Shown piece by piece: positions 1-64,000 of a stretch of 64,000 nucleotides of DNA. Location of the stretch: the NCBI GenBank assembly GCA_025611195.1, contig GCA_025611195.1_4718.1. The stretch is one strand, 5' to 3'. The translations under genes and the position numbers were made by a program. This DNA comes from a phage. Positions within the stretch are counted from its first letter, which is position 1, and every line of letters begins with the position of its first letter. The notes below the pieces were generated by a model. It had not been told where the DNA came from, ran no database searches, and saw nothing but the letters and a program-made list of their open reading frames with translations.

Positions 1-2
1 TC

Positions 3-39
3 CCTTCCTTCCCTAGCCATCAAGGCCGGGGAAGGAAGG
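3..39. terminator. family-B palindromic hairpin
   Basis: Stem CCTTCCTTCCC/GGGAAGGAAGG, 15-nt loop TAGCCATCAAGGCCG; reverse-orientation copy at 46159..46193. Confidence 0.45.
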
Positions 40-51
40 TTTATGGTTTAT

Positions 52-591
52 TTACTGTTTGTTCTTAGCTTCACGAATGAAAATAACGTCAGGATATTCT
101 TGAGATTCAATGAATTCAGGATTACGATAACGACGAATATGACGCATCGCCGTACAGGCAAGTTTGTAAAGATGTTCCTCCTCACGTTGTGTTAATAGCA
201 TCAGCTGTGTGTCTGGAATCACGAATGGAAGTCTTTCATTCACATATTCCCGGAGGTCATCGAGATCATCATGATGGATACCCTCTGAGAGTTTATATAA
301 CGCTTCCAGCAGTTCTAATCCGCCAAATTGGTAACTTCCTATTGTCGTCTTAAACAATGCGCCAGAACGCGTGGTGGATGCTCTATCGGCAACGTCGTAC
401 TGTTCCAACACATATCCGTAGACCATGCTACGTCGATCCAGTGTATCTGTAACGAGATTACGCCATCGTTCCAGTCTTTTGAGCGCCTTGTCGATAGAGT
501 AAACGATCATGCCATGTTCATCTAACTCTTCCGCGATACCCATCAGTTCGGTGTTGTTCGGTTTTGCTGCGCCGATAAGAAAAACACTCAT
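52..591 (-). CDS. hypothetical protein (179 aa)
   Basis: Complete ORF; start codon overlaps stop of upstream ORF (TAATG). No motif recognised. Confidence 0.55.
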   Translation of the reverse strand: MSVFLIGAAKPNNTELMGIAEELDEHGMIVYSIDKALKRLERWRNLVTDTLDRRSMVYGYVLEQYDVADRASTTRSGALFKTTIGSYQFGGLELLEALYKLSEGIHHDDLDDLREYVNERLPFVIPDTQLMLLTQREEEHLYKLACTAMRHIRRYRNPEFIESQEYPDVIFIREAKNKQ

Positions 592-1043
592 TACTCAAAC
601 TCCTTATTCCAAAACTCGATTAACGAATCAAGCTGTTCCTTACTGGTTATCTCACCTCCCTTAACAAAATGAAATCGTTCTTGAATCGCGATCTTTTCAA
701 GGATATCGGTAAGTAAATGACGATGACAGAAATTTCCTGCAGGACAATAACACCCTAACACCACAACCGGATGGGAGAATAAAGACAACCATTCCGATGT
801 ATGATCAACAAAGCTTTTACGCATGAGCGCGTAGTAGCCTGCGGTATATTCATCCTCGGTTAACGTTTTTGATTTGATTCCTGTAACAAGTTCCCATGAA
901 GGTGCGTAGAGCGGGTTACCTGTTTTCACCGTTGTGTCCAGTAGGAACGCCCGTGTGTCTGAAAGCCAACGATATTTAGCTAATTGAAGGGTGTATAAAA
1001 ACATAGCACTAACCCCCAAAGGATAAAAATAAAACCTTAACAT
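591..1043 (-). CDS. DUF4326-like protein (CxC...CH motif)
   Basis: Contains VVVLGCYCPAGNFCHRHLLTDIL, matching my recollection of the DUF4326 signature (LxCWCxPxxCHxDVL). ORF-track start 1052 is GTG; ATG at 1043 or 1004 (GGGGG RBS) more likely. Confidence 0.5.
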   Translation of the reverse strand: MLRFYFYPLGVSAMFLYTLQLAKYRWLSDTRAFLLDTTVKTGNPLYAPSWELVTGIKSKTLTEDEYTAGYYALMRKSFVDHTSEWLSLFSHPVVVLGCYCPAGNFCHRHLLTDILEKIAIQERFHFVKGGEITSKEQLDSLIEFWNKEFE

Positions 1044-1109
1044 AACCACCACCGCAACCCCATTACAGGGCTACGGTGGGGTCATACAGAGAGACGTGTT
1101 ATGTTACAA

Positions 1110-1589
1110 TCAGTCTTTCAACAGCTCGGCTGCATACGCACTGATGTTGTCGCGAATATGCTTAACCTGAGTTGTCGGGAAAGATTTCTTATACGCGGTG
1201 GTCAGACGTCCGTAAACCTGTTTCTTCTCGTTAGAGCCGAAACCAACTTCAGCGCTACGTTGAACTGTTGCAGACACAACGTCTTTGCCCAGCGGCAGGG
1301 TTACAGAAACAACGTCGACCTGTTTGTTGTCCGCCATGAACTGTGCACCAACGCGGCCAACCGCCAGACCGTGAGCCAGGCCAATGTCGGTGGTCAGTTT
1401 CTGTGCTTTTTCCAGGATTTCTTTTTCTTCCGGTGTTACCAGAGTACCCAGGAAATCACTGCCCAGCTTCTGGCTACCTGATTCGTCCAGTTTAAGACCG
1501 GCGGCGATTTTATCAGAAAGAGCCTGAACTTCCGGACGTACGTTAGAAGTGGTTTCAGTTGCTACGGTGGTTTCTACAGCTTCAGACAT
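1110..1589 (-). CDS. hypothetical protein (159 aa), predicted early gene
   Basis: ORF with GGAG 8 nt upstream of ATG; CTATATTACCT promoter-like motif about 120 nt upstream. Confidence 0.6.
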   Translation of the reverse strand: MSEAVETTVATETTSNVRPEVQALSDKIAAGLKLDESGSQKLGSDFLGTLVTPEEKEILEKAQKLTTDIGLAHGLAVGRVGAQFMADNKQVDVVSVTLPLGKDVVSATVQRSAEVGFGSNEKKQVYGRLTTAYKKSFPTTQVKHIRDNISAYAAELLKD

Positions 1590-1710
1590 GTTAATACTCC
1601 AATTAGTTTTTTCGATCGATCAAAAGGATAAAATCAGAAGATTCTTTCTTCATAGGGAAAACACAAGTCGGTTAAGGTTTACTTCTTAAACTCCTTGCGT
1701 TCTATCAGTT

Positions 1711-1721
1711 AGGTAATATAG
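1711..1721 (-). promoter_or_regulatory. early-promoter-like motif CTATATTACCT
   Basis: Plus strand reads AGGTAATATAG; minus-strand gene start at 1589. Confidence 0.45.
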
Positions 1722-1724
1722 ACC

Positions 1725-2525
1725 TCAACTTTTTTCCAATAATGCCGCAACGTTCCGCGCGAAACGAATCACCTTGTAATTGCGCGTTTGTGTAGCATCT
1801 TCTTCTCCGTCGCTATCTTCTTCGGACGGATCTTCCCACATGAAGTCTTGTTCGTCAGCTTTCTGGATATAGCGATATAGCTGCACCATACAGCGTGCGG
1901 TCGGGGAGATAGCACGAAGCTCATCTAATTCTTCATCGGTCAACAGAACGTTCGGTGAGCGCAGCGGTTCTGTTGTCGTATTACACAACAGACGAATGAG
2001 CAGATCAACACACGGAATAACAGAACCTGGTGATGCGATTTCTGGGTGTAACGTATAGCCCCAATACACGGTGTTAAAATACGTCAAAACAGCAGGTAAT
2101 GACGGATGTTCCATCGCGCGACCAATTTGTTGTCTCACGATAGATGCACGATCGCTCAACACATCGAAAGTAATCTGCTGTGGTTCCATAACCGCAAGTG
2201 AAATACCGTAAGCATCGGCCACGCCCAGGATTTCATGAAGGGTCGAGCGTTCTTCTTCGGTGGATATCGTTCCGATTGCTTTACGTCCCGCAAGGTCAAT
2301 CAGCATCGGTGAAACAGCTTCTTTAACCGCATTAAAAGAAGCCTGGTAAGCGTGTTTGTGGATATACAATGTCCACGCTAATGCGCGCTCAGCTGCGTGA
2401 AGCAGATCGACATAAGACTGTTCTTGATGGCATGGTCCATACACGCTCACAGCAAGCTTGGTGGCTTTCTCAGAAGCTTGCATAATAACATCCGGTGATT
2501 TAGGCATATCGCGTTCTTCTTGCAT
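1725..2525 (-). CDS. hypothetical protein (266 aa)
   Basis: Long ORF with acidic C-terminus; no motif recognised. Confidence 0.55.
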   Translation of the reverse strand: MQEERDMPKSPDVIMQASEKATKLAVSVYGPCHQEQSYVDLLHAAERALAWTLYIHKHAYQASFNAVKEAVSPMLIDLAGRKAIGTISTEEERSTLHEILGVADAYGISLAVMEPQQITFDVLSDRASIVRQQIGRAMEHPSLPAVLTYFNTVYWGYTLHPEIASPGSVIPCVDLLIRLLCNTTTEPLRSPNVLLTDEELDELRAISPTARCMVQLYRYIQKADEQDFMWEDPSEEDSDGEEDATQTRNYKVIRFARNVAALLEKS

Positions 2526-2628
2526 CTTTTAAATTCCTACTTAACAATAAAGTTCATATACGACGTATGTATCCGTAGAATAATGAGTTCTGGTAAGATC
2601 TTACATCAAAATGACGGCATAAAAAGTA

Positions 2629-2654
2629 CCTCCTTACCCACATGGGTAAGGAGG
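2629..2654 (-). terminator. intrinsic terminator
   Basis: 11-bp stem CCTCCTTACCC/GGGTAAGGAGG, loop ACAT, followed on minus strand by TACTTTTTATG. Confidence 0.55.
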
Positions 2655-2805
2655 CTCGTCCATCACGACGGAAGGACGTTATGTGACGCGGTGTCCATAA
2701 CGGCCCTGGTAGCAGGCATTAAAGATAACAAAAAGGATGTAAGTTGAGCTAAACCACCTAAATACGGTAACGATTACTTCCGTACACAATATAACGTAAC
2801 ATCTT

Positions 2806-3615
2806 TTACCATTGATTAAAGCTGCCCGCCTTAACGACATCACAGCGCAGATGGTTACGTAACTGATCCAGGAAGACGACCGGGCTATCACCAGACAACA
2901 TAGCCAGCGCGTGTTGACCGCCGGAACGAACAACGAGCTCGTCAACCATTGGTGCTGTGATTGGGAGATCGTACGCATCCATGATCGCTTTGGCTTCTTG
3001 TTCTACGTCTTTCTGAAACCCTTCCATCGTCGGAGAGTCATATTTGGTTGCAAACTCGATACCAGGCAAGTTGACGTAATCGTAAGTCATGACGCGAGTC
3101 ATAACACGGCGTCGCTCACGTTGCCAGATCTGAGGATCGGTTAACGCTCGAACAGAAAAACACACATTCACCAGCGGTGTTTCAAAATCCTTACGTAATG
3201 GATCACCGTACGGTCCGCAAGGAATAACATCACCCATCACCATCACGACGGGACGACCGCGACGATCGCGTCCAGCTTCTTCTAACCAAATCTTAGAAAA
3301 ACAATGGCTTACCTTCGTTTCTTCGATTCGTAATGCTCGCTGTAAAAAGCTGGTTGCATCCTGACCGATCTCTGGTTTAGGGTGACCGTATTCACCTTTC
3401 AATGAACGGTTACGTGCGTTTGTTTGCAGTAAACTGTTTTCCAGGAACAATGGTTTCGAACGCTCAAGCTCGTAATATTCTTCGGTATTGTTAAAGCAGT
3501 TAAATCCGCCGATAACACAGGTGTAGGCACCGTCAGCATTAGGACGGATAATACCTTTCTTATTCACACCAAGATAACTGGTGCAAACAAGATTACTAAT
3601 TGGTGGTTGCATCAT
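2806..3615 (-). CDS. hypothetical protein (269 aa)
   Basis: Long ORF; AAGGGG RBS upstream. Function not assignable from sequence. Confidence 0.55.
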   Translation of the reverse strand: MMQPPISNLVCTSYLGVNKKGIIRPNADGAYTCVIGGFNCFNNTEEYYELERSKPLFLENSLLQTNARNRSLKGEYGHPKPEIGQDATSFLQRALRIEETKVSHCFSKIWLEEAGRDRRGRPVVMVMGDVIPCGPYGDPLRKDFETPLVNVCFSVRALTDPQIWQRERRRVMTRVMTYDYVNLPGIEFATKYDSPTMEGFQKDVEQEAKAIMDAYDLPITAPMVDELVVRSGGQHALAMLSGDSPVVFLDQLRNHLRCDVVKAGSFNQW

Positions 3616-3694
3616 AACCCCTTTATAAGCAACTGAATGAAAAAAGCGTTACCTTCCCACGTTTACGTCAAGAAGGCGACGCGTAAGCGTTATA

Positions 3695-4426
3695 TCACCA
3701 TTCATACGATCCGGCGCACTGATGCCCCAATAGTACCAACGCGTCGTCTTTGGCCGCCAGATATTTCTCTAACGTTATCCGTGAAACAGACACATTAGAG
3801 AAATCCATCACACCTAAGCGATGATCGTAATGATTAATTTGCATCCGGTAATAACCTTTCTTTACCACCAGAAACTCACCTTGACGCAACCATAGCGGAA
3901 CGTTGTCAACCTCCGCATGGATATAAAACACCGGGCATTCTGTCGTAACAGAGTTTTCCTTTCCGTCGCTATCTGTAATCTTCCCTTTGGGAACAGCCGC
4001 GATAAAACATTCTCCGATACGCTCTGTTTGGTACCCGTTCGGATAACGCGGGTCATGAAATAACCAATGCTCATCGCTAATATCAACATCGGATAACAAC
4101 GTACGATGTGGGCGTAAGGCGATATCAAACGGAACACGATAGATAACGTACCCACCTAACCAATGGGATAAGTGACCACCGGAATAGTACTGCTTGATTG
4201 CGGTACTGTATCCGTATATGCAACCCATCAAACTACTGGATACACAGATCCTTGGAAACGACCCGTCTTCCATACGCAAGGTACGTTGAGGGATACGCGG
4301 CATCATCGTTTTCAGTTCGGTATCGGTGCTAATATGCAATAAACCGAAAGGAAGCGTTTTACTCGGCACCCACGCGCAACGTTCCATAATCGCTCTTGGG
4401 ACAATAGTCTCGATAGACGATAACAT
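3695..4426 (-). CDS. hypothetical protein (243 aa)
   Basis: ORF directly downstream of 4428..5138 in the same operon. Confidence 0.5.
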   Translation of the reverse strand: MLSSIETIVPRAIMERCAWVPSKTLPFGLLHISTDTELKTMMPRIPQRTLRMEDGSFPRICVSSSLMGCIYGYSTAIKQYYSGGHLSHWLGGYVIYRVPFDIALRPHRTLLSDVDISDEHWLFHDPRYPNGYQTERIGECFIAAVPKGKITDSDGKENSVTTECPVFYIHAEVDNVPLWLRQGEFLVVKKGYYRMQINHYDHRLGVMDFSNVSVSRITLEKYLAAKDDALVLLGHQCAGSYEW

Positions 4427-4427
4427 A

Positions 4428-5138
4428 TCACCCCCTCAGAATCGCTTCTGTTTCGCTGATCGTATCCGCAGGATAAACCAAACTACTATCGATTGCGTTA
4501 TTCACGTAACCACCCATTAAGTTGGTGATGGTGTTTGTACCACTATCGATAATGTTTCGTAATCCGATGTCGATGGCTTTTAAGGTACTGCGTTCTTCAT
4601 CCGAAAGCAGACGCCATGCCCGACGACGATCGTTGGGGTCACGCGTGGTGATAGACGCCAGAACAGAATAGATGCTGCTGTCTGCGTTCAGTTTAACGCC
4701 AGCCAATTTCGCTGACGTATACAACAACTGATATTTTTCTTTCTCAGTATACCACCATGGCACTTTACCGAGTGTATAGATCTCGTTATACATCAGCCAT
4801 GGGAAAGAGTTTCGCATCACGACGTCGGTCGACACCAACACCGTGTCACCAGGAAGAAATACGAACTCGTAAAACGGCTGACCATCCATGGTAATCTCAC
4901 GGATGTCAGACGGGTCGATATGGAGCTGGGTCAATGCGTGGCTGACACCATACTGACCATCAGGAAGAATAATCGGGCAGCACGCACAAACCCGGTTCTC
5001 ACTCCCGATGATAGATAAACCCAATCCCTCGTAACGGACGGGCGTCAGAATCGAACACCCGCCACGAGTAACAACAGATTTATCTTCTTGTATGTCCCAG
5101 TCCGCAAGCACCGCAGCACCGTTGCGGACAAGCGCCAT
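4428..5138 (-). CDS. hypothetical protein (236 aa)
   Basis: ORF tightly packed in minus-strand operon. Confidence 0.5.
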   Translation of the reverse strand: MALVRNGAAVLADWDIQEDKSVVTRGGCSILTPVRYEGLGLSIIGSENRVCACCPIILPDGQYGVSHALTQLHIDPSDIREITMDGQPFYEFVFLPGDTVLVSTDVVMRNSFPWLMYNEIYTLGKVPWWYTEKEKYQLLYTSAKLAGVKLNADSSIYSVLASITTRDPNDRRRAWRLLSDEERSTLKAIDIGLRNIIDSGTNTITNLMGGYVNNAIDSSLVYPADTISETEAILRG

Positions 5139-6662
5139 TTACACCTCGCTAATCTGGATAACGTAAAGCTGCTGGGCCACGTAGTCGGTGGTCAGATGCA
5201 TCGTTGCGATGGTCGCTGCTTCGAACACCGTGAGTTCAGGACGTTCACGCATAATCAAATCGATCTCGTCGATGAGACGGTTAACGCCTTGAGCGTCTTC
5301 ATGATGCATCGTTTTCACGTACAGCGTACGGAAATACTGCTGGAAGTTAGCTACGTCGGTATCGGTAAGGGTAGCAACTTCACCACGTACGATTTCCATA
5401 ACCTTCTTACGGGTATCTTCATCGAGGTCGACCGTAATCAGATCGGCGAACACACCCTGCAATGCCAGCGCGTATGCGCGTAAGCGGTTTGCGGCCTGCT
5501 GACTGGCTTTCATGTTGATGTAGTTACGGTAATGCTGCATGAAGCCTGCACCGTTAGCCAGCAGTTCATCTTTACTGATGAGTTCACGCTCTAACAGAAC
5601 GGCTGCGGTTAATGCTTCCGGTGAACCACCTTCTTGCAGATAACCCATGTAAACATCCGCGTTAACGAAAATCGTCATCGTTGACGCATCTTCAGCACGT
5701 TGAATCTGAGAAGCTGATGGCGCAGAAAGAATCAGTTCACCACGCTCCATACGCAGGATACGATCACGACCGACGCGTGCCATCCCGTTGATCGCCGCAG
5801 CGCGAGCTTGTTGCATTTTAGCGCGGTAGTTTTCAAGCATCATGTCGTTGCCGTCCTGGATATCTTCCAGCAGGTTAACGGCCCACATATAGCAGAGGAA
5901 TGCAGGAGTTGCCGCCGTGCGCGAACCGTGGAATGCAACGTTATCGCTATCCGGATACGTAATCAGATAAGCGGTGGTGTTCGAAGAAGGAGCGGAGCCA
6001 CGGAAGAAATAGTTATAGATATCTTCCAGTGACTGATCACTCATTCCTTCCGTTGCTTGCTGCACAAAGCGATCCAGGTTTTCATTACCAGTATACAGCA
6101 ACGTACGCAGCTTATCACCGGTGATAAACGCAAGCTTTCCGGTTGGGGTGAAATCGTTATTAATCGAAATCAAGCCGTTGAGATCGTAATCGCTAACTAA
6201 GGCCTGGTACTCTTCGGAGTTATAAAACTCAGGATAGTAACTCAGACTTACTGTCGGGATCAGTTTCGGTGCCAGGATGATCGAATCGATACGTTTTTCC
6301 AGCTCCGGGTACAGCGCACGGCATTTCGGCAGGATGGTGTTACGCGCCAACTCTTTGGCATACACCACTTTTTCCACCACGTCTTGAACTGCGGTCTGTA
6401 AAACTTCATCATGGATATAAACCTCGCGTTCGCTGGCCGGTGCTACAGCGCCATCTTCGGTTTCATCAAGTGTTTCAGCAACAACCATACGTTCAGCACT
6501 AAGCTGCACCAACGCATCCGCGTCTTCCGGTGGCTGGTTCCAATGCATGGTTTCACAAACCGCGGCTAACGGCGTGCCCGGAATGGCAGCGACGATTTGA
6601 TTACGTTTGATAAACCCTTCGACAATGGGTTCAACAGCATAAACAGTTTTATTGGTGATCAT
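5139..6662 (-). CDS. hypothetical protein (507 aa)
   Basis: Long ORF; start overlaps stop of 6662..6895 (TAATG). No RNAP beta motifs found. Confidence 0.55.
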   Translation of the reverse strand: MITNKTVYAVEPIVEGFIKRNQIVAAIPGTPLAAVCETMHWNQPPEDADALVQLSAERMVVAETLDETEDGAVAPASEREVYIHDEVLQTAVQDVVEKVVYAKELARNTILPKCRALYPELEKRIDSIILAPKLIPTVSLSYYPEFYNSEEYQALVSDYDLNGLISINNDFTPTGKLAFITGDKLRTLLYTGNENLDRFVQQATEGMSDQSLEDIYNYFFRGSAPSSNTTAYLITYPDSDNVAFHGSRTAATPAFLCYMWAVNLLEDIQDGNDMMLENYRAKMQQARAAAINGMARVGRDRILRMERGELILSAPSASQIQRAEDASTMTIFVNADVYMGYLQEGGSPEALTAAVLLERELISKDELLANGAGFMQHYRNYINMKASQQAANRLRAYALALQGVFADLITVDLDEDTRKKVMEIVRGEVATLTDTDVANFQQYFRTLYVKTMHHEDAQGVNRLIDEIDLIMRERPELTVFEAATIATMHLTTDYVAQQLYVIQISEV

Positions 6663-6895
6663 TACTGCGCTCCCTCCAACGCATTACTACCTACGGGTTC
6701 TTTGGTTTCCAGACGGCTGTTTAAACGCGCAGCAACCGCATCTTCCAATCCCAACGGCATAACCTTTTTGTTCACGTCAGGATCGGCGGCATCGTTACCA
6801 ACGGTTTGACGTACGACCTCAGCAACCAACGTTACCGCGTTCGTCAGCGCAACAAAGCTCGCTGCCCGAGCCGTGTTAAGTTGTTCTTGGTTCAT
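6662..6895 (-). CDS. hypothetical small protein (77 aa)
   Basis: Short ORF translationally coupled to downstream gene; AAGGAAAAG RBS. Confidence 0.45.
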   Translation of the reverse strand: MNQEQLNTARAASFVALTNAVTLVAEVVRQTVGNDAADPDVNKKVMPLGLEDAVAARLNSRLETKEPVGSNALEGAQ

Positions 6896-6997
6896 TCACT
6901 TTTCCTTTTTAATGTCAAAGCATCGCATTCTTGACATGCGTCAAGAAGGTATTGCGTTCAGCGAAATAAACGAGCAGGGGCATGACGCCCCATGCTC

Positions 6998-9900
6998 TTA
7001 TTTAGCGTCGTTAAAGTAAATATCAACAGCTCGTTCCGTTGCGTAGAGGAGACCAAGATTCACAGTCCCAACCACTTCCGGTGAACCGATGATACGGTTA
7101 GCGATACTGGTACCACTGAAGATAGCATCAAGGGTGTGCCCGTCTTCGGTTTTGTTCACACCATGACCCACGGAAGAGACAACGGATTTCGCTTGTGCTG
7201 CGAAGGTACCTTTATCACCCATCCCCGCACCAAGGTCGTAACGCATGAAAATACGGATGGCGATCTGGTTCTCGCCTAACGGATTACCGTCTATTCTCAC
7301 GTTACTGTTATTGATACGCCCCGTTGTTGCTTCGTTGAGTTTCAGTTCCTTGACACGTTTAGCTCGCGCTTTATCCGCATCGCCGACGAGCGCCGCCATG
7401 GTTTCACTCATATCCTCAATCTGAGCGCGGTACAGTACATCGATCTGTACAACTTCACCATGAACGTCAGCACGTGGGTTATACTGACTCATACGACGTA
7501 ATGCTTCAACGGCTTCCTGACTCTCATCACTCAGATCGGTTGCAATCGGTTCTTCCAGTGTCGCAAGGATCGTTCGCGGTTCAACGTGATCGCCGATTTT
7601 CACGAGACCGCGAATGTTGAGATGGGCGTCAACGATAAGCGTACGACTCTTAATCGATGGTGTTACGAGACGTTCAGCAAGATTGTCGAAGATATACGAA
7701 CTGTCCTCGTGGGTCTCTGGAATATCCAGAATACCGACAAGAGACAGAACACCAGCGCGCCAAACAACCTGACCTGGGTTCCACCAGTCGCGTTTAAAAT
7801 AAAGACGATGGAAAACCACCACATCCTGATCCTTAACGCGATCCCCGACTTTATAATCGGTAATGAGATCGTGAGGATAATACTTACCCGGTCCTTTCCC
7901 GATTATTGTCCCGAGCTGGAAAACCTCTTCCCCTAACTCTGGATCGTCGTATTGTACCGTAAGCGCAGTTTTAGTGACCTTCTTAACAACACCATCGCCT
8001 TGGGCAGCTGCTGCAAAGAGTTTACCAACACGATGCGCGATAACAGTCTCACCGCCTGTACGCCATGGTTGCACATCGTAACCTTCAGCAGCAATCATGC
8101 GGTTGTGTTGGATTCCGACGAAGACCAGACGTTTTCCATCATCACGGTCTACAGCCGGAACAGCTAACGCCGACGTACTCATTACCGATGAGATACCATC
8201 TGTCTTTTCATCGAATGGTCGTGTTTCACCATACACCGACACGATATTAGCATTAGGTGCAAGGTAAGCAGAGATACCCACATCCCCACTATCTTTCGTA
8301 CCCTCTGACACAATACCAACATCGGACTTGTCGTATTCACGATCGCGTGCGCGTCGAAGCGATGTCTTTGAACGACCCCCGATACCAGTCATCGTCGCTT
8401 CTTCACCCTGCTTGATATCCAACATCGGGTTGGTTTCATCGATCACGATGGAAGCACTGTCGTCAAGAATTTGGTTCCAGACGCTCACCGGACTGATTGA
8501 GATCTTCTGTCGGTTGCCTTGGCTGCTGTTCTCATTCTGACGTATAGCACCAACCAGGTCCTTATACACCAATTCAGCGAACTTATCGTACGTTTTAAAA
8601 CGTTGGTAGTTCACATCGTTCGTGTTAGGAGCCCAATCATCCAGAAGCAGTTCGACGGCACGCAGTAACAACATGGCGAAATCGGTAGGTTCTCCCATGT
8701 TCTGCAACAACGTACGGCTTACTGGATCAACGAAAAGACGCTCCATGAGTTCAAGTTCGCGTAAATGGCGAACCTTAAGTCCAGCCCCATCGACAACGTT
8801 AAAATAGATATCTCGATTGTCAAAAGCGCCGCGAGCGTAACCAATGTAGTTACGGTATTCGTTAAACCCACCCAGCAACAACGTCGTCATGCGGTCGTCT
8901 TTACTGAAAATCAAACTTTCGTCGTCAAAGCTCACCGCGAATTCATCTGCTGCTAAACCCATACGAGAACCGCGAGGTACCGTGCGATAGTTTGCTTTAA
9001 GATGTTCTAATAACGGAGTAAGTCCACCCAGATAACTTAGAACAATACCGACCGGAATACGTACACCCATGAATTCAAGATCGGCGGCTTCGATCGGCAT
9101 CTTAGCCGCATTGATGCCGAAGAAATCAGGGAACGTCCCTACAGGTGTTGGTGTTTGTCCCGACTGACAGATATAGAGCTGATTGCGCTCATCGATCGCT
9201 AGGAATTCGTCAGATGTGTTACGTGCGAACGTCAGGAGTCCTTCGGCTAACTGTTCGTTGAACCGATCTTCCCCAATGAACTCCGGTAGCGTTTTTATAT
9301 CGAGACGTATATCCCAATCGGCAAATTGGATTTGGGTATAATTGCGTGCAAGCACTGCGAAGTAATACGGGACTTTGACAGCCGGATCAAAGACGTTACC
9401 ACGTTTTAACGTGGTTAAGGGTGAGGACTTATCGTAATACATCGCCGTAAGTTGACGTGTTAGCCAACGACCAGCGTTATTAACGACGCGCTCTGAACGT
9501 TTAACAAACACCTTACCGTAGGCGGTACTCAACGCAACTTCGGATGACGATACCTTTCTAATAGGTTTATCGACGCGTTGTTTACGCATCCGGTACTTGA
9601 TACCGTTAACGACATAAATGCCGTCCTTACGAACCTTCGGCAACATCACCGGGAACGTGGTCGGGACACCGCCTACGGGAGCCAGTTTAATCGTGATGAC
9701 TTGATAATCTCCCATCACGTCAACAACATCTTCAACTTTATATCCCGTAACAGGGTAACCCGCCTGTTGTACCGCAACAACAGCAGCTGCGATGTCCTTT
9801 TGCATTACGTGTTCGACGTAATGTTTGTCCCACACCGCAAGCGTCGATTTACACAAGCTCTTATCGACGATAACGTCCGCTTCAGGCATAACCTTTGCGG

Positions 9901-11344
9901 GAGCTAATTTTGCGGCTTTTGGTTTGACTTCAACATACTCGGCGAGCGTGAGTCCAGAACCGTCAGGTGCTTCGATTTCATGGATGGCGTCAGCGTTACG
10001 CATCGCTGCTTTATATTGGACGCCACTTAACTGCCCCGCATCGGCCAGATCGCTCGCGCGCACCAACACCGCATCCGATAACGACTGAATATACTCACCG
10101 TGTGTTTTTGGTAACGTTGCCGCGTCAAAGACATCAACCTTTTCTTCTTCGGTATCGTCGGTAACGACTTCGAAGAGATCGTCGGTAATGTCCTGATCTT
10201 CATCAGGTTGGAAATCCGGTTGTACTTCTACCCCGGGTACTTCACGGACATCTTCGAACGTGCGTTCTACAACGGCGTTCCATGCATCAGCGTCATCGTC
10301 TTCATCCGACCCACCAACCAACTCCGCTTCTAACTCATCGGGGTCAAGAACAGTGGCCAGATCCTCACCGTTAGGAAGCACGACGTCACGATCGTCGTAT
10401 TCCGCATCCGGGTCGTCGGTAAGAATATCTCGCTCTTGACGAAGAACCTGTTCCTCTTCTTGTTTCTGTTCTTCTTCATTCGCGCTCTGCGACCACAAAC
10501 GTGTTACCGCCATCATCCAACGACGCTGGAAGGTTTCAAGTGTCGTTTTATCGAGTTCTTCCCCTTCCTTTACAAGCCCGGTACGCCATTCCTCCAGCAA
10601 GCCGAGATTCAGCGTAAAGAAGTACACACCGTCTGTAAATACAACGTTAAGCTTATCTAGCGTGGCTCTGTCTAACGAAGCCATCGTGCTGTTCTCACGA
10701 TCGGTTCCCAACCAGCGGAAGAAGTCAAAGAACGACAGCTCCTCTGGCGTGGCGAAATTCATGAGGTTGTTGCGGGTCGGTGCCTGTTGCGTGGTGCGCA
10801 TCAACGAAATCTTCGGCAATGTTGTCGGTAAACGGAACAACAAAAAGTGTTGACGATCGCTTTGCTGTGCGATTTCGTTGGCTTTCGACCAAATTGTTTT
10901 ACGTACGTTGAACCATTCATCATACCAACGGGTGAGCGTTGGACGATAGATGTACATGTGGTTAAGATGCGCGTAGTTAGCAACGATCTGAGCGTTGATG
11001 TTTTTCTCCACCGTACTTAGATCGGTAACCAAACGAAAACGACGATGCGATGCACGATAATCCAATTTCGCTCGTGGAAGTTGGAATCGTTGATCACGTC
11101 GAGGTGCGCCTTGTTTGGTTGCGAGATCATCCGCAAACGAAATCCATAGTTGAGCATTTTCTTTACTCAGCATGTATTCGTTTTCTGGAGGACCTATCAA
11201 TGATGGATCCGTTGCGGTGTAATGATAGACAGCATAACGCGGCAGCTGCAATAGCTGCACTAAACGTAATCTTGGTGATAGTAGCTCTTGGTAGCGTCTG
11301 ACACCGAACTGTCGGTAGTAATCAAGGTATTTAAGTTTTGCCAT
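6998..11344 (-). CDS. RNA polymerase beta'-like subunit, C-terminal fragment (1448 aa)
   Basis: NNAGRWLTRQLTAM resembles the beta' bridge helix (ANSGYLTRRLVDV). Roughly 100-aa highly acidic insertion. GGAG RBS lies inside the end of the upstream ORF. Confidence 0.5.
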   Translation of the reverse strand: MAKLKYLDYYRQFGVRRYQELLSPRLRLVQLLQLPRYAVYHYTATDPSLIGPPENEYMLSKENAQLWISFADDLATKQGAPRRDQRFQLPRAKLDYRASHRRFRLVTDLSTVEKNINAQIVANYAHLNHMYIYRPTLTRWYDEWFNVRKTIWSKANEIAQQSDRQHFLLFRLPTTLPKISLMRTTQQAPTRNNLMNFATPEELSFFDFFRWLGTDRENSTMASLDRATLDKLNVVFTDGVYFFTLNLGLLEEWRTGLVKEGEELDKTTLETFQRRWMMAVTRLWSQSANEEEQKQEEEQVLRQERDILTDDPDAEYDDRDVVLPNGEDLATVLDPDELEAELVGGSDEDDDADAWNAVVERTFEDVREVPGVEVQPDFQPDEDQDITDDLFEVVTDDTEEEKVDVFDAATLPKTHGEYIQSLSDAVLVRASDLADAGQLSGVQYKAAMRNADAIHEIEAPDGSGLTLAEYVEVKPKAAKLAPAKVMPEADVIVDKSLCKSTLAVWDKHYVEHVMQKDIAAAVVAVQQAGYPVTGYKVEDVVDVMGDYQVITIKLAPVGGVPTTFPVMLPKVRKDGIYVVNGIKYRMRKQRVDKPIRKVSSSEVALSTAYGKVFVKRSERVVNNAGRWLTRQLTAMYYDKSSPLTTLKRGNVFDPAVKVPYYFAVLARNYTQIQFADWDIRLDIKTLPEFIGEDRFNEQLAEGLLTFARNTSDEFLAIDERNQLYICQSGQTPTPVGTFPDFFGINAAKMPIEAADLEFMGVRIPVGIVLSYLGGLTPLLEHLKANYRTVPRGSRMGLAADEFAVSFDDESLIFSKDDRMTTLLLGGFNEYRNYIGYARGAFDNRDIYFNVVDGAGLKVRHLRELELMERLFVDPVSRTLLQNMGEPTDFAMLLLRAVELLLDDWAPNTNDVNYQRFKTYDKFAELVYKDLVGAIRQNENSSQGNRQKISISPVSVWNQILDDSASIVIDETNPMLDIKQGEEATMTGIGGRSKTSLRRARDREYDKSDVGIVSEGTKDSGDVGISAYLAPNANIVSVYGETRPFDEKTDGISSVMSTSALAVPAVDRDDGKRLVFVGIQHNRMIAAEGYDVQPWRTGGETVIAHRVGKLFAAAAQGDGVVKKVTKTALTVQYDDPELGEEVFQLGTIIGKGPGKYYPHDLITDYKVGDRVKDQDVVVFHRLYFKRDWWNPGQVVWRAGVLSLVGILDIPETHEDSSYIFDNLAERLVTPSIKSRTLIVDAHLNIRGLVKIGDHVEPRTILATLEEPIATDLSDESQEAVEALRRMSQYNPRADVHGEVVQIDVLYRAQIEDMSETMAALVGDADKARAKRVKELKLNEATTGRINNSNVRIDGNPLGENQIAIRIFMRYDLGAGMGDKGTFAAQAKSVVSSVGHGVNKTEDGHTLDAIFSGTSIANRIIGSPEVVGTVNLGLLYATERAVDIYFNDAK

Positions 11345-11347
11345 GGG

Positions 11348-12994
11348 TTAGGCTCCACGAGGTCCCGTTAAGTTGCGTAATAGGAACGCAACCGTATCGT
11401 AACCAATATCAATGTTGAATTTATTTTTACCACTTACCCAGAAAGCTCGCTTCTTGTGCGAGTTGGTAATTTCGTCAATAGCTTCCATGGAATAAAGAAC
11501 GTTAACCGAGACCGTATCACCATCAAAGTCCCCACCAAGTCCGGCAAGGTATGGGGCTGGGACAATCGTCGTTTCTACGAACGATGCATTAGGTAACCAG
11601 TCGGGGTATTCCCATGCGATAAATCGTTCATCCGTTATTGGTTCCCAGTTACTATCCAGTTCGGTTTTCGGTTTTGCGGCAACGGTTGTACGTGCGTAAC
11701 AGGTCAACGGAATGACGGATTGCATACCGGATACCGGATAACGTGTTACCATCGCAGCCAGGTTATTCCAGTATTTATATCCGGCGATGTACACTAATTC
11801 GGTATACGTGATAGGGTGAACATCCGCACCAGGCTTATTCAGCATCTCTGGAGGTAATTCACTCATGCCACGGAATAACCGAAACGAATCATTATTTACA
11901 TAGACGAGACAAAGATAACGTCCATTAACCATGATAGGTTCATTGCGCACACCTGGATCGCTTAAGGTGTTCAATAAACGTTCTATTCCGTCCCACGTTG
12001 TAAAGTCATCGATGGTGTCTGGATCAAGCGTGACGCGCTCACGTTCCATCGTTTCGGTATCGATAAGCTCAACTTCGGTAACATCACGGACAAATATTTC
12101 CTGCAAAATACCGGTACGTAACGCGTGTTGCGTCACGGGTAGGGCGGCTTTGCTCATCTGGTATAACCCTAACTGAACAGCTGTGCAAGAAGGCTGGTTA
12201 GGCGACCCTAGTACCTCCGTTGTGGGGTTAATTGCCGAAATAACGTTACGGGTTGAGTTCCAAACGCGACGTGAGCCGAACTTACCTTGGAAGATCCCTT
12301 TCTTACCCTGGAACATATCCAACAACAAAGCGTAGATATCGTTAAATGTTCTCTGTAAGCTCCAGCGTTGACCGTCGTAAACGGGATCGGAATAATCTTT
12401 TAATCCATCAGGGACGGTGTTAGAAATTGCAAGGAAACGACGATACAACTCCGTGATTTCTTGCTCGCTTTCATACCCGCCTTCTTTTACTTCTATTTCA
12501 CGTAAGCCCGCAGGTAAAACCAGTAAGTGACGGGTCATCGCTTTGAACATGTTCTCTTCGACAACTTTAATTCGTAGCTCTCGTTGAGCTGAACCCGTTG
12601 AAACGAACTTGATATCCGCGACGTGTTGTGCAAAGAACCCGTATCCTGTTTGTCCTGTTAACGCATCAGACGCAACGAAGTCGCGTTGTTCAGGATCCCA
12701 ACGAGCATACGCCTTTCCTGACATGATATCACCATAGAGGTGTTTTAGTCGAATGAGGCGGTCGTAAATGACAGGGTGCAGGATTTCAACTTTGCATTCA
12801 ATCACCGCAAATCGACGATCTCGATCTTCACTACCTGCACTACCAAAGATGGTGTAAGAATAGAAACCATCATCGTGGAAATTACCGGTGCTTGGGTCAC
12901 GAATGCTCATGCTCGTGATCTTGGGGAGAAAACGTAACTGCTGTTTATCGAGGTGCAAAATACTAATATTAAACGGCTCTCTGACTTTAGCCAT
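11348..12994 (-). CDS. RNA polymerase beta'-like subunit, N-terminal fragment with DFDGD catalytic motif
   Basis: C-terminal GGDFDGDTVSVNVLYSMEA matches beta' NADFDGDQMAVHVPLTLEA. Start placed at ATG 12994 (GAGGAG RBS) not ORF-track 13036. Confidence 0.6.
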   Translation of the reverse strand: MAKVREPFNISILHLDKQQLRFLPKITSMSIRDPSTGNFHDDGFYSYTIFGSAGSEDRDRRFAVIECKVEILHPVIYDRLIRLKHLYGDIMSGKAYARWDPEQRDFVASDALTGQTGYGFFAQHVADIKFVSTGSAQRELRIKVVEENMFKAMTRHLLVLPAGLREIEVKEGGYESEQEITELYRRFLAISNTVPDGLKDYSDPVYDGQRWSLQRTFNDIYALLLDMFQGKKGIFQGKFGSRRVWNSTRNVISAINPTTEVLGSPNQPSCTAVQLGLYQMSKAALPVTQHALRTGILQEIFVRDVTEVELIDTETMERERVTLDPDTIDDFTTWDGIERLLNTLSDPGVRNEPIMVNGRYLCLVYVNNDSFRLFRGMSELPPEMLNKPGADVHPITYTELVYIAGYKYWNNLAAMVTRYPVSGMQSVIPLTCYARTTVAAKPKTELDSNWEPITDERFIAWEYPDWLPNASFVETTIVPAPYLAGLGGDFDGDTVSVNVLYSMEAIDEITNSHKKRAFWVSGKNKFNIDIGYDTVAFLLRNLTGPRGA

Positions 12995-13239
12995 GGAGAC
13001 ACTCCTCTTTACCACCACCGGCTGCGGCGGTATCATCTGAACACACGAGAGACGTAATGGGTGACGCCATCACCCATCGCTTCCTTGCTTGAGGCGAGGA
13101 AGTTATTAGGTTACGTACCTGCCTGATTTTATCAGGTGGGCGATGTGTGAAGTTACGCTTCAACATTATCAATGCCGAAGGTAAGCTTCGTGCATCACGT
13201 TCCAACGTAACATGGGAACGTATCGAACTGGAGGTATAC

Positions 13240-16200
13240 ATGGTAGATAAAACCCGTGTTGAGGGTGATGATAATTGGGATAACTGGGATGATGACTTCT
13301 CCCTGGATCTCGATTTTAACGAACCCAAAGACGATCGTAAACCGATAACACGCTTTGCGGTAGGAGCGGTTAAAGGTGCTGCTGAGGATCTTACTTCCTA
13401 CGAAAGAATGAAGGAGATCGCCAGAAACGCATTGCCTAAGGGCTATAGCGACGGTATGGATCTTATTGATTCCGCCGTCGGATCCACGAAGGAACTATAC
13501 AATGAAGCCGTTCGTGACGTTCTTCCTAAGGTCCAAAGCTCAAAACGGTTAGCTGCACAACTGACCAAGAAATACCGTGCAAGCATGCCCGATTTCTCGA
13601 AGAAAATTCTTGAGCAATGGGAGCAAGAAGCCAAGGAAGAAGACGAACGTAAACAAGCTGAAGAAACTCTTCGTCAACGCATGGCGAGCGCGGGGGACGA
13701 TGAGATCGCCCGCAAGGTTGCCGAGGCATTAGGCGAATCAGCAAACCAAAGCGCAGATCAGTTCGCTGAACAGCAAGCGAAAGAAAGTATCCGTGACGAT
13801 ATCGCTGACAAACGGTACGCTGTAACCAACAAACAAATGAGTGCGATGCAAGAAGGCGTCGCCAAGATGGTTGGTTTCAACAATGAATTCGCTGCACGCT
13901 ACATGCGTAAAAGCCTGGAACTGAAATATCGTTCCTTAGCGATTCAACGTGCAAGTTTCGACCAGCATAAAAAGTTAGCCGAAGTCTATATCGGTTTATT
14001 ACAAAACATCCAGAAGAATACGGCTTTACCTGATGCGGCTAAAGCAAAAATGTCGGAAGAATTCCGTCGTAGTGCGTACCAACGTTTCTTTGGTAATGCG
14101 TTAGATGCGATGAGTTCTTTCGAGAACCGTTTCTTTGCTGATGTTAAGAAGAACCTTGCCACCAACGCATTAGGCGCTTTAAAAGGCGTCGTGTCTGGCG
14201 CAAACGATGCGTTATACGGTTTAAACGAAGCACGTGACTCGATGTCCATGATGGACGGGATGGGGTCAGAAGGCGATATTAAGGAAATGCAAGGAAAGAT
14301 GTTGGGTCAGTTCATTGGCTCAACTGTCGCACCATGGATGGCTAATAAAGGTAGGATGGCGTTACGCGATTTAGCAAAACGTCACCCCAATGCTAAATTC
14401 GCTAGCGCGTTAAAAGCCGTGGATCAAGGTGGTGAGGCTGCCGCATACACAACGCGTAATCTCGGTAAACTGCTCCAGGAAGATATTCGTAAGAACGAAT
14501 TCAATCTTAGCGATCCGTTTTACAAGCAATTGTTACGCGGTGCGGGGCGTTGGGCGTTCAACATGGACAGCGGACGTAACTTCCGTGTGATGAACGACAC
14601 CGCTGAAACATTGGCGGAACAAACGTCTTTCGACGGTTTAACCTACCGCAGTATCAATGAAGTTATTCCTGGCTTTCTTGCACGCATTCTGAAAAGCAGT
14701 GAGGGTATCCGCACCGGAAACAGCGATCCAGACTACGAGGTCTATGACGGCATCAGCGGGCAATTCGTGTCTCAGCGTACGCGTGAACAAAGCGTCAACG
14801 ACACACTGTTTAACAAACGTACATTTGGTTATTACGCCAGCCGTTTCAACGAGGTTATCTCGGTCATCGATCCCGATAAACAATTATCGGAAAAAGCCAG
14901 AAAGGCGCTGGCTAAGCAGTTGGCACGAGATAGCGACGCGAACATCGCATTCGACCCGGCTCGTTTTACGGATGAAAGCAACTTCGATCGTAGTATCGAT
15001 CGTGACGCTATTAAGGAACTTTCCGCGTACTTTCGTGACCGTTATGGTATTCGTGACGATATCAACGATAAAGGCGAACGTCATCAGGTCATTGGAAACC
15101 GCGGACAATATTACACGGAACGTAACCGAGCTGATCTTCGCTACGGTAATCTGAAATCTTTACAACCGGATATCCAGCGTAACCTTAACCTACTGAAACG
15201 TACTGGTGACGTCCAATATCTGGAACGTATCGGTATTGTGACGAGAAATAGCGACGGAAGCTACTCGGTTAATCACGATCGTTATTTCTCTGAAATTGAT
15301 CAATACATCGACCGACCAGAGTACGCTGACCGTGGCGATGTCAATACGCGATTAACCTCTCAGGAAACAAGAGCGCTGGCGCTGGGTTACCGTGACGCAA
15401 AACCATCAACAGGCGACGTCCAAAATGCAGGTCTGCCGAACATCGAACGTAAGGTTGCTGGAACAGTAACCATTGATGAAAACATCGGCTACGATAAATG
15501 GTGGAACGACACGGGTGTTATCACCACATCGCTTGAAGAACAGAATCGAGCATGGCAAGAACTCTATCTCGAAGCGCTGTCTGAAGCATCCGAACAACGT
15601 GTTGAAATGCTTACGTTACTGAAAGCCATTTCTGAGAAAGACTGGTCTAATAACGTTTCACTGGATGGCGAAGATGTACCTGAAGGTACGGCACCTATTT
15701 CCTTTATCGATCGCGCCAAACAAAAACTCGGTGCGCGTAACCTCTTTAAAGGCGGCCGTAATCTCCTCTGGAAAGGAATTAAAAATACCGCACGATTGGG
15801 TGTTAAAGGCGCACGTTGGGGTGCAGAACGTACATTAGGTAGTTTGGTAAATTCCGGCCGACGCATTATCAACTTCAACCGATTCGTGTTCGGTGCGTTA
15901 TCCAAAGTCGATCAGGTTCCGTTTGACATTTACGTTAAAGGGGAATCCCAACCACGCATACTGGCTGCCAAACTTCGTCAGGGGTTATACTTCGACGAAG
16001 CGACAGGAAAAGCCGTAAAACGAATGAAGGATATCAAAGGCCCACTCGTTGATGCAGATGGAAACATCGTAATCAGCAACGAGGATATCGAGAAAGGGTT
16101 GGTCACTCGCGCTGGTCGTGCCTTTGAGAATTCAGGACTTAAAGCGTGGGCGCATGAAGGTCTTAATGGAATAACGACGGTCTTAAGTCTGCCGCGGATG

Positions 16201-19200
16201 TTAAAACGCGGTGCGGTTGAGATCTACAAACAGCTTGACAAAACGCCCGACGTTTACGTCAAGGGAGAATCAACGCCTCGTCTATTATCCATGGTGTTAG
16301 CAGCGGGTGGGTATTTCCGTCGCTCTGATGGACAAACCATCAAAAATCTTGAAGACATCGATGGCGATGTTGTTGATGCACAAGGTAACGTCGTACTTAC
16401 GCTTGCCGACATGCAGAAAGGGCTTGTCGATAAATACGGTAAAGCGATTCGTCGCTTAAAAGAAAAGCTCATCAACTTCGGTGTAAAAGCTTTTACATTA
16501 CCGTTAACGCTGCTACGTAAGACAAAGGACATCCTTAAAACCCTTCCAGGTAAAACCGTTAACGGCCTACGACGGATGGGATTAAATTTCCAATCACCTG
16601 ACGCATTATTGGTGGGAACAACGTCGAGCATGGTAGATCGCCTCGACGCTATTTACCAGCTTCTCGACCAACGTATGCCGGGTGGTGACAGGGATTATCG
16701 CGATTGGAATGGGGATGGTGTTCGAGAAGGATCGTTGGAAGACCTGAAACGTAAACGTGCAGCCAAGGAAAACGGTAAGGATGACACCGGCAAAGATTCC
16801 AATAAAGGAGAAGAAAAGGAGAAGAAACGAGGATTACTCGGAAGCCTTTTCGATATGCTTGGCGATACCGCATTAGGTAAACGACTCATGGCGAGTCCGC
16901 TTGGAAAAATTCTAGGTGGTCTTGGGGCGGTGTTAAGCGGCGGAGCATCGTTAACCGGATTGTTGGGCAAGGGTCTCATTAGTGGAACCGGCGCGCTAGT
17001 CAAGGGAGGACTAAGTGCGGCAGGATGGTTAGGCCGTGGTGCGTTAATGGCGGGCGGGGCCGCATTGAACGCTGTTGGTGGTTTATCGGGATTAGGCGCA
17101 TTCCTTATATCACCTGTTGGGCTTGCTATTGCTGGCGGCGCATTGGCTGCTTATGCAGGATGGAAGATCTATCAACATTTCGCCGAGAAGCCCGACCCGA
17201 TGCAGAAGCTCCGTCTTATTGCATACGGTGCAAAAGGGGACGATAAAGACTTCAATAAGAAGCTGCTTGCGACAGAAACATACCTCACCGACCATGTGGT
17301 TATGACCGGGGATACCATCGGATTCGATCCGAAAGCGGATTCTGAAAAGATTCTCGAAATCTGGGAATTGTCCCTGGAAGATTCCGACCGAATGAACGAA
17401 TGGAAACGCTGGTATCTGCATCGTTTTATTCCTGTTTTCGCTCGTGCGTACAAACTCTGGAAAGAGCATATGCCGGACGAGAAGAAATACATGGAAATGG
17501 ATAAATATCCGAACGGTGAGAACAAGGTGAAATGGTCGGAAGCGTTTATCTGGCCTTCTGATAGTCCTGACGGCCCGTATTACGTCGAAGCTAACCCGTT
17601 GGGTTCTTCTGGTGCGACGCGTTATATTGCTGGTCAAGACGTCAAAACCTTGATGCTGAAACAACTCGAAGCCATCAAGAAAGAGTACCAGAATCAGATT
17701 AAGCAATACACTCATGATGAGGCTATTGCTGATTGGTCACGGATGTCTGACACACAACGTAAATCCGTTGCACCTAACGCATTACGTGGTCAGAAAGCGT
17801 CGTTACGTTTTAACGATAAACGTTACAACAGCGCTGGCGCTAAAGGACGACAGAAGCTTGACGCAACCGCCGTTATTGAAAGCGTAGACCGCCGTGGTAG
17901 GAAATGGGTTGCTGGCGGGTACATCGATGAACTCACCAGTCTCCGTGTTCGCGCGTACGGTATCAAGGTTCCGTTGTTAAGTCAGATAAAAGTGCTGATG
18001 GAACTCGAAGACGCTGTGGAACCTGGTGTAGTCGCTGAAGGTAAAGGGGTTAAATACGGTGGCGATCTTGTCGCGCTCTACAAGAAATTCGCGACGAAGT
18101 TCGGAAGAGACGTTAACAGCAAGCAGGATCAGGATATCTGGTTTGCTTGGATGAATAACCGTTTCCTGCCTGTCTTTTTAACCTATTACCAACAAGTTAG
18201 CGACATGGGCGGTCAAGGTCTTCTGTCCGACGTGGTACAGAACCTGAAAGACAGCCAACGTTGGGAAATCGGTGAAGCACTTGTCGCAACGCAATACCGT
18301 GATGAGAAAGGTGCACTACAGCCTGTATGGACCTGGAATAGTTGTGGTTTCTCCGGTACTGAAGCTAACACCACCAGCAGTTCAACAAAGAGCCAACTCG
18401 ATCTGTTAAAAGAATATGCGGATAAAGAGAAGGTTCGTGAGAAGAACGCGGAAGCATCGCAAGAGGATACCGAGAAATTATCGAAGATCCAAGAGCTGAT
18501 GATGAAGCAGGCTGGGTACGAGAAGAAAGACGGTGTTTGGCAGAAGAAATCTCGCATTACCGGTGGGATGAGTAACGCCGAAGCGAATTACAACCCCAAT
18601 GGGAATAGGGTAGGTGCAAGCAGCTTTACTGCTTCGGCTACTTCCAGTGCTGGGTTGGGGTCAACCGGCGATCTTACCGGATTGCCTAACATGGGCTTAC
18701 AGAAACCTGCAACGGGACCAGGTCCTGAAGCTGGGCGACGTACGCTTGTTAAATCTGCTGTGAAACACGGTATTACCGATCCAATGGAAATGGCGATGTT
18801 CCTTGCGAACATCGAACATGAATCGGGGAACTACAGTCACGTACGTGAGGGGAACTATAAGACACCAGAGCGTCTTAAACAGGTCTTCCCTTACAAATTC
18901 CGTGATGTGCAGGATGCCGCACAAACGATCAGCATGGGACCGGAAGCGGTATTCGAACGTGTGTATGGTAATCGTAAAGATCTAGGAAACACACAGAAAG
19001 GGGACGGGGCGAAGTATTTAGGACGTGGCTTCATTCAGGTTACCGGTAAAGCTAACTACGCTCGTCTGTCCAAGACCTTGAATAAGGATCTTGTCAGCGA
19101 TCCGACCTACCTGGAAACGCCGGAAGGTGCGGCGGAAGGTAGTGTCGCATGGTGGCTCAACCGAGGTAACGTGTTACGCGATCCCGCAAAACGGGGTGAC

Positions 19201-19905
19201 GTACGCCAAGTTCGTTATCTGGTTAACGGTGGCTATAACGGATTACGTGATGTTGAACAACGTTCAGCTTATTGGATTCAGGCGGCTAAGAACGGCACCC
19301 TGAAGAAAATGATGGACGAGTTATCAGGGTCAACATCAGACGATCAAGCTGAAGGACCGACCACCGCCGAGCAGGTTAAGAACGAAGCAGCACAAGAGGC
19401 AAACGGAACACCTGCTGTAAGCAACGATCCGCAAGCCCCAGTATCTTCTACTACCCCTGAAGCTAAACCGTCTGCGGCTGCCGGGACGGCCCCAGCACCT
19501 GGAGAAGCATCACCAACGCCTGGAAGTTTCGAAACAGCAAAAGCCGCGGCAGGACAACCGACATCAACACCAGCGCCTAGCGATTTGCCGTCAAACCCGG
19601 GCGCAAATCGAGGGATATCGGTTCCGAATACGCCTGCACAGGTTGCGCAGTCTGCGACACAAACATCGGTTGCAAGTGAGAACTTCTACGGTAGCGCTGG
19701 TGAAATTCTCCGACAGCAGCTGACCACACAGCAGAACATCGAGAAGAACACCGGTAGAACGAATGAACTTATTTCGGAATTAATCCAAGCCGTTAAGGGT
19801 TCTTCTATCGGTAAGGGTTCTGCAGGTCCTTCTCAACAACAGACGATGTCGCTACCTAATCGTCCGCAAGGAATCTCTCCAACACGGACAAGGTACGCAC
19901 AGTAG
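13240..19905 (+). CDS. giant virion-associated protein with C-terminal GH19-like peptidoglycan hydrolase domain
   Basis: 2221 aa from ATG 13240 (GGAGG RBS). Gly-rich hydrophobic segment (GLLGSLFDMLG...AIAGGALAAYAGW). C-terminal FLANIEHESGNY...YLGRGFIQVTGKANY resembles GH19 lysozyme motifs. Confidence 0.65.
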   Translation: MVDKTRVEGDDNWDNWDDDFSLDLDFNEPKDDRKPITRFAVGAVKGAAEDLTSYERMKEIARNALPKGYSDGMDLIDSAVGSTKELYNEAVRDVLPKVQSSKRLAAQLTKKYRASMPDFSKKILEQWEQEAKEEDERKQAEETLRQRMASAGDDEIARKVAEALGESANQSADQFAEQQAKESIRDDIADKRYAVTNKQMSAMQEGVAKMVGFNNEFAARYMRKSLELKYRSLAIQRASFDQHKKLAEVYIGLLQNIQKNTALPDAAKAKMSEEFRRSAYQRFFGNALDAMSSFENRFFADVKKNLATNALGALKGVVSGANDALYGLNEARDSMSMMDGMGSEGDIKEMQGKMLGQFIGSTVAPWMANKGRMALRDLAKRHPNAKFASALKAVDQGGEAAAYTTRNLGKLLQEDIRKNEFNLSDPFYKQLLRGAGRWAFNMDSGRNFRVMNDTAETLAEQTSFDGLTYRSINEVIPGFLARILKSSEGIRTGNSDPDYEVYDGISGQFVSQRTREQSVNDTLFNKRTFGYYASRFNEVISVIDPDKQLSEKARKALAKQLARDSDANIAFDPARFTDESNFDRSIDRDAIKELSAYFRDRYGIRDDINDKGERHQVIGNRGQYYTERNRADLRYGNLKSLQPDIQRNLNLLKRTGDVQYLERIGIVTRNSDGSYSVNHDRYFSEIDQYIDRPEYADRGDVNTRLTSQETRALALGYRDAKPSTGDVQNAGLPNIERKVAGTVTIDENIGYDKWWNDTGVITTSLEEQNRAWQELYLEALSEASEQRVEMLTLLKAISEKDWSNNVSLDGEDVPEGTAPISFIDRAKQKLGARNLFKGGRNLLWKGIKNTARLGVKGARWGAERTLGSLVNSGRRIINFNRFVFGALSKVDQVPFDIYVKGESQPRILAAKLRQGLYFDEATGKAVKRMKDIKGPLVDADGNIVISNEDIEKGLVTRAGRAFENSGLKAWAHEGLNGITTVLSLPRMLKRGAVEIYKQLDKTPDVYVKGESTPRLLSMVLAAGGYFRRSDGQTIKNLEDIDGDVVDAQGNVVLTLADMQKGLVDKYGKAIRRLKEKLINFGVKAFTLPLTLLRKTKDILKTLPGKTVNGLRRMGLNFQSPDALLVGTTSSMVDRLDAIYQLLDQRMPGGDRDYRDWNGDGVREGSLEDLKRKRAAKENGKDDTGKDSNKGEEKEKKRGLLGSLFDMLGDTALGKRLMASPLGKILGGLGAVLSGGASLTGLLGKGLISGTGALVKGGLSAAGWLGRGALMAGGAALNAVGGLSGLGAFLISPVGLAIAGGALAAYAGWKIYQHFAEKPDPMQKLRLIAYGAKGDDKDFNKKLLATETYLTDHVVMTGDTIGFDPKADSEKILEIWELSLEDSDRMNEWKRWYLHRFIPVFARAYKLWKEHMPDEKKYMEMDKYPNGENKVKWSEAFIWPSDSPDGPYYVEANPLGSSGATRYIAGQDVKTLMLKQLEAIKKEYQNQIKQYTHDEAIADWSRMSDTQRKSVAPNALRGQKASLRFNDKRYNSAGAKGRQKLDATAVIESVDRRGRKWVAGGYIDELTSLRVRAYGIKVPLLSQIKVLMELEDAVEPGVVAEGKGVKYGGDLVALYKKFATKFGRDVNSKQDQDIWFAWMNNRFLPVFLTYYQQVSDMGGQGLLSDVVQNLKDSQRWEIGEALVATQYRDEKGALQPVWTWNSCGFSGTEANTTSSSTKSQLDLLKEYADKEKVREKNAEASQEDTEKLSKIQELMMKQAGYEKKDGVWQKKSRITGGMSNAEANYNPNGNRVGASSFTASATSSAGLGSTGDLTGLPNMGLQKPATGPGPEAGRRTLVKSAVKHGITDPMEMAMFLANIEHESGNYSHVREGNYKTPERLKQVFPYKFRDVQDAAQTISMGPEAVFERVYGNRKDLGNTQKGDGAKYLGRGFIQVTGKANYARLSKTLNKDLVSDPTYLETPEGAAEGSVAWWLNRGNVLRDPAKRGDVRQVRYLVNGGYNGLRDVEQRSAYWIQAAKNGTLKKMMDELSGSTSDDQAEGPTTAEQVKNEAAQEANGTPAVSNDPQAPVSSTTPEAKPSAAAGTAPAPGEASPTPGSFETAKAAAGQPTSTPAPSDLPSNPGANRGISVPNTPAQVAQSATQTSVASENFYGSAGEILRQQLTTQQNIEKNTGRTNELISELIQAVKGSSIGKGSAGPSQQQTMSLPNRPQGISPTRTRYAQ

Positions 19906-19916
19906 TCATTAGTTAA

Positions 19917-19935
19917 GGGCGGGAGATTCCCGCCC
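19917..19935 (+). terminator. hairpin downstream of giant gene (terminator or attenuator)
   Basis: GGGCGGGA-GAT-TCCCGCCC followed by TCTTCTT. Confidence 0.4.
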
Positions 19936-19954
19936 TCTTCTTGAGGAATGTTAC

Positions 19955-22096
19955 ATGGGTATTCTTGTTCAAAACGCCCTAATCACCAAACAGGCGTTTT
20001 TATTACCAGGCGATAGCAGCACGCTTAGTGCCGACATGATTAAAGCGAGACATACACCGTATTCCTACGATAACGTCGATGATACCACTTTAGGCGGGAA
20101 CTGGGTGCTTAACCCGCCACCGCAATATACGAAATTTGCTGATATCAAAGAACGTCGGCGTGCGGTTATGCCGGGATCAACGGGCATGGGCCGAGGCTAT
20201 AGTGAAAGCATTAACAGCTTTAAAGAAGTCGTTACATTACGATTCGGTAAACCACGCTTTACAGGCGCAAGTATCTTCTTTACCGATTTCTACGATGCGG
20301 ATGTTGCCGTAACGGTTAAAACCGGTCGGGATCCCGGTATTCTTTATTACGCAGCCAAAGCGTATACCACCGTTCTTTCTTACCTCACACCGCTACCTTA
20401 CTTGTATATGGTTGGACGTATTGGTCGATATTTCCTGGGTAAGCCTACCAGTCAATATTACTATCAAGTACCAACCATGCACGTGTATTGGGCGTCTTTC
20501 CAGACGTTGGTAAACCAAACAGCGATAAACATGGGTCTTATCGCCGGTGCTGGTAAAGATAAAGGCTATGTGGAAGAAGGGGGTACCGTACTCCACCAAT
20601 ATTCGATCGGTGGTCAGAACGTTGAAGAATTCATCAACTACGCCTCTAAGACGCTACCGGGGATTTATAAGAAAGGTGGTGGGATCGATATCTACCAGAT
20701 CGCAACACGACGTCAGCGTATACAGAACGCATGGGTACGTCGTATTCAATCCATGATGGAAAACGATTACTCGTCTTACGAGGAGTTCTGGAACGATCTT
20801 GATAAACGACTTGATAGCGGAGCATTTCCATCGGATGTTACCGGTCGTACGTTAACGCAGTATCTCGCCGACACACAGAAATCTGCTGTTTACAGTGCGA
20901 CAGCTGGTGATAATAAACAAACGATGGACGACCTTTTATTCGGAAGGGCCTCATACACCAACAAGGATGCTGATGCCAATTTCAAAATCTCAGCGGCTAC
21001 CTCCGACGGTGGTACATCAGCGCAAAGCCAGGGTACGACAGCCAATGTCGGTAATTCGACATCAGGGACAACGCAGGCTGCAACAGCAGCATCGACGGCT
21101 GGAGGTGCGAACGTACAGAGCAAAGGAATCGGGCAAACGAACGCAGCCGAAGAAGCTACGTTTCTTGATCTGATGGATGCTGAACTGGCTGACGGTGCTC
21201 AGTTTATCAGTTTTCGTGTCGATTCTGTTACCAGTGTAACCGAAACGTTTTCAAACAGCGCTTCAGAAAGTTCTATCGCGCAGACGATGAATAGCCGTGC
21301 GCAAGCGAACATCGAACGTCGTTTCACCCTCTCCGGTGGTAATACAGGTTGGGCTGTACTAGACGAAGCAATCAAAGCCGGTTCCGATCTCGTCAACGGG
21401 GCTATTTCCGGGATGGGTCTGGATGGTATTTTTGGTGCCTTCATGGGTTCCGGCTTCGCAGACATTCCGAAATTCTATTCCGGATCATCGGTAAGTCTAC
21501 CGCGTGCAGACCTGACGATGGAATTGCGTTCCTGGAGTGGGGATCGCTGGTCGATCTTTACGAACCTCATGGTACCTCTTTTAGCTATCCTTGCAGGTGG
21601 TTTACCTCAAGCTACCGGTAAATCGTCCTACGGGATGCCGTTCATGTGTGAATGTTATATTCCCGGTAAAGTCCAGATTAAAATGGGTCTTATCGATAAC
21701 ATCACTGTGACACGCCATGTTGGAAACGTACCATCGACACGCGAGCGATTACCGTTGGGCATCGATGTCAGCTTCAGCGTTTATGACCTGTCGTCCATCG
21801 TCGCAATGCCAATCACAACGACAGCCGCATCGATCGCAAAATTAGATCCTCGTGGCTTCTTAAGTGATCTTCTTGCTGACGATACTCCACTCAACAACTA
21901 TCTTGCTGTATTATCGGCATTGACGCTTACGGAACAAGTTTACATGATTCCTGATTTAAGTCGTCGCATGCATAAAACCATGGCTGATATCGATAGTTTC
22001 TGGAGTAAAGGTAATTTTGCTAGCTGGTTGTCCGACACCATGCCTGGCAGGATAGCATCAGGGCTGTTATGGAAACGTACAGAACGACCGTTCTGA
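19955..22096 (+). CDS. hypothetical protein (713 aa), possibly virion-associated
   Basis: Long ORF with GAGGA RBS directly after the giant gene. Ser/Thr/Gly-rich middle region. Confidence 0.55.
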   Translation: MGILVQNALITKQAFLLPGDSSTLSADMIKARHTPYSYDNVDDTTLGGNWVLNPPPQYTKFADIKERRRAVMPGSTGMGRGYSESINSFKEVVTLRFGKPRFTGASIFFTDFYDADVAVTVKTGRDPGILYYAAKAYTTVLSYLTPLPYLYMVGRIGRYFLGKPTSQYYYQVPTMHVYWASFQTLVNQTAINMGLIAGAGKDKGYVEEGGTVLHQYSIGGQNVEEFINYASKTLPGIYKKGGGIDIYQIATRRQRIQNAWVRRIQSMMENDYSSYEEFWNDLDKRLDSGAFPSDVTGRTLTQYLADTQKSAVYSATAGDNKQTMDDLLFGRASYTNKDADANFKISAATSDGGTSAQSQGTTANVGNSTSGTTQAATAASTAGGANVQSKGIGQTNAAEEATFLDLMDAELADGAQFISFRVDSVTSVTETFSNSASESSIAQTMNSRAQANIERRFTLSGGNTGWAVLDEAIKAGSDLVNGAISGMGLDGIFGAFMGSGFADIPKFYSGSSVSLPRADLTMELRSWSGDRWSIFTNLMVPLLAILAGGLPQATGKSSYGMPFMCECYIPGKVQIKMGLIDNITVTRHVGNVPSTRERLPLGIDVSFSVYDLSSIVAMPITTTAASIAKLDPRGFLSDLLADDTPLNNYLAVLSALTLTEQVYMIPDLSRRMHKTMADIDSFWSKGNFASWLSDTMPGRIASGLLWKRTERPF

Positions 22097-22112
22097 TATT
22101 CACTGCATAAAC

Positions 22113-22144
22113 CCCTCTCCCTTCCCTTACGGGTTGGGAGAGGG
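22113..22144. terminator. family-A palindromic hairpin at convergent junction
   Basis: Stem CCCTCTCCC/GGGAGAGGG, loop TTCCCTTACGGGTT. Confidence 0.5.
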
Positions 22145-22150
22145 AATATG

Positions 22151-23218
22151 TTAACCCAACGTCACCGTAGGTAAATCGGGATAAAGTTTCTTCAAGCCTG
22201 CCATCGTGGTGGTAGTTGTATAATTCTTACCCATCACGGCAAGAGATGCGTATTTCTTACTGCGTGAGAAAAGGGAATAGAACCCACTGGATGTTTCCAT
22301 CCACATCGTGAGGAGTTCCGCATCATTACCATGATAGTTCGTTTTACCCCATCCGGGTTTAAACGCATCGGCAAAATCAATTAAACGTGATGCTTCAGCG
22401 TCGTATTCTTTAAGAGCGATGTACGACGGAATACGGTAGTTACGAAACAATAACGTAATGAGTTCAGGGACAACGCTACGAGCACGTTCAGCGGTAATAA
22501 GTTCGGTGATGACAGCAGCCGTACGGAAATCGCCGTTAAGGCCAACGCTGCTTAACGATTCCGCTAAAGTGGTCGCCATCGCTACTTTATCTTCCGCTGA
22601 CCCAGAGTCATACAGACTACGTACATCGATATAGTTACCCGCTAATGCAGCCTGACGAATCAACGACGTGACAACCGTCCGGTTCGTCTTATAGTCGTTG
22701 TAGCTGAATTCGGTTCGCGTTTTCCCTTGATCATCGAGATACTGATCAACGATCGTGGACAGCTTATAATACTCATCACCCGACATCAGACTATCGAGAA
22801 GCTTAACGTTTCCATCTTTATCAATAAGCTTCCCTAACGCACCATTGGATTGCTGGTTAATGGTGCTGTAAATCTGGTCTTTTACTTGCGATAGGATGTT
22901 ATCGGTTGACGATATATTCAGGCCTGTAACATCTTTGATCTTATTCATCAATGCGTTTTCATTCAGGGAGATTTTGCCGCCGCTGATATCGATGAAAGAA
23001 TTAAGATCGCTTATGGAAATCAGGTTTCCTGTTAACGCCGATAATGTACTATTGATACTGTTCGTAATACTGCTACGAAAACTGGTTAACGCATCCGCCG
23101 CCGAAACAGCGGTACCGCTAACCGCTTTAAGGAGCGTATCACGCCCTGTCGAAAAATCGCTGGTGATGGTTTTGATCTTGGACGTATCTATACTCGGCAG
23201 TTTGTCGTAAAGACTCAT
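22151..23218 (-). CDS. hypothetical protein (356 aa)
   Basis: Start placed at ATG 23218 (MSLYDKL) preceded by AGGAGG; ORF-track start 23269 lies inside a terminator hairpin. Confidence 0.55.
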   Translation of the reverse strand: MSLYDKLPSIDTSKIKTITSDFSTGRDTLLKAVSGTAVSAADALTSFRSSITNSINSTLSALTGNLISISDLNSFIDISGGKISLNENALMNKIKDVTGLNISSTDNILSQVKDQIYSTINQQSNGALGKLIDKDGNVKLLDSLMSGDEYYKLSTIVDQYLDDQGKTRTEFSYNDYKTNRTVVTSLIRQAALAGNYIDVRSLYDSGSAEDKVAMATTLAESLSSVGLNGDFRTAAVITELITAERARSVVPELITLLFRNYRIPSYIALKEYDAEASRLIDFADAFKPGWGKTNYHGNDAELLTMWMETSSGFYSLFSRSKKYASLAVMGKNYTTTTTMAGLKKLYPDLPTVTLG

Positions 23219-23256
23219 CACGTCCTCCTGAAAAAGAAAAAAGAAATACGGCATAA

Positions 23257-23284
23257 AGCCTACCCACACAATGGTGGGTAGGCT
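23257..23284 (-). terminator. intrinsic terminator
   Basis: Stem AGCCTACCCAC/GTGGGTAGGCT followed on minus strand by a T-rich tract. Confidence 0.55.
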
Positions 23285-23300
23285 AAGATCAACATCGATG

Positions 23301-23813
23301 TTAAACTTCTTCGTTTTCTGAACCTAATGATTCAGCATCTGGATCGTCAACAGGAATTGTTGCATCAAAATACCGTTTCGTGTGCGTGGTTGTATATCCT
23401 ACGCTATCTGTGATGGAAATCGTAAACGTGACTTCTCTTGCACGGATTAAGCGTAGTTTATTCATGAAGTTACGGAACGGCATCGATCCCCGATTCAACT
23501 CCTTAATGACGTTTCCTCGAATACTGGAAATGTCTTTATTCGTTTTATCAGGATGCCGTTTCTTCACATCACGCATATGTCGGGTAATATACGAATTGAG
23601 CTGATTTGCGCCGATCCCTCTCTCCGTATAAATCTGCAACAGGAACTCCGTAAGGAAATCCTGTCTCCCCGTAGGCGTCCAGAAATTGTTACCGTGATTG
23701 TAGTTAGTCGCTCGTCCTCGATTACTTTGAGGATTTTCATCATCGTTTTCGTCACAACGCTTAAGCGGATTAATGCGTGCTCGGAAAGAGACTTCATTAT
23801 ATTTATTTGTCAT
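23301..23813 (-). CDS. hypothetical protein (170 aa)
   Basis: Start ATG (MTNKYN) overlaps stop of upstream gene (ATGA). Confidence 0.5.
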   Translation of the reverse strand: MTNKYNEVSFRARINPLKRCDENDDENPQSNRGRATNYNHGNNFWTPTGRQDFLTEFLLQIYTERGIGANQLNSYITRHMRDVKKRHPDKTNKDISSIRGNVIKELNRGSMPFRNFMNKLRLIRAREVTFTISITDSVGYTTTHTKRYFDATIPVDDPDAESLGSENEEV

Positions 23814-24325
23814 AATACACCAGTGTACTGACTGAGTGCGAAGGTTAGGAGTTCGCAACAGTCTCTCGCTAGTTTCCTTGTTTTGCGTAATCCATAAGCC
23901 GCATCCAAATCGTCACGTTCCGCTAGCGCGTCTAACCACGTCGCAAGTATGCGTCCATACTCGATAACGTCGCGCATGAGAACGTCGAACTGGATAACAC
24001 GACCATCGGCATCAGCAAGCCAACGATTGAATGTGATTTGTGGTGCTAGTATTGCATATGTTCTCTCCTCTAATGCTATTATGTTTATGTTGCCTTCGTT
24101 ATCGAACGCTTGATGCCAACGGCGAAGGTCAAGCATCAACGACTCAGCGTCCATATACCACAACGGTAAATACGTTTTACGCGCAACGCGTATATCGTAG
24201 ATGTTGTGAACCCAGGACGTTGTTTTATAAAGCAACAAGAGTTCGTTTAACCGTTGCCTATCATCTTGAAACGTCTTCCTTTTATAACGTTGGAATGCAC
24301 GCCTCAAGAAAAAGCGATGTAACAT
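23810..24325 (-). CDS. hypothetical protein (171 aa), predicted early gene
   Basis: ORF about 80 nt downstream of a CTATATTACCT motif. Confidence 0.55.
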   Translation of the reverse strand: MLHRFFLRRAFQRYKRKTFQDDRQRLNELLLLYKTTSWVHNIYDIRVARKTYLPLWYMDAESLMLDLRRWHQAFDNEGNINIIALEERTYAILAPQITFNRWLADADGRVIQFDVLMRDVIEYGRILATWLDALAERDDLDAAYGLRKTRKLARDCCELLTFALSQYTGVL

Positions 24326-24406
24326 GGCATCACCTATGTATCATTCTTGCAGGCATCAATGAAACCATCACAAGAAGGTAACGTTATACGTCGCCTTCAT
24401 GACAGT

Positions 24407-24427
24407 CATCATGAAGGTAATATAGTC
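24407..24427 (-). promoter_or_regulatory. early-promoter-like motif (21-nt GACTATATTACCTTCATGATG)
   Basis: Identical 21-mer also at 50903..50923; minus-strand gene start at 24325. Confidence 0.5.
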
Positions 24428-24458
24428 CTGTTATTTTTTTCAATACGGAGAATGTAAA

Positions 24459-25088
24459 ATGAGCGAATACGGTGTTGTCCCCGTAGATGATGAACCGCAA
24501 GAGGCACCCGATAAATTCGAGGTCCGTCTTGACGAAACCCGTAATATCCGTCAACGATTTATTCAACGTCTCGAAATGCTGTTAGATAGCGAATTCAAAG
24601 ATTTTGAGCGTAACCCCGGTGCAGATAATAAAGCCATTGTTGACGTCGAAAACGTCGACCGAATAGGTAAGCTGTTGTTGAAATCGTTGGGTGATAACGA
24701 TAAAGTCGACTTAACGTTAAAACGTATCAGTGCCGACCAGGCTATGAACGACAGCGCATTGAAAACAGCACAGGCCCTAACCGAAACCATGCTGCGCCGC
24801 TTAGGTCAGATGAATGAACATCCTCTCGCAGCAGGGGCTGTTTACGATGGCGAAGTCGTGAAGTCAGTTACGCCTGAAGAACGCGATCGTCGACTTGGTT
24901 TTGCATCGTTGGAAGAGTTTAATAGCAAGGAGTTTTCACCAGGCGTTCTCATACAGGGACGTGTTGAAGAAACCAGTGATGCTTTCTACGCTAGAATGGC
25001 TCAACTGACGGAGTCTGTTCGTGAGGAGGTGTCTCAGAAGATGGTTGCAGATCATCAGTCTTCGGAGGCGTCACACGAGGAGGAATAA
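24459..25088 (+). CDS. acidic hypothetical protein (209 aa)
   Basis: ACGGAG RBS 8 nt upstream of ATG; acidic, Glu-rich C-terminus. Overlaps convergent gene by about 98 bp. Confidence 0.5.
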   Translation: MSEYGVVPVDDEPQEAPDKFEVRLDETRNIRQRFIQRLEMLLDSEFKDFERNPGADNKAIVDVENVDRIGKLLLKSLGDNDKVDLTLKRISADQAMNDSALKTAQALTETMLRRLGQMNEHPLAAGAVYDGEVVKSVTPEERDRRLGFASLEEFNSKEFSPGVLIQGRVEETSDAFYARMAQLTESVREEVSQKMVADHQSSEASHEEE

Positions 25089-25779
25089 AATAACTGAACC
25101 ATTTTATTCCAAAGAACCGCATGAACATCACGGGTGCGTTAGAAAGTTCGATTGCTTCGTAAAGTTTGTCATAAGCCAGATCGGAATCAGGGATGGTTTC
25201 GCTGATTCGTCTGGCTACAACCAACACGTTGCAAATCGGATTGTCTTCTAACAGCATCTGATTGGGGAGATGCCAGCGTTTGAAATCGTAAAAGAACATC
25301 GCATTATACGTCTTACGGATTTCTGATGGATGCAGTGTAGCCGGATGACGATACACAATCTCAACGCTATCTTGCGCGCCGAGGTATTGCTGGATGCCTT
25401 CTTTTAACGCGACAGCGGCATCTCCCACAAATTCAAACGGGTACGTATTCACATGAACCGAAAAATCCGGTGCAGCAATCCCTGTCAAGCGGTCTTTCAT
25501 GTAATCCGCGACCACGTAGCATAATCGCCACATCAACTCCGTCGGAATGCATTTATCGAGAATGGTTTCATCGATATTTGCCAACGCATCCTTAAACTCT
25601 TCGTAAGTATAAGTAACACCCGCCTGCTTCTCCGGCTCCAGGTTATAGGGTCGGTAATGCCATTTCTTCCCCCACTTTCTGATAGCCTCAGGATCCAACG
25701 TTGTTGCTACCGCCATTTCGATATCGAGCAGCGCCTCGAGTTCTACATACACCGTCACTAACGCCGCACTTCCAGTCAT
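24991..25779 (-). CDS. hypothetical protein (262 aa)
   Basis: Long ORF; low-complexity Pro/Ser/Thr C-terminal tail overlaps the convergent plus-strand gene. Confidence 0.5.
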   Translation of the reverse strand: MTGSAALVTVYVELEALLDIEMAVATTLDPEAIRKWGKKWHYRPYNLEPEKQAGVTYTYEEFKDALANIDETILDKCIPTELMWRLCYVVADYMKDRLTGIAAPDFSVHVNTYPFEFVGDAAVALKEGIQQYLGAQDSVEIVYRHPATLHPSEIRKTYNAMFFYDFKRWHLPNQMLLEDNPICNVLVVARRISETIPDSDLAYDKLYEAIELSNAPVMFMRFFGIKWFSYFIPPRVTPPKTDDLQPSSETPPHEQTPSVEPF

Positions 25780-26483
25780 CGTTGCTCTCCAGCTTCACCG
25801 GTTAACATCTGCATATCGGGAGACGTTTTAATTTTCTTCTCGTACTCTTTTGTTTGTTTGAATACCAATTCACCGATTTCTTCCAATTCTTCAACGGTGA
25901 CGGTATGCAAATAAAGCAACGGGATAATCCAGGTATTCGCACGAAGCATATCCTGAATATCGTCAACGGTGGGTAACTCCGTAAAGAACTGTTCGTCTAC
26001 CGCAAATAAATCCCGTGCGATACCATCCACCAGTTTATGATTGCTTTCATGGATCCATGCAAAACTTTCAGCAAGATGGTCAACAAGCATACTGATGTCA
26101 TCGTCCGTTGAGAACACCGTACGGCGAACGTGTGTTGTGAGGTCCATCGTAAAACCCATTAACGAAGGGGTTTCCTCGGAGCGGAGTTCACGCCAAAGAC
26201 GAAGCATGTTTTCGGGGATAAACAAATCATGGATGAACGTTACGCTGAATTTCGTAATCCAATCACGAATTGTCGCACCTCTGGAATACTGCTGCGGTGG
26301 AGAATACAAATACACCCAACGTTTCGTAAACGCGATAACTTCCTTTCGCATCGTCGCATCTAAAACAAGCACGTAACGATCGGAAGCAAGCTCTTCTAAT
26401 AAAAGCTCGAACGCAGTATCGCTCTCTGGAGAGAACGACCGTTTTATTTCTGCGATACGTCGTGATAACCGACCACGTAACAT
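25776..26483 (-). CDS. hypothetical protein (235 aa)
   Basis: ORF with 4-nt overlap to downstream gene. Confidence 0.5.
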   Translation of the reverse strand: MLRGRLSRRIAEIKRSFSPESDTAFELLLEELASDRYVLVLDATMRKEVIAFTKRWVYLYSPPQQYSRGATIRDWITKFSVTFIHDLFIPENMLRLWRELRSEETPSLMGFTMDLTTHVRRTVFSTDDDISMLVDHLAESFAWIHESNHKLVDGIARDLFAVDEQFFTELPTVDDIQDMLRANTWIIPLLYLHTVTVEELEEIGELVFKQTKEYEKKIKTSPDMQMLTGEAGEQR

Positions 26484-26485
26484 AA

Positions 26486-27160
26486 TTAGCCCTCATCAAG
26501 GTTATTCTGGAGATGCATTGCGGTGAGAATAACGCCAACAGCTGTTACCGATTTTGCCTTGCTGTCTTCAGGGAGCTGCTCCAAGCTTACGGTACCTGTT
26601 TCTAACAGCATGCGGTTCATTGCGTTGAACTTCTTATCATCGCCACCACGAGCCTGCATTAACTCTCGGTTCACGTTCGGCATCGATCGTCCTAACGTTG
26701 CCTGCATTTCCGGCTGGCTCCAAGTGGAACCTTTACTATCACCCGTCGGCTGATTGGTGAGCTGGTCCTTGGTGTTGTTGTTTTTCGGAATCGATATTTT
26801 AGCGCTCAACGTTTCGGCTTGTCGGCGGTTTGGAATCAGGTACAATCTGGTTGGACGATCACGAAGCACCAATTGTCCTGTTTTCTGATCGGTGAGATAA
26901 ACGCGTTGGAAGAAAGGGAAACCGTATTTCTTACCGACTTCCAGTGCGCGTTTTATCGTCACCTCGTTTTTGTTCATGTTGGGTACCCAGATGGGTAGAA
27001 TCTCTTTCTTATCCCGACATAAACGCATATACGCATCAAACGTCTCATCATCAATTTCAGCAAAACGTTTTTTGTAAATAGCGTAGGTCGGACTCGATCC
27101 CCCCACCAGGTCTTTGATATACCCAAGAATGAATTTTTCTGCTGCAGCGCGGTTGGACAT
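26486..27160 (-). CDS. hypothetical protein (224 aa)
   Basis: ORF in minus-strand operon. Confidence 0.5.
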   Translation of the reverse strand: MSNRAAAEKFILGYIKDLVGGSSPTYAIYKKRFAEIDDETFDAYMRLCRDKKEILPIWVPNMNKNEVTIKRALEVGKKYGFPFFQRVYLTDQKTGQLVLRDRPTRLYLIPNRRQAETLSAKISIPKNNNTKDQLTNQPTGDSKGSTWSQPEMQATLGRSMPNVNRELMQARGGDDKKFNAMNRMLLETGTVSLEQLPEDSKAKSVTAVGVILTAMHLQNNLDEG

Positions 27161-27169
27161 AAACGTCTC

Positions 27170-27511
27170 CTATTGTCGTGTCTGTTGCGGAAATACCCGA
27201 AACACCTGGACGATGATGTTCTTGTCCTCGCGGTTGGCGATGTCGATCATGTGTTTTGTTCCAGGACTTTTGAAATCCCAGAACGCAACTAGATGCGTAA
27301 TGACATCGCCCATCCACTCGTTGCGTCTGAATCCAGCACCTTTACGATAAGGGCCATCCCAATCAGCAGGAAACGTAGTGTATTTAAACCCGTAATCCTT
27401 CGCATAGCGGCGCACATGCAAATCAGCACCTGAACGCGCACCGCCAGCAATGAGATGAACTTTGTCGTGAGGGAGGTTATGTAACATCTGGTTCATACGC
27501 TTTTCGAACAA
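27170..27511 (-). CDS. DUF2493/SLOG-family-like protein (113 aa)
   Basis: LIAGGARSGADLHVRRYAKDYG ... VAFWDFKSPGTKHMIDIA resembles the DUF2493 pattern (HGGARGADRLA...VAFPGGRGT) as I recall it. Confidence 0.45.
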   Translation of the reverse strand: MFEKRMNQMLHNLPHDKVHLIAGGARSGADLHVRRYAKDYGFKYTTFPADWDGPYRKGAGFRRNEWMGDVITHLVAFWDFKSPGTKHMIDIANREDKNIIVQVFRVFPQQTRQ

Positions 27512-27564
27512 GGGATAATCATCCCAGTAGCGTGATCCTGATACCCCTACACGATAGGGTTCGC

Positions 27565-27885
27565 TTATCTTCCACCGCGCAATGACTTTACGTTGCGTGC
27601 GATAAAGGGTGCAACGTAATCACGGAAATTATGGATCCATCCTTTAATGGGTTGATTGTCTAGTAAGCACTCTCGAACCGAGAACGTACTTACTTCTAAT
27701 ACGCCGAACTGCAGTCGCCAATAACGATTGATTTCGGCTTGGGCGTGTTCTAAGGTCATGTACTCAGGAACACGGGCCAGCAGATCGTGTTTAAATTGCT
27801 CGGCAATCGCTGGTTGATGCGACGCAATTGTCTGTGCGATAACATCAACCAGTTCGTGCGCGTGCTTGATAGCAGGTGCGGTCAT
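27565..27885 (-). CDS. hypothetical protein (106 aa)
   Basis: ORF in operon. Confidence 0.45.
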   Translation of the reverse strand: MTAPAIKHAHELVDVIAQTIASHQPAIAEQFKHDLLARVPEYMTLEHAQAEINRYWRLQFGVLEVSTFSVRECLLDNQPIKGWIHNFRDYVAPFIARNVKSLRGGR

Positions 27886-27897
27886 TTATTCAGCCTT

Positions 27898-29388
27898 TTA
27901 TTTTTTGCTTGGACGATTTAATGCGGGTACCGGGTTCTTTGGTTGCTTCGTCTTTTCATCCATCCAGTACGGGAAGTACTCGCCGGTACGCATACGCAAT
28001 AAGTCCATTGTGGACAGGAACGGCAGCGGGTTAGGATCATCCAGATACGTCCAGTAACCACGCGTGTTTAATAACACATCCCAATCGAACCCTTTTGCTT
28101 TAAGATCGTCGTACAGTTCCTGTGGGGTGCAATACAATTGTGGGTTTTCGTAAACCTCTTGACGCCAGAGATTATGCATCTGGCATAGCTCCGACGTAAT
28201 TTCCAGAGCACGCTGTAAATACTCATCTTCTTCGCAGAGGGAACGAATGGTCGTACGCTGCAACGCAACATCCGGATAAATATCCAAATACACCGTTGAA
28301 GCACCATCAGCTGACTTACCACCTGATGCATGCATACCCCAACCACGCATCCAATCTTTATCGCGCAGGTAGTGGTATTCCGTTAACGATGGCTTAACCC
28401 CTTCGCTCTGACTAACTACAATCGGGAACGGTAAGCCAGTGGGTCCGTTTTTAGCACGCATGTTGAAGACTTGGATCATCTGCAGATCGGTATCGCCGAT
28501 AAGGTTGTCGCCAGGTCCACGCGGATAAAGAACGCGTTTATCGGCGTTCTGAAGAATCGTCAGTTTATCGATTTTCCAGAGGTTATTCGTATAAAACGTG
28601 AAGCGTTCGGGGACGTTCTTAAACTTCTCATCACCCTTAAACCCTTTCAGTTTTCGTACCGGCTGCTGTCCAGGCATACCACCAACGTTTACACCGTCAC
28701 CGAGGTGAGCGGTCATGGTAATGTAGATACCTGCTGACGCTGTAAGTACCGGCATCTGTGATAGAATCTGGCTTTTCGCTGCTGCCGAACGCATCGCTTC
28801 AGCATTCAGTTTTGCACCACCTGCGGTTTCTTTATCAAACAGTGCGTCAACGGCATCGATGGGTAATCCAGAGAAACTGTCGATGAGTACGACGGTCGGT
28901 AACCACCAGGTATAGTTCTCACCATGTTTATTAATGAACGGAACAGCTTTGCGTTGGGATTTATCTTTGACCTTGTCGTCACGGAATTTCTTAATCGCAT
29001 CAAACCAAATGTTACCACTCATCTGAACGGCATCGGTGATAAACACGCGTTCTTCTTCGAAAAGATCGACGCCAGCGATATTAGACATGTTCATCGCAAG
29101 CGTTAAGATACGTGTTGTCGTTAACGACATTTCTGTGTCGTAAACGCTACTATTGCTGTTCGCGTAACGATCGATAACACGTAACAAGCGAAACATTATG
29201 AACGTGGTTTTGTTCATGTTGCCGCGAGCGCCTGCGCCCTCAACAAGCATCATACCGCCGTTACAAATGCTTTCACCGTGTTTACCGACATAGTACCGAC
29301 CACCAGATGTGGGAATATCCATTAAGCAACCAATGTTGAGATTAAAACGCATCTCTTCACCGGGAGAAAGGTACTTATTAAGATTCAT
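27898..29388 (-). CDS. hypothetical protein (496 aa)
   Basis: Long ORF heading a minus-strand operon; no Walker or nuclease motif recognised. Confidence 0.55.
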   Translation of the reverse strand: MNLNKYLSPGEEMRFNLNIGCLMDIPTSGGRYYVGKHGESICNGGMMLVEGAGARGNMNKTTFIMFRLLRVIDRYANSNSSVYDTEMSLTTTRILTLAMNMSNIAGVDLFEEERVFITDAVQMSGNIWFDAIKKFRDDKVKDKSQRKAVPFINKHGENYTWWLPTVVLIDSFSGLPIDAVDALFDKETAGGAKLNAEAMRSAAAKSQILSQMPVLTASAGIYITMTAHLGDGVNVGGMPGQQPVRKLKGFKGDEKFKNVPERFTFYTNNLWKIDKLTILQNADKRVLYPRGPGDNLIGDTDLQMIQVFNMRAKNGPTGLPFPIVVSQSEGVKPSLTEYHYLRDKDWMRGWGMHASGGKSADGASTVYLDIYPDVALQRTTIRSLCEEDEYLQRALEITSELCQMHNLWRQEVYENPQLYCTPQELYDDLKAKGFDWDVLLNTRGYWTYLDDPNPLPFLSTMDLLRMRTGEYFPYWMDEKTKQPKNPVPALNRPSKK

Positions 29389-29486
29389 TGGGTAAAAACT
29401 CCTTCGATTCTTCGACTAATTCTTAGTGTTCAGAGAATAACTATTTTTAGTTAAGACTGACAACCACTATTTCCACGAGGACCATC

Positions 29487-30329
29487 ATGCATAAATTTAC
29501 CATTCCTGAAGACCCGATTACACTGCAGACCCTTTGGGATTCACATCGTGCTCTATCAATGGAAGGCTTCGCACAAGACTTCGCTTCGCTTACCGCAGTA
29601 ACGAATCTTCGTAGTATGTTTACTAACGGTAAGAAGTTCGTTACCGATTGGCTTAAAAAACGTGATGTGACGGTTTATCCTAAAGTCTTCGATGACCTCG
29701 ATACCATCTTTAGCAACAACGCTTACAGCGATCTCATTGGGTATCGTGCTTTTATTCCGAATGGTTTAAACGCACCGATGTCAGATTATGTTGTTGCTTT
29801 AACCCAGAGCCTGGATAGCGTAATTGGCACCATCTTGCCCGATTTGGATAAGTTGACCGTAACGTGCGCTAAAGCCGTCAACGACGTTAACTTCCGTCGT
29901 AGTAGTGGTATGGCTCAAACACTACCTAAAAACGATCCAGAGAACGTTCTAGAGACGTTACGTGCGATGTTCAAACGTGGGACGGTAACACAGACCACTG
30001 TAGGTCGTGCATATAAGAACGAAGACGATATCCGTCAAATCGGAAAAGATCTGGATGTTTCCCGTACCCGTGCGCTTGACGTTAATCCTAAAGACGTGAA
30101 GAAGGCAATTGAACGTTTCATGGAGGTGGCTGACCGCTTAACCGAAATCCTGGTTCAAGACTACAATGAAGGTGCGGTGAGCAACGCGATGATTCGCGAT
30201 ATTAGTGACGCTATCTACCAAACAGCCAAGCAGGCTGAACTGTATGCGTTTCTCGTGAACGCTTTGGCTGAGGCGATCACTGCATATAACGACACTTGGG
30301 ACGCTGTTAAAAAGAACGCGAAAAAATAA
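29487..30329 (+). CDS. hypothetical protein (280 aa)
   Basis: GAGGACC RBS; ends just before a large palindromic hairpin. Confidence 0.55.
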   Translation: MHKFTIPEDPITLQTLWDSHRALSMEGFAQDFASLTAVTNLRSMFTNGKKFVTDWLKKRDVTVYPKVFDDLDTIFSNNAYSDLIGYRAFIPNGLNAPMSDYVVALTQSLDSVIGTILPDLDKLTVTCAKAVNDVNFRRSSGMAQTLPKNDPENVLETLRAMFKRGTVTQTTVGRAYKNEDDIRQIGKDLDVSRTRALDVNPKDVKKAIERFMEVADRLTEILVQDYNEGAVSNAMIRDISDAIYQTAKQAELYAFLVNALAEAITAYNDTWDAVKKNAKK

Positions 30330-30337
30330 CATAATAA

Positions 30338-30373
30338 CCCACCCTACTACCCCGTTAAGGGTGGTAGGGTGGG
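30338..30373. terminator. palindromic hairpin at convergent junction
   Basis: 15-bp stem CCCACCCTACTACCC/GGGTGGTAGGGTGGG (one G-U position), loop CGTTAA. Confidence 0.5.
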
Positions 30374-30380
30374 GTAAGGT

Positions 30381-30812
30381 TTATTTGCCGTATAGCTGTA
30401 CCACTCGTTGTGTCGTAGGAACGCAGACTCTTACCAGAAGCTTTTTAATCTCCTGACGAATCGTTGCCTTATCATCATAATAAAGCCATGGCGGAACGCG
30501 CTGCATTATGCACTGCACGGCTTCATCGTAGTTTGTCGTCCCATTAAGTAACGTCTCACTATCCAGATCTTTCCATGCAGTAATACCGAGCCGCGCAGCA
30601 AACATCAACGCTGAAACCGACTCAGCTATCTCCAATCGCTCATTCATATCCGCAAGACCTTTTAGCATGACGTAATTATCATCATGTTGGTGCAGGGTAC
30701 CAAACAAACTTCCGAAGAGAAGTATACGTTTAGCTTTTGCGGTTAAGAGGAACGACAGGAGAGCGTGTTTCAACGGTTGTTTCTCACGTTCTACCTGTTC
30801 GACCATCACCAT
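30381..30812 (-). CDS. hypothetical protein (143 aa)
   Basis: In-frame with upstream ORF, separated by TAA plus one codon. Confidence 0.5.
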   Translation of the reverse strand: MVMVEQVEREKQPLKHALLSFLLTAKAKRILLFGSLFGTLHQHDDNYVMLKGLADMNERLEIAESVSALMFAARLGITAWKDLDSETLLNGTTNYDEAVQCIMQRVPPWLYYDDKATIRQEIKKLLVRVCVPTTQRVVQLYGK

Positions 30813-30815
30813 TGA

Positions 30816-32354
30816 TTACTCCAACACATAACGTGGGTTACTGTATATGTTAGCCCATATACCAACGTCGTCCCCCGACTCAATAATCACGGCAAAACGA
30901 AACGCAACATCAGACTCGCGATATGTTACCGCGTACGCTTTCGTTTCCGGTGATGCTAAATAGCTCAAGTTCAGACGTTGAGGCAGGTCTAACCCCAAGG
31001 ACATGGTACAGGACGTAACACCCTGCTTATCGGGGGTCAGTCTGTAATTCACATCCACCTTCAGGCTTTTCGTAACCTGCGTAATCGCACTATGCACTTT
31101 GGTAACCGTTTTGCCTTTCTTATCCTTTTCTGTTTCGAAAAGAACGTCGGTAATTTCGGTTACGACCAGACGCGGTGTGGATTCGCGGTTAGCGTCAAGC
31201 CATTCATCCAGTAACGTCTTTAAGAAGTTCAAGGAATCAATCGCACGCCAAGCAAGGTTAGGCGGATTGCATGCTTCCATTAAAATGGCTGTGTTCGATC
31301 CACCTAGCGGAAGATGCACGCTCTTACCGAGGCCTGTTGGACGCATCGTAAGATCGCACTCACCCTCAAGAATATCGCGATGATATTGACGATGATGAAG
31401 GTTATCCGTGTATGCAATATACACTGACTCCGTTGTCCCATGCTCTAATACCCGAGATGCATGCGTACGCATAATCTCAATAGCATCATCCGGCTTGCTT
31501 AAATAGATAACACTATACGCGCTATCGCTAATCCTTTTCCCTAACTCAAGACGTCCCTTGTTGTCTTTATCGGTGTTACCACCGAAATAGATATAGCGGC
31601 CATCTTTCGCACGCTCTTGCTGCTGGTTGGTGGTAAAGTAGCAGCGCGAGAACGTAAAGAACGGGCTTATTTCCGGTTCGGGGCTCCAATACCCCTTGGC
31701 CGGAAGTTCGCGACGTATTTGGGTTCTTACAGCCCAGTCCTGGTTTTGTGATAGATATGTTCCACGCGTTGCCAACATATCCGCACGTTCGTTGCCAACA
31801 TTGCCCTCATGTCCAGGAACGTAGCGCAGCGAAATATCGATAGCGTCGCGCTTCGCATCCCTTATCGCACTATCGAGTTTCCGCCACCGTTCCGCATTCA
31901 TTAACGGTTTATTGTCGGATTTAACCCAGTTGTTCTCTCGCCAGTTAGCAAGATGGTTGGTGGCACCCACAACAACATATTGGCTGTCCGACAACAGCTG
32001 GATCCGTTTTGCCCCCTTTGCTTTTCCAAGTTCAATCGCACGTATTGCAGCATCCAACTCAGCCTGATTGTTCGTTACATTGAAACCCAAAGCCTCTAAC
32101 TCATCCACGTATTCCTTGGGTTCGACAAGCACAGCGTCTTTAGGAAAGTTGAGTTTAGGGTCAACATAACCGTATTGTGTTGGTTTGGGCTTTCCACTTT
32201 TTGAAGGTTCCAAGGTGCCTTTTATTTCTTTCACCATATCGTAGGTGTAGCCATGCACGCCATAGCCACCATACCCACTCGATGTTGGACGGGATCCTCC
32301 ATCACAGTAGAAAACGGCACCAAGCTCAGTATTTCCTGCCATTGTAAACCTCAT
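30816..32354 (-). CDS. rnh: RNase HI-domain protein with about 320-aa C-terminal extension
   Basis: N-terminal motifs CDGGSR...GYGGYG, NQAELDAAIRA, LLSDSQYVV and GHEGNVGNERADMLA match RNase H catalytic signatures. Confidence 0.65.
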   Translation of the reverse strand: MRFTMAGNTELGAVFYCDGGSRPTSSGYGGYGVHGYTYDMVKEIKGTLEPSKSGKPKPTQYGYVDPKLNFPKDAVLVEPKEYVDELEALGFNVTNNQAELDAAIRAIELGKAKGAKRIQLLSDSQYVVVGATNHLANWRENNWVKSDNKPLMNAERWRKLDSAIRDAKRDAIDISLRYVPGHEGNVGNERADMLATRGTYLSQNQDWAVRTQIRRELPAKGYWSPEPEISPFFTFSRCYFTTNQQQERAKDGRYIYFGGNTDKDNKGRLELGKRISDSAYSVIYLSKPDDAIEIMRTHASRVLEHGTTESVYIAYTDNLHHRQYHRDILEGECDLTMRPTGLGKSVHLPLGGSNTAILMEACNPPNLAWRAIDSLNFLKTLLDEWLDANRESTPRLVVTEITDVLFETEKDKKGKTVTKVHSAITQVTKSLKVDVNYRLTPDKQGVTSCTMSLGLDLPQRLNLSYLASPETKAYAVTYRESDVAFRFAVIIESGDDVGIWANIYSNPRYVLE

Positions 32355-32392
32355 TAATCATTGTCCGTATGATAGCCCAAAGTTGTACGGTA

Positions 32393-32944
32393 TTACCGAT
32401 TACCGTCAGTTGACGTTGGTTGATTGCGATCGATTTTCATTGACCGTAATTTTCCACCATTAGTTACACACTGATTGCGCTGTTCGACGGAGGTCAGACT
32501 GTTACAGACATAATAAGTATCGATAAAACGCTCAACGCGTTCTTGAAACTTCCTCCCGGCAACTTGCTCTTTTTCAAAAGTTCGTAACGCACGATCGACC
32601 TCACCTTGGAGAATCCGGTTCTGTTCAACCATACTGTCGATTAAACGGCCTCGCACTTCGTTCGATGTATAGAGTTGATGAATCAGTTCTCGGTTGGTGT
32701 CTCGCGCATAGCGCAATGTTGTATTTTCCTGACGTAAACTATTCGCCTCAGCCATCAAGGTAAAGATTTTTTCGCCAGCAAATAACGTCACGATACCCAA
32801 CACGATGAAAAAACCCGTAATCAAGAATATCGAGGACTGTCGAGCTCCATCTCGACGATAGCGTGTGGGTGGTCGCTTACTTCGCCGAAACAACTCGCGA
32901 AGAAAAGGGAAAAGCCAGGGCAACGCCTTGAGTGTAGTAAACAT
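32393..32944 (-). CDS. membrane/coiled-coil protein (about 184 aa)
   Basis: Start placed at ATG 32944 (MFTTLKALPW); hydrophobic segment IFLITGFFIVLGIVTLFAG then Gln/Arg-rich helix. ORF-track start 33235 would overlap the divergent gene. Confidence 0.45.
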   Translation of the reverse strand: MFTTLKALPWLFPFLRELFRRSKRPPTRYRRDGARQSSIFLITGFFIVLGIVTLFAGEKIFTLMAEANSLRQENTTLRYARDTNRELIHQLYTSNEVRGRLIDSMVEQNRILQGEVDRALRTFEKEQVAGRKFQERVERFIDTYYVCNSLTSVEQRNQCVTNGGKLRSMKIDRNQPTSTDGNR

Positions 32945-32998
32945 GCGTGTGTCCTTGATAGTATGAAATTTCCAATACAACTTAACCGAGGACGTCGA

Positions 32999-34339
32999 AT
33001 GATTAGTATTTTTGGTTTTTATACGTACAAAGGGTACGCTAATAACCACCCAAAAACCACGGCGAAATTCGGTGAGTTCAGCCAGCATAGTGCTACGTTC
33101 AGTCGCGAGATCGGCATCTATACCAACACGGCGTACGCACGTACGACCCTGCTGGTATTGAATGCAGAAAACGAAGCTGGTGAAGCACAAACGCTGGATG
33201 ACAACACCGCAAATCAGATTCTTCAGGTTGGTCAATGGTTGCTGGAAAAAGCCTCATCGGGCGAAATCCAGGATGACAGAGACCAGGTTATCAGCTACCT
33301 AAAAGACGACTTCACAACGTATTTGGATTCTATCGACATCCCGACACCCACCACCGATGGGAAAGTCTATCTACCGGCGTGGATCAGTTTCAAGATAACC
33401 GCCACAGGTGATGTTGTCAAGATATGGCTGTCTGATAGCGTATTCCAAAGTCAATATCCAAAATACGAATATGAAGTCGTTCCTCCTGTTCCTAAGGATC
33501 AGTTAGACACCTTCTTCGAAGATCTGGCAACGTTGAAGAAACTGGTTGACAGTCGAAGTAGCGAGAAACTGACCGAAGAAATCAACGAGGTGCGCGACCA
33601 ATTCCCAGACACACAATTGTGGACGAAAACCTATAAAGCGTACGATTACACCGACGATTCGAAATACATCGATACCGATTGGACGGTGATTATCTACGGT
33701 GCAGCAGGTAACAATATTGATAATATCAAGGAGTTCCTGCAAAACTGGATTCTTAGCAATAGTACGCACGGACGCCCAGACTGGGAAATCGTTCTGCCAG
33801 ATCTTTTTATTCCGACAGAACACATCTTCATCCCGATCTGGAACCGTCACAGCGCTCCGGAGATGACCAATCAGGCACGTATCTATAGTCCCATCTTCGA
33901 TGATTCGTTGATGGATACCTACCTGAAAAACTTTGCTGATGGTTACGGTGAAACCGCCGAAGTCCGTAAATCGCTTCAAGCGGTGCCGACGCTATGGCGT
34001 TCGATCGGTTTCTTAAGTGTTGGTAACTCACGTAACCGTGATGGTAAACTTAAGTTCTACGATCGTTGGCCGCAATACGCGCTCATCAGCACAACCAGTA
34101 TTGATATTAACCGCATCGACGACGCGACACGTGAATTCATCACGTTCACTTACGAAATGCTGAAACTGGCGGAATCGCTTACTGAAGACGACCCGGTACC
34201 GTTGGGTTATAGTCGTGTTACGCGTGGTAGCAATAACTTCTTAGCGAAAAGCCACAACGATGTTCAGTATCTCTTCTTAACAAAAGAAGCGTTCCTGAAG
34301 AAAATGCCGGATGAAGCCGACACACCTGTTGGAGGTTGA
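32999..34339 (+). CDS. hypothetical protein (about 447 aa)
   Basis: Start placed at ATG 32999 preceded by GAGGACG; ORF-track start 32963 is in frame. Confidence 0.55.
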   Translation: MISIFGFYTYKGYANNHPKTTAKFGEFSQHSATFSREIGIYTNTAYARTTLLVLNAENEAGEAQTLDDNTANQILQVGQWLLEKASSGEIQDDRDQVISYLKDDFTTYLDSIDIPTPTTDGKVYLPAWISFKITATGDVVKIWLSDSVFQSQYPKYEYEVVPPVPKDQLDTFFEDLATLKKLVDSRSSEKLTEEINEVRDQFPDTQLWTKTYKAYDYTDDSKYIDTDWTVIIYGAAGNNIDNIKEFLQNWILSNSTHGRPDWEIVLPDLFIPTEHIFIPIWNRHSAPEMTNQARIYSPIFDDSLMDTYLKNFADGYGETAEVRKSLQAVPTLWRSIGFLSVGNSRNRDGKLKFYDRWPQYALISTTSIDINRIDDATREFITFTYEMLKLAESLTEDDPVPLGYSRVTRGSNNFLAKSHNDVQYLFLTKEAFLKKMPDEADTPVGG

Positions 34340-34968
34340 TTATGGCTGTAACACGCATGACGCCAAGTCCCGGTGCGGTCGGGGTATTCACAGTATCCGC
34401 GCCGTTCTCCGTTGGTGCGTCAACGCTTTATACCGTTACAGCGTTGCGTAGATTCAGTGAAGTTATTGGTAGCGGAATCGATCTATTTAAGGAACTGTAC
34501 GAACCGTTATCGATAGACAAACCCACATTCGATGCGCATCTCGAAGCGAATGCTTATCTCGTTACGTTGCAACCGGATTACGGTGCGCCCGTACTGGTAC
34601 CCGATACGTATATCACATCGTACCCAAAGAACGATTCATTGCGGTATCGTCGCATTATTCTGGGTATCGATTTCGGGCCTCTTCCTCCAGGTCTTGACCT
34701 TTCGTATTTAACAACAATATTGAAAGGTAAGGCCAGTGATATTCTTGGTGTCGAACCTGAAGTTAAAATAATGGAAATCACTCTCGATGATACCGTTACA
34801 CAGGAACAACATCAGATAAACGAAGCCCGTCGTCAGGCTGCGATAAAAGAGCGAGATACCATTTACGCACGCTGTGAAACGCAAGAGAAGCAGATAACAG
34901 CTTTACTTGCAACCCAAAAGCAACTTATCAAATTGCTTCAGGACGCCGGAATCAATCCGACACCTTAA
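34336..34968 (+). CDS. hypothetical protein (210 aa)
   Basis: 4-nt overlap with upstream gene; followed by tandem hairpins. Confidence 0.5.
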   Translation: MIMAVTRMTPSPGAVGVFTVSAPFSVGASTLYTVTALRRFSEVIGSGIDLFKELYEPLSIDKPTFDAHLEANAYLVTLQPDYGAPVLVPDTYITSYPKNDSLRYRRIILGIDFGPLPPGLDLSYLTTILKGKASDILGVEPEVKIMEITLDDTVTQEQHQINEARRQAAIKERDTIYARCETQEKQITALLATQKQLIKLLQDAGINPTP

Positions 34969-34974
34969 CATATT

Positions 34975-35006
34975 CCCTCCTCCTTCCCTTACGGGTTGGA
35001 GGAGGG
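34975..35006. terminator. family-A palindromic hairpin
   Basis: Stem CCCTCCTCC/GGAGGAGGG, loop TTCCCTTACGGGTT identical to 22122..22135. Confidence 0.5.
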
Positions 35007-35035
35007 TTATGCCGTCAAGCAAAAAAAAAATGATA

Positions 35036-35068
35036 GTCACGGACCCTCCAATGAAGGAGGGTCGTGAC
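35036..35068 (-). terminator. intrinsic terminator (hairpin plus T10)
   Basis: GTCACGGACCCTCC/GGAGGGTCGTGAC stem; A10 at 35021..35030 gives a U10 tract on the minus-strand transcript. Confidence 0.6.
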
Positions 35069-35076
35069 CGTCAGTT

Positions 35077-35781
35077 TTAGGATGTAGATAATCTCGCGTA
35101 CTTCTGGCGAACATGGTTCTTACGGCGAACTTCGTCATCCTCGTCACGCCATTCGAGGTAAGCAACGAATCGACGTAACTGTGCTGCTGTCATCGTTGAC
35201 GATCGGTCTTCTACATCTAGAACGACGTAACGAACGCCACCAACATCATCGCATTCAACGTAATTGAATACCATAAGACCATCACCGTATTCAACGACGG
35301 TAACTTCGAACCGTTTCTCGAACAAATAAAACAGTTCTGATTCGATGATCATCGGAATGACGCTTATATCAGCACGATCGAGGATTTCCATCATCGCCCG
35401 TAACGCGCGAGGAGTATGGCGAGCGAACTGACCGTTAAAACGTTCTCTCATCGCTTGTTCCACGCCATCTGTTTTTGTTCCAAACCAAGGACGTATTACA
35501 GATTTCGGTGGTGTAAGACGAAAGCGATATGCTTGTATAAACAACAGAATATCAGCGGCGTTAGGAAATTCTTCCTGGTCTTCGTATATCTTGCGGATAA
35601 TATCCGGAATCGTAACCATCAAGTATTTCTTATCGCCTCCCACTTTCTCGAGATTAGCAATATGCCCTTCTACTACCGGCTGGTAAACGAAATTATACCA
35701 ATGACGGTATCTTGCGGCACGCTGGTAGTTCGGGATAAAATTAAGAACAACATTCACTGCACGTTTTAACGGGTTCATCAA
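35077..35781 (-). CDS. hypothetical protein (234 aa)
   Basis: ORF followed on minus strand by hairpin plus T10 tract. Confidence 0.55.
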   Translation of the reverse strand: MMNPLKRAVNVVLNFIPNYQRAARYRHWYNFVYQPVVEGHIANLEKVGGDKKYLMVTIPDIIRKIYEDQEEFPNAADILLFIQAYRFRLTPPKSVIRPWFGTKTDGVEQAMRERFNGQFARHTPRALRAMMEILDRADISVIPMIIESELFYLFEKRFEVTVVEYGDGLMVFNYVECDDVGGVRYVVLDVEDRSSTMTAAQLRRFVAYLEWRDEDDEVRRKNHVRQKYARLSTS

Positions 35782-35792
35782 AAGGATCCTTC

Positions 35793-36227
35793 TTATGTTC
35801 TAATATGCACATCGTCAATCCCCTCGGTAATCCAGCCGATGGGAAGGACAATCGTTGTTATCGTGTTATGGGTGTAGGGATTAAGAAAATGGAAATAGTA
35901 ATTTTTGTTAGACTGTTCGATGCGCAGCTCGAGCTGCGCATCTTCAGGTAACCGCAACCAAGCACCGTACAGTTCATTAAACTTACGCTGAATTTTACCG
36001 GGGTTCATTGGAACCCTACGACCACGGTGGCGTAGCTGGCGTAATGATTCAATCAAACACTCAGAGATACCCATCACCGTTCCGTTATCGCTTGTATCAA
36101 TAACGATGAACTCATGTGACCCACGGCCATGATAGAATCCAGCAACAAGCGCAACGGCGACAACGACAACCGTACCGATACCTACGTACCAATAGTAAAC
36201 GTCCATAACAGCCTCACTTATGCCCAA
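35793..36227 (-). CDS. membrane protein (N-terminal TM helix)
   Basis: N-terminal hydrophobic stretch YWYVGIGTVVVVAVALVAGFY. Confidence 0.45.
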   Translation of the reverse strand: MGISEAVMDVYYWYVGIGTVVVVAVALVAGFYHGRGSHEFIVIDTSDNGTVMGISECLIESLRQLRHRGRRVPMNPGKIQRKFNELYGAWLRLPEDAQLELRIEQSNKNYYFHFLNPYTHNTITTIVLPIGWITEGIDDVHIRT

Positions 36228-36745
36228 TAGTCGGCGAGCGGTTTCACCTTATTAATGGGTAACTGTACTTTACCGATGTTCTCTACATCCGCATCAGCGT
36301 AGAGAACGATTTTATCGTCGTCTCTTTCCCAACGAATAATAAATCGACCAGGAAGAAGATTACCCTGTTCAAGAGATGCTGTAACCTGTTGTGTTAAAAC
36401 AGACAACCAAGCAGGCATCAGTGTTGCAATATCTAAGTCATTTGACCACTCAGCACGTTGCTCCACTGGACGCAACATACGTTGGACGGTGCGTTGAACT
36501 GTTGCGGTGATATAGCCTTTATCTTCGTCACTGATTGGATCCGGACGAGACACGAAACGTTCAGCAGGCTTACGGGAAATATACTCATGTAGTTTGATGA
36601 GTGGTGTTGTCATAGTACTCGCTCCATCAGAATGTAATTGGGTAACCCGCAGGGTTGTCTGCATGTTATTCAGAAGCGCAAAAGCGCCATAAACAACAAC
36701 GATACCAAGTACAGCCAAAACAGAAATCATTAACGTGTATTGCAT
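36218..36745 (-). CDS. membrane protein (N-terminal TM helix)
   Basis: Start placed at ATG 36745 (MQYTLMISVLAVLGIVVVYGAF) after GAGGGG RBS. Confidence 0.5.
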   Translation of the reverse strand: MQYTLMISVLAVLGIVVVYGAFALLNNMQTTLRVTQLHSDGASTMTTPLIKLHEYISRKPAERFVSRPDPISDEDKGYITATVQRTVQRMLRPVEQRAEWSNDLDIATLMPAWLSVLTQQVTASLEQGNLLPGRFIIRWERDDDKIVLYADADVENIGKVQLPINKVKPLADYWA

Positions 36746-36780
36746 TGTCATCTTCCCCTCATACGCATCTTGAAGATTAG

Positions 36781-36840
36781 TTAAAAACAACAAAAGAAAA
36801 AACGATATAAAGCAAGGTCCTCTGATATCAGAGGACCTTG
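36781..36840 (-). terminator. intrinsic terminator
   Basis: 28-bp perfect palindrome CAAGGTCCTCTGATATCAGAGGACCTTG (36813..36840) followed on minus strand by a long T-rich tract. Confidence 0.65.
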
Positions 36841-36846
36841 GATCAA

Positions 36847-37503
36847 TTAGCTTGCAGCATCTTCATTCGTATCAGGTTTGCTTCCCCCTAACAAACCGTC
36901 AAACAGACCCGTATGTTTCAGGTAGAAGAGAGCGATAGCGCCCATCGCTGCTGCGCTCGTCGCCGTTAACGCAACCCCAGCACGATACTGCCATTTACGG
37001 TCAGGCTTTTGATCAAGCGCCATACGACGCATGTATTCAGCCTCTGCTTCATTCCGATGAATTTCGGATTCTGCCAGACGGGCTAAGGTATCGCGGTCCA
37101 GGTTATCATAACGTACGTTCATGGTGGTTTCCTCTTGTTTGGAAGTTGATTGCTTGGTGAATTCTTGATCAACAGTCGTTTCGGTTGGTTCAAACGGCTG
37201 GTTGTTCATTTTCTGATCTTGATTGGTCATGATAGACTCCTTCGATTTTTGAGACGAAATTGATTTAAACCATCGTGGATGGAGGTATTCGGTTTTACAT
37301 GTACAGTTAAGTTTCTCGTGCATGAAAGCGTAAAAACGTTTTGCGCCTACACGTAAGGCTTTCAGCATTATCCATCCACGAGCACTCAAACGGTGTAGCT
37401 GTTGTGGTATATCTAGTTTCCTAGCCAAGCGAAAGTATCTTTCAATCACTTCGATAGGAAACCATTGTTGTTCCACATCGGTGAGACTGAAAGTCTTATC
37501 CAT
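36847..37503 (-). CDS. hypothetical protein with C-terminal TM segment, predicted early gene
   Basis: Start placed at ATG 37503 (MDKTFSL); CTATATTACCT motif 30 nt upstream. C-terminal hydrophobic ALTATSAAAMGAIALFYL. Confidence 0.5.
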   Translation of the reverse strand: MDKTFSLTDVEQQWFPIEVIERYFRLARKLDIPQQLHRLSARGWIMLKALRVGAKRFYAFMHEKLNCTCKTEYLHPRWFKSISSQKSKESIMTNQDQKMNNQPFEPTETTVDQEFTKQSTSKQEETTMNVRYDNLDRDTLARLAESEIHRNEAEAEYMRRMALDQKPDRKWQYRAGVALTATSAAAMGAIALFYLKHTGLFDGLLGGSKPDTNEDAAS

Positions 37504-37532
37504 GATTGAAATCTCGCTGGCTTGCTTCACCT

Positions 37533-37543
37533 AGGTAATATAG
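37533..37543 (-). promoter_or_regulatory. early-promoter-like motif CTATATTACCT
   Basis: 30 nt upstream of ATG 37503. Confidence 0.45.
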
Positions 37544-37652
37544 CCGTGAAAAATGTTGGAGTACATCGAATTCCACCACCGCGGCTATTTTATGGGCTAA
37601 GAGCCTAAACCAATCATCTTCGAAATCATCATCTACGAAACAGGAACCTATC

Positions 37653-38474
37653 ATGGATAAAGTATTTGTTTGTAAGCTGTTTACTAATGGCAATAGCCAA
37701 CCGATGTATCTGACCGATCCTGTTCTGGGTAATCGAAACAGCACCGTATTTAAAGAAGCTATCGATTACGCCAAAAACAAAGCCGTGAGAACACTGACGT
37801 CCGATGACTGTATCAATGGTATCACGTGGGCAGAGTTATTCGGCGATGCTGTTAGACACTTCATTCGGGATGCAAGAAAACAGGAAATCAGCCTCACGAC
37901 TATTGTTGTGCGCGAAAACGCAGAAATTTTATCAAACGTTTTGGTTGATTTTAGTGACGTTTACGTGTTTAATCCAGAGAACACTTTTGAACAATACCTT
38001 GCTGCCCTGAACAAACAGCTCGGTAAAGATATTCATCCCGAATTCGCCAAGTTAACGTATCAAGTACTTTTTAACGACGTCGATCCAAATACGAAGATCA
38101 ATACCAGCTTGTCGCCCCTGGTAAAGAAATACGGATCGGTTCTTGCTACAGCAACACCCGCCATCGATGGCGGTTATGATATCGAATTAGATGGTCCATT
38201 AAAAGAACAAGAACCTACTGGGGTTCGGGCAATACACCATACCCTCGTCGTTAAATCCGATGGTTGTGATGAGCATTACGCTATGACAAACGATGAAAAT
38301 AATCACCGTTTAACTCAAGCGATCGGTGTTCTACGTTATACCGAACCAACCACCGTAGACGATTATACTTCGACAACAACGCACACCACGTGTTTCATTT
38401 TCATTTATCCAAATGAAAGTGTGTACATTACTGACTGCTACGGCAACACTGTAGATAGCTTACGTCGTTATTAA
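37653..38474 (+). CDS. hypothetical protein (273 aa)
   Basis: ORF followed by UUCG-tetraloop terminator. Confidence 0.55.
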   Translation: MDKVFVCKLFTNGNSQPMYLTDPVLGNRNSTVFKEAIDYAKNKAVRTLTSDDCINGITWAELFGDAVRHFIRDARKQEISLTTIVVRENAEILSNVLVDFSDVYVFNPENTFEQYLAALNKQLGKDIHPEFAKLTYQVLFNDVDPNTKINTSLSPLVKKYGSVLATATPAIDGGYDIELDGPLKEQEPTGVRAIHHTLVVKSDGCDEHYAMTNDENNHRLTQAIGVLRYTEPTTVDDYTSTTTHTTCFIFIYPNESVYITDCYGNTVDSLRRY

Positions 38475-38481
38475 TCATCGA

Positions 38482-38505
38482 GCCTGTCCTTCGGGGCAGG
38501 CTTTT
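38482..38505 (+). terminator. intrinsic terminator with UUCG tetraloop
   Basis: GCCTGTCC-TTCG-GGGCAGGC followed by TTTTAT, just after stop of 37653..38474. Confidence 0.65.
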
Positions 38506-38582
38506 ATGCTGCTAAATATCGGGAATAAGAATTAACAAAATAGGAAAATGGTGTGAATATAACACAAAGGAGGGAGATGATT

Positions 38583-38699
38583 ATGTTACTCATTCTAATG
38601 GAGAGGGCGTTGCTGGCGGGTATATGCGCATTCTCTGTTAAACACGCTGTTGCTATCATGACTGAAGAAAGGCGTAATACGCATAATGTATTACGCTGA
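38583..38699 (+). CDS. small hydrophobic peptide (about 38 aa)
   Basis: Below the ORF-track cutoff. AAGGAGGGAG RBS, MLLILMERALLAGICAFSVKHAVAIM..., stop 5 nt before next ATG. Confidence 0.35.
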   Translation: MLLILMERALLAGICAFSVKHAVAIMTEERRNTHNVLR

Positions 38700-38704
38700 A
38701 AACA

Positions 38705-39118
38705 ATGTCTGCATTAGTGTATGACGAGAAATCGTCGAGGCCCCCGTCTTCACGAGGGCCAACACCTATGCGCGACTATTTACCATCTACGAAACAAAGG
38801 GTTATAAACATGAGCAATTTGAATGTTGAATTTACTTCAACAACGCCTGTCATGAATGGCGTTGGTACTGAAACCAAGATCGTATTAGAACCCATTCCGG
38901 GGTTACGTGATCTCGGCGATTTTTACCAACTGATGCCACGTATACGGAAAGCCTTAAACAGCATCGATCTCGATTCTGATAAAGATTTCCAACACGATAC
39001 AGAAAATACCGATCATGTGCTGCTACCATCAGGAGTAGCAAAATTCACCTACACGCAAACATTGAAAGCCTCCGATGGTGAAATCCGTCGTTTTATTGTT
39101 GAAGTAGAAAGCGCATAA
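38705..39118 (+). CDS. hypothetical protein (137 aa)
   Basis: ORF; stop codon sits inside the flank of a family-A hairpin. Confidence 0.5.
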   Translation: MSALVYDEKSSRPPSSRGPTPMRDYLPSTKQRVINMSNLNVEFTSTTPVMNGVGTETKIVLEPIPGLRDLGDFYQLMPRIRKALNSIDLDSDKDFQHDTENTDHVLLPSGVAKFTYTQTLKASDGEIRRFIVEVESA

Positions 39119-39122
39119 AAAC

Positions 39123-39154
39123 CATCCTCCCAACCCGTCAGGGAAGGGAGGATG
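39123..39154. terminator. family-A palindromic hairpin (reverse orientation)
   Basis: Stem CATCCTCCC/GGGAGGATG, loop AACCCGTCAGGGAA. Confidence 0.5.
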
Positions 39155-39171
39155 AAATATGCCGTTATATG

Positions 39172-39801
39172 TTATTCAACAAATCCCGCGTTCAACAAAT
39201 TGTCGTAAACACGATTAGCGACATCAACAGGAGAATGTGTGTTACTGGTGTCTATACACAACGTTTTCGCGTCGCCGAGATAGTCCATAAAATCCATGTA
39301 ACGATAACGTCGTTTATTGAATGTCGCTTCATCGATGTTATCAAACATCTGATGTTTAGCGTGGCGAACACGGAACCGTCTTAAATACGTAGGATAGTCA
39401 ATATCCAGATAAACGTAGTAAGATGGCATGATAATCGACGGTAGGTTCGGCAACAACGCATCAAACAGCTTAACGTTAGCATCATTAACCTGATAAACGT
39501 ACGTCGAAGCAATCGAACGATCGCTAAGCACAGTCTTCCCTTCGTTAAGGGCTGGATGAATCACCTTATTGAAGAGATGATTCCGTTGCGACATCATCGC
39601 CAATAGTTCAGTTTCTGGATCGAATCTGTTCGTTGGCGTCTGATCTTCCAGGATAAGTTTACGAATCGCTTCTCCGTAGAGTGTACCGCCGGGTTCACGT
39701 ACAACACAGACATTGTTTAAACGACTGTGTAAAGACGAGATAACCGAACTCTTTCCTGAATAATCCAGACCTTCAATAACGATATATTTATTACGAGACA
39801 T
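39172..39801 (-). CDS. tmk: thymidylate kinase (dTMP kinase)
   Basis: KYIVIEGLDYSGKSS P-loop, REPGGT and DRSIASTYVYQ align with E. coli Tmk (KYIVIEGLEGAGKTT, REPGGT, DRHDLSTQAYQ). Start at ATG 39801 after GGAGCGGGGA. Confidence 0.85.
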   Translation of the reverse strand: MSRNKYIVIEGLDYSGKSSVISSLHSRLNNVCVVREPGGTLYGEAIRKLILEDQTPTNRFDPETELLAMMSQRNHLFNKVIHPALNEGKTVLSDRSIASTYVYQVNDANVKLFDALLPNLPSIIMPSYYVYLDIDYPTYLRRFRVRHAKHQMFDNIDEATFNKRRYRYMDFMDYLGDAKTLCIDTSNTHSPVDVANRVYDNLLNAGFVE

Positions 39802-39817
39802 TCCCCGCTCCAATTAA

Positions 39818-40999
39818 CTATTTCGTTTTTGCCGTCAACGGTTGCGATACCGTAATCTCGACACGATTCTCATCGGTACGTTTAACGATGATAAGGTTGC
39901 GCTCGTCACCGAATGGTTCTGCTACCTTGGAAGCCTCTTTAAGATTTTCAAGAATCTCACCGAAAGCTTCAAATACCGCAAAACCAGAGCTAACATCAAT
40001 TCTTACTAAATGTACACGCATATCGTTTACGGTAACGGTGTCATCCGTCTTGAACCCGCAACAGGAGGGTAGACAGAACTGACCATTAACGCAGTTATCT
40101 AAGTATGCTTCACCGCCGAACATTTCTATTAACGTCACCGGTTTAAATGTTTTCTCTGGGAAAGCACTATTAAGGGTATCGTTTCCGTTCACGAACCAGA
40201 TCGTTACTTTATCTTCGGAATACGCTAGTCGGTACGGTTGGGTTGCGGACGCTTGCGCTTTATGCTGGTTAAATAACTTTGATTTTGTCGCAATCGCAGC
40301 ACGACCTTCGACGTCGAAGTACAGAACTTCATATCCAACACATCCGATAAACACGCGACGGTTATTAAGTTCCGGAATTCTGACTAATAATGCTTCACCG
40401 TTGTATCCAGTAGGAACAATACCGCGTAGGATGATAGATTCATTGTTCAATACCGAGTTATCTGCAGTGATACTTCGCATTACCGCTGGCGTCACTATTT
40501 TATCTGCGGTAGGTTCAGGTTGCTCAGCAATGCGGTCAAAAGGTTCGATGGTTACCGCGGGAACGAAGTATTCAACTATATGCTTGTTTTCAGCACCAAC
40601 GTCCATGACGGTGATCTGCAAACGCGTAGCATCCGAATTCAATGCCTGTCTCACACGTTCTGCATTAGGAGTATCGCGGTCAATATGAATCAAGGCTTTT
40701 ACCACACCGTCGTCTTCCAACCATCCTGTTAAAACGCGACCGACGATATCATTCACGTCACGAATCGGGAAGCGCAGTTCAGCGCCATCGAGCACTGCTT
40801 CGATTTTACTGCTAGTGACGGGCACCTTACCGTCGTTAAGATGTGCCAACAGACCGGTTAATGCATCTTCACTAACCGGATATTTTGTCGTTGTACTGAC
40901 CAACGGTACGATAAAACGATCTTCGCTGTATTTCTCTGCACCACAGATAACCGGGACTTGAGGGCATTGATCAACTAGGCCCCACTCAACAGTATTCAT
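39818..40999 (-). CDS. hypothetical protein (393 aa)
   Basis: Long ORF between RuvC-like gene and tmk; no phosphoesterase motifs. Confidence 0.5.
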   Translation of the reverse strand: MNTVEWGLVDQCPQVPVICGAEKYSEDRFIVPLVSTTTKYPVSEDALTGLLAHLNDGKVPVTSSKIEAVLDGAELRFPIRDVNDIVGRVLTGWLEDDGVVKALIHIDRDTPNAERVRQALNSDATRLQITVMDVGAENKHIVEYFVPAVTIEPFDRIAEQPEPTADKIVTPAVMRSITADNSVLNNESIILRGIVPTGYNGEALLVRIPELNNRRVFIGCVGYEVLYFDVEGRAAIATKSKLFNQHKAQASATQPYRLAYSEDKVTIWFVNGNDTLNSAFPEKTFKPVTLIEMFGGEAYLDNCVNGQFCLPSCCGFKTDDTVTVNDMRVHLVRIDVSSGFAVFEAFGEILENLKEASKVAEPFGDERNLIIVKRTDENRVEITVSQPLTAKTK

Positions 41000-41031
41000 A
41001 ACGTTTTCCTTCTTGGGTTTTGTACATGTTG

Positions 41032-41646
41032 CTAACGGCGTTTTGTACCAACCTTCCCATTTCGATGGTCGTCAAGAATACGCCATTCTTCGAACAGGAG
41101 TTCAGCTGCGAAATAACCTACGGCGATGCTGTCTATCGCATGCTCATCAAGATTCGCTAACACAACACCGTTTCTGGGTGTGATGTTCATGAGGTTCAAC
41201 ACTTTCTGGCGAACATCGTCCTTACCGACACGGGACGTCATGATCCCAACGGCGCGTTTTGCGCTTCGGTTATCAACCCCTAAGAAAGACACCGTAGGGT
41301 CAAAATCGATAACCGTTGTCTGAATCGCTGAAAACAGTTCACTGAGCGCCATACCGCTTTGCTTGAAACGACCGATAAACGGTGTTTCACAAGCGACCGC
41401 TTGCGGTTGGTACTCTTGCAATAACGATGTCAGCGAACGACGATGTTCTTGGATACGTGCGGCACGGTTACCGTATCCAAGAGCAATATCGCCATCAGGA
41501 TCATATCGGCGTGAGGCGTGCCATGTCCCCGCATAAAGCAGTTCAATATCTTCGACACGCACGTCCAAACGCAGTAACGACGCACCGAGTGTATCGGTGC
41601 CAGGGTCGATTGCCAGAATATCGTAAGCGTATTCTGGTGGGATCAT
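41032..41646 (-). CDS. RuvC-like Holliday junction resolvase
   Basis: ILAIDPGTDTLGA, AVACETPF and EHAIDSIAVGYF resemble RuvC catalytic motifs. Start ATG 41646 overlaps upstream stop (ATGA). Confidence 0.5.
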   Translation of the reverse strand: MIPPEYAYDILAIDPGTDTLGASLLRLDVRVEDIELLYAGTWHASRRYDPDGDIALGYGNRAARIQEHRRSLTSLLQEYQPQAVACETPFIGRFKQSGMALSELFSAIQTTVIDFDPTVSFLGVDNRSAKRAVGIMTSRVGKDDVRQKVLNLMNITPRNGVVLANLDEHAIDSIAVGYFAAELLFEEWRILDDHRNGKVGTKRR

Positions 41647-42458
41647 GGTGTTACAACAGCCTCTACTGACCACGGGAAGGTTTTCGCAATAACGCCTTCC
41701 AGGAAGCGTTCAACTTCGGCTTGCTCATACACCGAAAGCTTTTCAAACGGCGTTTGGTCCTCGGTTAAACCCACCGCATGAATAGGACCCAGATCTTTAA
41801 CCAGGGTAACTTCGCCTTTAACGCCTTCACGTTTAACGATAACCGCATGGTCATTAACCTTAGGGTCGTACAACACACGCATCATGGTTACCGCATCATC
41901 CGGTTCATAACCGAAATCGATCGCAACGCGAGCACTCGTCCCTTCTTCATCCAAGAGCTTGCTCAACGCTTTACAACGGTCTTCAATCCAATCCAACGCA
42001 ACCACGGTTTCTTGGCGTAGCTGAACCTCAACTTCTTTTCCTTGTTCGTCGATACGTTTCACGGTAACAAAATCACGCAATAAGCGGTCAGGAAGAAGGG
42101 AAGCGATAAGTTCAACGTTGGGTTCGGGTTTATCGTTTTCCAGAATGATGGTCGCTTGTGCGTCCAGATGTTCTTTAAAACGGATGTAACGTGTTAATCG
42201 CAGAACTTCATCCTGGGATTTTGCGTCTTCGGGAATAATCTCCGTCATGACGTTATAAATCTTTTCAGCGAACGTTGGAATTACGGTGATTGTAATTCGT
42301 GCTGGTGTACCACGCTCCTGGTACTCATCGGCTAACTTCTTTGCCATCCCGTTAAAGTAGGTCTGGAGAAACGGTTGTTGGGTTAAAAACATTTTCTCCA
42401 GATCGGAATAGCGATGCTTGCGCGCGTGGCCTAGCTTCTTCATGGGCTTTTTCATCAA
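41643..42458 (-). CDS. hypothetical protein (271 aa)
   Basis: ORF between Rad50-like and RuvC-like genes. Confidence 0.5.
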   Translation of the reverse strand: MMKKPMKKLGHARKHRYSDLEKMFLTQQPFLQTYFNGMAKKLADEYQERGTPARITITVIPTFAEKIYNVMTEIIPEDAKSQDEVLRLTRYIRFKEHLDAQATIILENDKPEPNVELIASLLPDRLLRDFVTVKRIDEQGKEVEVQLRQETVVALDWIEDRCKALSKLLDEEGTSARVAIDFGYEPDDAVTMMRVLYDPKVNDHAVIVKREGVKGEVTLVKDLGPIHAVGLTEDQTPFEKLSVYEQAEVERFLEGVIAKTFPWSVEAVVTP

Positions 42459-42476
42459 CAGAAATCCTTATTTATC

Positions 42477-44933
42477 TTAAATAATCGTGACGTGTTCGTT
42501 ATACGTTTCAGGGAGGATGATGTTCGTTTTATCAAGAACCATACACTCAGCTTTACGGAATGATGCATGGTTGATAACATAGTGGCTGATGAACCACACT
42601 TGGCTTACGCGATGACCATCGACCAAACGACGAACAAAATCCATGGCATTAGATTGGTGCTGCGGATCAAATGTTGATGCGAATTCATCTAACATCAACG
42701 GATAATCCGTAAACCCCTTGTAATGCATCATCGCGATGATAAACGCGATATTGATAATTTCCTTTTGTCCCTTACTCCCATAAACAATATCTTTTCGCGG
42801 CGTCGGATACTTCTCAGTTAAAAGCGGAAAACGATAGTTCAATCCTTGCGCGTCGATAGCACACGGAAGTATCTGAAGTTGGTATTCCCAAATACTCGAA
42901 ATGATACCGTTCATGTATTCAACGAACGCGTTGATTGGACCAGCGATTGTTTCGGCAATCAATCCGTTGGATGGACTCAACTCATCCAGAACAAGTTGTG
43001 CGTAACTGAGCTGTTCTTCCACCTCTTTTTGCGTTGTTTCCAACTGAGCCAGAAGCTGCTGGTCGGTTTTAGCTTCCTGTAACTGCTGTTCGACATGACT
43101 TATCCGGCGAACCGTATCAGACATCGCAGCACGTAGTGATTTCGTGTAAAGATGCTGTAGATACTCCAACCACAGTTGCGTTAACGCTTTATCGCTACTA
43201 TCAGAACGTACCTGATCTTCCATAATCGCCGTAATGGTTTCCAATCTACCTTCCGTAGCTGTGATGGCTTGTGTTAACCGTTCAACGGTTGTTAACAACT
43301 CTGTCCTGTTCTTATAAAGCAGTTCTCGACGTTGCTGTAATGGTTCAACATCAACCGCTTGTACACGTTCGAGCATATCCTGAAGATGTTTACGTTCTTG
43401 CTCGGCTTGTGTATAACGCGCGAGTTTCTCGAATGCAAGCAACCAGTCGTTAATGATGCCAATACTGCGGAATCCTAAACCGTTTTTGCGGCCTTCTTCC
43501 AGCAGATTATCCCACATGGGTTTAATAGCGTAATAATCTTTCGTCCAACGCGTTAACTGACGATGCTGTTCCATCCAAAGCGTATAACGCTGCACCTTCT
43601 CATTAAGTTCGGCTAACGATTTCTCCTGTTCTTCAACCCAAGCGCGACCCTTCTGAATACGTTGTTCAATGCTCGCTTTGCTGGTCTTTTCTGTCTCACC
43701 AACATGAAAGCGATAATTGCATTTTGGACAGCTGGTCTGGGGTTGATGGTTAAGATGGTCAAGATGCGCTTCCAAATCGGCTAACGCGTGTTTCGCGTTA
43801 CGCAAACGCATTCGTGCCGCCTCTTCCTCCTTGATGTAAGCTTCAGCATCGTAAACATGATAGGTGTTGTCGGTATCAATCCATTCTTGCAATAGTTCCG
43901 TTAACGGAGCCTGAACTTGCGTGAGCTGTTGTAAACAAACCGCGGCGTCCAGATTCATCGTTAAAAGCTCACCTGGATGATCATGCTGAAGTTGTTCGTC
44001 CAAACAGGCAAGGCGGGCTTTAATCTGATCGATATCGCCTTCTCCAGACTGTTTCAACTGGTCAAGGATATTATCGATACCCAACAGCTCGTCAACCTGA
44101 CTTTCGAGTTTCGCATTCGCATTCGCGAGTTGCTCTCTTAGTTCAGCCAGATTCCGCTGTTCTTGTTGCGATGTTCCTCCTTGGTAACGAACAACCGCAC
44201 GAAGAAGCTCGCGATTAAAATGATGGGCACGTTGTGCGGATTCCAGAAGCTGTCGTTGATCAACATCGCTATCGAATAACGGCAATCCCATCATCGCTTC
44301 GAGCGCCGAGCGTTGCTGCTTTAACTCTGCTTCCAATCCCTGGTGGTCGGTTCCAGTGTATTTCGCTTCAATTCGCTGTGATGTTTCAACCAACTTATTC
44401 AATGTGTGCTCATTCACCGCTTTCAGTGAACGTACCTGTTGCTTAACAACCTGAAACAGCTCAAGCGCATAATCGACGTTAACCGGGCATATCTGCGTTA
44501 ATCGTTCGCGACGTTTCATCGGTCCCATTTCGGTGAACTGGTAAGCTGTTTCGTAACCTAACAACAAACGAATGGTGTCGTCATTAAGTTCGAAATGTTC
44601 TTCGATCAGTTTCCACTGGGCTGGTTGTGTGCCACCACCATTCAAGTTCTCACTGTCGTTAACGTAGAACTCGTGCTTAAACCCTTTTTCTAAACGACTG
44701 ATAAGACGGTATTGCTTATTACGGTGTTCGCAGCGGTACTCGTAATACCCGTCTTTATCAAAATCAGCGCGCTCGGGAACGGTTGGATACAGCAAAGGCA
44801 GTAGACTGCTCTTACCCGAACCATTACTACCTAGAATGAGTTGTACGGGATTATCTGGCCGGATGACCAGCTCCCGAATCATCCCGGTATCAAAACGATT
44901 GAATCCACGTAAGTGGAGATAGGTGCATCGCAT
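42477..44933 (-). CDS. Rad50/SbcC-like recombination ATPase
   Basis: Walker A LILGSNGSGKSSLL, central CPKCNYRF zinc-hook-like CxxC in coiled-coil region, C-terminal LMLDEFASTFD Walker B. Start at ATG 44933 (MRCTYLHLRGF) with AGAAGGA RBS. Confidence 0.7.
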   Translation of the reverse strand: MRCTYLHLRGFNRFDTGMIRELVIRPDNPVQLILGSNGSGKSSLLPLLYPTVPERADFDKDGYYEYRCEHRNKQYRLISRLEKGFKHEFYVNDSENLNGGGTQPAQWKLIEEHFELNDDTIRLLLGYETAYQFTEMGPMKRRERLTQICPVNVDYALELFQVVKQQVRSLKAVNEHTLNKLVETSQRIEAKYTGTDHQGLEAELKQQRSALEAMMGLPLFDSDVDQRQLLESAQRAHHFNRELLRAVVRYQGGTSQQEQRNLAELREQLANANAKLESQVDELLGIDNILDQLKQSGEGDIDQIKARLACLDEQLQHDHPGELLTMNLDAAVCLQQLTQVQAPLTELLQEWIDTDNTYHVYDAEAYIKEEEAARMRLRNAKHALADLEAHLDHLNHQPQTSCPKCNYRFHVGETEKTSKASIEQRIQKGRAWVEEQEKSLAELNEKVQRYTLWMEQHRQLTRWTKDYYAIKPMWDNLLEEGRKNGLGFRSIGIINDWLLAFEKLARYTQAEQERKHLQDMLERVQAVDVEPLQQRRELLYKNRTELLTTVERLTQAITATEGRLETITAIMEDQVRSDSSDKALTQLWLEYLQHLYTKSLRAAMSDTVRRISHVEQQLQEAKTDQQLLAQLETTQKEVEEQLSYAQLVLDELSPSNGLIAETIAGPINAFVEYMNGIISSIWEYQLQILPCAIDAQGLNYRFPLLTEKYPTPRKDIVYGSKGQKEIINIAFIIAMMHYKGFTDYPLMLDEFASTFDPQHQSNAMDFVRRLVDGHRVSQVWFISHYVINHASFRKAECMVLDKTNIILPETYNEHVTII

Positions 44934-44958
44934 GCTATGATAATCCTTCTTCGATACC

Positions 44959-44978
44959 TTCTGAACCATGGTTCAGAA
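44959..44978. promoter_or_regulatory. 20-bp perfect palindrome TTCTGAACCATGGTTCAGAA (operator-like)
   Basis: Perfect dyad in divergent region between Rad50-like gene and 45047 gene, 26 nt upstream of ATG 44933. Confidence 0.4.
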
Positions 44979-45046
44979 TGCGAAGCTGAAGCCATACTTC
45001 AGCGTTATTTTCTATATCGTTATTTAAATCAGTAGGAGATTACAGC

Positions 45047-46135
45047 ATGAGCGATCTGGCAACAGACAACCGCACAAAAGGGAGTCAGTTAGCTCCAGAC
45101 AGCAACGTAAGCGTTTTCCGTATCTTTGCCTTGGGTACCGTTGCTGCCGACTTTTCCAATAAAAGTCTGGAGGAAGATCCGAACCAGGCGCTGGAGGTCT
45201 TTCTTGACGAGATGATGTCAGGTGCTGACGGGAAAGTTGAAGCGGCGGGAAGCGTGAAAGAAGTTAGTGCAACAGACGCTCAAGGGAACAGTTATACCGC
45301 AAAAGCGGCAACAACAACCAGCGTACAGTGTTACTGGTTACCCTTTGGTAGTAACCGGATGACAGCACCTAACTTGAGGAAAGGTCAGCGTGTGGTGGTC
45401 TGGCGTACTGCCGATGAAGAACAACTCTACTGGCAGCCCAAAGGAGGGGATAGTGAGCTGATGACCATGGAATCGGTTATCCTCACCGTCAGTGCACGTC
45501 CTAGCGCTAAGAAGGACCGTAAATCGATTTCAACGGAAGACTGCTATTACCTAATGGTTGATACCTTTCTTAAGAAAGCGGTTATCGGTACAAGCGCACA
45601 GCTTGGTGAAGTTACCCAAGTCTACATGGAACTTAATCTGGACGAGGGTTACTTACAGGTTGCGGACAGCGTCCATCAAAACCTACTATTGCTCCATTTT
45701 GTCGAGCATATGCTGCGATACCAAAACCAGGACGACAGCATTATCGACGTAACAAAAAAGAACATCACATTCCAATGCGAGGATACGCTCAAAGCAATCG
45801 CTAAGAACGATATCCGAATGAAAGCAAAAAATATTTATACGGAATGTGAGAACTTTGAACGTACCAGCAAAACAGAAAGCGTTACGAGTCAGAATGTTTC
45901 TTTGAAATGCGATCGCTACACCGCGCAAGTATCAGGACAAACCATATTCAAATGTCCGAATACGGTATTCACCGGAGCCGTGAGTTTCACTGGTGAAGAC
46001 GGAAACACGATGACATTGAACGGTAACTTCATACACGTCGCGGGATCTTGGCGTTCACCAAGCGGAACAAACGTGTACACTCACGACCACGGTGGTGTTA
46101 AATCCGGTAGTAGTAGAACCGACCCGTTTCAATAA
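45047..46135 (+). CDS. hypothetical protein (362 aa), possible beta-helical spike-like protein
   Basis: GGAG RBS. C-terminal half has alternating beta-like repeats ending in YTHDHGGV, reminiscent of HxH apex motifs of puncturing spikes; weak. Confidence 0.45.
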   Translation: MSDLATDNRTKGSQLAPDSNVSVFRIFALGTVAADFSNKSLEEDPNQALEVFLDEMMSGADGKVEAAGSVKEVSATDAQGNSYTAKAATTTSVQCYWLPFGSNRMTAPNLRKGQRVVVWRTADEEQLYWQPKGGDSELMTMESVILTVSARPSAKKDRKSISTEDCYYLMVDTFLKKAVIGTSAQLGEVTQVYMELNLDEGYLQVADSVHQNLLLLHFVEHMLRYQNQDDSIIDVTKKNITFQCEDTLKAIAKNDIRMKAKNIYTECENFERTSKTESVTSQNVSLKCDRYTAQVSGQTIFKCPNTVFTGAVSFTGEDGNTMTLNGNFIHVAGSWRSPSGTNVYTHDHGGVKSGSSRTDPFQ

Positions 46136-46158
46136 AACAAAAAAGAAATATAACATAG

Positions 46159-46193
46159 CCTCCTTCCCCGGCCTTGGTGGCTAGGGAAGGAGG
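46159..46193. terminator. family-B palindromic hairpin
   Basis: Stem CCTCCTTCCC/GGGAAGGAGG, loop CGGCCTTGGTGGCTA (reverse complement of the loop at 14..28, one mismatch). Confidence 0.5.
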
Positions 46194-46208
46194 ATTATAG
46201 TTTATTTA

Positions 46209-46646
46209 TTAACGCACTGCGTTCTGGATGATTTCTTTTCCGATCTTAACCAAAGCAGGTATCTGCACAGCGGTTGCGCCTCGATGACGAAACGCGGTCG
46301 TTAACGCGGTATCGATACTCACAGCACGTCCGTGGAGACGATCGAAATAGACTTGCGTGATTGCAGCAGCGTAATCCTTTCGCTGTTTCTTGGTTTGGTT
46401 TAATAGCGCCGCACTATGGCTAACGATGAAGTAAGCGATTAAGAAGAACGCCGCCGACCGCGAACCGGGTAGAAAACCTTGTCGCTTAGGAAGCATCTCA
46501 CAATCGCGAACAGTATTATCGTTCGCGAGCTCATCCATGTCAACGCAGCATAATTTTGCATAGGTGTGGAGATAGTGGGTAAAAGTTGAATTTAACATGT
46601 TTCTTTCCTCGATTACAATGAGTTCAATGTATAGCTTAAACGTCAC
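46209..46646 (-). CDS. hypothetical protein (145 aa)
   Basis: ORF downstream of family-B hairpin. Confidence 0.45.
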   Translation of the reverse strand: MTFKLYIELIVIEERNMLNSTFTHYLHTYAKLCCVDMDELANDNTVRDCEMLPKRQGFLPGSRSAAFFLIAYFIVSHSAALLNQTKKQRKDYAAAITQVYFDRLHGRAVSIDTALTTAFRHRGATAVQIPALVKIGKEIIQNAVR

Positions 46647-46704
46647 AGAACGACGTGTAGCGATTTGTTTTAATTTCTAAGGGGTTTCCTTATCTAAGAT
46701 TGAT

Positions 46705-47067
46705 TTAAAGCGTTCTGAAGAGTTCTGTATCGTTCTCGTCACGTAAACACGCTTCGTTCAACAATTCAGCTAACAACTTCGACCGAACTTCAACAAATGT
46801 CCTGAGGCGATGCTTCCATTCTAAACAGACGGTGTATGAACGATCTAACTTTTTGTGCTCGACGATAGATGCCGTGCAGTAGGTTTCGCGTTTATTCACA
46901 TCGTCCCAAACATCACGAATGATCGTCAAGCCTTTCTCAGTACATGTAAACGTTATAACGTAGTGATTGTTCGCTACTTCAACACGAACATCAGTAAATT
47001 CGTTTCGTAACGATGAGGTCTTAGTTAAACGATCAATAGCGAGCGATAAACCAACACGTTGTTGCAT
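46705..47067 (-). CDS. hypothetical protein (120 aa)
   Basis: ORF in operon. Confidence 0.45.
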   Translation of the reverse strand: MQQRVGLSLAIDRLTKTSSLRNEFTDVRVEVANNHYVITFTCTEKGLTIIRDVWDDVNKRETYCTASIVEHKKLDRSYTVCLEWKHRLRTFVEVRSKLLAELLNEACLRDENDTELFRTL

Positions 47068-47068
47068 A

Positions 47069-47494
47069 TCAGATCCCCTCTTTCAGAATCTCATTAAGGC
47101 CGTCAGTAATCCAGTCGAACTTCGTCTTAATCATAGCTGGGGTCAATCCGTATACTTCCCACACAAGCTGTGGTTTATGTGTTCCATCGTCCAAACAAAG
47201 CACATCGATTGAGAGCATCATACCGCCCGTCAGTTTCATGTTCTCACAACTACGAAGATATGCGGATTCTAGCAATACTTTCCCTAACGCGGTGCAAGCA
47301 AACGTTAACCGGGAAGAATACATGTACGATGAAGTTTTACAGTAGGTTGCTGATATCGGTTGAATATGTTTGCGGAGTTTGGCGTCTTCACGTAAAAGCA
47401 GTAACGTGCGATGTAAACGCGTATGCTCGGTAACCGATGGGCTATATTCACCGATACGCTCTTCGACTACTGATTTAGGCCATTTAATTTCCAT
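47069..47494 (-). CDS. hypothetical protein (141 aa), MEIK-start paralog
   Basis: Shares N-terminus MEIKWPKS and 14-nt DNA identity at the start with 47510..47953. Confidence 0.5.
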   Translation of the reverse strand: MEIKWPKSVVEERIGEYSPSVTEHTRLHRTLLLLREDAKLRKHIQPISATYCKTSSYMYSSRLTFACTALGKVLLESAYLRSCENMKLTGGMMLSIDVLCLDDGTHKPQLVWEVYGLTPAMIKTKFDWITDGLNEILKEGI

Positions 47495-47509
47495 GTTATC
47501 TTCCTCGTA

Positions 47510-47953
47510 TTAACACTGTGTTCCATTCGATAAGCGGGTGGTATCAAAACGATCCAGTTGGTGTACAATGCTATCAGCAACACGATGCAAATAGTGTATT
47601 TTGTCCATTCGTGAAATCGCAGAAATCGTCCAGCAAGCCTCTGACGTCCAATAGGTGCCGTCTTCACTAAGGCTAACGTTATAAACTAACTTCGTCATCA
47701 CATTTCTCGCCTTATGCTCAGCAGACCAGAATATGTTTTCTAACACATCCTTCCCCGTTTGTGAAAACACGAACCCAAGCTTCACGTCGAAGTCGGATGC
47801 TTCAAGATTAACGCAGTGAAGATGATTCTCTAACGGCGCAAAAGAGGCTAAACGTTCCAGCGCATGTTGCAGTGTGGGATGATCGAGCTTTTCGAGATCA
47901 TCCACAGGTTGTTCAGGTACAATCGCGATCGATTTACAGAATTTAATTTCCAT
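47510..47953 (-). CDS. hypothetical protein (147 aa), MEIK-start paralog
   Basis: N-terminus MEIKFCKS; AAGAGGAACC RBS; GGGGAC-N6-GTCCCC hairpin 37 nt upstream. Confidence 0.5.
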   Translation of the reverse strand: MEIKFCKSIAIVPEQPVDDLEKLDHPTLQHALERLASFAPLENHLHCVNLEASDFDVKLGFVFSQTGKDVLENIFWSAEHKARNVMTKLVYNVSLSEDGTYWTSEACWTISAISRMDKIHYLHRVADSIVHQLDRFDTTRLSNGTQC

Positions 47954-48065
47954 GGTAGGTTCCTCTTGATAGTGGTTGATGATAGTAACGGGGACGGCGA
48001 TGTCCCCTTGGTTTCTTATTGCCCCGCCCGAACCCGATGGGGTACAGGCGGGTGATGTTGATGCG

Positions 48066-48473
48066 TTATAGCGGCATCAGACGTTCTTTAAGTTGGGTTA
48101 ACTTATTTGCAACGATGTTCTCAACGCCGATCATCTTGTTCATGTTGTCGAGGGTATCCTGCCAGATGAAAATATCCACGGAACCGGTTCCGACTAACGC
48201 GTTCTCAGGACGATGGTCACGGGTCACGTAGCGTGGTCTCTGCGGGCAGGTTTGTAACTCGATCCAAAGCGCATCTAACGGACCACGGTCCGTGACACCT
48301 AAGGCGAAGAATTCACCTCGTACGACCAGAACATCATCAGCCGTCCTGACGCGGGTTGATCCTTCGTACACCAATTCCATCTTTGCTCGACAGGCTGGGT
48401 TCTCGTTCCACGCCTGGACGGCATCGGCAAGGGCTATTGACGTTGCGGTGGTGTTCGTTTGATCATGTTGCAT
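48066..48473 (-). CDS. hypothetical protein (135 aa)
   Basis: ORF. Confidence 0.45.
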   Translation of the reverse strand: MQHDQTNTTATSIALADAVQAWNENPACRAKMELVYEGSTRVRTADDVLVVRGEFFALGVTDRGPLDALWIELQTCPQRPRYVTRDHRPENALVGTGSVDIFIWQDTLDNMNKMIGVENIVANKLTQLKERLMPL

Positions 48474-48550
48474 TCTAAGCTCCTGTAACGCTATCTAAGC
48501 GTCGTTTTAAGTTAAGGTATAGTTTCCCTTCCTTGGGTTCGTTTATTGCG

Positions 48551-48826
48551 TTACACGGCTTTACAGCTTGCGTAAACCACAACTGTTCCGTTGTTGATTG
48601 CCTCAACAACATCCTGGGTCAGTTTGGTCGCGAGTTTATTATCCGCACTCGGTACGTAATAACCTTCCCCTGTTTCAGTGACTAGGCGATAACGTACTAA
48701 TCCTACCGCACGCTCGACGCGTATCACCTTTTCAAGTTTGTATTTGATGATCTTCGTCAGGCTGACGGCGTCTGATGCGTAGATTGCTTTATAAACCTTG
48801 TTCTTTGCTGTCGGTTTCATCAACAT
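48551..48826 (-). CDS. hypothetical protein (about 91 aa)
   Basis: Start placed at ATG 48826 (MLMKPTAK) with AAGGAAAA RBS; ORF-track start 48889 would overlap upstream gene. Confidence 0.4.
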   Translation of the reverse strand: MLMKPTAKNKVYKAIYASDAVSLTKIIKYKLEKVIRVERAVGLVRYRLVTETGEGYYVPSADNKLATKLTQDVVEAINNGTVVVYASCKAV

Positions 48827-48848
48827 GGTTTCTGTTTTCCTTGGTTTA

Positions 48849-49682
48849 TCACGATGCCAGGTCAGCGATATCCCAATGGGTATAACCAACCTCGCGGATG
48901 AGCTCTGCTGTTTCTTCGAACAGTGGGGTAGGGCTAATGACCGGTAACCATTTCCCCTCTCGGGTTATCTTGACTTCGACGGTCTGTAAGTTCGTGTTCC
49001 AACGAACATCATAAACCAGCGCATAGCCAAGAGGATGAACAAGTCCATCTTGGTTAAATGTCTCCAAAAGACCTCGTACGTCTTCTTCGTAGGATGTTTT
49101 CGACAAGACAGCACGTACTCGTCGCAGTCTCTTCGTGATAACCTTTCCCAGCTCGATGCTCTCCCAGCCTGTCATGACGCAAGGATTGTCATCACGACGA
49201 AGAGACCGAGAAATATAAATAGAATCGCTCGCGGTAAGGTGTACCCACCCAAGATCGCAGTATGCGACAGGTCGTGGTGATTCTCCTTCGATAACCGTCG
49301 GTTCATCCAACATCGCCACAACACCGCAGTCTGCGAACTCCGGCGATACTTCATCCAGCATCTTAATACGGCTTTCTTGGCCGGTATGGTCAGGATCAAC
49401 ATGCGCGTAGTAGTAATTAGGCTCTATCGCACGGTATTGCGCAATACGTCTACGGAAGTCAGGATCCTGCATTCCCAGCGGATGGTAATACGCAAGCTGT
49501 TGCTTTATACCATCCTTGATTACCAACAGAAGATCTTCGCGATCTGATGCGGGATCTTCCACCACGATGTATTTAACAATCGCTTTCAGGTTCTTAACGA
49601 TGTTATCCGGAAGTTTCTCGATATCTCGAGCATCGTAGACGCGGTTAACTACAGTGCTTACAAGGTGTTTTGATAGGCTCAT
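48849..49682 (-). CDS. hypothetical protein (277 aa), paralog of 50039..50821
   Basis: C-terminal VHPLGYALVYDVRWNTNLQTVEVKITREGKWLPVISP aligns with VHPLGFAWVSEVRYNPRKKRVEAKVLNERWLPVVQP in the other gene. Confidence 0.55.
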   Translation of the reverse strand: MSLSKHLVSTVVNRVYDARDIEKLPDNIVKNLKAIVKYIVVEDPASDREDLLLVIKDGIKQQLAYYHPLGMQDPDFRRRIAQYRAIEPNYYYAHVDPDHTGQESRIKMLDEVSPEFADCGVVAMLDEPTVIEGESPRPVAYCDLGWVHLTASDSIYISRSLRRDDNPCVMTGWESIELGKVITKRLRRVRAVLSKTSYEEDVRGLLETFNQDGLVHPLGYALVYDVRWNTNLQTVEVKITREGKWLPVISPTPLFEETAELIREVGYTHWDIADLAS

Positions 49683-49724
49683 CGATGATCTCTCTTTGTT
49701 ATTTCTACCGATAACTCGGCATAA

Positions 49725-49742
49725 GGGGACAATGATGTCCCC
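49725..49742 (-). terminator. GGGGAC-N6-GTCCCC hairpin
   Basis: GGGGAC-AATGAT-GTCCCC between stop of 49752 gene and start of 49682 gene; sibling at 47990..48007. Confidence 0.4.
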
Positions 49743-49751
49743 ATGTTCATG

Positions 49752-50042
49752 TTAACTCCCTCTGTGGCATGAAAACAGAGCGTCTAATTGCTCCCGTTGT
49801 TCTTTTAAGTATGCGGGAAGCTGGTCTTCCCGTACCGTTCCGATTTCCAACGTGATGTACCAGCGTTGTTCGGAAGCCTGCCATTGAAAACTGCTCTGTA
49901 ACCTCAGGATGTTGGGATCGTGTACCATGCTTGCGCTGTAACGGTTGAACCAATTCAGGTATTCTGCTTTCCCTTCCTCGTCGGCAACGTAACGCTGCAC
50001 GCTGTTCTTCCCTTTGTTCTCGTATCCTGTTGCACGTATCAT
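49752..50042 (-). CDS. hypothetical protein (about 96 aa)
   Basis: Frame chosen over overlapping Arg-rich frame 49747..50091. Start ATG 50042 overlaps upstream stop (ATGA). Confidence 0.45.
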   Translation of the reverse strand: MIRATGYENKGKNSVQRYVADEEGKAEYLNWFNRYSASMVHDPNILRLQSSFQWQASEQRWYITLEIGTVREDQLPAYLKEQREQLDALFSCHRGS

Positions 50043-50821
50043 GCGAACGTTTCTCCTGTAACGTGTTGTGGGCGTTGTAGCATGGTAGCATCCCATTGTA
50101 CGATCCGGCTCCGGCTTACCCGCATCATGATGGATTCATCGTCAAGCCCTGGTTGCACAACCGGTAACCAACGTTCGTTAAGCACCTTCGCTTCAACCCG
50201 TTTCTTGCGTGGGTTGTAACGCACCTCGCTAACCCAAGCGAATCCAAGCGGATGGACCACCCGTGGATAATACATGCGAAGCAATTGATGCATCCGATCC
50301 AGTACCTCCAGGTCAGCATCGGTCAGGTATGGTTTCACCATGGTAAGCTTTTTGGTGTAATACGTTCCGGTGGTATGATTGATCCAACCAGGAAGCACGT
50401 GATGGAACCCTACCTGTAATGGCGTATCCCCGTTCACCTTCAACCAACCGTATCGCCCTGTCGCACGTCCCTCATCGTAAGCAACTTGTGCAAGCTGATC
50501 GATGAACGCACGATCGGTGATCTCGATGCGTTCCACCCGTTCATCCAACGCACCGCGTACCACGAATCCGCTCGCGCTCATCCGCGCAGGATGCTGGCTG
50601 CGATGCGCGTACCAATTCTTGTTGCCGGTAAGCAGGTAAGGGTACGTGTGAGCACCCCGCCAAACAACCGTTCCGTTCGTCCCATCAACACAGTGTACAT
50701 ACATCCCATCTTGACCGTTGTTGTAGCATGCTACCTTCACGCATTCGTTTTGAACATCGCTCGGTAACGCCAGGTATTCACCTTCGGTAAACATGGTATC
50801 AAAAATGATTTCGTCGTTCAT
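50039..50821 (-). CDS. hypothetical protein (260 aa), paralog of 48849..49682; predicted early gene
   Basis: Paralogous C-terminal block; CTATATTACCT motif about 80 nt upstream. Confidence 0.55.
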   Translation of the reverse strand: MNDEIIFDTMFTEGEYLALPSDVQNECVKVACYNNGQDGMYVHCVDGTNGTVVWRGAHTYPYLLTGNKNWYAHRSQHPARMSASGFVVRGALDERVERIEITDRAFIDQLAQVAYDEGRATGRYGWLKVNGDTPLQVGFHHVLPGWINHTTGTYYTKKLTMVKPYLTDADLEVLDRMHQLLRMYYPRVVHPLGFAWVSEVRYNPRKKRVEAKVLNERWLPVVQPGLDDESIMMRVSRSRIVQWDATMLQRPQHVTGETFA

Positions 50822-50902
50822 CTAAAAAAGATCCTCTGTTTTTCACGTTAATTAAACAACGTATTGATTTCTATTTAACGCAATACGAACATTGTACGTA
50901 TG

Positions 50903-50923
50903 CATCATGAAGGTAATATAGTC
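50903..50923 (-). promoter_or_regulatory. early-promoter-like motif (21-nt GACTATATTACCTTCATGATG)
   Basis: About 80 nt upstream of ATG 50821, at the edge of the AT-rich non-coding region. Confidence 0.5.
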
Positions 50924-51064
50924 GTGAAAGGATTTGCATTAAAGCAAGGGTTTTGTTTTAAGAAGGGATGGATTTAGAAGAGGTGTTTCAAGGAAGGTAA
51001 ACGAGGATAGGTATTTTGATTTAAGTAAGATGTTATCTGTATTTGTTAAAAGTGTATTGTCTAT

Positions 51065-51396
51065 GTTATCTTGTTTATCTTAGGTTATGTCTTATTGTTT
51101 AATCGTTTTATCTTTGTAGGTTAAATTGTTCTAGTTATCTTGTTGTATAAAGTAATTCAATAAGCTTATCTTCAAAATGATAAATAACTTGTGTTTATTG
51201 TACATGCTAATCAAAAAACCATTTGTGATACTCTTCTTCACGTTGTTCATCAGAGTATCTCGTCTATACTCATTGCATTCGTATACGACATAACCGTTAT
51301 ACGCTAACGCTACGCTTATAGCTTGATAACTCTAAGGATAAAAACATAAACTCGCTTCGCTCGTTTAGTTTTTCTTTTTCTTAGAGTTATCTTGTT
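51065..51396. repeat. iteron-like direct repeats (A)GTTATCTTGTT(G) in AT-rich non-coding region
   Basis: Three copies at about 51065, 51134 and 51386; no ORF of 60 aa or more in this region. Confidence 0.4.
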
Positions 51397-51557
51397 GCTC
51401 GTCTCTAAAGGACTTCGCTCCTCCCCCGTCCCCCGAAGGGGCCGAGGTCGTGGAAATTTTACTTTCCAAATACATTTACAACATCTGTAAACTTTTACTC
51501 CAGGTACTTAATCTTATCATTAGAAATTATAAAGAGAAGAATAAACACAAACATAAA

Positions 51558-51589
51558 CCTTCCTCCAACCCAACAGGGAAGGAGGAAGG
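51558..51589 (-). terminator. family-A palindromic hairpin
   Basis: Stem CCTTCCTCC/GGAGGAAGG, loop AACCCAACAGGGAA; T-rich tract follows on minus strand. Confidence 0.5.
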
Positions 51590-51602
51590 GGATTAATTAA
51601 AA

Positions 51603-52496
51603 TTATTCGGAAACGTTGTAACCGAATACCGCTTTACCGTAGGTGTGAGTACCGTCAGCTAATGACAGCACCAACACGTGGTTGTACGTAGCGTTAACGC
51701 CTTTATCGGTGGAATCGGTGGTAGCACCGTTATAGACGAAAGTAGCCGTTTGCAGATTGGCTTTCAGCTCGGTGATGATCTCGTCGCCCACACCCGTCTG
51801 CTCTTTGATCAGCGTGGTCAGGTTACCTGCCAGGCTTTCATCGATCTTGGTTTCGTTACTGGTAATCGCCTGTAAACCTGCGGTGTAGGTACTGAAGTCT
51901 AACGGATAGGTTAACAGACGCGCTGAGGTCTTGGTGCCATCGCCTTCATCAACGTAGGTTAAGTTACCCAGGTTGGTAACCTTGATGATGTTGGACAGAT
52001 CCAGCGTGGTGTTATAAACCTTAACTTGAACAGAACCGTACCAAGCCAGCGAATCTTCTTTGGCTTTCAGGGTGATCGTCTGGATACCATGATCGTCGAA
52101 GGTAACCGGCGTAGCTAACGTATCGGCTTTGATGTCTTTCGCTTTATCCAGGAACTTCTCACCGGAAGGTGTGATCATACCGTAGCGTTGAGCTACAAGG
52201 TCAACCACATCACCGATGGTGGTGTTTTTATTAACGTTAACGCGTACGGCGATCTTCTGGAACCACTTAGCCAGATCCAGACGATGATAGGTAACATCGC
52301 GGTCATTGAAGTAAGGAGTACCTTCACCAGGGCTAAGCGTTAAAGTTGCATCTGGAGCAGAATCGCTTTTGGATTTAAGAACGTATTTAAGGTCGGTGGG
52401 TTTGAAGTTGGCACCCGTATCGGCGTTGAGTGTGTTAATCTCATCAACGATAAGTTGCCAAGGTGTTTTTAAAGTAAGTGATACTTGAGCTGTCAT
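51603..52496 (-). CDS. hypothetical structural-type protein (297 aa)
   Basis: N-terminal region homologous to 52643..53185 (YFNDRDVTYHRLDLAKWF vs FYYDRLALSEVF; TIGDVVDLVAQRYGMITPSGE vs SIKASELVSKLVTKFGLASLTGE). Confidence 0.55.
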   Translation of the reverse strand: MTAQVSLTLKTPWQLIVDEINTLNADTGANFKPTDLKYVLKSKSDSAPDATLTLSPGEGTPYFNDRDVTYHRLDLAKWFQKIAVRVNVNKNTTIGDVVDLVAQRYGMITPSGEKFLDKAKDIKADTLATPVTFDDHGIQTITLKAKEDSLAWYGSVQVKVYNTTLDLSNIIKVTNLGNLTYVDEGDGTKTSARLLTYPLDFSTYTAGLQAITSNETKIDESLAGNLTTLIKEQTGVGDEIITELKANLQTATFVYNGATTDSTDKGVNATYNHVLVLSLADGTHTYGKAVFGYNVSE

Positions 52497-52533
52497 TTTC
52501 TTCCTCGATGGTTGTTACATTACTCTCAAAAGA

Positions 52534-52547
52534 TGTAAACGTTTACA
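52534..52547. promoter_or_regulatory. palindrome TGTAAACGTTTACA in divergent promoter region
   Basis: Perfect 14-bp dyad followed by TATATATAAAATGTAAATACTATG upstream of 52643..53185. Confidence 0.3.
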
Positions 52548-52642
52548 GAAATTAATATATCTTTATATATAAAATGTAAATACTATGGAGAACGACTCCG
52601 ACTCTCCTTTTCGACCATCAAAAAATCAGAGGATACATAATC

Positions 52643-53185
52643 ATGGCCTTAGACTTTAACAAAGCAGCCAAATCCCTTCTGCTTGATCTTATCAACACCA
52701 AAGCAACCCGCCCACTGACTGAAGAAGAACTGCAGTTCGGTACTCCGGGAGCATCTTCCGAACATGAAAAGAACACCGTTATCCAGCTGGATGCTGCAGC
52801 TGAAGCAGCTAACCTGCAGGGTACTCAGCAGTTCTACTACGATCGTCTGGCTCTGTCCGAAGTTTTCGCTGATGTAACCAGCGATGTTACTTTCGAACTG
52901 CCGCACGGCACTGACAGCATTAAGGCTTCCGAGCTGGTAAGCAAGCTGGTCACCAAATTCGGTCTGGCTTCCCTGACCGGTGAAATCAATGAAGAAACCT
53001 TCCAGCTGTCTGCTGGCACTGTTGGTGAAGTAACCCTGACTGCGATCGAGGGTGGTCTGGTATATACCGGCACCCTGCAGGTTGCACTGACCTACGCACC
53101 AGCACCGAAAGACGAACTGGCAACCGTTCTGGCGAATAACGTAGCTGAAGGTTTCGTGAAACCTGAAGTTGCTGTCGTTGGCTAA
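52643..53185 (+). CDS. abundant small protein (180 aa), probably virion-associated
   Basis: Strongly host-optimal codon usage (CTG, GGT, ACC, TTC, GAA) unlike neighbours; GAGGA RBS; strong stem-loop immediately after stop. Confidence 0.65.
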   Translation: MALDFNKAAKSLLLDLINTKATRPLTEEELQFGTPGASSEHEKNTVIQLDAAAEAANLQGTQQFYYDRLALSEVFADVTSDVTFELPHGTDSIKASELVSKLVTKFGLASLTGEINEETFQLSAGTVGEVTLTAIEGGLVYTGTLQVALTYAPAPKDELATVLANNVAEGFVKPEVAVVG

Positions 53186-53194
53186 TAAGCACGT

Positions 53195-53234
53195 AGAGCA
53201 ATAGTATGGGTTTTGTACAGCTCGGCTATTGCTC
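53195..53234 (+). terminator. stem-loop after highly expressed gene
   Basis: 10-bp stem AGAGCAATAG/CTATTGCTCT with 20-nt loop, 10 nt after stop of 52643..53185. Confidence 0.4.
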
Positions 53235-53384
53235 TTCTACAATTTGGTTGTAACAATCTGCGTGGTTGCACGCTTATCTTTCTCAATGAGCGCTTCATAC
53301 GAAGCGTGGTGTTGAAAGGGTTGTGGATCTCCTCAAGCGGCCAGGGACCCAGACCAACCTGAATAAACACAAACACATGTTAAG

Positions 53385-53416
53385 CCCCTCCTCATCCGTT
53401 ATTGGGTGGGGAGGGG
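53385..53416. terminator. CCTCC-type hairpin in convergent intergenic region
   Basis: CCCCTCC ... GGAGGGG stem in the 290-bp non-coding gap. Confidence 0.35.
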
Positions 53417-53479
53417 TCTTATACGTCTTTATGCGTTCCGTTCGTTCTGGAGCGTTTTAGGACGGTTTATGATGGTGTT

Positions 53480-54115
53480 TTACTCAACACTGAACCCGTT
53501 CAAGATGATCGCTTCATAACGCTTACGTTCACGACGTTTGCGTGCCTGCCAACCGTAGATGAATTTCTCATCTTTCTCGCGTCGCTCTGCTAACTCGATG
53601 TAATAAGTGCTCTGCATATCCAGCATCGCATCGATGAGATAATCCTTACCGGTTGCACCACGCTTAGCGATGTATGCGTCGAGCGCGCTTAACGTCGCAG
53701 GTCCCATCAAACCGTCGGCGTTGATATTTTTCCAGTAAGTTTGGCGGTTGTTCATGACGTTCAGATAACGCTGGAGGTTCTTAACCGGAACGGTTTTGCC
53801 TGCGTTGATACCCAGGTCAAAGAGACGATCAGCCAAGAACACGGAACGTTTCATGACCTCATCAAGCTTCATCTTATCCCAGAAGTGGGTCTTGTAGATA
53901 AAGAACGCCATTTCCGTGGTAAGGTTACGCATGTTACCGTCCCAGCCGAATTTCGTTTTCAGCGTGGTTTTGTATTGATCGGCGAGTGTTTTCGTAATGC
54001 CGTGGTTCGTGATTCCGCCCGAATCATCGGGATCGTCGACGTAACCTGCTTCGATGCTAGTTTTGTCACGAATTATGAATTCGCAAGTAAAATCTTTTTC
54101 AGTAATCTTAGCCAT
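53480..54115 (-). CDS. endolysin, GH108-type muramidase with PG_binding_3-like domain
   Basis: SIEAGYVDDPDDSGGITNHGIT matches the GH108 EGGY...GG.T.YGIT signature; INADGLMGPATLSAL matches the peptidoglycan-binding motif. Confidence 0.65.
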   Translation of the reverse strand: MAKITEKDFTCEFIIRDKTSIEAGYVDDPDDSGGITNHGITKTLADQYKTTLKTKFGWDGNMRNLTTEMAFFIYKTHFWDKMKLDEVMKRSVFLADRLFDLGINAGKTVPVKNLQRYLNVMNNRQTYWKNINADGLMGPATLSALDAYIAKRGATGKDYLIDAMLDMQSTYYIELAERREKDEKFIYGWQARKRRERKRYEAIILNGFSVE

Positions 54116-54157
54116 TAGAACTCCTCATTTAAATAACGATTTAGAGGAACAGGAAGG

Positions 54158-54237
54158 GTCTAGAACGCGATAAACGATTTAACCCAGGCAAACCCTAGAT
54201 TAAACTTTTCGAAGCGTTACAACGCGTTCTAGAACGC
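54158..54237. promoter_or_regulatory. inverted repeats TCTAGAACGCG ... CGCGTTCTAGAACGC upstream of endolysin gene
   Basis: 11-bp inverted repeat pair 53 bp apart; the distal copy is a self-complementary 14-mer. Confidence 0.35.
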
Positions 54238-54241
54238 TGAA

Positions 54242-56290
54242 TTAAATACCCTTGGTTCCTTTCACGTGATGTGCAATTTCTTCAACCATTGCACGCAGGG
54301 CACGAAGTTGTTGGTCGTGTTCATACCAACCGCCTAACAGAACCCCGCTATACACCATGGTGTCAAGACTTAACAGCCCTTTATCTGATACGTTGATCAT
54401 TTCCGGGAACTGTTCTTGAACACGCTGTGCGATAACACCGATCTTCTCGACATCAGGATCGTAGTTGTGACGGAAACGAGCGAGTCCGCTATGTGCCATC
54501 TCACGTAAACGATCACTGAAAGATTCCGGATGGTCTTTCAGATAACGGATGTCATGTTTACTGCGTTCATCAGAACGGATGTATGCGTTAGGAACATCGA
54601 TGTTGCTGTTGAAGTACAGCGCACTACCGCCACCGGCAGAGTTCCCCCAATAGAAGCTGGTTAAGATGCTACCCCCGTTACCTGTAACGTGCACCGTGCT
54701 GCCTACACGGGTTCCCCCACTACCATCAACGAAGACAAGCTTGTTCCCGCTGTAAGAACCCCAGAACAAACGGCTGTCGATGATGTTTGTTGCAGCGAGG
54801 CGAGCGTTACGTGGTGTAGAATACACGGTGTTAACATCTTGCTGTGCTTGCGCATCGGAAGCGATACCGTAGTTCTGAACATTCCCTAAGCCTACCTGGG
54901 CTTTGTTAACGGCGTGAGGGTTATCCCGACGGTTAGCGTGAGCATTAACCAGATCGCCCGCCAGTTTTTGAATAGCCCAGTTGGTAGATTGTGGCGTCAT
55001 ATAGCGGTTAGTTGCAGAACCACCTTGCGCTTCAGCTTGGTTAGCAGTTGGATAGTTCTCAACGCTTCCCAACCCTACCTGTGCTTTAGACACTTGGTGC
55101 GGGTTGTTCTTGTCGGCGATGTGCGCATTAAGCGGAACTAACGCGAAGGTCTCAATGGACGCTTTGGTGGTGTTCGGTGCCATTAATCGGTTAGCTGCAA
55201 CACCCGCACGCGCTTCTTCTTCAGAAGCCATCGGATAGTCTTGCACATTCCCTAACCCAACCTGCGCCTTGGTTACTCTGTGTGGGTTGTTGTAATCGGC
55301 TTTATGCGCATTAAGTGGAATCAATGCGAACTGTTCAATCGCTGCAACGGTACGTAGCGGTGTCATGAAACGGTTGTTCGCTGTTCCGGCTTTCGCCTCA
55401 TCATCCGAAGCGGTCGGGAAGTTATCAACGTTCCCAAGGTTAACCTGTGCTTTGGTGACGCTATGTGGGTTATCTCGACGGTTAGCATGCGCGTCGACTA
55501 GATCGCCCGCCAGTTTAGCAATCGCCCATCCAACCGTCTGTGCTGTCATGTATCGGTCAGGTGCGGTACCGGCTTCTGCCTCCGCCTTGTTTGCGGTAGG
55601 ATAGTTCTGTACGTTACCTAGTCCGACTTGGGCTTTTGTTACTTCATGCGGGTTATCGGTACGGTTAGCGTGCGCGTAATGCAGATCGGTCAGATCTTTA
55701 TCCGCTGCTTGCATGTCTTTGCGTAACTGATCGATTGCCGCCCAGAGACGGTTATCGGACGCAGCATCACCGATGAGTATTGCGGCTTTTAGCGAATAGA
55801 TCGCTAAGCAAAGATGTTCGGTACCGTAGATAGCACTAACGTGGTGGATGTGTGGTTCAGGCGGATAAAGTTCCGGTTTGTTCTTGATGTCGTCCCAGTT
55901 GATCGGACGATCGTCAAGTTTGAGTTCTTCGATAGCCTGATACAACGCATCAATAAGACTTACGTAAACACCACCGATGATACGATAGTCGTTAACTAAT
56001 GTACCCTCGATGTCATCGTTGATGATGGCGATGGCCGCACAGATTTCTTTACCAGCGTAAAGCGTAGCGTCCTGATACAAGAAAATGGGTTTGTAATCCA
56101 CGCCGCGTACCAGTGTCTTACCGGTAAGCTTTTCGGTGATAACCAGACTTTCGGTGAAGAACGGTCCGCCATCGAGGGCGTAACATTTATTCTCGGTTCG
56201 TGGAACGGTGTGCTCTTCACCAACGATGTGGTTGCTATCGAGCGTGCCGGTCCAGTCCTCGGGGTACTTCAGGGTAATTGGTGTTGACAT
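54242..56290 (-). CDS. tail fibre protein with NPHxVTKAQVGLGNV repeats and C-terminal S74-like chaperone domain
   Basis: Five tandem repeats of about 57 aa (phage tail-fibre repeat). C-terminal RSDERSKHDIRYL resembles the S74 intramolecular chaperone motif. Confidence 0.75.
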   Translation of the reverse strand: MSTPITLKYPEDWTGTLDSNHIVGEEHTVPRTENKCYALDGGPFFTESLVITEKLTGKTLVRGVDYKPIFLYQDATLYAGKEICAAIAIINDDIEGTLVNDYRIIGGVYVSLIDALYQAIEELKLDDRPINWDDIKNKPELYPPEPHIHHVSAIYGTEHLCLAIYSLKAAILIGDAASDNRLWAAIDQLRKDMQAADKDLTDLHYAHANRTDNPHEVTKAQVGLGNVQNYPTANKAEAEAGTAPDRYMTAQTVGWAIAKLAGDLVDAHANRRDNPHSVTKAQVNLGNVDNFPTASDDEAKAGTANNRFMTPLRTVAAIEQFALIPLNAHKADYNNPHRVTKAQVGLGNVQDYPMASEEEARAGVAANRLMAPNTTKASIETFALVPLNAHIADKNNPHQVSKAQVGLGSVENYPTANQAEAQGGSATNRYMTPQSTNWAIQKLAGDLVNAHANRRDNPHAVNKAQVGLGNVQNYGIASDAQAQQDVNTVYSTPRNARLAATNIIDSRLFWGSYSGNKLVFVDGSGGTRVGSTVHVTGNGGSILTSFYWGNSAGGGSALYFNSNIDVPNAYIRSDERSKHDIRYLKDHPESFSDRLREMAHSGLARFRHNYDPDVEKIGVIAQRVQEQFPEMINVSDKGLLSLDTMVYSGVLLGGWYEHDQQLRALRAMVEEIAHHVKGTKGI
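54850..55660 (-). repeat. intragenic tandem repeats encoding NPHxVTKAQVGLGNV modules
   Basis: Five units of about 170 nt; recurring DNA blocks such as TTCCCTAACCCAACCTG.GCTTTGGT.AC. Confidence 0.7.
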
Positions 56291-56303
56291 AACCTGGAGG
56301 TCC

Positions 56304-58907
56304 TTATAACGTGACTGTACCTAATTTGGTTGTCTTATTGAGATTGATGACAGAAATCTGGGTATCGCTGGTCGTAATCGTCCCGATGTTAACGCGCTGC
56401 CCTTTATCATCTTCTTGCTTGTGGATGGTTAACTCCAATTCTAACTGGTCGCCATTAGGAACAACGGAAACGTACCATGTTTTATTACCTGGTGAGCTAT
56501 TATAGTCTTTTAGGTTATAATGGCCTTTAGGTAGGGTCATGACTTTACCAGCAAACAAGCAAGTGATGTCTTCGTTGATGTAGATATCGTAACCGGAAGC
56601 AGCAACGACCGTAGAAACCATGTAACGGTTTTTAACAGCGAGAGCTTTATATTCCGCAACGGAATTGCCGACAACACTAAAGACTTGACCGCCATTACCC
56701 ATCACCGTAGAGACTGCGGCATCAACATAACCGATTCCCCACACCGGATGTACGTTCCAACGATAGCCGCTTGACTGTAGGTAAGCATACAAACCTTCAA
56801 ATGCGATGGTTGTCCAGTTCCCATCGTTTTGTCGTCCAGCTCGGAACTGATAGGTGTTCTGGTTCCCTGCAGACTGACGTAAATACGGAACATGTCCAGC
56901 AACAAGCCACCCATCACTCACCTTCTTGTAAGCTAATACACCCCAGGCGGCATTCTGACTGTAGATATTTGTTGAATCGGGGTCTTCGACATAACCCAGC
57001 AGTTTGGTTACGCCCGTCACCGTAATAGCGCCTTTACGTGCGGATACGGTAACCTCCGCAGCGATTCGTCCATGTACGCGTGTGCTGGTATTACAGCCAG
57101 CAACAAACAGAATACACGGTGCGTTTGTACCATCTGGAGGTACGGCTAACGCATGCTGCCACCGACTGACGCCAGACACCTTGTTTCCGGTATATGCGTT
57201 CCACACGAGCTGTCCGCCTGCTTGCAGGTTGGCTGCGGTTATGCTGATGGCTTCACCGGAAGGTGCGAGTTTGGTGGCGTCGTATCCGATTTTACCGGAT
57301 AAGTTTGAATCAGTTAAATAAGACCCGCTAACTACCGTATTGTCATCGCTTAAATGTACGGTTAGGAAAGGTCGCGACATTTGACCTGCGCTAACCACCA
57401 CGTTGTTGGAAGGCGGAAAACCGTAAACGTCAATACCTTCTCCCTGATAACGGTAATCGAGATTCCAGTCATAGGTCACTAGACGAGCCTCAAAATTACC
57501 CTGTCCACCACCCGTACGTGAGTTAACGAAAACCTTGTTTTTAGAAAAGAAACCCAGGTAACCATGGGACGCGAGTGCACCTACGATGCGATCCCCGACG
57601 TTTTTCCAGTATGAGTCGTACTGTATTCCACCAGTAGGACCGAGTTTGGCGAGTTCGTCGAACACATTTCCAGAGAAACCGTTGATGGTGTACGATCGCG
57701 CTTGGGGGGCGGATAAATTGTCGTTTTGGATAATGGCTACCTGACCGCGTTCGTTGATTTCGATATTCCCGGTACCGTTACCCGAACGCCATTGCCAGAA
57801 ACCATCGTTATACTCACTTGTTCCATCGGTTGTAGTAGATGGTCCTACCCAGTCTATCCCGCTATCTGTTGACACGTATGTGGATTGTCCAGCGCCCGGG
57901 TTCATGCTGTAACTGTTGTTGGCGGTTTCAAAATCGAGATAGAACTGATGTAGCCCGTTCTTTTGCTGGTTTTTGCGGTTGTTCGTCCACCATGCCGAAG
58001 CAATCAGAATACGTGCTTTAGTACCTTTGGTTGCTGCGAGCATACGAATCTGAGCACGCCAGACGGTTTGACCGATCCCATCAGAAGGGAAATCGTTAGT
58101 AGTTATGCGGTTGCAGACAATCATCTCGGCACTGTTGCTTATCGCCGTTCCTTCTATCGTTCTACCGCTAATATTCGTAAGCTGTGTAGCCGCTACGCTG
58201 CCACCGCTGGGACCGATGGAAGATTTGGTTACGGTATAAACATTTAAGTAGAGTTTATAACTGTTAGTGCCAGCGATAGCGATGTAGATTTTACCGTTAA
58301 TTTCCCAACAGCAGATATGCGGTGATGTATCAACAAAGTTGGCAAGACTACCATCAAGATACATGGCGACATGTTTGGATGCGTCAAACGTTCCGTCTGT
58401 CAACGCGATAAACATTTTAGGGCTGCTACCGTCTTCAAAAGCAGCTTGACCTAACATGATACCGTTCTGGTGACAGTATATCACCGTAGGAATACGATCG
58501 AGCGTTGCGGGCTCATAGCGGCGGCTGGTTGGAATAACTTCAGTGATCTGTCCGTTTTGATTTGTTTTACAGATAACGTAGTAAACCCCTTTCTTTACGC
58601 TGTTCGTTGCCGAACGCAGTAACACGATGGTACCATCGGATTCACGGCATACGCCGTAACGACGGTATTTGTCGTTTAGACAGATAGCACCATCAGCGGA
58701 GCCTTCGATTGCCAGAGGAAAATAACTTTGATCCCCAACCTGTTCGATATCGGTTACGCCGATATCGATGTATTTTTCCATCTCGGTGTCGAACTCAGCG
58801 GTACTATAGGCACCGAGATCGCTCGCCTTTAGTCCCGTTGGGTTGTCGCGACTGGCGATACGTGTATTAACGCTACTCACCAGTTCACTGAACTTTTTCA
58901 TTGCCAT
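56304..58907 (-). CDS. tail fibre / tailspike-like receptor-binding protein (867 aa)
   Basis: N-terminus RDNPTGLKASDLGAYS is a degenerate fibre repeat; Gly/Ser/Thr/Asn-rich body; sits inside the fibre operon. Confidence 0.6.
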   Translation of the reverse strand: MAMKKFSELVSSVNTRIASRDNPTGLKASDLGAYSTAEFDTEMEKYIDIGVTDIEQVGDQSYFPLAIEGSADGAICLNDKYRRYGVCRESDGTIVLLRSATNSVKKGVYYVICKTNQNGQITEVIPTSRRYEPATLDRIPTVIYCHQNGIMLGQAAFEDGSSPKMFIALTDGTFDASKHVAMYLDGSLANFVDTSPHICCWEINGKIYIAIAGTNSYKLYLNVYTVTKSSIGPSGGSVAATQLTNISGRTIEGTAISNSAEMIVCNRITTNDFPSDGIGQTVWRAQIRMLAATKGTKARILIASAWWTNNRKNQQKNGLHQFYLDFETANNSYSMNPGAGQSTYVSTDSGIDWVGPSTTTDGTSEYNDGFWQWRSGNGTGNIEINERGQVAIIQNDNLSAPQARSYTINGFSGNVFDELAKLGPTGGIQYDSYWKNVGDRIVGALASHGYLGFFSKNKVFVNSRTGGGQGNFEARLVTYDWNLDYRYQGEGIDVYGFPPSNNVVVSAGQMSRPFLTVHLSDDNTVVSGSYLTDSNLSGKIGYDATKLAPSGEAISITAANLQAGGQLVWNAYTGNKVSGVSRWQHALAVPPDGTNAPCILFVAGCNTSTRVHGRIAAEVTVSARKGAITVTGVTKLLGYVEDPDSTNIYSQNAAWGVLAYKKVSDGWLVAGHVPYLRQSAGNQNTYQFRAGRQNDGNWTTIAFEGLYAYLQSSGYRWNVHPVWGIGYVDAAVSTVMGNGGQVFSVVGNSVAEYKALAVKNRYMVSTVVAASGYDIYINEDITCLFAGKVMTLPKGHYNLKDYNSSPGNKTWYVSVVPNGDQLELELTIHKQEDDKGQRVNIGTITTSDTQISVINLNKTTKLGTVTL

Positions 58908-58919
58908 TATTCACCTCGA

Positions 58920-59405
58920 TTAAATAGGCGAGTCGGGAAGCTGACCATCATCGATCTCGATGGCGGCCACCTTACGTGTCGCAGCAAGATGTGATGTACC
59001 CTGGACTTTGTTCCAGGTACCGATACGCATGGTGTTTTTGTAGCTGCTATCGCTATCGTTCAGCGTGTAAACAAAACCGCTATCGGTTACGGCAAGATAG
59101 ATCCAGCCTACAGACTCACTGATACCCGACACGTCCAAAGTTGTTGCTGGCACCGTCCCTACCACCGTGTTGTATTCCGCTGTACCTTGGCCAATGCTGA
59201 TCCGCCCGTTGCTGTAACTGGCTGCCGGAAGCGTTTTATTTCGACTGAAGAAAAGAAACGGAAGGTAACGCTGGGTAACAAGCGGTGCAAGTTTAGGAGC
59301 CACTTCGGTCTTAGTGTAGACATCTGTTTGTTCTGGCGTTACCTCGTGAGGGTTCTTTTGGGTAAGATACGTTCCCCATTCAGAAAGCAGTGTTGATAGC
59401 TTCAT
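58920..59405 (-). CDS. short tail-fibre-like protein (161 aa)
   Basis: N-terminus QKNPHEVTPEQ shares the fibre-repeat motif. Confidence 0.5.
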   Translation of the reverse strand: MKLSTLLSEWGTYLTQKNPHEVTPEQTDVYTKTEVAPKLAPLVTQRYLPFLFFSRNKTLPAASYSNGRISIGQGTAEYNTVVGTVPATTLDVSGISESVGWIYLAVTDSGFVYTLNDSDSSYKNTMRIGTWNKVQGTSHLAATRKVAAIEIDDGQLPDSPI

Positions 59406-59409
59406 GCGG

Positions 59410-59919
59410 TTACCCCATGTAACGTTTTTGGCCGAGGATGAAGACTTTGTTAAATACCACCGAAGTGATTCCTGATGCGTTACAGCTTACCTGCCCGACG
59501 CGAATTGCTGTTGACGTATCGACCCCAGCACTACTCTGCCAGCTCCAATCAATCGATCCGTCTTTCTGATGAATGAAAAGATAACCGGTTTTGTTCGCCC
59601 AGTCGGAAGTAAGATTTTTGATGTCTAACGTTCCTTTCGCCAGAATATAGTCGGTACCGGCGATCATGACGGGGATTTCAGGATACGAGATTACCGTACC
59701 GCTAGCGGTAACGTTGCTGATGCGATCACTACGGATATCGGTACAATCACCGAAATACGCTACGGGGAGTATCCCCTTAGGTAGCTTTTTGTCGATTCTC
59801 GTATCGATCGTGCTTTTATCGGGTGCGTCGATTTGCGCTGCAGTGACTTGGTTAGGGTTATCCTTCCTTGCATACCACGTCGTCATGCGAGCACCCAACT
59901 CACTCATTTTTGTGCCCAT
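59410..59919 (-). CDS. short tail-fibre-like protein (about 169 aa)
   Basis: N-terminus RKDNPNQVTAAQ fibre-repeat motif; ORF-track start 59925 is GTG, ATG at 59919 preferred. Confidence 0.5.
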   Translation of the reverse strand: MGTKMSELGARMTTWYARKDNPNQVTAAQIDAPDKSTIDTRIDKKLPKGILPVAYFGDCTDIRSDRISNVTASGTVISYPEIPVMIAGTDYILAKGTLDIKNLTSDWANKTGYLFIHQKDGSIDWSWQSSAGVDTSTAIRVGQVSCNASGITSVVFNKVFILGQKRYMG

Positions 59920-59953
59920 TTTCACGTCCTATCGAAAAATAAAAAGAAGGAAA

Positions 59954-59970
59954 GGTGGGTAGAACCCACC
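59954..59970 (-). terminator. intrinsic terminator after tail-fibre gene
   Basis: GGTGGGT-AGA-ACCCACC followed on minus strand by TTTCCTTCTTTTTATTTTTCG. Confidence 0.55.
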
Positions 59971-59976
59971 CATCCA

Positions 59977-62130
59977 TTATAACGTTTCGAAGTCTTTTGC
60001 CTTGATGACCGCGTTGAAGTTGGCAAGGAATTCCTTAAGTAATGCTTGGAAAACATCGCGGAACGCCGCGTTCGTCTTCAAGCTGGTTAAATAATCGTTC
60101 TTAAGGTAATCACTAAGCTTACCGATCTTCTGCATTGTCACGCCTTCATCGTTCTCTCCGGGTTCCTGGCTATTGATATTAGCCCACTTGATCCCTTCGA
60201 GATCGCCATCAGCAAGGAAGTTAGCTGGCGTCTCATCATCGTTAAGGATTTTGATCGTGTCGCTGGATTCAATACCACCGTAAGCTTCCAGAAGCTGGTT
60301 GACGGTCAACTTATTGACGTTGATTGAACCATTAGCACCATCGATACCGAGTCCGGTACCCGTGATAGACGTTGCTGAAAGATCGATTGGTCCGGTTAAC
60401 TTACCCCCATTGATAGGGAGCGCACCGACTTGTTCGGCTGTGTGCGTGTGATCTGCTAACGCCGCGAACGCTGCAATCGACTTGTAAGTCGAGTACGGTG
60501 TCATGTACGCCGTCTGGTTAGTCCTGTCAGCAGCTTGCACATCGGTGGCGACAGCAAAGTCCTGTACGTTCCCTAACCCCACTTGTACCTTGGTTACTTC
60601 ATGCGGGTTACTCTTATCGACAACGTGTGCTGCAAAACCATCACCTGCTAAAGCGATGATCGCTGCTTTTGTCGCAGCCGGTGTCATATAGCGGTTGGTC
60701 GCTACACCTGTTTGCGCTTCCACATCAGAAGCAACAGGGTAGTTCTCAACACTCCCCAACCCAACCTGGGTTTTCGTTACCCTGTGCGGGTTCTCGGTAT
60801 TTGCGATGTGGCTACTGAACCCTTGACCAGCCATTTGCTCGATCGCGTAACGAACAAGTATTGGTGTCATGTACTTGTTGTTAGCCTGACCGTCGATCGC
60901 TTCTTGGGTAGTAGCAACCCCAAAGTTCTGCACACTTCCCAGACCGACTTGGGCTTTTGTCACCCCATGCGGGTTATTGGTGTTACCGATATGTTCGGTT
61001 ACGGTTGGGGTGATTAACGCTGCGATAGCGGCGGCTGTGGTCGCAGGCGTCATGTATTTGTTGTTAGCAACACCCGCACCAGCTTCCCCATTAGACGCTA
61101 CACCATAGTTCTGTACGTCCCCCAGCCCTACCTGTGCTTTCGTAACAGCATGAGGGTTGTTATTATCCTCGGTATGGGTTGTTAACGTAGCGTTGACATG
61201 ATCGATGCGTGTACTTAAGCCGTCCGTGATTGCCTTGATTGCTGCTCGTACACCCGCTGGAGTCGTGTACAGATTAGTGGCTGTACCGGTAACGGTTGTA
61301 TTATCATCGGCTACACCGTAGTTCTCAACGTCTCCGAGTCCCACCTGGGCTTTGGTCACCTTGTGTGGGTTGTTGCGGTTACTGATGTGTGCGGCGGCAC
61401 TATCACCACTAAGGTTAGCGATCATCTTGCGCGTCATCGCCAACGTCATGTACAGATTTTCACCGACAGTTTCCAGATCGCTCTCAGTCGCTGTTGTGAA
61501 ATTCTGCACATTCCCTAAGCCCACCTGGGCTTTCGTAACGCCGTGGGGATTATCGCGTCGATTCTCATGCTGTACTAACGCAGTCATTGCTTTATTGAAC
61601 CCTTCTTCAAGCGGTTCTTTCAATGACTCGATTGCAGCCACCACATCGTCCCACGTCATTGTGTCGGTTTCGACATTATGTTGGTGGTTGATTGGTGGGA
61701 ATACAGAAGGAACGTCGGCAACCTTTTCCCAGAACGTAACACGAGGATCGTAAAGGTTGTTGGCTAAAACGTTAAGAATTTGTTGTTGATCAAGTGTAAA
61801 CTCACCCCCCAGTGAATAGTAGTTCAGTTGCAACTGTCCACTGAATGCGGTGTCCAACAGCATGATGGAACCGTATAATTCCAGGCCGGTCAGCGCAGCC
61901 ATGGCACGGAAGGGGTGAGTGCATAAAAAGTCAACGCCTTCTTCCAGATACGCGTTTGTTTCAGGGTTGTAGATCTTTAACCCATTACGAAAATAGGGTG
62001 CGTATTTAGGAACGAGAAAGTTAAATCCGGTCCCCGTGGAAGGACGGACAGTGACGAGTTCTTCTGGAACCCATGCGCCATCCAAATTCCCCTGCGGGTT
62101 ATACGGAAGGCGTTTAATTTCATCTGTCAT
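59977..62130 (-). CDS. tail fibre protein with six NPHxVTKAQVGLG repeats
   Basis: Six tandem repeats; N-terminal region similar in layout to 54242..56290; no S74 domain; followed by hairpin plus T-tract. Confidence 0.75.
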   Translation of the reverse strand: MTDEIKRLPYNPQGNLDGAWVPEELVTVRPSTGTGFNFLVPKYAPYFRNGLKIYNPETNAYLEEGVDFLCTHPFRAMAALTGLELYGSIMLLDTAFSGQLQLNYYSLGGEFTLDQQQILNVLANNLYDPRVTFWEKVADVPSVFPPINHQHNVETDTMTWDDVVAAIESLKEPLEEGFNKAMTALVQHENRRDNPHGVTKAQVGLGNVQNFTTATESDLETVGENLYMTLAMTRKMIANLSGDSAAAHISNRNNPHKVTKAQVGLGDVENYGVADDNTTVTGTATNLYTTPAGVRAAIKAITDGLSTRIDHVNATLTTHTEDNNNPHAVTKAQVGLGDVQNYGVASNGEAGAGVANNKYMTPATTAAAIAALITPTVTEHIGNTNNPHGVTKAQVGLGSVQNFGVATTQEAIDGQANNKYMTPILVRYAIEQMAGQGFSSHIANTENPHRVTKTQVGLGSVENYPVASDVEAQTGVATNRYMTPAATKAAIIALAGDGFAAHVVDKSNPHEVTKVQVGLGNVQDFAVATDVQAADRTNQTAYMTPYSTYKSIAAFAALADHTHTAEQVGALPINGGKLTGPIDLSATSITGTGLGIDGANGSINVNKLTVNQLLEAYGGIESSDTIKILNDDETPANFLADGDLEGIKWANINSQEPGENDEGVTMQKIGKLSDYLKNDYLTSLKTNAAFRDVFQALLKEFLANFNAVIKAKDFETL
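60500..61560 (-). repeat. intragenic tandem repeats encoding NPHxVTKAQVGLG modules
   Basis: Six units, homologous at DNA level to those in 54850..55660. Confidence 0.7.
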
Positions 62131-62234
62131 GATGCGCCCTTTACAAGTTGTTAGTAAGTGTGGGATACCCTGGGGTATCCTGTGTTAACAGCGGTAAAAT
62201 ATTACTGTAACTATAAAATAAGGGGGCCTCTCCC

Positions 62235-63515
62235 ATGTATACATTGGTAAAAACTTACGGATTACCCGTAGGTTCCGGCACGGCCTGGACAGCACTTGAG
62301 GCGGGTGAAAGTGTCCTGAGTACGTTGTTCTCAGCGTATCAAAAACTCAAGATCCAGGTTCATGAAAGCTATGCTGACCAGCAACAAGTTATTGATCTGT
62401 ACACATTTCAATCCGAGCTTCAAAACAGCAATGACACGCTCAATGCGTGGTTGAAAGCGAAATCGGATGCGCACACCAACCTTCGAGGACAGCCTGGTGA
62501 GCTGTCGATTAAAACCCACAAGCTTTATTGTCACGACGTTATTACCGTAGGCTTTCTCCCTAAAGTCGGTAATAGCGGTTATCATCCGAGCAACGCGATC
62601 CCTGAGTCGGAACGTACCGATATCCTGTTGACGAAAGCGGATACGAATTACGAAAATATCGGCAAACATTGCTTGTTCACCGTAGGCGGTTATGTTCATC
62701 CTCATGTTTACGGTAAAGACGTCGGTGTCTATATCCAGGGTGGGTTCGAGACAGCACAGCGTAGCCAAGAAAACGATATCGGCATGATTGATTTTAGTCG
62801 TATCGGGAGTTTGGAAATCCACGCTATCACAGAAGAGATGCTTGCTGATTCCACGAAGCTCTTGCCGTATAAGGACGAGATGTACTTACGGCTACCACGC
62901 AAGGTCGCCGAAGATGAAACCGTCGCGCTTGTGTTCGGGGGATATCTACACCTTCTTGACGATTGTTACACGATCGTTAGTGACACGACGGCAAAAATAA
63001 ACTGCAGAAACATGTTTCTGTATGAAAGATACTTCCGCTCCCGCAAATACCTTGATTTAACGTCTCTTGGTATTCTGTTGAACGAAGAAGACCCGCAGTC
63101 CGATATTGTTGCCAATCGTTTACTGTCTGATAAGACTTTAAAAGCATGGGTGACACACCCCTGCAGTTTCTGGGTGTATATCAAAGCAACATCGATTCAG
63201 GTTACACAAGAACCTTTACCACGAAGTGGTGTACCAGGACAATATTTCTTAGGTAAGAAACCGGAAGGACTGATTCGAGCTGACCTCGGTGAGTTACCGG
63301 CTTACGTGCAGACCTATGAAAAACCGTTATGGGTACTTCACTCACGCTGGGGACTTCGTAAGAACATGTTGTTTGAAAACACGTTGTACAAACATACACG
63401 CGTTAAGCGGCTTAACGATACACCTTATCTTCACCAGGTCTGGTTGGAAACGCACGCGACGTTGCAGACAGTACATAAGCTCGAATTGATCGATTCCAGT
63501 CAGAAAAACAAATAA
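62235..63515 (+). CDS. hypothetical protein (426 aa), possibly tail/baseplate-associated
   Basis: ORF divergent from fibre operon; AAGGGGG RBS. Confidence 0.5.
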   Translation: MYTLVKTYGLPVGSGTAWTALEAGESVLSTLFSAYQKLKIQVHESYADQQQVIDLYTFQSELQNSNDTLNAWLKAKSDAHTNLRGQPGELSIKTHKLYCHDVITVGFLPKVGNSGYHPSNAIPESERTDILLTKADTNYENIGKHCLFTVGGYVHPHVYGKDVGVYIQGGFETAQRSQENDIGMIDFSRIGSLEIHAITEEMLADSTKLLPYKDEMYLRLPRKVAEDETVALVFGGYLHLLDDCYTIVSDTTAKINCRNMFLYERYFRSRKYLDLTSLGILLNEEDPQSDIVANRLLSDKTLKAWVTHPCSFWVYIKATSIQVTQEPLPRSGVPGQYFLGKKPEGLIRADLGELPAYVQTYEKPLWVLHSRWGLRKNMLFENTLYKHTRVKRLNDTPYLHQVWLETHATLQTVHKLELIDSSQKNK

Positions 63516-63525
63516 ACAAACATAA

Positions 63526-63557
63526 CCCTCCTCCAACCCATCAGGGAAGGAGGAGGG
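63526..63557. terminator. family-A palindromic hairpin (reverse orientation)
   Basis: Stem CCCTCCTCC/GGAGGAGGG, loop AACCCATCAGGGAA. Confidence 0.5.
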
Positions 63558-63566
63558 AATATGTTG

Positions 63567-64000
63567 TTATGCCACGTATAACGTTAGATAACCGTCGATG
63601 AGCGTATTCATCACACTGAGTTGAAGTACAACAGCTTTACGAGCGTCTGTACGTACACCAAATGGTAGTGTTTTGAAATGCTCTGGATCGGCTATTACTT
63701 TCGCATTCTGCAAGTTGAGCGGTCCAGGTATTGACGACAATACCCAACGATCGTTGGCCGTAAGACCGTCGATCTCTTCAGAGAGACCCAATTGCAGTGC
63801 GTTCATTTCTGCGATTAATGCCTCCGATTGTGTATCACCTGAGGTTAACGTATACCCATCAGTAAGTGACGTTAGAACATCATCAGACATGAACCAGTTG
63901 TACGAAACAATAGCGCCTGGGAGTTTATCACTATCTCGATCGATGAGATAATTCAACCCAGCCAACATATTGTTGCGAATGAGGTTGTTGAGGTCGTTAT
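63567..64000 (-). CDS. hypothetical protein, 5' end truncated by window edge
   Basis: Reading frame stays open upstream of the ORF-track Met at 63968 through to position 64000. Confidence 0.45.
   Translation of the reverse strand, partial: NDLNNLIRNNMLAGLNYLIDRDSDKLPGAIVSYNWFMSDDVLTSLTDGYTLTSGDTQSEALIAEMNALQLGLSEEIDGLTANDRWVLSSIPGPLNLQNAKVIADPEHFKTLPFGVRTDARKAVVLQLSVMNTLIDGYLTLYVA

Follow-up and report, generated by a model that had tools for sequence, protein, structure and literature searches.

The matching hairpins at positions 3-39 (site 1) and 46159-46193 (site 2) of the window, the whole 64,000-nt stretch of phage DNA analysed here, are probably paralogous copies of a bidirectional, intrinsic-type transcription terminator of Goslar-like jumbo phages, the interior of one of them having been flipped in place. 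The support for a terminator module comes from homology and position. The two sites look opposite because the 15-base loop of one of them was flipped inside its stem; nothing in the findings suggests a new kind of system.

Genomic setting of the two hairpins

The window is colinear with the genome of Escherichia phage Goslar (MK327938) at 91-96% identity. Goslar is a phiKZ-like, nucleus-forming jumbo phage with several RNA polymerase beta/beta'-like genes and 77 homologues in common with phiKZ, and through its relatedness to Goslar the window belongs with the phiKZ-related genomes that encode a split multisubunit RNA polymerase. Both hairpins were found where the earlier note had placed them, and its claim that they mark the 3' ends of gene blocks was borne out, with each situated between convergent genes:

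3..39, no strand assigned: family B hairpin, site 1, interior in the state 'F', as in Goslar (orthologue at Goslar 200229-200265)
40..54, plus strand: T-rich tail of site 1, TTTATGGTTTATTTA, with TTATG; 52-54 is the TAA stop of the minus-strand ORF 52-591
52..591, minus strand: orthologue of Goslar gp219, a hypothetical gene, converging on site 1
45047..46135, plus strand: orthologue of Goslar gp013, a baseplate assembly protein gene (phrog_3216, E 2.7e-61)
46136..46158, minus strand: left flank of site 2, which is the minus-strand tail CTATGTTATATTTCTTTTTTGTTTTATTG (TATG, then a T-run) for transcripts of the minus-strand gene block
46159..46193, no strand assigned: family B hairpin, site 2, 15-nt interior in the state 'R', inverted relative to Goslar (11186-11220)
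46194..46211, plus strand: T-rich tail of site 2, ATTATAGTTTATTTATTA; 46209-46211 is the stop of the minus-strand ORF 46209-46646
46209..46646, minus strand: orthologue of Goslar gp014, a hypothetical gene, converging on site 2

Site 1 is 12 nt from the stop of ORF 52-591 and, in Goslar, 28 nt 3' of the stop of the plus-strand tail-tube gene gp218; site 2 begins 23 nt past the stop of ORF 45047-46135 and ends 15 nt short of that of ORF 46209-46646. Upstream of site 1 are the tail sheath and tail tube genes, and upstream of site 2 a baseplate gene. Based on Pfam and PHROGs, products near the two sites were a tail tube, baseplate or DUF488-like protein or had no match (including the gp219 orthologue at 52..591, which matched neither database), and no recombinase or transposase was found among the neighbouring genes. 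Gene duplication was rejected as the source of the two copies because the flanking proteins are unrelated, upstream as well as downstream.

Sequence and fold of family B

Site 1 is composed of the arms CCTTCCTTCCC (3-13) and GGGAAGGAAGG (29-39) around the interior TAGCCATCAAGGCCG (14-28), and site 2 of the arms CCTCCTTCCC (46159-46168) and GGGAAGGAGG (46184-46193) around CGGCCTTGGTGGCTA (46169-46183). The reverse complement of the site 2 loop, TAGCCACCAAGGCCG, has a single mismatch (T/C) to the loop of site 1, as the earlier note had claimed, and the stems are nearly identical, differing by one extra T. A second copy of the 15-mer with at most one mismatch would be expected 0.0055 times in 64 kb on both strands, and chance is therefore excluded as the origin of the match. 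The likeness extends to ~75 nt when the flanks are included, and these are co-oriented at both sites, with an A-rich run on the left and (T/A)TTAT(G/A)GTTTATTTA on the right.

The predicted fold of site 1 has an outer stem (3-13/29-39), a U.G pair (14/28), an A/C mismatch (15/27), an inner stem (16-18/24-26) and the apical loop ATCAA (19-23). Site 2 has an outer stem (46159-46168/46184-46193), an inner stem of a G.U pair plus 3 bp (46170-46173/46179-46182) and an apical loop at 46174-46178. For family B as a whole, the 15-nt interior comprises a U.G pair, a 1x1 A/C mismatch, a 3-bp GCC/GGC stem and a 5-nt apical loop. Folded in context as RNA of either strand, the two sites reached -28.7 to -33.8 kcal/mol (z -4.3 to -6.5), and folding of the hairpin itself, a third copy (site 3, below) included, gave -26 to -27 kcal/mol, as expected of a canonical intrinsic terminator stem. 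A scan of the whole window against Rfam 15 at gathering thresholds gave no match.

Conservation within the family is high: all copies have the core CCTTCCC/GGGAAGG unchanged, none has lost the internal mismatch or the inner stem, and 13 of the 15 interior positions do not vary across all copies and genomes. Seven of 15 pairs change on both sides (93% of cells paired), and the family-B-like Goslar copy at 146,607 shows an inner-stem G-C to C-G change. This covariation fits an RNA hairpin and a DNA-level palindrome alike and does not separate the two. The invariance of the interior is not an obvious need of a plain terminator and speaks against the terminator reading.

A class of related hairpins across the genome

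The earlier note had proposed a small repertoire of reused, terminator-like modules with CCTCC/GGAGG stems, and the wider genome agrees: the class numbers ~34 hairpins per genome, with CCTCC../..GGAGG arms, stems of 9-12 bp and flanking CATAA and TTATG, and it matches the terminator motif that was mapped by experiment in phages phiKZ and 201phi2-1. Nine hairpins in the window combine an all-pyrimidine 5' arm with an all-purine 3' arm, compared to a mean of 0.12 in 100 dinucleotide shuffles. All nine lie wholly outside ORFs, as do 28 of the 34 Goslar hairpins of the class, in genomes that are 92% ORF. Besides sites 1 and 2, the window contains the following members, none with an assigned strand:

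2629..2654: related hairpin, CCTCCTTACCCA-CA-TGGGTAAGGAGG, followed on the minus strand by TTTTTATGCCGT
22113..22144: family A hairpin between convergent genes, with the 14-nt interior TTCCCTTACGGGTT
34975..35006: family A hairpin between convergent genes, followed by TTATGCCGT
39123..39154: family A hairpin between convergent genes
51558..51589: family A hairpin
53385..53416: related pyrimidine-arm/purine-arm hairpin; the Goslar orthologue (17603-17637) bears a terminator annotation
63526..63557: family A hairpin between convergent genes, followed by AATATGTTGTTATGC; a terminator is annotated at its orthologue in Goslar, 27746-27777

Family A has a 4-nt apical loop and a conserved 2x2 AA/AA (or UU/UU) internal loop. 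Family B is present in 3-4 copies per genome; the genome-wide search for the loops that the earlier note had recommended recovered a third exact-loop copy in Goslar at ~84,366-84,396, outside the window (site 3), and the family-B-like copy mentioned above. The outcome that the note had named as refuting, an absence of further copies, is thereby contradicted. Two other readings of the recurring strings were discarded. Mimicry of Shine-Dalgarno or anti-Shine-Dalgarno sequences by the arms (ACCUCCUU / AAGGAGG) was rejected, as start codons are too distant, or absent at the convergent sites, and we treat the resemblance as a by-product of pyrimidine/purine arms. Mini-ORFs beginning at the hairpin-adjacent ATG (MLLC.., MPS..) were dropped in favour of a nucleotide motif, because the phiKZ string TTATKYYGT covers the recurring ATGCTGT and ATGCCGT.

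Comparison with known terminators

In bacteria, the canonical bidirectional Rho-independent terminator between convergent genes is a G+C-rich hairpin placed between an A-rich and a T-rich run. The present hairpins resemble it in lying between such runs and in matching an ARNold prediction in Goslar, where site 2 (11186-11220) is annotated as 'putative transcriptional terminator, -13.81'; site 1 was not called. They differ in having a UUAU(G)-type tail instead of a clean U-run, in the conservation of sequence as well as structure among copies, and in the polymerase, which is presumably a phage enzyme inside the phage nucleus.

A closer likeness is found among jumbo phages. ONT-cappable-seq mapped a hairpin followed by TTAT(K)YYGT at the transcript 3' ends of phiKZ and 201phi2-1 (PMC10914365, PMC11512511). 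In phiKZ, 61 mapped termination sites share BCCYCCCCHWWDGGGRRGGBYTTATKYYGT, and six of the motif sites are bidirectional and situated between convergent genes (PMC10914365); in 201phi2-1 the same motif (motif A) occurs at 59 of 132 termination sites (PMC11512511). On inspecting the phiKZ sequence itself, we found the same layout, ..CATAAG-CCCTCCC-nnnn-GGGAGGG-CTTTATG... Like this motif, the Goslar-type hairpins have pyrimidines in the 5' arm and purines in the 3' arm (the family B core CCTTCCC/GGGAAGG fits CCYYCCC/GGGRRGG); they further share, in part, a TTAT(G) tail with CATAA mirrored upstream, and also intergenic placement after stop codons with probable bidirectional use between convergent genes, the setting of both sites 1 and 2, and dozens of copies per genome in the same group of phages with split multisubunit RNA polymerases.

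There are also differences. The Goslar-type stems are longer (9-12 bp); where the phiKZ motif has a 4-nt HWWD loop, family B has a 15-nt two-tier interior, and family A keeps the 4-nt apical loop but adds the 2x2 internal loop. Both families are variants of the phiKZ motif and not exact matches to it. The phiKZ 3' ends were mapped, whereas the Goslar-type class is known here by homology and position, and a literature search found no RNA data, 3'-end maps included, for Goslar-type phages. The comparison would extend the phiKZ-type terminator motif to the E. coli-infecting Goslar group of nucleus-forming phages and define a longer, two-tier variant of it, an aid to annotating the transcription units of a model jumbo phage.

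According to this reading, RNA from either strand would form the same two-tier hairpin, with a 10-11 bp stem (pyrimidine 5' arm, purine 3' arm), a one-base mismatch, an inner stem of 3-4 bp and a 5-nt loop, followed by a U-rich UUAU(G)-type tail. The design would be that of the conserved phiKZ-type terminator motif, with transcription by the split multisubunit RNA polymerases of the phage.

The tails follow the phiKZ consensus in part. Aligned with BYTTATKYYGT, the plus-strand tail of site 1 (TTTATGGTT) contains TTATG but not YYGT, and that of site 2 (ATTATAGTT) contains TTAT with A at the K position; the minus-strand tail of site 2 was compared as CTATGTTAT. T-richness is interrupted, with five T in the first 8 nt of the plus-strand tail at site 1 and four at site 2, where ATTATAGT is a poor U-tract that departs from TTATK at K, and on the minus strand the T-runs begin ~10 nt past the stem. 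The poor plus-strand tail at site 2 counts against the terminator reading, as does the two-tier interior of family B in place of a 4-nt loop. Across the class, TTATKYYGT occurs in 7 of 68 hairpin tails versus 0.03 expected, and 43 of 68 tails, counting both strands, have TATG no more than 16 nt 3' of the hairpin, versus 2.4 expected (~18-fold).

This enrichment on both strands is one argument for a composite element: a hairpin that terminates the transcript arriving from upstream, with the neighbouring TATG as the core of a phiKZ-type late promoter that drives the following unit or antisense RNA. The late promoters of the phiKZ non-virion polymerase require TATG, with transcription starting at its G (PMC4666361), so the flanking motif could have a second role. 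At site 3, which lies between co-directional genes, the hairpin is followed by CTATATG and the RBS and ATG of the next gene are ~20-27 nt further on. Yet TATG is necessary but not sufficient and is frequent genome-wide (PMC4666361), TTAT(K) is already described as part of the terminator motif (PMC10914365), and at the convergent sites 1 and 2 a promoter would make nothing but antisense RNA. The upstream CATAA is also complementary to the downstream TTATG, and the pair may therefore simply extend the stem. Overall, we regard a combined terminator-promoter as unlikely.

The hairpins could instead act after transcription, in 3'-end protection, RNase processing or binding of a phage RNA-binding protein, and not as a stop signal for the polymerase. 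Their stability, the retention of the internal mismatch and inner stem in every copy and the weak canonical U-tract at site 2 would suit such a role. We consider it quite unlikely, however: the homologous phiKZ motif coincides with mapped termination sites classed as intrinsic (PMC10914365), eight chosen 201phi2-1 terminators were validated in vivo by stopping host polymerase in a reporter (PMC11512511), and the free flipping of the interior described below speaks against strand-specific sequence recognition in RNA.

In-place flipping of the interior

The earlier note had interpreted the pair as one element in opposite orientations, and this part of its account did not stand. Stems and flanks are co-oriented, the site 1 and site 2 loops of Goslar point the same way, and in the lineage of the window the inversion is limited to the 15-nt interior of site 2. 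Opposite loop orientation would not be a functional design but the product of inversion in place, which is polymorphic among relatives. Surveying the three family B sites in about 10 Goslar-like genomes, we saw every site in both states: F in five and R in two at site 1, F in five and R in six at site 2, and F in five and R in one at site 3. On a tree of the flanks, F and R were intermixed among genomes 2-3.5% apart.

Flipping is not confined to family B. Seven of 47 orthologous family A pairs differ in orientation. The family A hairpin at 22113..22144 has the interior TTCCCTTACGGGTT, inverted with respect to AACCCGTGAGGGAA at Goslar 224384, and in the related hairpin at 2629..2654 the central CA is the reverse complement of TG in Goslar. 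Flips thus affect hairpins whose arms differ and whose interiors measure as little as 2-14 nt, which points to a generic inverted-repeat mechanism and not a site-specific one. Likely causes would be a switch of strands at the hairpin, or else recombination or conversion between its two perfect inverted arms, for which a further copy aligned in reverse may have been the template. Predicted fold energies were -27.3 kcal/mol for F and -26.4 kcal/mol for R, which makes the flip energetically neutral in the folding model (~1 kcal/mol or less). Since hairpin and energy are left almost unchanged, both states may persist and interconvert repeatedly among close relatives, and the recurrence of flips indicates a function independent of loop orientation.

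Small hairpin-loop inversions and quasipalindrome template-switch mutations have been described in chloroplast non-coding DNA and in bacterial mutagenesis. The phage flips are like them in involving a short segment between perfect inverted arms that occurs in both orientations in close relatives, recurrently and out of step with phylogeny. They differ in affecting a phage terminator family, where ectopic conversion among near-identical copies may contribute; we suspect this because several sites show recurrent swaps of GTAA and ATCA tetraloops. Interior flipping of the motif is not described in the phiKZ or 201phi2-1 studies (PMC10914365, PMC11512511), and a literature search on loop inversions in bacterial or phage terminators found nothing specific. 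Repeated in-place flipping of terminator interiors among genomes a few percent apart is a modest microevolutionary finding, with the practical consequence that flips can be mistaken for clustered substitutions or for an element present in two orientations.

A faster flip-flop might keep both orientations within one phage population, with orientation or the 13 invariant bases of the interior being of consequence; we think this distinctly improbable. If true, the orientation or these bases might adjust termination in one direction or the other or be recognised by a phage factor, the terminators would be a heritable but reversible regulatory polymorphism, and assembly breaks at the hairpins would be a symptom of mixed orientations.

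A DNA-level element, be it a cruciform, a palindrome that binds protein or a programmed switch inverted by a recombinase, would account for an inverted repeat with its interior in both orientations, and three independent assemblies start or stop at such hairpins. But no recombinase gene was found beside either site, flips occur with different arms and with interiors down to 2-14 nt, the hairpins are located strictly at gene ends, and the invariant T.G pair and A/C mismatch can be understood in RNA but not in a duplex binding site, so we judge this very improbable.

Enterobacterial REP/BIME elements are repetitive extragenic palindromes, present in hundreds of copies and mobilised by RAYT transposases. 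An origin as a small mobile palindromic repeat (REP- or MITE-like) inserted in different orientations is extremely improbable: several near-identical copies per genome lie beside unrelated genes, sites 1 and 2 are alike well into their flanks, and imperfect palindromes repeated at gene 3' ends in both orientations do recall REP/BIME, but in every Goslar-like genome sampled the family B hairpins sit at three positions that are orthologous throughout, no empty sites or target duplications were seen among those examined, the flip is confined to the interior between co-oriented flanks, family B has few copies per genome and no transposase, and the direct similarity is to mapped terminators.

In a scan of metagenomes, ~7 matches were set aside as unrelated chance matches, which is the number we estimate when 19 fixed bases are looked for in an assumed ~10^12 bases. 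Flips may break assemblies, and three independent assemblies begin or end at such hairpins: at position 1 of the window, at the end of UViG_3300011560 and at the ends of the Goslar record, which was linearised inside the orthologue of the hairpin at 34975..35006.

Two hairpins at convergent gene ends

The window was colinear with Goslar (Escherichia phage vB_EcoM_Goslar, MK327938, 237 kb), a phiKZ-related jumbo phage, at 91-96% identity, corresponding to Goslar 200227-237301 and then continuing into 1-28220. The sequence confirmed the pair of hairpins described in the earlier note, which belong to a family with 15-nt interiors (family B) and whose interiors, but for one mismatch, are each other's reverse complement (chance expectation for a second 15-mer copy at the same stringency, 0.0055 per 64 kb):

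Site 1, 3-39: CCTTCCTTCCC-TAGCCATCAAGGCCG-GGGAAGGAAGG (arm-interior-arm), between the gp218 tail tube gene (+ strand, PF23806) and gp219 (- strand)
Site 2, 46159-46193: CCTCCTTCCC-CGGCCTTGGTGGCTA-GGGAAGGAGG (arm-interior-arm), between the gp013 baseplate protein gene (+ strand, phrog_3216) and gp014 (- strand)

Because a + strand gene is followed by a - strand gene at each site, both are convergent junctions; the genes beside site 1 are unrelated to those beside site 2. The Goslar record carries a putative terminator at site 2 (ARNold prediction, -13.81) and no terminator annotation at site 1.

RNA folding of both strands indicated that the 15-nt 'loop' is itself structured, with a predicted outer stem of 10-11 bp, then one mismatch, an inner stem of 3-4 bp and an apical loop of 5 nt on either strand. 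Folding energies of the bare hairpins were -26 to -27 kcal/mol, and z-scores of the sites folded in context were -4.3 to -6.5. Variation within family B interiors was confined to apical positions 6-7 (GT, AT, AC or GC; only transitions), the remaining 13 positions being identical in all copies, and termination alone does not account for this invariant interior. Covariation (7 of 15 pairs changed on both sides; 93% of cells paired) supports the family B helix, a measure that does not distinguish an RNA hairpin from a DNA palindrome.

Recurrent flipping of hairpin interiors

The earlier note had regarded sites 1 and 2 as the same element in opposite orientations. This did not hold for the whole element: stems and flanks are co-oriented, the left flank having an A-rich run and the right flank (T/A)TTAT(G/A)GTTTATTTA. 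The + strand of Goslar has TAGCCGTCAAGGCCG as the interior of both sites, and in the window the inversion is limited to the interior of site 2. The reading as one element in opposite orientations thus gives way to an in-situ loop flip at site 2. Across about ten Goslar-like genomes, obtained from scans of viral and metagenome collections, in-place flipping was recurrent.

Orientation of family B interiors (F, as in Goslar; R, flipped)
Site 1, F: Goslar, UViG_3300045988, window, ERZ1026852.3, ERZ1026903.5
Site 1, R: ERZ1643250.25; UViG_3300011560 (contig end, to be treated with caution)
Site 2, F: Goslar, UViG_3300011560, ERZ1026852.3, ERZ1026903.5, ERZ1026864
Site 2, R: window, QZLZ01002480, UViG_3300045988, OGZS01000006, ERZ1643250.25, ERZ1027596
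Site 3 (third family B locus, outside the window): F in 5 genomes; R in QZLZ01017809

A tree built from the site 2 flanks showed F and R genomes intermixed at distances of 2-3.5%; explaining this takes no fewer than two to three events, or recombination. Flipping was also found in family A, a related class with a 14-nt interior (CCCTCCTCC-AA-CCC-GTAA-GGG-AA-GGAGGAGGG; window sites 22113, 34975, 39123, 51558 and 63526), where 7 of 47 orthologous pairs had flipped, the pair of window 22113 and Goslar 224384 among them. At window 2629, a 2-nt centre is the reverse complement of Goslar's.

Based on folding, a flip alters RNA stability by ~1 kcal/mol or less. The two perfect inverted arms would allow flips to originate through template switching or recombination between them, and near neutrality would let the flips persist. 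Family A apical loops were hypervariable (for example, ATCA at window 63526 versus GTAA at Goslar 27746, and window 34975 versus Goslar 237246), and different genomes showed the same two-base GTAA/ATCA swap at several orthologous sites. These recurrent swaps suggest ectopic conversion between hairpin copies, which might also contribute to the flips. Family A orientation was skewed in Goslar (13 sites with AA..GNRA..AA on the + strand, 2 in the TT form), despite interiors flipping between genomes; selection, replication direction or shared ancestry could be responsible.

Membership in the phiKZ-type terminator class

Nine hairpins in the window have a 5' arm made up entirely of pyrimidines and a 3' arm made up entirely of purines, compared with 0.12 in dinucleotide shuffles, and all nine lie outside ORFs. 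ORFs make up 92% of the Goslar genome, and 28 of its ~34 such hairpins overlap none of them. Exact family B loops occur there three times, at 11,186, 200,229 and ~84,366, the last (site 3) between co-directional genes; a family-B-like interior at 146,607 (TA-CCC-ATAAC-GGG-CG) has an inner-stem G-C replaced by C-G. Families A and B share a two-tier plan (outer stem, internal loop, 3-bp G+C inner stem, 4-5 nt apical loop), and the class has common flanks, with (G/A)CATAA preceding the hairpin and (W)TTATG(C) following it. Counting both strands, 43 of 68 tails had TATG no more than 16 nt 3' of the hairpin (2.4 expected), and 7 of 68 had TTATKYYGT (0.03 expected).

Of the 133 termination sites that ONT-cappable-seq mapped in phiKZ, 61 share 5'-BCCYCCCCHWWDGGGRRGGBYTTATKYYGT-3', and six are regions where convergent genes meet and termination is bidirectional (PMC10914365). 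Of 132 termination sites in 201phi2-1, 59 bear this motif and 15 are bidirectional; eight terminators from that phage functioned in a reporter assay (PMC11512511). Run over the initial 50 kb of phiKZ, with the arm relaxed from 7 to 6 bp, our hairpin script recovered 13 hairpins laid out identically, one of them being cagcataag-CCCTCCC-ATTGC-GGGAGGG-cattatg. Given the same motif and layout in these phages, the window hairpins are members of this known class, although in a longer, two-tier version. The motif match, the gene-end position and the ARNold call at site 2 thus support the earlier reading of the pair as terminator modules, which at convergent junctions would stop phage polymerases in both directions.

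Hairpins at co-directional junctions may have a dual terminator-promoter role. The phiKZ non-virion polymerase has TATG as its late-promoter core (PMC4666361), and the hairpin-adjacent TATG matches it, so some hairpin sites may double as promoters.

Additional observations

Upstream CATAA mirrors downstream TTATG genome-wide (for example, window 35007-35015, 39158-39166 and 63558-63572), and hairpin flanks repeatedly contain the strings TATGCCGT and ATGCTGTTATGC. Hairpins of the form aagg-CCTCCAACCC-nnnn-GGGAAGGAGG-cc, which share the AA/AA internal loop of family A, are also present in three IMG/VR contigs (30-49 kb) that are not among the Goslar-like genomes found here. A perfect 28-nt palindrome at window 36813-36840 (CAAGGTCCTCTGATATCAGAGGACCTTG), without the pyrimidine/purine arm design, is positionally equivalent to the annotated Goslar terminator 1841-1862.

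Two larger differences separate the window from Goslar. Goslar 211754-213798 (2,045 bp), an annotated group I intron with an HNH/NUMOD homing-endonuclease gene adjoining an RNA polymerase beta-like gene, is absent at window 11527-11529; the window counterpart of that polymerase gene is a single uninterrupted ORF (11348-13036) in which Rfam matched no intron. Window 48842-49789 (~950 nt), where the - strand has a 277-aa ORF (48849-49682), matches just ~70 nt of Goslar (13868-13939); here the two phages differ by an insertion or a replacement.

Finally, hairpins of this kind mark the start or end of three independent sequences: the window starts 2 nt before site 1, the UViG_3300011560 contig end falls inside site 1, and the Goslar record is linearised within a family A hairpin (window 34975-35030), its ends overlapping by 55 nt, with an A16 run. 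Trouble in assembling flipping or very stable hairpins could explain this, as could coincidence.

Follow-up and report, generated by a model that had tools for sequence, protein, structure and literature searches.

The window analysed here, a stretch of 64,000 nucleotides of phage DNA (contig GCA_025611195.1_4718.1 of assembly GCA_025611195.1), carries near its left edge two small genes that are both encoded on the minus strand: a gene for a protein of 137 aa at positions 591-1004 and, directly downstream of it, a gene for a protein of 179 aa at positions 52-591. Over its first 3 kb the window is 93.9% identical to Escherichia phage vB_EcoM_Goslar (hereafter Goslar), a 237-kb nucleus-forming jumbo phage of E. 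coli. In Goslar their orthologues are gp215 (137 aa) and gp216 (179 aa), each of which bears the annotation 'hypothetical protein'; the numbering of the Goslar genes used here is identical to that of the Goslar structure preprint. As an earlier note on this DNA had described, the stop codon of the upstream gene overlaps the start of the downstream gene. In the sequence TAATG, the TAA of the 137-aa gene (593-591) and the ATG of the 179-aa open reading frame (591-589) have one base in common. In addition, a Shine-Dalgarno sequence, AAGGAG (605-600), is located inside the 137-aa gene and precedes the ATG of the 179-aa gene by a spacer of 8 nt, which together with the overlap defines a translational-coupling junction at 589-605 on the minus strand. 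The 137-aa gene itself starts with the ATG at 1004, the position at which ten phage homologues and the Goslar annotation begin as well (the Met of MFLYT is the first residue in all ten homologues); the start codon is ATG in the window and GTG in Goslar gp215. The longest open reading frame, which would extend to 153 aa from a GTG at 1052, was rejected because it would cross a hairpin and because the start of the homologues corresponds to the ATG at 1004. Both open reading frames are genuine genes, co-oriented and coupled in translation, of a nucleus-forming jumbo phage of the Goslar type.

The presence of hairpins on both sides of the pair, likewise reported in the earlier note, was borne out. 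The upstream hairpin (1049-1079, minus strand) is rich in G+C, has a stem of 14 bp and was recovered in a terminator scan with a folding energy of -33.1 kcal/mol (z = -5.8). It lies between the homologue of Goslar gp214, the stop codon of which is found at 1110-1112, and the 137-aa gene. In the stem a U-A and a G-C pair of Goslar have become U.G and G.U in the window, with preservation of the pairing. The hairpin is probably the terminator of the upstream gp214 homologue; the stretch of 45 nt that separates it from the ATG at 1004 is T-rich and contains TTATG. The second hairpin (CCTTCCTTCCC...GGGGAAGGAAGG, about 3-39) is located downstream of the stop codon of the 179-aa gene and was found on both strands, with folding energies of -29.6 kcal/mol on the minus strand and -28.4 kcal/mol on the plus strand (z about -5.4), and it is followed on the plus strand by a T-rich tract. 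Because both strands fold equally well and because of the T-rich tract on the plus strand, this element is probably a bidirectional terminator, common to the 179-aa gene and the convergent tail-tube gene that lies just beyond the left edge of the window. In Goslar the same hairpin element separates gp217 from gp216 and is flanked on either side by T-runs.

In Goslar the pair is flanked on one side by the convergent tail-tube and tail-sheath genes (gp217 and gp218) and on the other side by gp214, gp213 and the head maturation protease gp212. The product of gp214 is among the most abundant Goslar virion proteins outside the structural model (Goslar structure preprint). The NAD- or ADP-ribose-related gene neighbourhood that the earlier note had brought up is thus not the setting of this pair, the adjacent genes of which encode tail tube, tail sheath, an abundant virion protein and a head protease.

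The layout of the junction has been maintained over a considerable evolutionary distance. Both the overlap and the AAGGAG sequence are kept in Goslar and in a related locus (L017) where most synonymous sites differ (dS 0.7-1.5), and among the Goslar-like phages the gene arrangement, the overlap and the Shine-Dalgarno sequence are conserved despite high synonymous divergence. The persistence of an overlap and its Shine-Dalgarno sequence near synonymous saturation is also what would be expected of a true functional pair. Within the window, for which the counts rest on crude gene calls, overlaps of 1 or 4 nt occur at 5 of the 43 same-strand junctions (12%) and gaps of at most 10 nt at 14 of the 43. 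A stop/start overlap is therefore ordinary in this genome, which makes the coupling of the pair less special.

The 137-aa protein, which contains LGCYCPAGNFCHRHLL, had been assigned in the earlier note to the DUF4326 family on account of a CxC...CH signature. Profile searches led to a different assignment. In Pfam-A the protein matched PF22751 (DUF488-N3a, 'Active DUF488-N3 subclade') with 37.5 bits, above the gathering cut-off of 27 (E 3.3e-9), with residues 30-104 of the protein aligned to positions 39-116 of the 118 positions of the profile. DUF488 came second with a weak match, and DUF4326 (PF14216) was not matched at E <= 1 by hmmscan. The protein is also a member of PHROG 2450 (phrog_2450, function unknown; E 6e-33), it is 95.6% identical to Goslar gp215, and it is orthologous to phiKZ gp151 and PhiPA3 gp174. 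Homologues were found by tblastn in 289 phage records and include phiKZ gp151, PhiEaH1 gp132 and Eowyn gp196 as well as proteins of Vibrio, Salmonella, Xanthomonas, Proteus and Pseudoalteromonas phages. A profile search yielded 770 homologues at E <= 1e-5, which for the most part stand alone, with a length of 118-137 aa, and in many cases sit on contigs of 200-316 kb. All of the 120 homologues listed among these 770 carry PF22751. Across the same 120 the residues Q7, P35, Y53, C85, C87, F92, C93, R95 and G117 are invariant, and at least 90% of the sequences share T5, D23, T25, K27, W37, K44, G90 and H94. The C-x-C...G-x-F-C-H-R motif of DUF488-N3a and the N-terminal polar residues have all been kept in the window protein, and in the homologue alignment the invariant polar residues concentrate in the Cys loop. 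The dN/dS of the gene is 0.11. When back-translated, the strict motif of DUF488-N3a was encountered at only 11 places in the genomes of 185,579 species, and the clade is therefore essentially viral; it is, moreover, widespread in jumbo phages. In short, the 137-aa protein is a stand-alone DUF488-N3a domain, of a family that had already been catalogued.

The fold predicted for the protein is in line with this assignment. An AlphaFold2 model built on the homologue alignment reached a pLDDT of 96.1 and displays an alpha/beta domain with strands at residues 2-7, 20-23, 80-85 and 114-119. According to this model, the protein is a small Rossmann-like alpha/beta domain with a Cys loop between the third core strand and the next helix, which is the fold that characterizes the RapZ-C/DUF488/DUF4326 clade within the rhodanese-phosphatase superfamily. 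Among the predicted viral structures in BFVD the top match was PhiPA3 gp174 (TM 0.81), followed by DUF488 proteins with TM values of 0.5-0.62. The DUF4326 proteins ranked 9th and lower (TM 0.38-0.46, E 0.06-1), so that on the basis of the fold as well the DUF4326 assignment gives way to the DUF488 proteins and their TM values of 0.5-0.8. Nevertheless, it was a near miss, because DUF4326 and DUF488 are reportedly, after Burroughs and Aravind in 2023, sister families in the same RapZ-C/DUF488/DUF4326 clade, and the CxC...CH(R) signature did point, in broad terms, to the right kind of enzyme-like domain.

The predicted active-site loop reads C85-Y-C87-P-A-G90-N-F92-C93-H94-R95. In the model, C85 is the last residue of strand 80-85 and H94-R95 open helix 94-109, and the invariant Cys-x-Cys...Gly-x-Phe-Cys-His-Arg loop takes the position of the Cys-X5-Arg phosphate-binding loop of the protein-tyrosine and dual-specificity phosphatases. 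The 137-aa protein would be a Cys- and Arg-dependent phosphoesterase or phosphotransferase whose substrate carries a phosphate linked to a sugar. A reading without catalysis starts from the same residues: three Cys and one His within ten residues could chelate a metal, in which case the CxC...CH element would be a zinc site with a structural role and the domain would only bind a ligand or nucleic acid. The nearest solved structure to the model, the C-terminal domain of RapZ (PDB 5o5s and 5o5q), agrees with such a reading, as RapZ-C is a binding or adaptor domain for a sugar-phosphate and small RNA. However, the invariant Arg at the N-terminus of the helix and the conserved residues Q7, D23, T25, K27 and K44 exceed the needs of a zinc site, and the Pfam curators call this very subclade 'active'. 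A purely structural role of the loop therefore appears unlikely to us. We know of no DUF488 member for which an activity has been demonstrated, so that the protein is a putative enzyme with a predicted mechanism and substrate.

Clues to a possible substrate were obtained from the genomic context of the DUF488-N3a genes. At 20 of the 80 viral loci a UvsX-like recombinase gene (phrog_97) of the same orientation lies upstream of the DUF488-N3a gene at a distance of one or two genes, a linkage that derives mostly from related phiKZ-type genomes with shared synteny. Examples of the adjacency are Vibrio phage BONAISHI and phiKZ, where it concerns gp152-gp151 and where RNase H gp155 is encoded close by. 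In Goslar the neighbours of gp215 are structural genes and UvsX is encoded elsewhere in the genome, away from gp215 (Table S3, PMC10299810). At three loci (L043, L047 and L053) DUF488-N3a continues at its C-terminus into a Walker-A/B domain of some 150 aa, in which the motifs APRQSGKT and VYVDDA occur. This second domain has a gene of its own beside the DUF488-N3a gene in L060 and is also encoded close by in L044, and it found no match in Pfam. On a bacterial contig (L109) an open reading frame of 641 aa combines the palm (27.4 bits, cut-off 25) and thumb of a DNA polymerase beta (pol-beta) with DUF488-N3a, a single case in which the DUF488 score of 23 bits stays under the cut-off. At another of the 11 places with the strict motif, an open reading frame for a GIY-YIG endonuclease runs in frame into DUF488-N3a.

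Because of the UvsX adjacency, the fusion to or adjacency of the Walker-A/B domain and the one pol-beta fusion, a role of the enzyme in nucleic-acid end processing suggests itself. The most likely substrate would then be a blocked DNA (or RNA) end in the recombination-dependent replication or repair of the phage. The context clues, which are few in number and partly non-independent, thus seem to point to DNA metabolism and end processing, and the three of them provide a concrete and cheap hypothesis of nucleic-acid end processing for phiKZ or Goslar. A search of the literature returned no study of phiKZ gp151, which is also absent from the published chimallivirus core-gene table (PMC10299810). 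The 'gp151' of the PCH45 Tn-seq preprint and the 'gp216' of the phiKZ EPI-vesicle preprint are unrelated genes that carry the same numbers by chance.

The 179-aa protein (21 kDa, pI 5.3) is mildly acidic and soluble, and it was not matched in Pfam (E up to 10), PHROGs, NCBIfam or PADLOC. Sequence and profile searches of the PDB returned matches at chance level only (UDP-GlcNAc 2-epimerase, E 0.059; dTDP-rhamnose reductase, E 0.34). Structure prediction had been proposed in the earlier note for both proteins; it was informative for the 137-aa protein, whereas for the 179-aa protein AlphaFold2 reached a pLDDT of just 36.7 on an alignment of 4 sequences and delivered no usable model. The distribution of the protein is narrow. 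By tblastn against 50,697 phage records it was found only in Goslar, a search of 5.8 billion proteins returned only relatives with 85-96% identity, and scans of viral and metagenome sequences for the gene led to Goslar-like genomes only. Overall, the relatives are 85-100% identical, with the addition of one homologue of 184 aa and 30% identity, P0008, which was retrieved (E 2e-18) in an exhaustive HMMER search of 1.84 billion representatives and which itself had no match in Pfam or PHROGs. The P0008 contig comprises 912 bp, of which 47 nt precede the gene. The gene has its own GGAG site and spacer, there is no stop/start overlap, and no end of a DUF488 gene is recognizable in the 47 nt upstream. 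A 70-nt intergenic element that the contig has in common with a different part of Goslar suggests that it belongs to a more distant Goslar relative. Two other candidate homologues (P0009 and P0010) were rejected as spurious, being long repetitive proteins that were matched in 6-11 stretches. A resemblance by eye to the EExxE...ExxD motif of MazG-type pyrophosphatases (E21-E25 and E63-D66) was discarded as well, as D66 is lost in P0008 and the resemblance lacks profile support.

The 179-aa gene is real, expressed and under strong purifying selection. Its dN/dS versus an 85%-identical relative is 0.05, and in purified Goslar virions LC-MS picked up 4 peptides of the orthologue gp216 (YP_009820903.1), which amount to a coverage of 25%. 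The detection, which corresponds to an estimated 12-29 copies per virion, together with the location of the gene amid those for tail tube, tail sheath and the abundant virion protein gp214, could indicate a low-copy protein that is virion-associated or ejected. However, the same preparation contained about 170 copies of PhuZ and about 126 copies of chimallin, and since these clearly non-virion proteins were present at higher levels, the detection of gp216 may well reflect carry-over. The protein is, moreover, absent from the 28-protein cryo-EM model. A function in the virion is in our opinion improbable.

The earlier note had treated the two genes as a module and had named co-occurrence as a check. 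Relatives of the 179-aa protein were present within 4 kb of the DUF488-N3a gene at 3 of the 80 IMG/VR loci, all of them Goslar-like. In the flanks of the 77 other viral loci no relative was found with tblastn, hmmsearch or hhalign (best probability 1%), nor was one found beside the DUF488-N3a gene in 10 annotated phages with BLASTP, phmmer or hhalign. On a Logan contig with DUF488-N3a the neighbours are unrelated to the 179-aa protein as well. Across the 80 loci the immediate neighbours fall into 69 sequence clusters. In the phages in which the DUF488-N3a gene lies close to the tail genes, the number of small genes between it and the tail-tube gene varies, from one in Goslar to two in Special G, and in Proteus phage 10 the slot before the adjacent reverse-strand structural gene is empty. 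The two gene families are thus not neighbours in evolutionarily distant genomes, and they do not form a conserved module of two genes. Rather than a conserved partner, the 179-aa gene is an orphan or insertion that is specific to its lineage and occupies a variable slot. The slot between the DUF488-N3a and tail-tube genes holds zero to two unrelated small genes in other phages, and the 179-aa gene would share its translation with the enzyme only through genome compaction.

One could argue that, in Goslar-like phages only, the DUF488-N3a protein has a dedicated partner in the 179-aa protein, which would act as a regulatory, specificity or inhibitory subunit, where the coupling ensures a fixed stoichiometry and other phages use non-homologous partners in the same slot. 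The retention of the 1-nt overlap and the internal Shine-Dalgarno sequence at the synonymous divergence given above and the strong constraint on both genes would fit such a partnership. In addition, an overlap of 1 or 4 nt between the DUF488-N3a gene and the downstream gene exists at 17 of the 68 callable viral loci, a number that includes many close relatives, as compared to the 5 of 43 junctions within the window. On the other hand, the slot can be empty, no homologue of the 179-aa protein accompanies the approximately 87 other DUF488-N3a genes, and the P0008 gene is preceded neither by an overlap nor by a recognizable DUF488 gene end. Furthermore, peptides of gp216 were present in the virion preparation in which gp215 was not found. 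We therefore hold a dedicated partnership to be doubtful. The overlap at about a quarter of the loci, against 12% of the window junctions, could nevertheless mean that the downstream slot is not random. It is conceivable, albeit very unlikely, that this often coupled and variable slot holds lineage-specific modulators, of which the 179-aa protein would be the founding member of a new family. If true, it would redirect or regulate a DNA-end or nucleotide phosphoesterase, for instance in adaptation to the defences of E. coli.

The earlier note had also considered a role in counter-defence, in which the module would destroy a signal or modification derived from NAD or ADP-ribose, such as the products of Thoeris, SIR2 or TIR systems. 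This idea draws on the prediction that DUF4326 proteins process the ribose-linked phosphates of ADP-ribose derivatives (PMC9503650, PMC7824862). It could also draw on a weak PADLOC match of the 137-aa protein to PDC-M45C (E 0.0026, 15.5 bits), which hints at the presence of DUF488-like domains in candidate defence systems. However, the 137-aa protein belongs to DUF488-N3a and not to DUF4326, and the 179-aa protein had no match in the PADLOC library of defence systems. No gene related to NAD or ADP-ribose was identified among the annotated neighbours and the 20 neighbour and fusion proteins that were scanned with Pfam; the associations that were seen are with UvsX, the Walker-motif domain and the pol-beta domain. 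Counter-defence of this kind must thus be regarded as highly improbable, and the evidence does not favour a two-gene module. Both observations that the earlier note had itself named as speaking against its reading, the lack of a DUF4326 match and the lack of conservation of the neighbours, were, strictly taken, made. As a whole that reading is partly supported: what remains is a known enzyme family, with a predicted function, followed by a lineage-specific orphan gene, with no link to NAD or ADP-ribose.

Considering all of the above, we lean, with modest confidence, towards the explanation that the locus encodes an end-processing enzyme of the DUF488-N3a clade and a separate, lineage-specific accessory gene, which do not constitute a conserved module. 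The practical gain lies in a corrected annotation, in which Goslar gp215 and its relatives, now 'hypothetical protein', join phiKZ gp151 as DUF488-N3a proteins. The 179-aa protein adds another expressed orphan to those of a model nucleus-forming phage, and it matters only if it interacts with the enzyme or with a host defence.

A comparison with known systems places the 137-aa protein as follows. RapZ-C, although nearest among the solved structures, shares only 11% identity with it, constitutes the C-terminal half of a two-domain protein with a P-loop domain as the N-terminal half, and does not have the CxC...CHR loop. DUF4326 proteins resemble it in being short viral domains of the same broad fold class with a CxC...CH-type loop, but the Macro, SLOG and NADAR domains that are their typical fusion partners or neighbours were not seen around the 137-aa gene. 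With the Cys-X5-Arg phosphatases, such as PTEN and the dual-specificity enzymes, the predicted structure has in common that a Cys ends the core strand and an Arg opens the next helix. The loop is longer here, however, with nine residues between C85 and R95 and two extra Cys, and there is no relationship at the level of sequence. The Walker-A/B fusions of some DUF488-N3a homologues recall the kinase-plus-phosphatase design of polynucleotide kinase-phosphatase, yet the phosphatase of T4 Pnk is a HAD protein and has another fold, so that the likeness is a functional analogy only. The closest counterparts are the other members of PF22751 (phiKZ gp151, PhiPA3 gp174 and Goslar gp215), which are likewise stand-alone proteins of about 120-137 aa from large and jumbo phages and with which the window protein has the motifs T.Q, D.T.K, AP.W and C(Y)C..G.FCHR in common. 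The C-terminal helix of the window protein (15 residues, 122-136) is longer than that of most homologues, and in the Goslar-like phages the gene lies beside tail genes and not beside UvsX; in all essentials the window protein and the PF22751 members are alike.

One or two positions upstream of DUF488-N3a, and on the same strand, jumbo phages of the phiKZ type and some of those infecting Vibrio carry a gene for a UvsX-like recombinase, as seen for the two genes in phiKZ (L003, 2485-4351) and in BONAISHI (L007, 1024-2863). The upstream UvsX-like gene was found in 20 of the 80 IMG/VR viral loci with a DUF488-N3a gene (L019-L098), whereas in the Goslar-like phages, the Agricanvirus phages and Proteus phage 10 the DUF488-N3a gene instead adjoins structural genes of the tail or baseplate. 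On the downstream side, a 1- or 4-nt overlap with an unrelated gene was observed at 17 of the 68 IMG/VR loci with usable gene calls, as compared to 12% of the junctions in the window, yet an excess is not established because many of these loci are closely related.

In the window, the pair formed by the DUF488-N3a gene and the 179-aa gene is directly preceded by the orthologue of Goslar gp214 (1110-1589, minus strand), a protein that according to a 2026 preprint is among the most abundant virion proteins absent from the cryo-EM model, with ~865 copies per virion. At the start codon of the DUF488 gene (window 1002-1004; L001 7002-7004), the window and IMGVR_3300045988 have ATG, whereas Goslar and IMGVR_3300011560 have GTG at the same position. 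A comparison of window 52-1004 with the Goslar-like relative L017 yielded a dS of 0.69 for the DUF488 gene and of 1.49, roughly double, for the neighbouring 179-aa gene. With so few sites the gap may be noise; alternatively, a recombination boundary where the two genes meet may account for it.

The 912-bp contig L011, which encodes the single remote homologue known for the 179-aa protein (P0008), shares an intergenic element of ~70 nt (649-718) with Goslar (NC_048170, 86688-86755) at 83% identity. The element directly follows a hairpin, and in Goslar it is located in the gp076/gp075 spacer. The genes flanking it are unrelated between the contig and Goslar, and in phages related to Goslar it therefore probably represents a promoter-like element; a search of the window that allowed up to three mismatches did not recover it.

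A scan of 185,579 species' genomes for the strict motif CYCxxGxFCHRH gave no more than 11 sites. At one such locus, in the Anaerolineae MAG JAYRZU010000108.1 (L109, 2433-4358), a single ORF of 641 aa combines the palm (27.4 bits against a cut-off of 25) and thumb of DNA polymerase beta with a DUF488-N3a-like domain and a C-terminal domain without family assignment. In Caballeronia arationis (L105, 5215-6432) a GIY-YIG/I-TevI-like ORF continues in frame into a DUF488-N3a domain.

Fusions also occur in phages. At some IMG/VR loci DUF488-N3a carries an additional C-terminal domain of ~150 aa (phrog_2586), with a Walker A-like (APRQSGKT) and a Walker B-like (VYVDDA) motif and no match in Pfam (L043, 3917-4888; L047 and L053, both 3977-4888). 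The same domain is encoded by a separate gene neighbouring DUF488-N3a in L060 (4697-5200) and L044 (1540-2013), and the window has no homologue of it. The layout is reminiscent of that of RapZ, in which a P-loop domain is combined with RapZ-C, and that of the kinase-phosphatase end-healing enzymes.

Follow-up and report, generated by a model that had tools for sequence, protein, structure and literature searches.

Four copies of an 11-mer, CTATATTACCT, in a 64-kb stretch of phage DNA (the window, analysed over its whole length) very probably mark early promoters for the multisubunit RNA polymerase that the phage carries in its virion (vRNAP). Such promoters have been described before in phiKZ and its relatives, and the sites described here add a further case, so that the result is solid and unsurprising. 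Recognition by the vRNAP, early timing and the exact transcription start (+1) are features that we infer from homology to these phages. Early transcription units had been proposed from the DNA alone (the sequence-only reading), which is supported by the phiKZ-like vRNAP genome, the strand-specific placement of the sites in gaps between genes, and the presence of chmA and an RNA polymerase beta gene behind such sites in Escherichia phage Goslar.

The motif is restricted to four sites on one strand

In its minus-strand reading, CTATATTACCT was found four times in the window compared to 0.03 expected copies, and none of 100 shuffles reached four copies, bearing out the number claimed in the sequence-only reading. 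The plus-strand form, AGGTAATATAG, is located at 1711-1721, 24415-24425, 37533-37543 and 50911-50921 (core of sites 1 to 4, respectively), on one strand throughout. The coordinates reported earlier were those of the 11-mer at 1711..1721 and 37533..37543, while 24407..24427 and 50903..50923 delimit a shared 21-mer, CATCATGAAGGTAATATAGTC, with the 11-mer inside. Exactly two copies of this 21-mer are present, and a window search allowing up to three mismatches detected no further ones. The bare 8-mer TATATTAC, carried by all four sites, is only mildly enriched by itself (five found, 1.85 expected); its fifth copy (23584-23591, minus strand) lies within a coding region and is devoid of the flanking consensus. 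When the window was scored with a 39-nt weight matrix, the four sites reached 41.9-49.6 bits and nothing else exceeded 6 bits (maximum in shuffles: 12.2 bits), and the four sites therefore constitute the complete set for the window. The copies were neither random in orientation nor spread through coding regions, either of which would have spoken against the earlier proposal.

As had been noted, a minus-strand ATG is located downstream of each site (1589, 24325, 37503 and 50821), and the coordinate differences between 11-mer and ATG are 122, 90, 30 and 90 for sites 1 to 4. An equal distance of 82 from the ATG had been pointed out for both 21-mers. This holds in the window but not in Goslar, where the leader of the site-4 ortholog measures 82 nt, 3 nt less than the 85 nt of the window; the equal distance is therefore not conserved. 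The equal spacing is probably incidental, while the shared 21-mer probably reflects recombination between the site-2 and site-4 promoters.

Architecture of the probable promoter element

The 11-mer is the core of an element of approximately 39 nt, in which three conserved blocks are followed by a start signal; this whole element, and not the 11-mer alone, is the functional unit.

1703..1741, minus strand: site 1 promoter, -35 to +4, TATTGGAAAAAAGTTGAGGTCTATATTACCTAACTGATA, 41.9 bits
24407..24445, minus strand: site 2 promoter, -35 to +4, TATTGAAAAAAATAACAGGACTATATTACCTTCATGATG, 42.7 bits
37525..37563, minus strand: site 3 promoter, -35 to +4, TACTCCAACATTTTTCACGGCTATATTACCTAGGTGAAG, 48.9 bits
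50903..50941, minus strand: site 4 promoter, -35 to +4, TAATGCAAATCCTTTCACGACTATATTACCTTCATGATG, 49.6 bits
1706, 24410, 37528 and 50906, minus strand: predicted +1 of sites 1 to 4, in each case the G 6 nt after TATATTAC

The A/T-rich -30 block reads TAAT(C/A)CA or consists of an A-run, TATTGAAAAAA, as at site 1. It is followed by the -20 block (-23 to -16), which is TTTCACGG (the subtype of site 3), TTTCAGGG or a weaker variant, and by the core block CTA(T/C)ATTAC(C/T)T (-15 to -5). The start signal is RTGA, the G of which, 6 nt past TATATTAC, is the predicted +1. At sites 1 to 4 the predicted starts read CTGA, ATGA, GTGA and ATGA, and the base before each is A, C, G and C, respectively. When the four window sites were combined with 14 sites of Goslar, all 18 cores matched TA(T/C)AT(T/A)AC and all 18 kept the G 6 nt after the core, within TGA in 16 sites and otherwise within TGG or GGA. 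Orientation to the downstream gene was likewise fixed in 18/18 sites, and 17 of them lie 25-152 nt upstream of a start codon and past the end of the previous gene. The 18th is located inside an annotated 62-aa ORF, the annotated start of which is probably misplaced. The promoter sequence of site 1 is unchanged in Goslar and in two IMG/VR relatives, and a phylogenetic footprint of site 3 was invariant from about -27 to -7 and variable upstream of -30.

Proposed transcription units downstream of the four sites

1110..1589, minus strand: first gene of site 1, 159 aa, homolog of Goslar gp214, 117-nt leader
1049..1079, minus strand: terminator-like hairpin of 14 pairs adjoining the end of the site-1 gene
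23301..24325, minus strand: two-gene unit of site 2, homologs of gp200 and gp201
23810-24325, minus strand: gp200 homolog, 171 aa, 85-nt leader
23301-23813, minus strand: gp201 homolog
23251..23282, minus strand: hairpin CCTACCCAC-cattgt-GTGGGTAGG, then TTTATGC
36847..37503, minus strand: gene of site 3, 218 aa, homolog of Goslar gp004, 25-nt leader, function unassigned
36813..36840, minus strand: terminator-like hairpin of 12 pairs adjoining the end of the site-3 gene
46209..50821, minus strand: predicted early operon of site 4, about ten small co-oriented genes, functions unassigned
50039-50821, minus strand: first gene of the site-4 operon, 260 aa, 85-nt leader

In the proposed mechanism, the vRNAP, which is packaged in the capsid and injected with the phage DNA, would read the approximately 39-nt minus-strand promoters, starting at the four predicted +1 positions. 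Leftward transcription from sites 1 and 3 would yield apparent single-gene units, each closed by a hairpin, while site 2 would serve a two-gene unit and site 4 the operon of about ten genes. For site 1, the hairpin at 1049..1079 suggests a unit of one early gene; the hairpin behind the site-3 gene corresponds to a terminator annotated in Goslar (1841-1862). The gp200 and gp201 homologs are joined via an ATGA start/stop overlap, neither having an assigned function, and the hairpin at 23251..23282 probably ends this early unit. The TTTATGC behind it could serve the next gene as a late-type (TATG-like) start; this heptamer is found in 10 Goslar upstream regions compared to 1.54 expected.

The window sites precede only genes without known function. 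The site-1 gene had no Pfam hit and matched PHROG 9746, a family of unknown function, and the site-4 operon holds an orphan gene of 277 aa that is missing from Goslar. The four units encode small proteins without known function, which is what early genes typically do.

Fourteen sites of the same type in Goslar

The window is collinear with Escherichia phage Goslar, a nucleus-forming jumbo phage of the Chimalliviridae, at 95% identity. The five vRNAP subunits have all been detected in virions of Goslar, and homologs of four of these five are encoded in the window (gp196, gp205, gp207 and gp210). In Goslar the weight matrix identified 14 sites of at least 30.8 bits (next best: 11.5 bits), all on the minus strand, which is the gene strand. 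Compared to CTATATTACCT, two of the 14 cores are exact and ten carry one T/C change, while the core at 43257 has two changes and that at 151625 three. According to the RefSeq annotation, 13 of the 14 sites fall into gaps between coding sequences and give leaders of 25-152 nt, and the 14th is within the 62-aa ORF, which is doubtful. An unbiased count of 7-mers in Goslar upstream regions ranked TATATTA, CTATATT and ATATTAC second to fourth overall, and a degenerate pattern of the motif matched more than 120 loci in IMG/VR, where contigs of 200-300 kb mostly carried several of them.

The Goslar motif precedes the nuclear-shell gene chmA (gp246), where the predicted +1 lies 66 nt before the ATG. 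A note on the chmA start in the legend of Extended Data Fig. 4 (10.1101/2023.09.20.558163) has the displayed sequence beginning 91 nt before the ATG, and the two values may or may not conflict. In published RNA-seq of Goslar, 175 of 249 genes pass >1000 reads at 5 min; set against 14 promoters, this points to extensive read-through or to further early start signals.

The motif also precedes gp165, annotated as 'RNA polymerase beta subunit'. Since the five virion subunits do not include gp165, we take it to be a subunit of the non-virion polymerase. This speaks against an improbable alternative, in which the motif would be a middle or late promoter of the non-virion phage polymerase, or be used by both polymerases: if gp165 is a non-virion subunit, it would be needed before that polymerase exists. 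Some resemblances fit this alternative, since the putative phiKZ middle motif AAAATTACC shares ATTAC with the core, a TACT motif with an A-rich repeat in front of it shares TAC(C/T) with the core, A-runs are present upstream at sites 1 and 2, and chmA of phiKZ has both early and middle start sites. However, the 18 cores resemble the phiKZ early TATATTAC and differ from AAAATTAC, and the phiKZ middle motif is positioned around -22 to -24, in contrast to the 18 sites, which have a conserved G 6 nt past the core, as in early promoters of phiKZ and AR9. Further, late promoters of phiKZ have a TATG of which the G is +1, and at none of the four window sites does a TATG overlap the predicted start. 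The phiKZ late type was accordingly rejected for these four sites.

Hairpins at the predicted transcript start and a possible recombining cassette

Several of the proposed early promoters are accompanied by inverted repeats at or behind the predicted start.

24365..24417, minus strand: palindrome and duplication in the site-2 leader
24417-24409, minus strand: 5' arm of the site-2 palindrome, CCTTCATGA, spanning -7 to +2
24402-24394, minus strand: 3' arm, TCATGAAGG, preceded by the loop TGACTG
24381-24365, minus strand: second partial copy, TTACCTTCTTGTGATGG, preceded by the spacer CGACGTATAACG
50877..50906, minus strand: stem-loop at the 5' end of the predicted site-4 transcript, +1 to +30

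Among four Goslar-like genomes, the 12 pairs of the site-4 stem-loop showed two compensatory and two wobble-compatible changes and no broken pair. A structure starting at the predicted +1 was found in 51 of 98 cases compared to 24.9 by chance; early transcripts tend to open with a hairpin at +1. The palindromes begin at about -7 to +2, run downstream and are present at only about half of the sites. Between -35 and -8 no conserved inverted repeat was found, and an N4-type hairpin promoter was rejected, the palindromes being downstream and at a subset of sites.

A 43-nt element homologous to that of site 2 is inserted at the site-4 ortholog of IMGVR_UViG_3300011560_000001. It is bordered by a 14-nt direct repeat, and its presence varies among relatives at this one promoter; the hairpin and duplication element is copied from site 2 to the site-4 promoter in one relative. 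The promoter may conceivably go beyond a linear motif, with the +1 stem-loop conserved under selection in the early vRNAP units of nucleus-forming phages in general and the site-2 cassette acting as a mobile module, passed from one early promoter to another by recombination, a proposal that we put forward only tentatively. If true, the stem-loop might protect the mRNA 5' end, aid mRNA export out of the early infection vesicle or make promoter opening easier. In a literature search, neither a +1 stem-loop nor a mobile hairpin cassette was found described.

The variable presence of this repeat-bordered element demonstrates that recombination acts on the sites and, together with the palindromes that overlap some of them, could be taken to mean that the motif has a role other than that of a promoter, as a site bound by a phage regulator, a signal for recombination or packaging, or what is left of a small mobile repeat. 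We consider this very unlikely, as the indel is confined to the leader and leaves the motif untouched, orientation and distance to the downstream gene are as constrained as described above (18/18 and 17/18 sites), and homologous motifs have experimentally mapped start sites in phiKZ, 201phi2-1 and AR9. Least probable of all are ordinary host sigma-70 promoters with TATATT as -10 box, since despite the similarity to TATAAT and the TTGAAA/TTGGAA upstream at sites 1 and 2, the TTGAAA-TATATT spacer is 13 nt instead of 16-18 nt, and a sigma-70 scan gave no match for any of the four sites in the orientation of the motif, with totals at or below chance.

A sigma-70-like match on the plus strand (24399-24426) overlaps site 2; such matches occur in that region at chance level.

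Use of the proposed early-unit map

Goslar-type phages are now the main E. coli model of nucleus-forming phages. Reading the sites as early vRNAP promoters provides a usable map of early units for these phages, with four units in the window and 14 in Goslar and a predicted start for each. The map helps in promoter choice for phage engineering, in reading the RNA-seq data published for Goslar and in the correction of annotations, for example the start of Goslar gp047. The promoter is strongly conserved between phages of Pseudomonas and E. coli, and the known picture of transcription in nucleus-forming phages is unchanged.

Comparison with known early promoters

The phiKZ consensus stated in the sequence-only reading, TATATTAC, was correct, as it is given as the phiKZ promoter in Table 2 of PMC7058600. 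The comparison with published promoters of the phiKZ group that had been suggested there also agreed, since the consensus sequences of phiKZ, 201phi2-1, EL, OBP and N1M2 match (PMC7058600). In phiKZ, 28-32 early promoters of the vRNAP have been mapped; their -10 box is extended, and a T-rich block lies upstream of -19. Within bases 1-50000 of phiKZ, TATATTAC occurs seven times, always on the gene strand and in a gap that precedes a gene, one of these genes being PHIKZ054 for the nuclear shell, and these sites have a TTT-A-AG block upstream and a TGA with the spacing seen in Goslar. The chmA promoters of phiKZ (TGAAAAAAATTTGAGATTTATATTACTAAATTGAAT) and Goslar (TGAAAAAAATTTCAGGGTTATATTACCTAGGTGAAT) align over approximately 35 nt. 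Goslar-type sites thus share with phiKZ the 8-mer core, the TTT-A-AG block upstream, the TGA 5 nt past the core, the intergenic position on the gene strand and the chmA promoter. Unlike in phiKZ, the Goslar-type core allows C at the fourth position (CTACATTAC), has a conserved C before and CCT/CTT after it, and is combined with TTTCACGG instead of TTTAAACAG as -20 block. Further, Goslar has 14 sites compared to about 30 in phiKZ, its host is E. coli and not Pseudomonas, and its +1 positions are predicted whereas those of phiKZ are mapped.

Early motifs of jumbo phages that encode RNA polymerases are centred near -10 (PMC7598289), and in 201phi2-1 the -10, -20 and -30 regions are conserved relative to mapped start sites (PMC11512511). 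The 201phi2-1 consensus TTAWTAVAA_HYWTTTRARR_BTATATTACDWHDGTG has the same three-block layout and, including the start GTG, corresponds approximately position for position to the Goslar consensus. EL, like Goslar-type sites, also uses CTACATTA. In 201phi2-1, EL, OBP and N1M2, which are of other genera and infect other hosts, the bases at -30 and -20 are different.

For early promoters of AR9, the published form is AAATATATATTAT-(6N)-G(+1) (PMC5312081). It shares with the Goslar-type sites an AT-rich core of the TATATTA type and the 6 nt between the core and a G, which in AR9 is the starting base and in Goslar-type sites the predicted one, and it is read by an injected multisubunit polymerase; unlike Goslar-type phages, AR9 is not nucleus-forming, has uracil-containing DNA and is devoid of the TTTCACGG and ACCT blocks. 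N4 resembles the Goslar-type phages in using an injected virion polymerase for early genes, and palindromes at some Goslar-type sites are reminiscent of its promoters. The N4 enzyme consists of a single subunit and recognises a DNA hairpin upstream of the start, whereas the Goslar-type palindromes are located at or after +1 at about half of the sites and the conserved element is a linear sequence.

Four promoter-like sites in a relative of phage Goslar

The sequence AGGTAATATAG (minus-strand reading CTATATTACCT) was detected four times in the window, as compared to 0.03 expected copies, and in a single orientation, so that the four copies described by the sequence-only reading upstream of minus-strand genes are real. 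Downstream of every site lies a minus-strand ATG (1589, 24325, 37503 and 50821). The 11-mer copies, which form the core of four candidate early promoters (sites 1-4), are located as follows:

1711, minus strand, 11-mer of site 1
24415, minus strand, 11-mer of site 2
37533, minus strand, 11-mer of site 3
50911, minus strand, 11-mer of site 4

The 21-mer CATCATGAAGGTAATATAGTC, reported as identical at two of these sites, was confirmed at 24407 and 50903 and has no other copy in the window. The distance of 82 nt that is common to both 21-mers had been pointed out as well; no meaning is attached to it, because the equality is not conserved in Goslar. The 8-mer TATATTAC alone was weakly enriched in the window, with a fifth copy at 23584 within a coding region.

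A 4-kb sample of the window showed 95.4% identity to Escherichia phage vB_EcoM_Goslar, and the entire window is collinear with Goslar 200227-237301, followed by 1-28220. Goslar is a nucleus-forming jumbo phage of the Chimalliviridae with a virion RNA polymerase of five subunits (gp78, gp196, gp205, gp207 and gp210), homologs of four of which are encoded in the window. A 2045-bp Goslar insert (211754-213798), consisting of a group I intron and gp206 (according to the record weakly similar to phiKZ ORF179), interrupts a beta-subunit gene of this polymerase; it is missing from the window at junction 11528, and the window ORF (11348-13036, 562 aa) is therefore uninterrupted. At 34982-35030 the window passes without a break across both termini of the Goslar record, with about 49 bp aligning to each of them. 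In this relative the Goslar termini thus do not correspond to true genome ends, which fits an assembly that is circularly permuted or was opened at an arbitrary point.

The full promoter-like element

In the whole Goslar genome, 12 sites with at most one mismatch from the 11-mer were found, without exception on the minus strand and with much longer shared flanks. A 39-nt weight matrix converged on 14 Goslar sites scoring at least 30.8 bits (next best 11.5). Applied to the window, it recovered just the four sites (41.9-49.6 bits), all else scoring at most 6 bits and shuffled sequence at most 12.2 bits. In an unbiased 7-mer count of Goslar upstream regions, TATATTA, CTATATT and ATATTAC ranked 2 to 4 overall. 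The consensus consists of the following elements:

Near -30: TAAT(C/A)CA or TATTGAAAAAA
Near -20: TTTCACGG, TTTCAGGG or weaker variants
Core: CTA(T/C)ATTAC(C/T)T
3' end: two variable bases, then (G/A)TGA

Sites 3 and 4 belong to a TTTCACG subtype and sites 1 and 2 to an A-run subtype, while the promoter of the Goslar nuclear-shell gene chmA combines features of both.

Goslar site positions were judged by RefSeq annotation; a simple gene caller placed spurious ORFs over a few of them. The genome-wide scan with strand and leader distance that had been proposed as a check put 14 of 14 sites on the gene strand and upstream of a same-strand gene. Thirteen are intergenic, with predicted leaders (+1 to start codon) of 25-152 nt. 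The exception (core 49723) lies within the annotated 62-aa gp047 (49584-49772), which has an ortholog in another compared sequence, L013. About 70 nt downstream of this core, GAGGA is followed by an ATG, which suggests that gp047 was annotated with a wrong start that lies too far upstream.

Among the genes downstream of Goslar sites are gp246 (ChmA, the nuclear-shell protein) and gp165, an RNA polymerase beta subunit according to the record. Since gp165 is outside the five virion subunits, we take it to be a non-virion polymerase subunit. At 5 min, 175 of 249 Goslar genes were above the published read-count threshold (10.1101/2023.09.20.558163), which is more than 14 promoters would readily account for.

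Start sites and promoter type

Following the geometry of known promoters (AR9, phiKZ group), the transcription start was placed at the conserved G of RTGA, predicting +1 at 1706, 24410, 37528 and 50906. The corresponding Goslar predictions are 2553, 15053, 43252, 49718, 86691, 113783, 142786, 151620, 160777, 166055, 172964, 187625, 201930 and 226681. The one published remark on the Goslar chmA start (10.1101/2023.09.20.558163) describes displayed sequence beginning 91 nt from the ATG, as compared to a predicted +1 at 66 nt; the two may or may not be at odds. On the basis of their sequence, the four sites are very probably early promoters of a Goslar-like phage that are served by its virion polymerase. 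The reading as promoters of early transcription units thereby holds, as strand, position and homology to the phiKZ group agree.

The closest rival is the phiKZ middle promoter, whose motif AAAATTACC has ATTAC in common with the sites; this motif, however, is located near -24 and comes without TATA. An element other than a promoter would hardly account for the constant orientation and placement of the motif or for its homology to experimentally mapped promoters. Host sigma-70 promoters found no support, as a sigma-70 scan gave zero motif-strand matches at the four sites and the TTGAAA-to-TATATT spacer is 13 nt. The phiKZ late type was rejected, TATG(+1) being missing from the predicted starts.

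On the plus strand, a sigma-70-like match (ATGACA-16-TATAGT, 10/12) at 24399-24426 overlaps site 2 and is directed toward the divergent gene 24459-25088; the regional count of such matches is at chance level.

Transcription units

As putative virion-polymerase early promoters, the four sites precede the following minus-strand units:

Site 1, minus strand: single gene (1110-1589) followed by a hairpin of 14 pairs (1079-1049)
Site 2, minus strand: gene pair with translational coupling (24325-23301), behind it a hairpin followed by TTTATGC (23282-23251)
Site 3, minus strand: single gene (36847-37503) followed by a hairpin of 12 pairs (36840-36813), where Goslar annotates a terminator
Site 4, minus strand: about 10 small genes, ending at about 46209

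None of eight downstream proteins was matched in Pfam, and the few PHROG matches were all to families of unknown function. Within the site-4 operon, a 946-bp segment (48843-49788) replaces 70 bp of Goslar and encodes a 277-aa protein (48849-49682) without a match in Pfam or PHROG searches; it is therefore regarded as an early accessory gene specific to this strain.

The 780 bp that immediately precede site 4 (50822-51602; Goslar counterpart 14971-15826) are gene-free and AT-rich (24-35% GC as compared to about 47% elsewhere). This stretch harbors three exact copies of ACAAGATAAC, the only exact ones in the window, as well as further near-copies. No credible ORF was found in it, and the window was negative in scans for tRNAs and Rfam families. 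Possible roles are an origin-like region, a binding region for a regulator or the locus of a non-coding RNA.

A GC-rich hairpin directly followed by TTTATG(C/T) recurs behind the end of one gene and ahead of the gene that follows:

2617-2655, hairpin-TTTATG(C/T)
23251-23282, hairpin-TTTATG(C/T)
about 38480-38509, plus strand, hairpin-TTTATG(C/T)
51552-51592, hairpin-TTTATG(C/T)

TTTATGC is present in 10 Goslar upstream regions, with 1.5 expected. Because of its likeness to the phiKZ late signal TATG(+1), fused here to a terminator, this arrangement is a candidate late promoter class.

Conservation and hairpins at the predicted 5' end

The promoters do not vary among four Goslar-like genomes, save for C/T changes in the core where Goslar sites vary, and at site 3 divergence upstream of about -30 leaves a conserved promoter footprint. 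The first 45 transcribed bases of Goslar had z below -2 in 7 of 14 cases compared to 18 of 300 random segments, and 5' structure exceeded the composition expectation (Mann-Whitney p = 1.8e-4). Among 98 distinct IMG/VR promoters surveyed with shuffled controls, the first paired base was +1 in 51 (24.9 +/- 4.4 shuffled), and a perfect inverted repeat of at least 6 nt across +1 was present in 27 (3.8 expected). In the site-4 hairpin (+1 to +30, 50906-50877), 12 of 12 pairs are kept in the four genomes with two compensatory changes, which lends support to the start predicted here and points to a function of the 5' stem-loop.

A possibly movable cassette at site 2

Site 2 contains a palindrome that uses bases -7 to +2 of the promoter itself as its 5' arm; behind it, TTACCTnnnTGATG is present again as a partial second copy. 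This order of palindrome, short GCGACG..TAA..CG spacer and second partial start-region copy was found at the following places:

24365-24417 of the window, cassette at site 2
about 3045-3120 of IMGVR_UViG_3300011560_000001 (L014), cassette
about 4371-4450 of the compared sequence L019, cassette

The hairpin arms co-vary with the variable bases of the promoter. As a second promoter the partial copy at site 2 was rejected, its core being disrupted and without weight-matrix score. In IMGVR_UViG_3300011560_000001, a homologous 43-nt element is inserted at the site-4 ortholog, flanked by the 14-nt direct repeat TTACCTTCATGATG, and another promoter bears an element of similar build. This indicates sequence exchange between promoters, which probably explains the identity of sites 2 and 4 from -17 to +4, the extent of the 21-mer.

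Comparison with known promoters

No description of Goslar promoters was found in the literature searched. An IMG/VR search with the pattern TTTCA-N4-TATATTAC-N4-GTGA returned more than 120 loci, mostly several per 200-300 kb contig. According to the literature, a motif of this kind, centered near -10, precedes the early operons of every RNA polymerase-encoding jumbo phage (PMC7598289). For phiKZ, 28-32 such promoters are described, which carry an extended -10 box and, farther upstream than -19, a block rich in T; in 201phi2-1, early promoters show conservation at -10, -20 and -30 as counted from mapped start sites (PMC11512511), and the early consensus of AR9 is AAATATATATTAT-(6N)-G(+1) (PMC5312081). 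The comparison with published phiKZ-group promoters that had been called for showed that the Goslar consensus agrees with the 201phi2-1 string in each block; the consensus sequences published for phiKZ, EL, OBP and N1M2 likewise fit (PMC7058600). Within bases 1-50000 of phiKZ, seven copies of TATATTAC were found, each on the gene strand and in the gap upstream of a gene, preceded by TTTAAACAG or TTTGAGAT and followed by TGA at the Goslar spacing. Between phiKZ and Goslar, the promoters of chmA can be aligned for about 35 nt. Only the hairpin at the 5' end and the movable leader cassette might be new; the promoter family itself is already well known, and the four sites are a further case of it.

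Follow-up and report, generated by a model that had tools for sequence, protein, structure and literature searches.

The split, virion-packaged multisubunit RNA polymerase (vRNAP) of phiKZ-like phages (Chimalliviridae) is already known, and the gene pair described here has been annotated and published, the genes of Escherichia phage Goslar included. In SPN3US, gp240 (beta-prime-N, 59.6 kDa) and gp241 (betaN, 159 kDa) were found by experiment to be separate virion proteins, with peaks in separate SDS-PAGE slices; they are parts of a five-subunit vRNAP packaged as a complex, all five subunits being co-dependent for packaging (PMC5694885). The orthologous pair of phiKZ consists of gp180 (beta-prime-N, with DFDGD) and the beta-like gp178, described as an RpoB homolog (10.1101/2023.09.30.560319). 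For Goslar (NC_048170), virion mass spectrometry gave similar estimates for gp205 and gp207 (~5 to 12 and ~9 to 21 copies, respectively) and listed gp196 as vRNAP.

We analyzed a 64,000-nucleotide stretch of phage DNA (contig GCA_025611195.1_4718.1; here called the window). It is ~96% identical to Goslar (95.8% DNA identity in the gp205-gp207 region) and comes from a Goslar-like jumbo phage, i.e., a phiKZ-like chimallivirus. On its minus strand, an open reading frame (ORF) of 548 aa (ORF1, 62 kDa) lies directly upstream of one of 1,448 aa (ORF2, 163 kDa) in a common frame, with sizes that match those of SPN3US gp240 and gp241. These ORF sizes, the TAA-CCC-ATG junction, and the common frame had been given in a preliminary description of the locus and agree with the coordinates read from the sequence:

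13002..13007, minus strand: Shine-Dalgarno sequence of ORF1, GAGGAG, 7 nt upstream of ATG 12994 (read from the sequence)
11348..12994, minus strand: ORF1, vRNAP beta-prime N-terminal subunit (PHROG 2986, E = 3e-179; profile A4; 34% identity to SPN3US gp240, E = 5e-87)
11516..11530, minus strand: DFDGD codons, the beta-prime catalytic Mg-binding loop, uninterrupted in the window
11342..11356, minus strand: ORF1/ORF2 junction, with GGAG at 11353..11356 inside the 3' end of ORF1, TAA at 11348..11350, CCC at 11345..11347, and the ORF2 ATG at 11342..11344
6998..11344, minus strand: ORF2, vRNAP beta-like large subunit, betaN (PHROG 3148, E = 0; tblastn; profile A3)
6975..6992, minus strand: hairpin resembling a terminator, immediately downstream of the ORF2 stop (Goslar has an annotated terminator in this position)

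ORF1 and ORF2 are orthologs of Goslar gp205/gp207, phiKZ gp180/gp178, and SPN3US gp240/gp241, which bears out the preliminary identification of split multisubunit RNAP genes of a phiKZ-like jumbo phage. Very probably, they are separate genes for different subunits of the vRNAP, co-transcribed and probably coupled in translation. The homologies, the synteny, and a junction anatomy without frame conservation were observed here; that the polypeptides are separate, packaged in the virion, and assembled into a five-subunit enzyme is taken from the literature on relatives.

Pfam searches gave no significant family for ORF1 or ORF2 because both proteins are too divergent, and PHROGs and custom family profiles were used instead. 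The ORF1 family profile (A4) matched 78 PDB sequences; the 60 listed were all of the beta-prime type (a few of them under the label gamma or plain beta). Among the matches listed, the best was AR9 beta-prime-N (7s01_d, E = 4e-17), and E. coli beta-prime was aligned over residues 211 to 356 (E = 5e-10). Together with DFDGD, these matches uphold the earlier statement that ORF1 carries the beta-prime catalytic loop. ORF1 had also been said to end with GGDFDGDTVSVNVLYSMEA; the motif is present, but it is not the end of the protein, since DFDGD, at aa 489 to 493, is 55 residues short of the C terminus at aa 548. Judged by its sequence, ORF1 is thus a beta-prime N-terminal piece with about the same split point as AR9 beta-prime-N, and it shares the beta-prime N-terminal regions and DFDGD with bacterial RpoC and the AR9 nvRNAP (PDB 7S00/7S01). 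ATG 12994 is likely the true start of ORF1, because of the GAGGAG upstream and because the annotation of Goslar gp205 begins at the corresponding ATG; the alternative ATG 13036, which would give 562 aa, is without a Shine-Dalgarno sequence. The surroundings of ORF1 are conserved, in that it diverges from a giant tail lysozyme gene and is directly followed by the large beta-like gene and a head protease cluster. In phiKZ, the pair has the same order and is flanked likewise by a divergently oriented gene for the giant tail lysozyme on the upstream side and by gp177, gp176, and the prohead protease on the downstream side; unlike in the window, gene 180 is interrupted by an insertion encoding gp179, and identity is ~34%.

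ORF1 stops soon after DFDGD, so a beta-prime continuation downstream might be expected. ORF2 had been read as the rest of a single beta-prime homolog split in two, with a bridge helix on ORF2, and no beta homolog had been recognized in the window. The relevant features of ORF2 are as follows:

10496..11344, minus strand: N-terminal phage-specific domain, aa 1 to 283, no bacterial beta counterpart (25 to 29% identity across 52 homologs)
10130..10495, minus strand: acidic low-conservation linker, aa 284 to 405 (47 D/E versus 7 K/R in 121 aa)
9440..9481, minus strand: NNAGRWLTRQLTAM, aa 622 to 635, the "bridge-helix-like" motif of the preliminary description; not a bridge helix
8369..8431, minus strand: NPM...GGRS motif, aa 972 to 992, equivalent to bacterial beta NPL..GPGG (fork loop 2 region); aligned to Thermus beta residues 394 to 464
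8138..8149, minus strand: DRDD codons, aa 1066 to 1069, equivalent to bacterial beta EHDD (E. coli D675 region) by profile alignment
7208..7219, minus strand: GDKG, aa 1376 to 1379, equivalent to bacterial beta GDK..NKG (double-psi beta-barrel); aligned to Thermus beta residues 822 to 880

When searched against PDB as a single sequence, ORF2 gave one spurious match only (E = 0.28). Family profiles, built first from 7 and then from 52 sequences, were compared with the same database. The 52-sequence profile (A3) matched 42 distinct sequences, namely, 41 named RNAP beta chains and AR9 nvRNAP chain C; no beta-prime chain was among its matches at E < 0.01. The best match, Thermus beta (1iw7_C, E = 4.5e-13), was obtained via the NP..GGR, DRDD, and GDKG motifs, in three colinear blocks. 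In tblastn searches, ORF2 was 99% identical to Goslar gp207 and 34% identical to PHIKZ178 over 88% of the query (aa 1 to 1435), i.e., a full-length ortholog. Searches for homologous proteins with ORF2 returned 3 to 4 proteins each, too few for a deep alignment, and an AlphaFold2 model of aa 400 to 1448 from a 5-sequence alignment had a mean pLDDT of 35. The model was unusable at this pLDDT, and the evidence for the beta assignment therefore consists of sequence profiles, synteny, and literature, not of a fold comparison.

Because the ORF2 family profile matched beta and not beta-prime, the reading of both ORFs as one split beta-prime is refuted, and we give it practically no credence. The literature, too, places the orthologs of ORF2 in the beta/RpoB family and assigns the remaining beta-prime pieces to Goslar gp78 and gp210. 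As for the proposed bridge helix, the corresponding bacterial stretch reads GYLTRRL, to which NNAGRWLTRQLTAM is superficially similar. The motif does exist in ORF2, but across the 52 homologs W627 is its sole invariant residue and LTRQL is not conserved; moreover, in this beta-matching protein it precedes the fork-loop motif of beta by ~350 residues. Its likeness to a bridge helix is, on this conservation pattern, a chance resemblance. From its profile matches, ORF2 is identified as a beta homolog and not as the other half of beta-prime.

ORF2 shares the fork-loop, EHDD-like, and GDK motifs with bacterial RpoB and differs from it in a ~400-aa extra N-terminal region that includes the acidic linker. 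The first part of this region (aa 1 to 283) gave no match in PDB or Pfam. The equivalent region of 201phi2-1 is a propeptide cleaved at TFE-275, and it is retained in SPN3US (PMC5694885). Two genes seemingly without this domain (P0003 and P0004) raised the idea that it is a separable gene; this was rejected, as their context shows exon 1 of intron-split genes. The acidic linker corresponds to an insertion of roughly 100 aa noticed earlier, which is real. It was present in 52 of 52 homologs (67 to 149 aa; median, 26% acidic), with only 14% identity to the sequence in the window.

ORF2 is not the only beta homolog in the window, which also contains a second beta piece and a further beta-prime piece:

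4431..5138, minus strand: ortholog of Goslar gp210, 236 aa, 100% identical; reported fifth vRNAP subunit, corresponding by synteny to SPN3US gp244, called beta-prime-C
26489..27160, minus strand: ortholog of Goslar gp196, small beta C-terminal vRNAP subunit, 224 aa, 98.7% identical (tblastn); PHROG 3233 "RNA polymerase beta subunit" (E = 1e-65)

The gp196 ortholog, which had no direct match in a PDB sequence search, is beta-C, a label taken from PHROG and the literature. The gp210 ortholog, which had no meaningful match in a PDB search, is reported in the literature to be beta-prime-C. What ORF1 and ORF2 lack of the two subunits is encoded elsewhere: the gp196 ortholog completes beta, and the gp78 and gp210 orthologs complete beta-prime. 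A beta-prime middle subunit with the bridge helix was not found in a PHROG scan of 10 of the 12 other window ORFs of at least 300 aa and is presumably encoded outside the window, which holds four of the five vRNAP pieces (two beta-prime and two beta). Compared with bacteria, the rpoB-rpoC order is reversed (beta-prime-N and then beta), both subunits are in pieces, and, according to the literature on relatives, the enzyme is packaged in the virion.

The two ORFs meet at GGA GCC TAA CCC ATG GCA, with a Shine-Dalgarno-like GGAG 8 nt upstream of the ORF2 ATG. Goslar has the same genes, order, strand, and TAACCCATG junction, which is identical in three other Goslar-like genomes (L006 to L008, Goslar included), i.e., in four with the window. 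A single stop codon parting two in-frame ORFs might be an error of sequencing, or it might reflect a gene once fused and recently broken by a nonsense mutation. We regard this as hardly credible: Goslar and two further genomes of its kind, each assembled independently, have the same TAA-CCC-ATG, a 99%-identical protein of the same length (1,448 aa) represents 665 member sequences in public assemblies, and at every one of ~80 related loci examined a stop lies between the two genes, none being fused. The identity of the junction among independent genomes led us to reject both a pseudogene and the artefact allowed for in the preliminary description.

The same geometry, in which only one stop and one sense codon separate ORFs in frame, had suggested occasional readthrough of the TAA, yielding a functional beta-prime-N/beta fusion of ~2,000 aa beside the separate subunits. 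We aligned the junction across relatives and found that the frame is not conserved: among 60 distinct junctions, 16 were in frame (P = 0.34 versus one third), the other 44 falling into frame +2 (33) or frame +1 (11), and 5 of the 16 in-frame junctions contained two or more in-frame stops. The in-frame arrangement alone is not above chance, because one in three pairs of neighboring ORFs on a strand is expected to be in a common frame. The 44 out-of-frame junctions include that of the closest non-Goslar relative (60% aa identity), which reads GAGGAACTAAAATG with a 1-nt gap. The phiKZ junction, where the stop-to-start gap after gp180 exon 2 is 2 nt, is out of frame as well. Spacing was tight throughout the family, the commonest stop-to-start gaps being 2 nt (16 junctions), -4 nt (5), 3 nt (5), and 5 nt (4). 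Junctions of the TAA-CCC/TCC-ATG type do recur in a few more distant lineages (L015 and L043, and L042 with extra stops), which together with the conserved TAACCCATG in Goslar-like genomes would favor readthrough. However, the SPN3US junction, an 18-nt in-frame gap (34% identity to the window), bears two stops (TGA and TAA), and the two gene products migrate separately, at 60 and 159 kDa. On these sequence comparisons, the common frame of ORF1 and ORF2 looks like a chance coincidence of a tight junction.

The stop itself is ordinary. With C as its next base, a UAA stop belongs to the weaker termination contexts of E. coli, and trace readthrough is therefore conceivable; yet TAA is the commonest stop in the window (37 of 53 long ORFs; TAAC, 9 of 53), and no significant RNA structure was detected around the junction (z = -0.85). 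To our knowledge, the programmed readthrough known from bacteria and phages uses UGA or UAG. In the Q-beta A1 protein, an in-frame coding region likewise follows a single stop; the window differs in its TAA stop, in an ORF2 with its own Shine-Dalgarno sequence and ATG, in an unconserved frame, and in the lack of a stimulatory structure. A functional readthrough fusion is thus very improbable, and a version restricted to Goslar-like phages, in which a few ribosomes would read through the TAA, is somewhat less probable still. If the latter were true, a fusion that tethers both halves of the active site might promote the nucleation of vRNAP assembly or of packaging. Of the two alternatives originally offered, the evidence supports genuinely separate subunits, with an independent start for ORF2 and separate products in SPN3US.

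For these separate subunits, the arrangement suggests joint expression. No hairpin comparable to that at 6975..6992 occurs between ORF1 and ORF2; the absence of a terminator there and the hairpin after ORF2 imply one transcription unit. From the geometry of the junction, the two ORFs are probably translationally coupled: ribosomes ending ORF1 at the TAA would restart, or new ones would load, at the ATG 3 nt downstream, and the GGAG inside the end of ORF1 would serve initiation of ORF2. Such coupling would favor near-equal output of both subunits. By analogy with the Goslar and SPN3US literature, the products would be separate, virion-packaged polypeptides that assemble into an enzyme of five subunits; this enzyme would be packaged in the head and injected to transcribe early genes.

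The window lacks group I introns that its Goslar-like relatives bear at the DFDGD and DRDD codons. The Goslar beta-prime-N gene contains a 2,044-bp group I intron that separates the D and F codons of DFDGD and encodes gp206, a probable homing endonuclease homologous to phiKZ ORF179; the allele in the window is uninterrupted. Two of the Goslar-like genomes (L006 and L007) have a group I intron directly after DRDD, where the window has none (cf. 10.1101/2023.09.30.560319).

As a discovery, the gene pair matters little; the useful outcome is the correction that the large ORF is a beta-like subunit and not a second beta-prime half. The window additionally provides a naturally intron-free reference allele for both catalytic-center genes. 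This allele helps to correct the annotation of Goslar gp205, whose spliced product should be 548 aa, and helps the study of intron and homing-endonuclease dynamics in Goslar-like phages.

The DNA of the RNA polymerase (RNAP) region was 95.8% identical to that of Escherichia phage Goslar, a jumbo phage in the family Chimalliviridae that forms a nucleus; Goslar gp205 and gp207 correspond to the two ORFs analyzed here (99% protein identity between ORF2 and gp207).

12994 (ATG) to 11348..11350 (TAA), minus strand: ORF1, 548 aa, 62 kDa
11344 (ATG) to 6998 (stop), minus strand: ORF2, 1448 aa, 163 kDa

The gene neighborhood agreed with those of phiKZ, PhiPA3, Xoo-sp14, Eowyn, and SPN3US, with a divergently transcribed giant tail lysozyme gene upstream of the RNAP pair and homologs of phiKZ gp177 and gp176 and the prohead protease downstream. 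The locus is the already described Goslar pair gp205/gp207; its counterparts are gp180/gp178 in phiKZ and gp240/gp241 in SPN3US. Elsewhere in the window, two paralogs, each about 700 aa long, matched many tail-fiber and virion-structural PHROG families (including phrog_2163, 13857, and 11029) in multiple stretches and, from these matches, look like repeat-rich fiber proteins.

54242-56290, minus strand: first paralog
59977-62130, minus strand: second paralog

The sequence observations of the preliminary description (both ORFs, the TAA-CCC-ATG junction, the motifs, and the acidic stretch) were accurate. The DFDGD catalytic loop is present in ORF1 (aa 489 to 493), but, contrary to the earlier statement, it is not strictly the end of the ORF; 55 residues follow. 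The ATG at 12994 is preceded by GAGGAG with 7-nt spacing, and an alternative upstream start (ATG at 13036; 562 aa) has no Shine-Dalgarno (SD) sequence. The junction reads GGA GCC TAA CCC ATG GCA, and the two ORFs lie in one frame because a single stop and one CCC codon separate them. Both proteins begin with Met-Ala-Lys because their start contexts (12992-12996 and 11342-11346, minus strand) are identical, CC-ATG-GC(T/A)-AAA; this match is probably a coincidence.

ORF1 matched PHROG 2986 (E value of 3e-179) and, as a single query, weakly matched the N-terminal beta-prime subunit of the AR9 non-virion RNAP. A family profile of 43 sequences matched 78 PDB sequences, and all 60 of those listed were RNAP beta-prime-type chains, a few of them labeled gamma or simply beta; the best listed matches were AR9 beta-prime-N (4e-17) and E. 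coli beta-prime residues 211 to 356 (5e-10). On the basis of the PHROG and profile matches, ORF1 is therefore a beta-prime N-terminal subunit. Like ORF1, AR9 beta-prime-N terminates shortly past the catalytic loop. ORF1 was 34% identical (5e-87) to SPN3US gp240, a 59.6-kDa protein named beta-prime-N (PMC5694885).

ORF2 had been taken for the C-terminal half of a split beta-prime subunit, an assignment that did not survive profile searches. It matched PHROG 3148 (E value of 0), and PHIKZ178 is its ortholog over the full length. Family profiles built from 7 and later 52 homologs retrieved exclusively RNAP beta subunits from the PDB (41 chains named as beta, together with chain C of AR9 nvRNAP; best match, Thermus beta, 4.5e-13) and no beta-prime chain. 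Homologs in IMG/VR number roughly 350. The matches fell into three colinear blocks.

ORF2 aa 972-992, NPM..GGRS: matches the beta NPL..GPGG fork-loop region
ORF2 aa 1066-1069, DRDD: matches beta EHDD
ORF2 aa 1376-1379, GDKG: matches beta GDK..NKG

Published work agrees: phiKZ gp178 has been treated as an RpoB homolog, with D1072 aligned to E. coli RpoB D675 (10.1101/2023.09.30.560319), and the 159-kDa SPN3US gp241 has been named betaN (PMC5694885). The stretch previously called bridge-helix-like, NNAGRWLTRQLTAM (ORF2 aa 622 to 635), has W627 as its sole invariant residue among the 52 homologs, and LTRQL is unconserved; judged from this alignment, it is a chance resemblance. An AlphaFold2 model of ORF2 aa 400 to 1448 had a pLDDT of 35, too low to be usable.

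The acidic insertion is real (aa 284 to 405; 47 D/E versus 7 K/R) and represents a family-wide, poorly conserved linker (67 to 149 aa, median of 26% acidic residues, 14% identity to the window), which joins a conserved N-terminal domain specific to the phages to the beta core. Together, domain and linker (ORF2 aa 1 to 405; 10130-11344, minus strand) have no counterpart in bacterial beta. The prohead protease cuts the N-terminal region off the 201phi2-1 ortholog at TFE-275, and SPN3US keeps the region (PMC5694885). A candidate A-x-E site for this protease, ANE, occurs at the domain-linker boundary of ORF2 (aa 288 to 290), close to the position of the 201phi2-1 cleavage.

The statement that the window holds no beta homolog was also incorrect, given ORF2 itself and a second ORF matching PHROG 3233, "RNA polymerase beta subunit."

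26489..27160, minus strand: Goslar gp196 ortholog, 224 aa, 98.7% identical, PHROG 3233
4431..5138, minus strand: Goslar gp210 ortholog, 100% identical, assigned to beta-prime-C in the literature

With these orthologs beside ORF1 and ORF2, four of the five pieces of the virion-packaged RNAP (vRNAP) lie within the window. A Goslar virion study names gp78, gp196, gp205, gp207, and gp210 as the vRNAP subunits, five in total, and mass spectrometry detected every one of them (10.64898/2026.04.21.720040). No beta-prime middle piece, the expected carrier of the bridge helix, was found in the 10 scanned of the 12 other window ORFs of at least 300 aa.

The shared frame had raised the possibility that readthrough of the TAA yields an ORF1-ORF2 fusion protein. 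For neighboring genes on the same strand, chance alone predicts a shared frame in one-third of cases. We collected beta-prime-N/beta junctions from about 80 related loci (IMG/VR, GenBank, and Logan). The two genes nearly always abutted tightly, most commonly with gaps of 2 nt (16), -4 nt (an ATGA overlap; 5), 3 nt (5), or 5 nt (4), and none of the loci carried a fused gene. Such abutment is, on gene spacing, a signature of translational coupling. Among 60 distinct junction sequences, 16 (27%) were in frame, 33 in frame +2, and 11 in frame +1; the in-frame share was indistinguishable from one-third (two-sided P = 0.34), and 5 of the 16 had at least two in-frame stops. Junction frame is thus unconserved among relatives. 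Outside the Goslar group, the closest relative (60% aa identity) reads ...GAGGAACTAA-A-ATG, where the 1-nt gap puts the two genes in different frames. The SPN3US junction is in frame, yet has two stops, and gp240 and gp241 have their peaks in different gel slices (60 and 159 kDa; PMC5694885).

Local features of the window likewise argue against a fusion. ORF2 has its own GGAG 8 nt before its ATG, junction RNA structure was unremarkable (z = -0.85), and no terminator-like site separates the ORFs, a hairpin following ORF2. TAA is an ordinary stop in the window (37 of 53 long ORFs; TAAC context in 9 of 53). The junction does not qualify as programmed readthrough, nor ORF2 as a beta-prime C-terminal half. 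A sequencing artifact at the junction was excluded, as TAACCCATG is also present in three other Goslar-like genomes.

Group I intron content varied among Goslar-like genomes at exactly two catalytic-centre motifs, DFDGD in ORF1 and DRDD in ORF2.

Intron content at the two motifs and the regions compared
Goslar: DFDGD, 2044-bp intron with gp206, between the D and F codons; DRDD, none
IMG/VR locus L006: DFDGD, 510-bp intron without an ORF, same site; DRDD, 461-bp intron directly after
IMG/VR locus L007: DFDGD, none; DRDD, ~1.58-kb intron directly after
Window: none at either motif
Regions set against window 11516-11530 (DFDGD codons): L001 (Goslar) 10524-12576, L008 (Goslar-like) 4766-6818, and L006 6289-6818
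Regions set against window 8135-8175 (just past the DRDD codons, 8138-8149): L006 10207-10671 and L007 10170-11793

Rfam Intron_gpI matched in all three relatives and was absent from the whole window, whose intron-less DFDGD allele is GGGGACTTTGATGG. The Goslar intron product gp206 is a phiKZ ORF179 homolog and probably a homing endonuclease, and the mobile intron of PhiPA3 gp210 occupies the same DRDD site (10.1101/2023.09.30.560319). In L006 and L007, the exon sequence on either side of the DRDD intron was ~30% divergent from the window (background, ~4%), for at least 90 nt on the upstream side and ~30 nt on the downstream side, suggesting that a divergent donor left a co-conversion tract. 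Synonymous differences also clustered at DFDGD (GAC|TTT in intron-less versus GAT|TTC in intron-bearing alleles). RefSeq Goslar gp205 (L001 12533-14041; 502 aa, including 13 intron-encoded codons) lacks most of DFDGD because its CDS stops inside the intron, omitting exon 2 (FDGD plus 55 aa). Spliced gp205 should be 548 aa, like the uninterrupted ORF1.

ORF1 and ORF2 fit their respective vRNAP subunit families on each feature testable here, and the evidence best supports a two-gene operon encoding vRNAP subunits. We infer that their translation is coupled, through the 3-nt stop-start distance and an SD sequence inside the 3' end of the upstream gene, which would produce beta-prime-N and the beta-like subunit in roughly equimolar amounts. 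Mass spectrometry estimates for Goslar are ~5 to 12 copies of gp205 and 9 to 21 of gp207 per virion (10.64898/2026.04.21.720040). Following the five-subunit assembly, head packaging, and injection for early transcription described in the literature (10.64898/2026.04.21.720040, PMC5694885), the two products would join beta-C, beta-prime-M, and beta-prime-C, be packaged in the head, and be injected to transcribe early genes.
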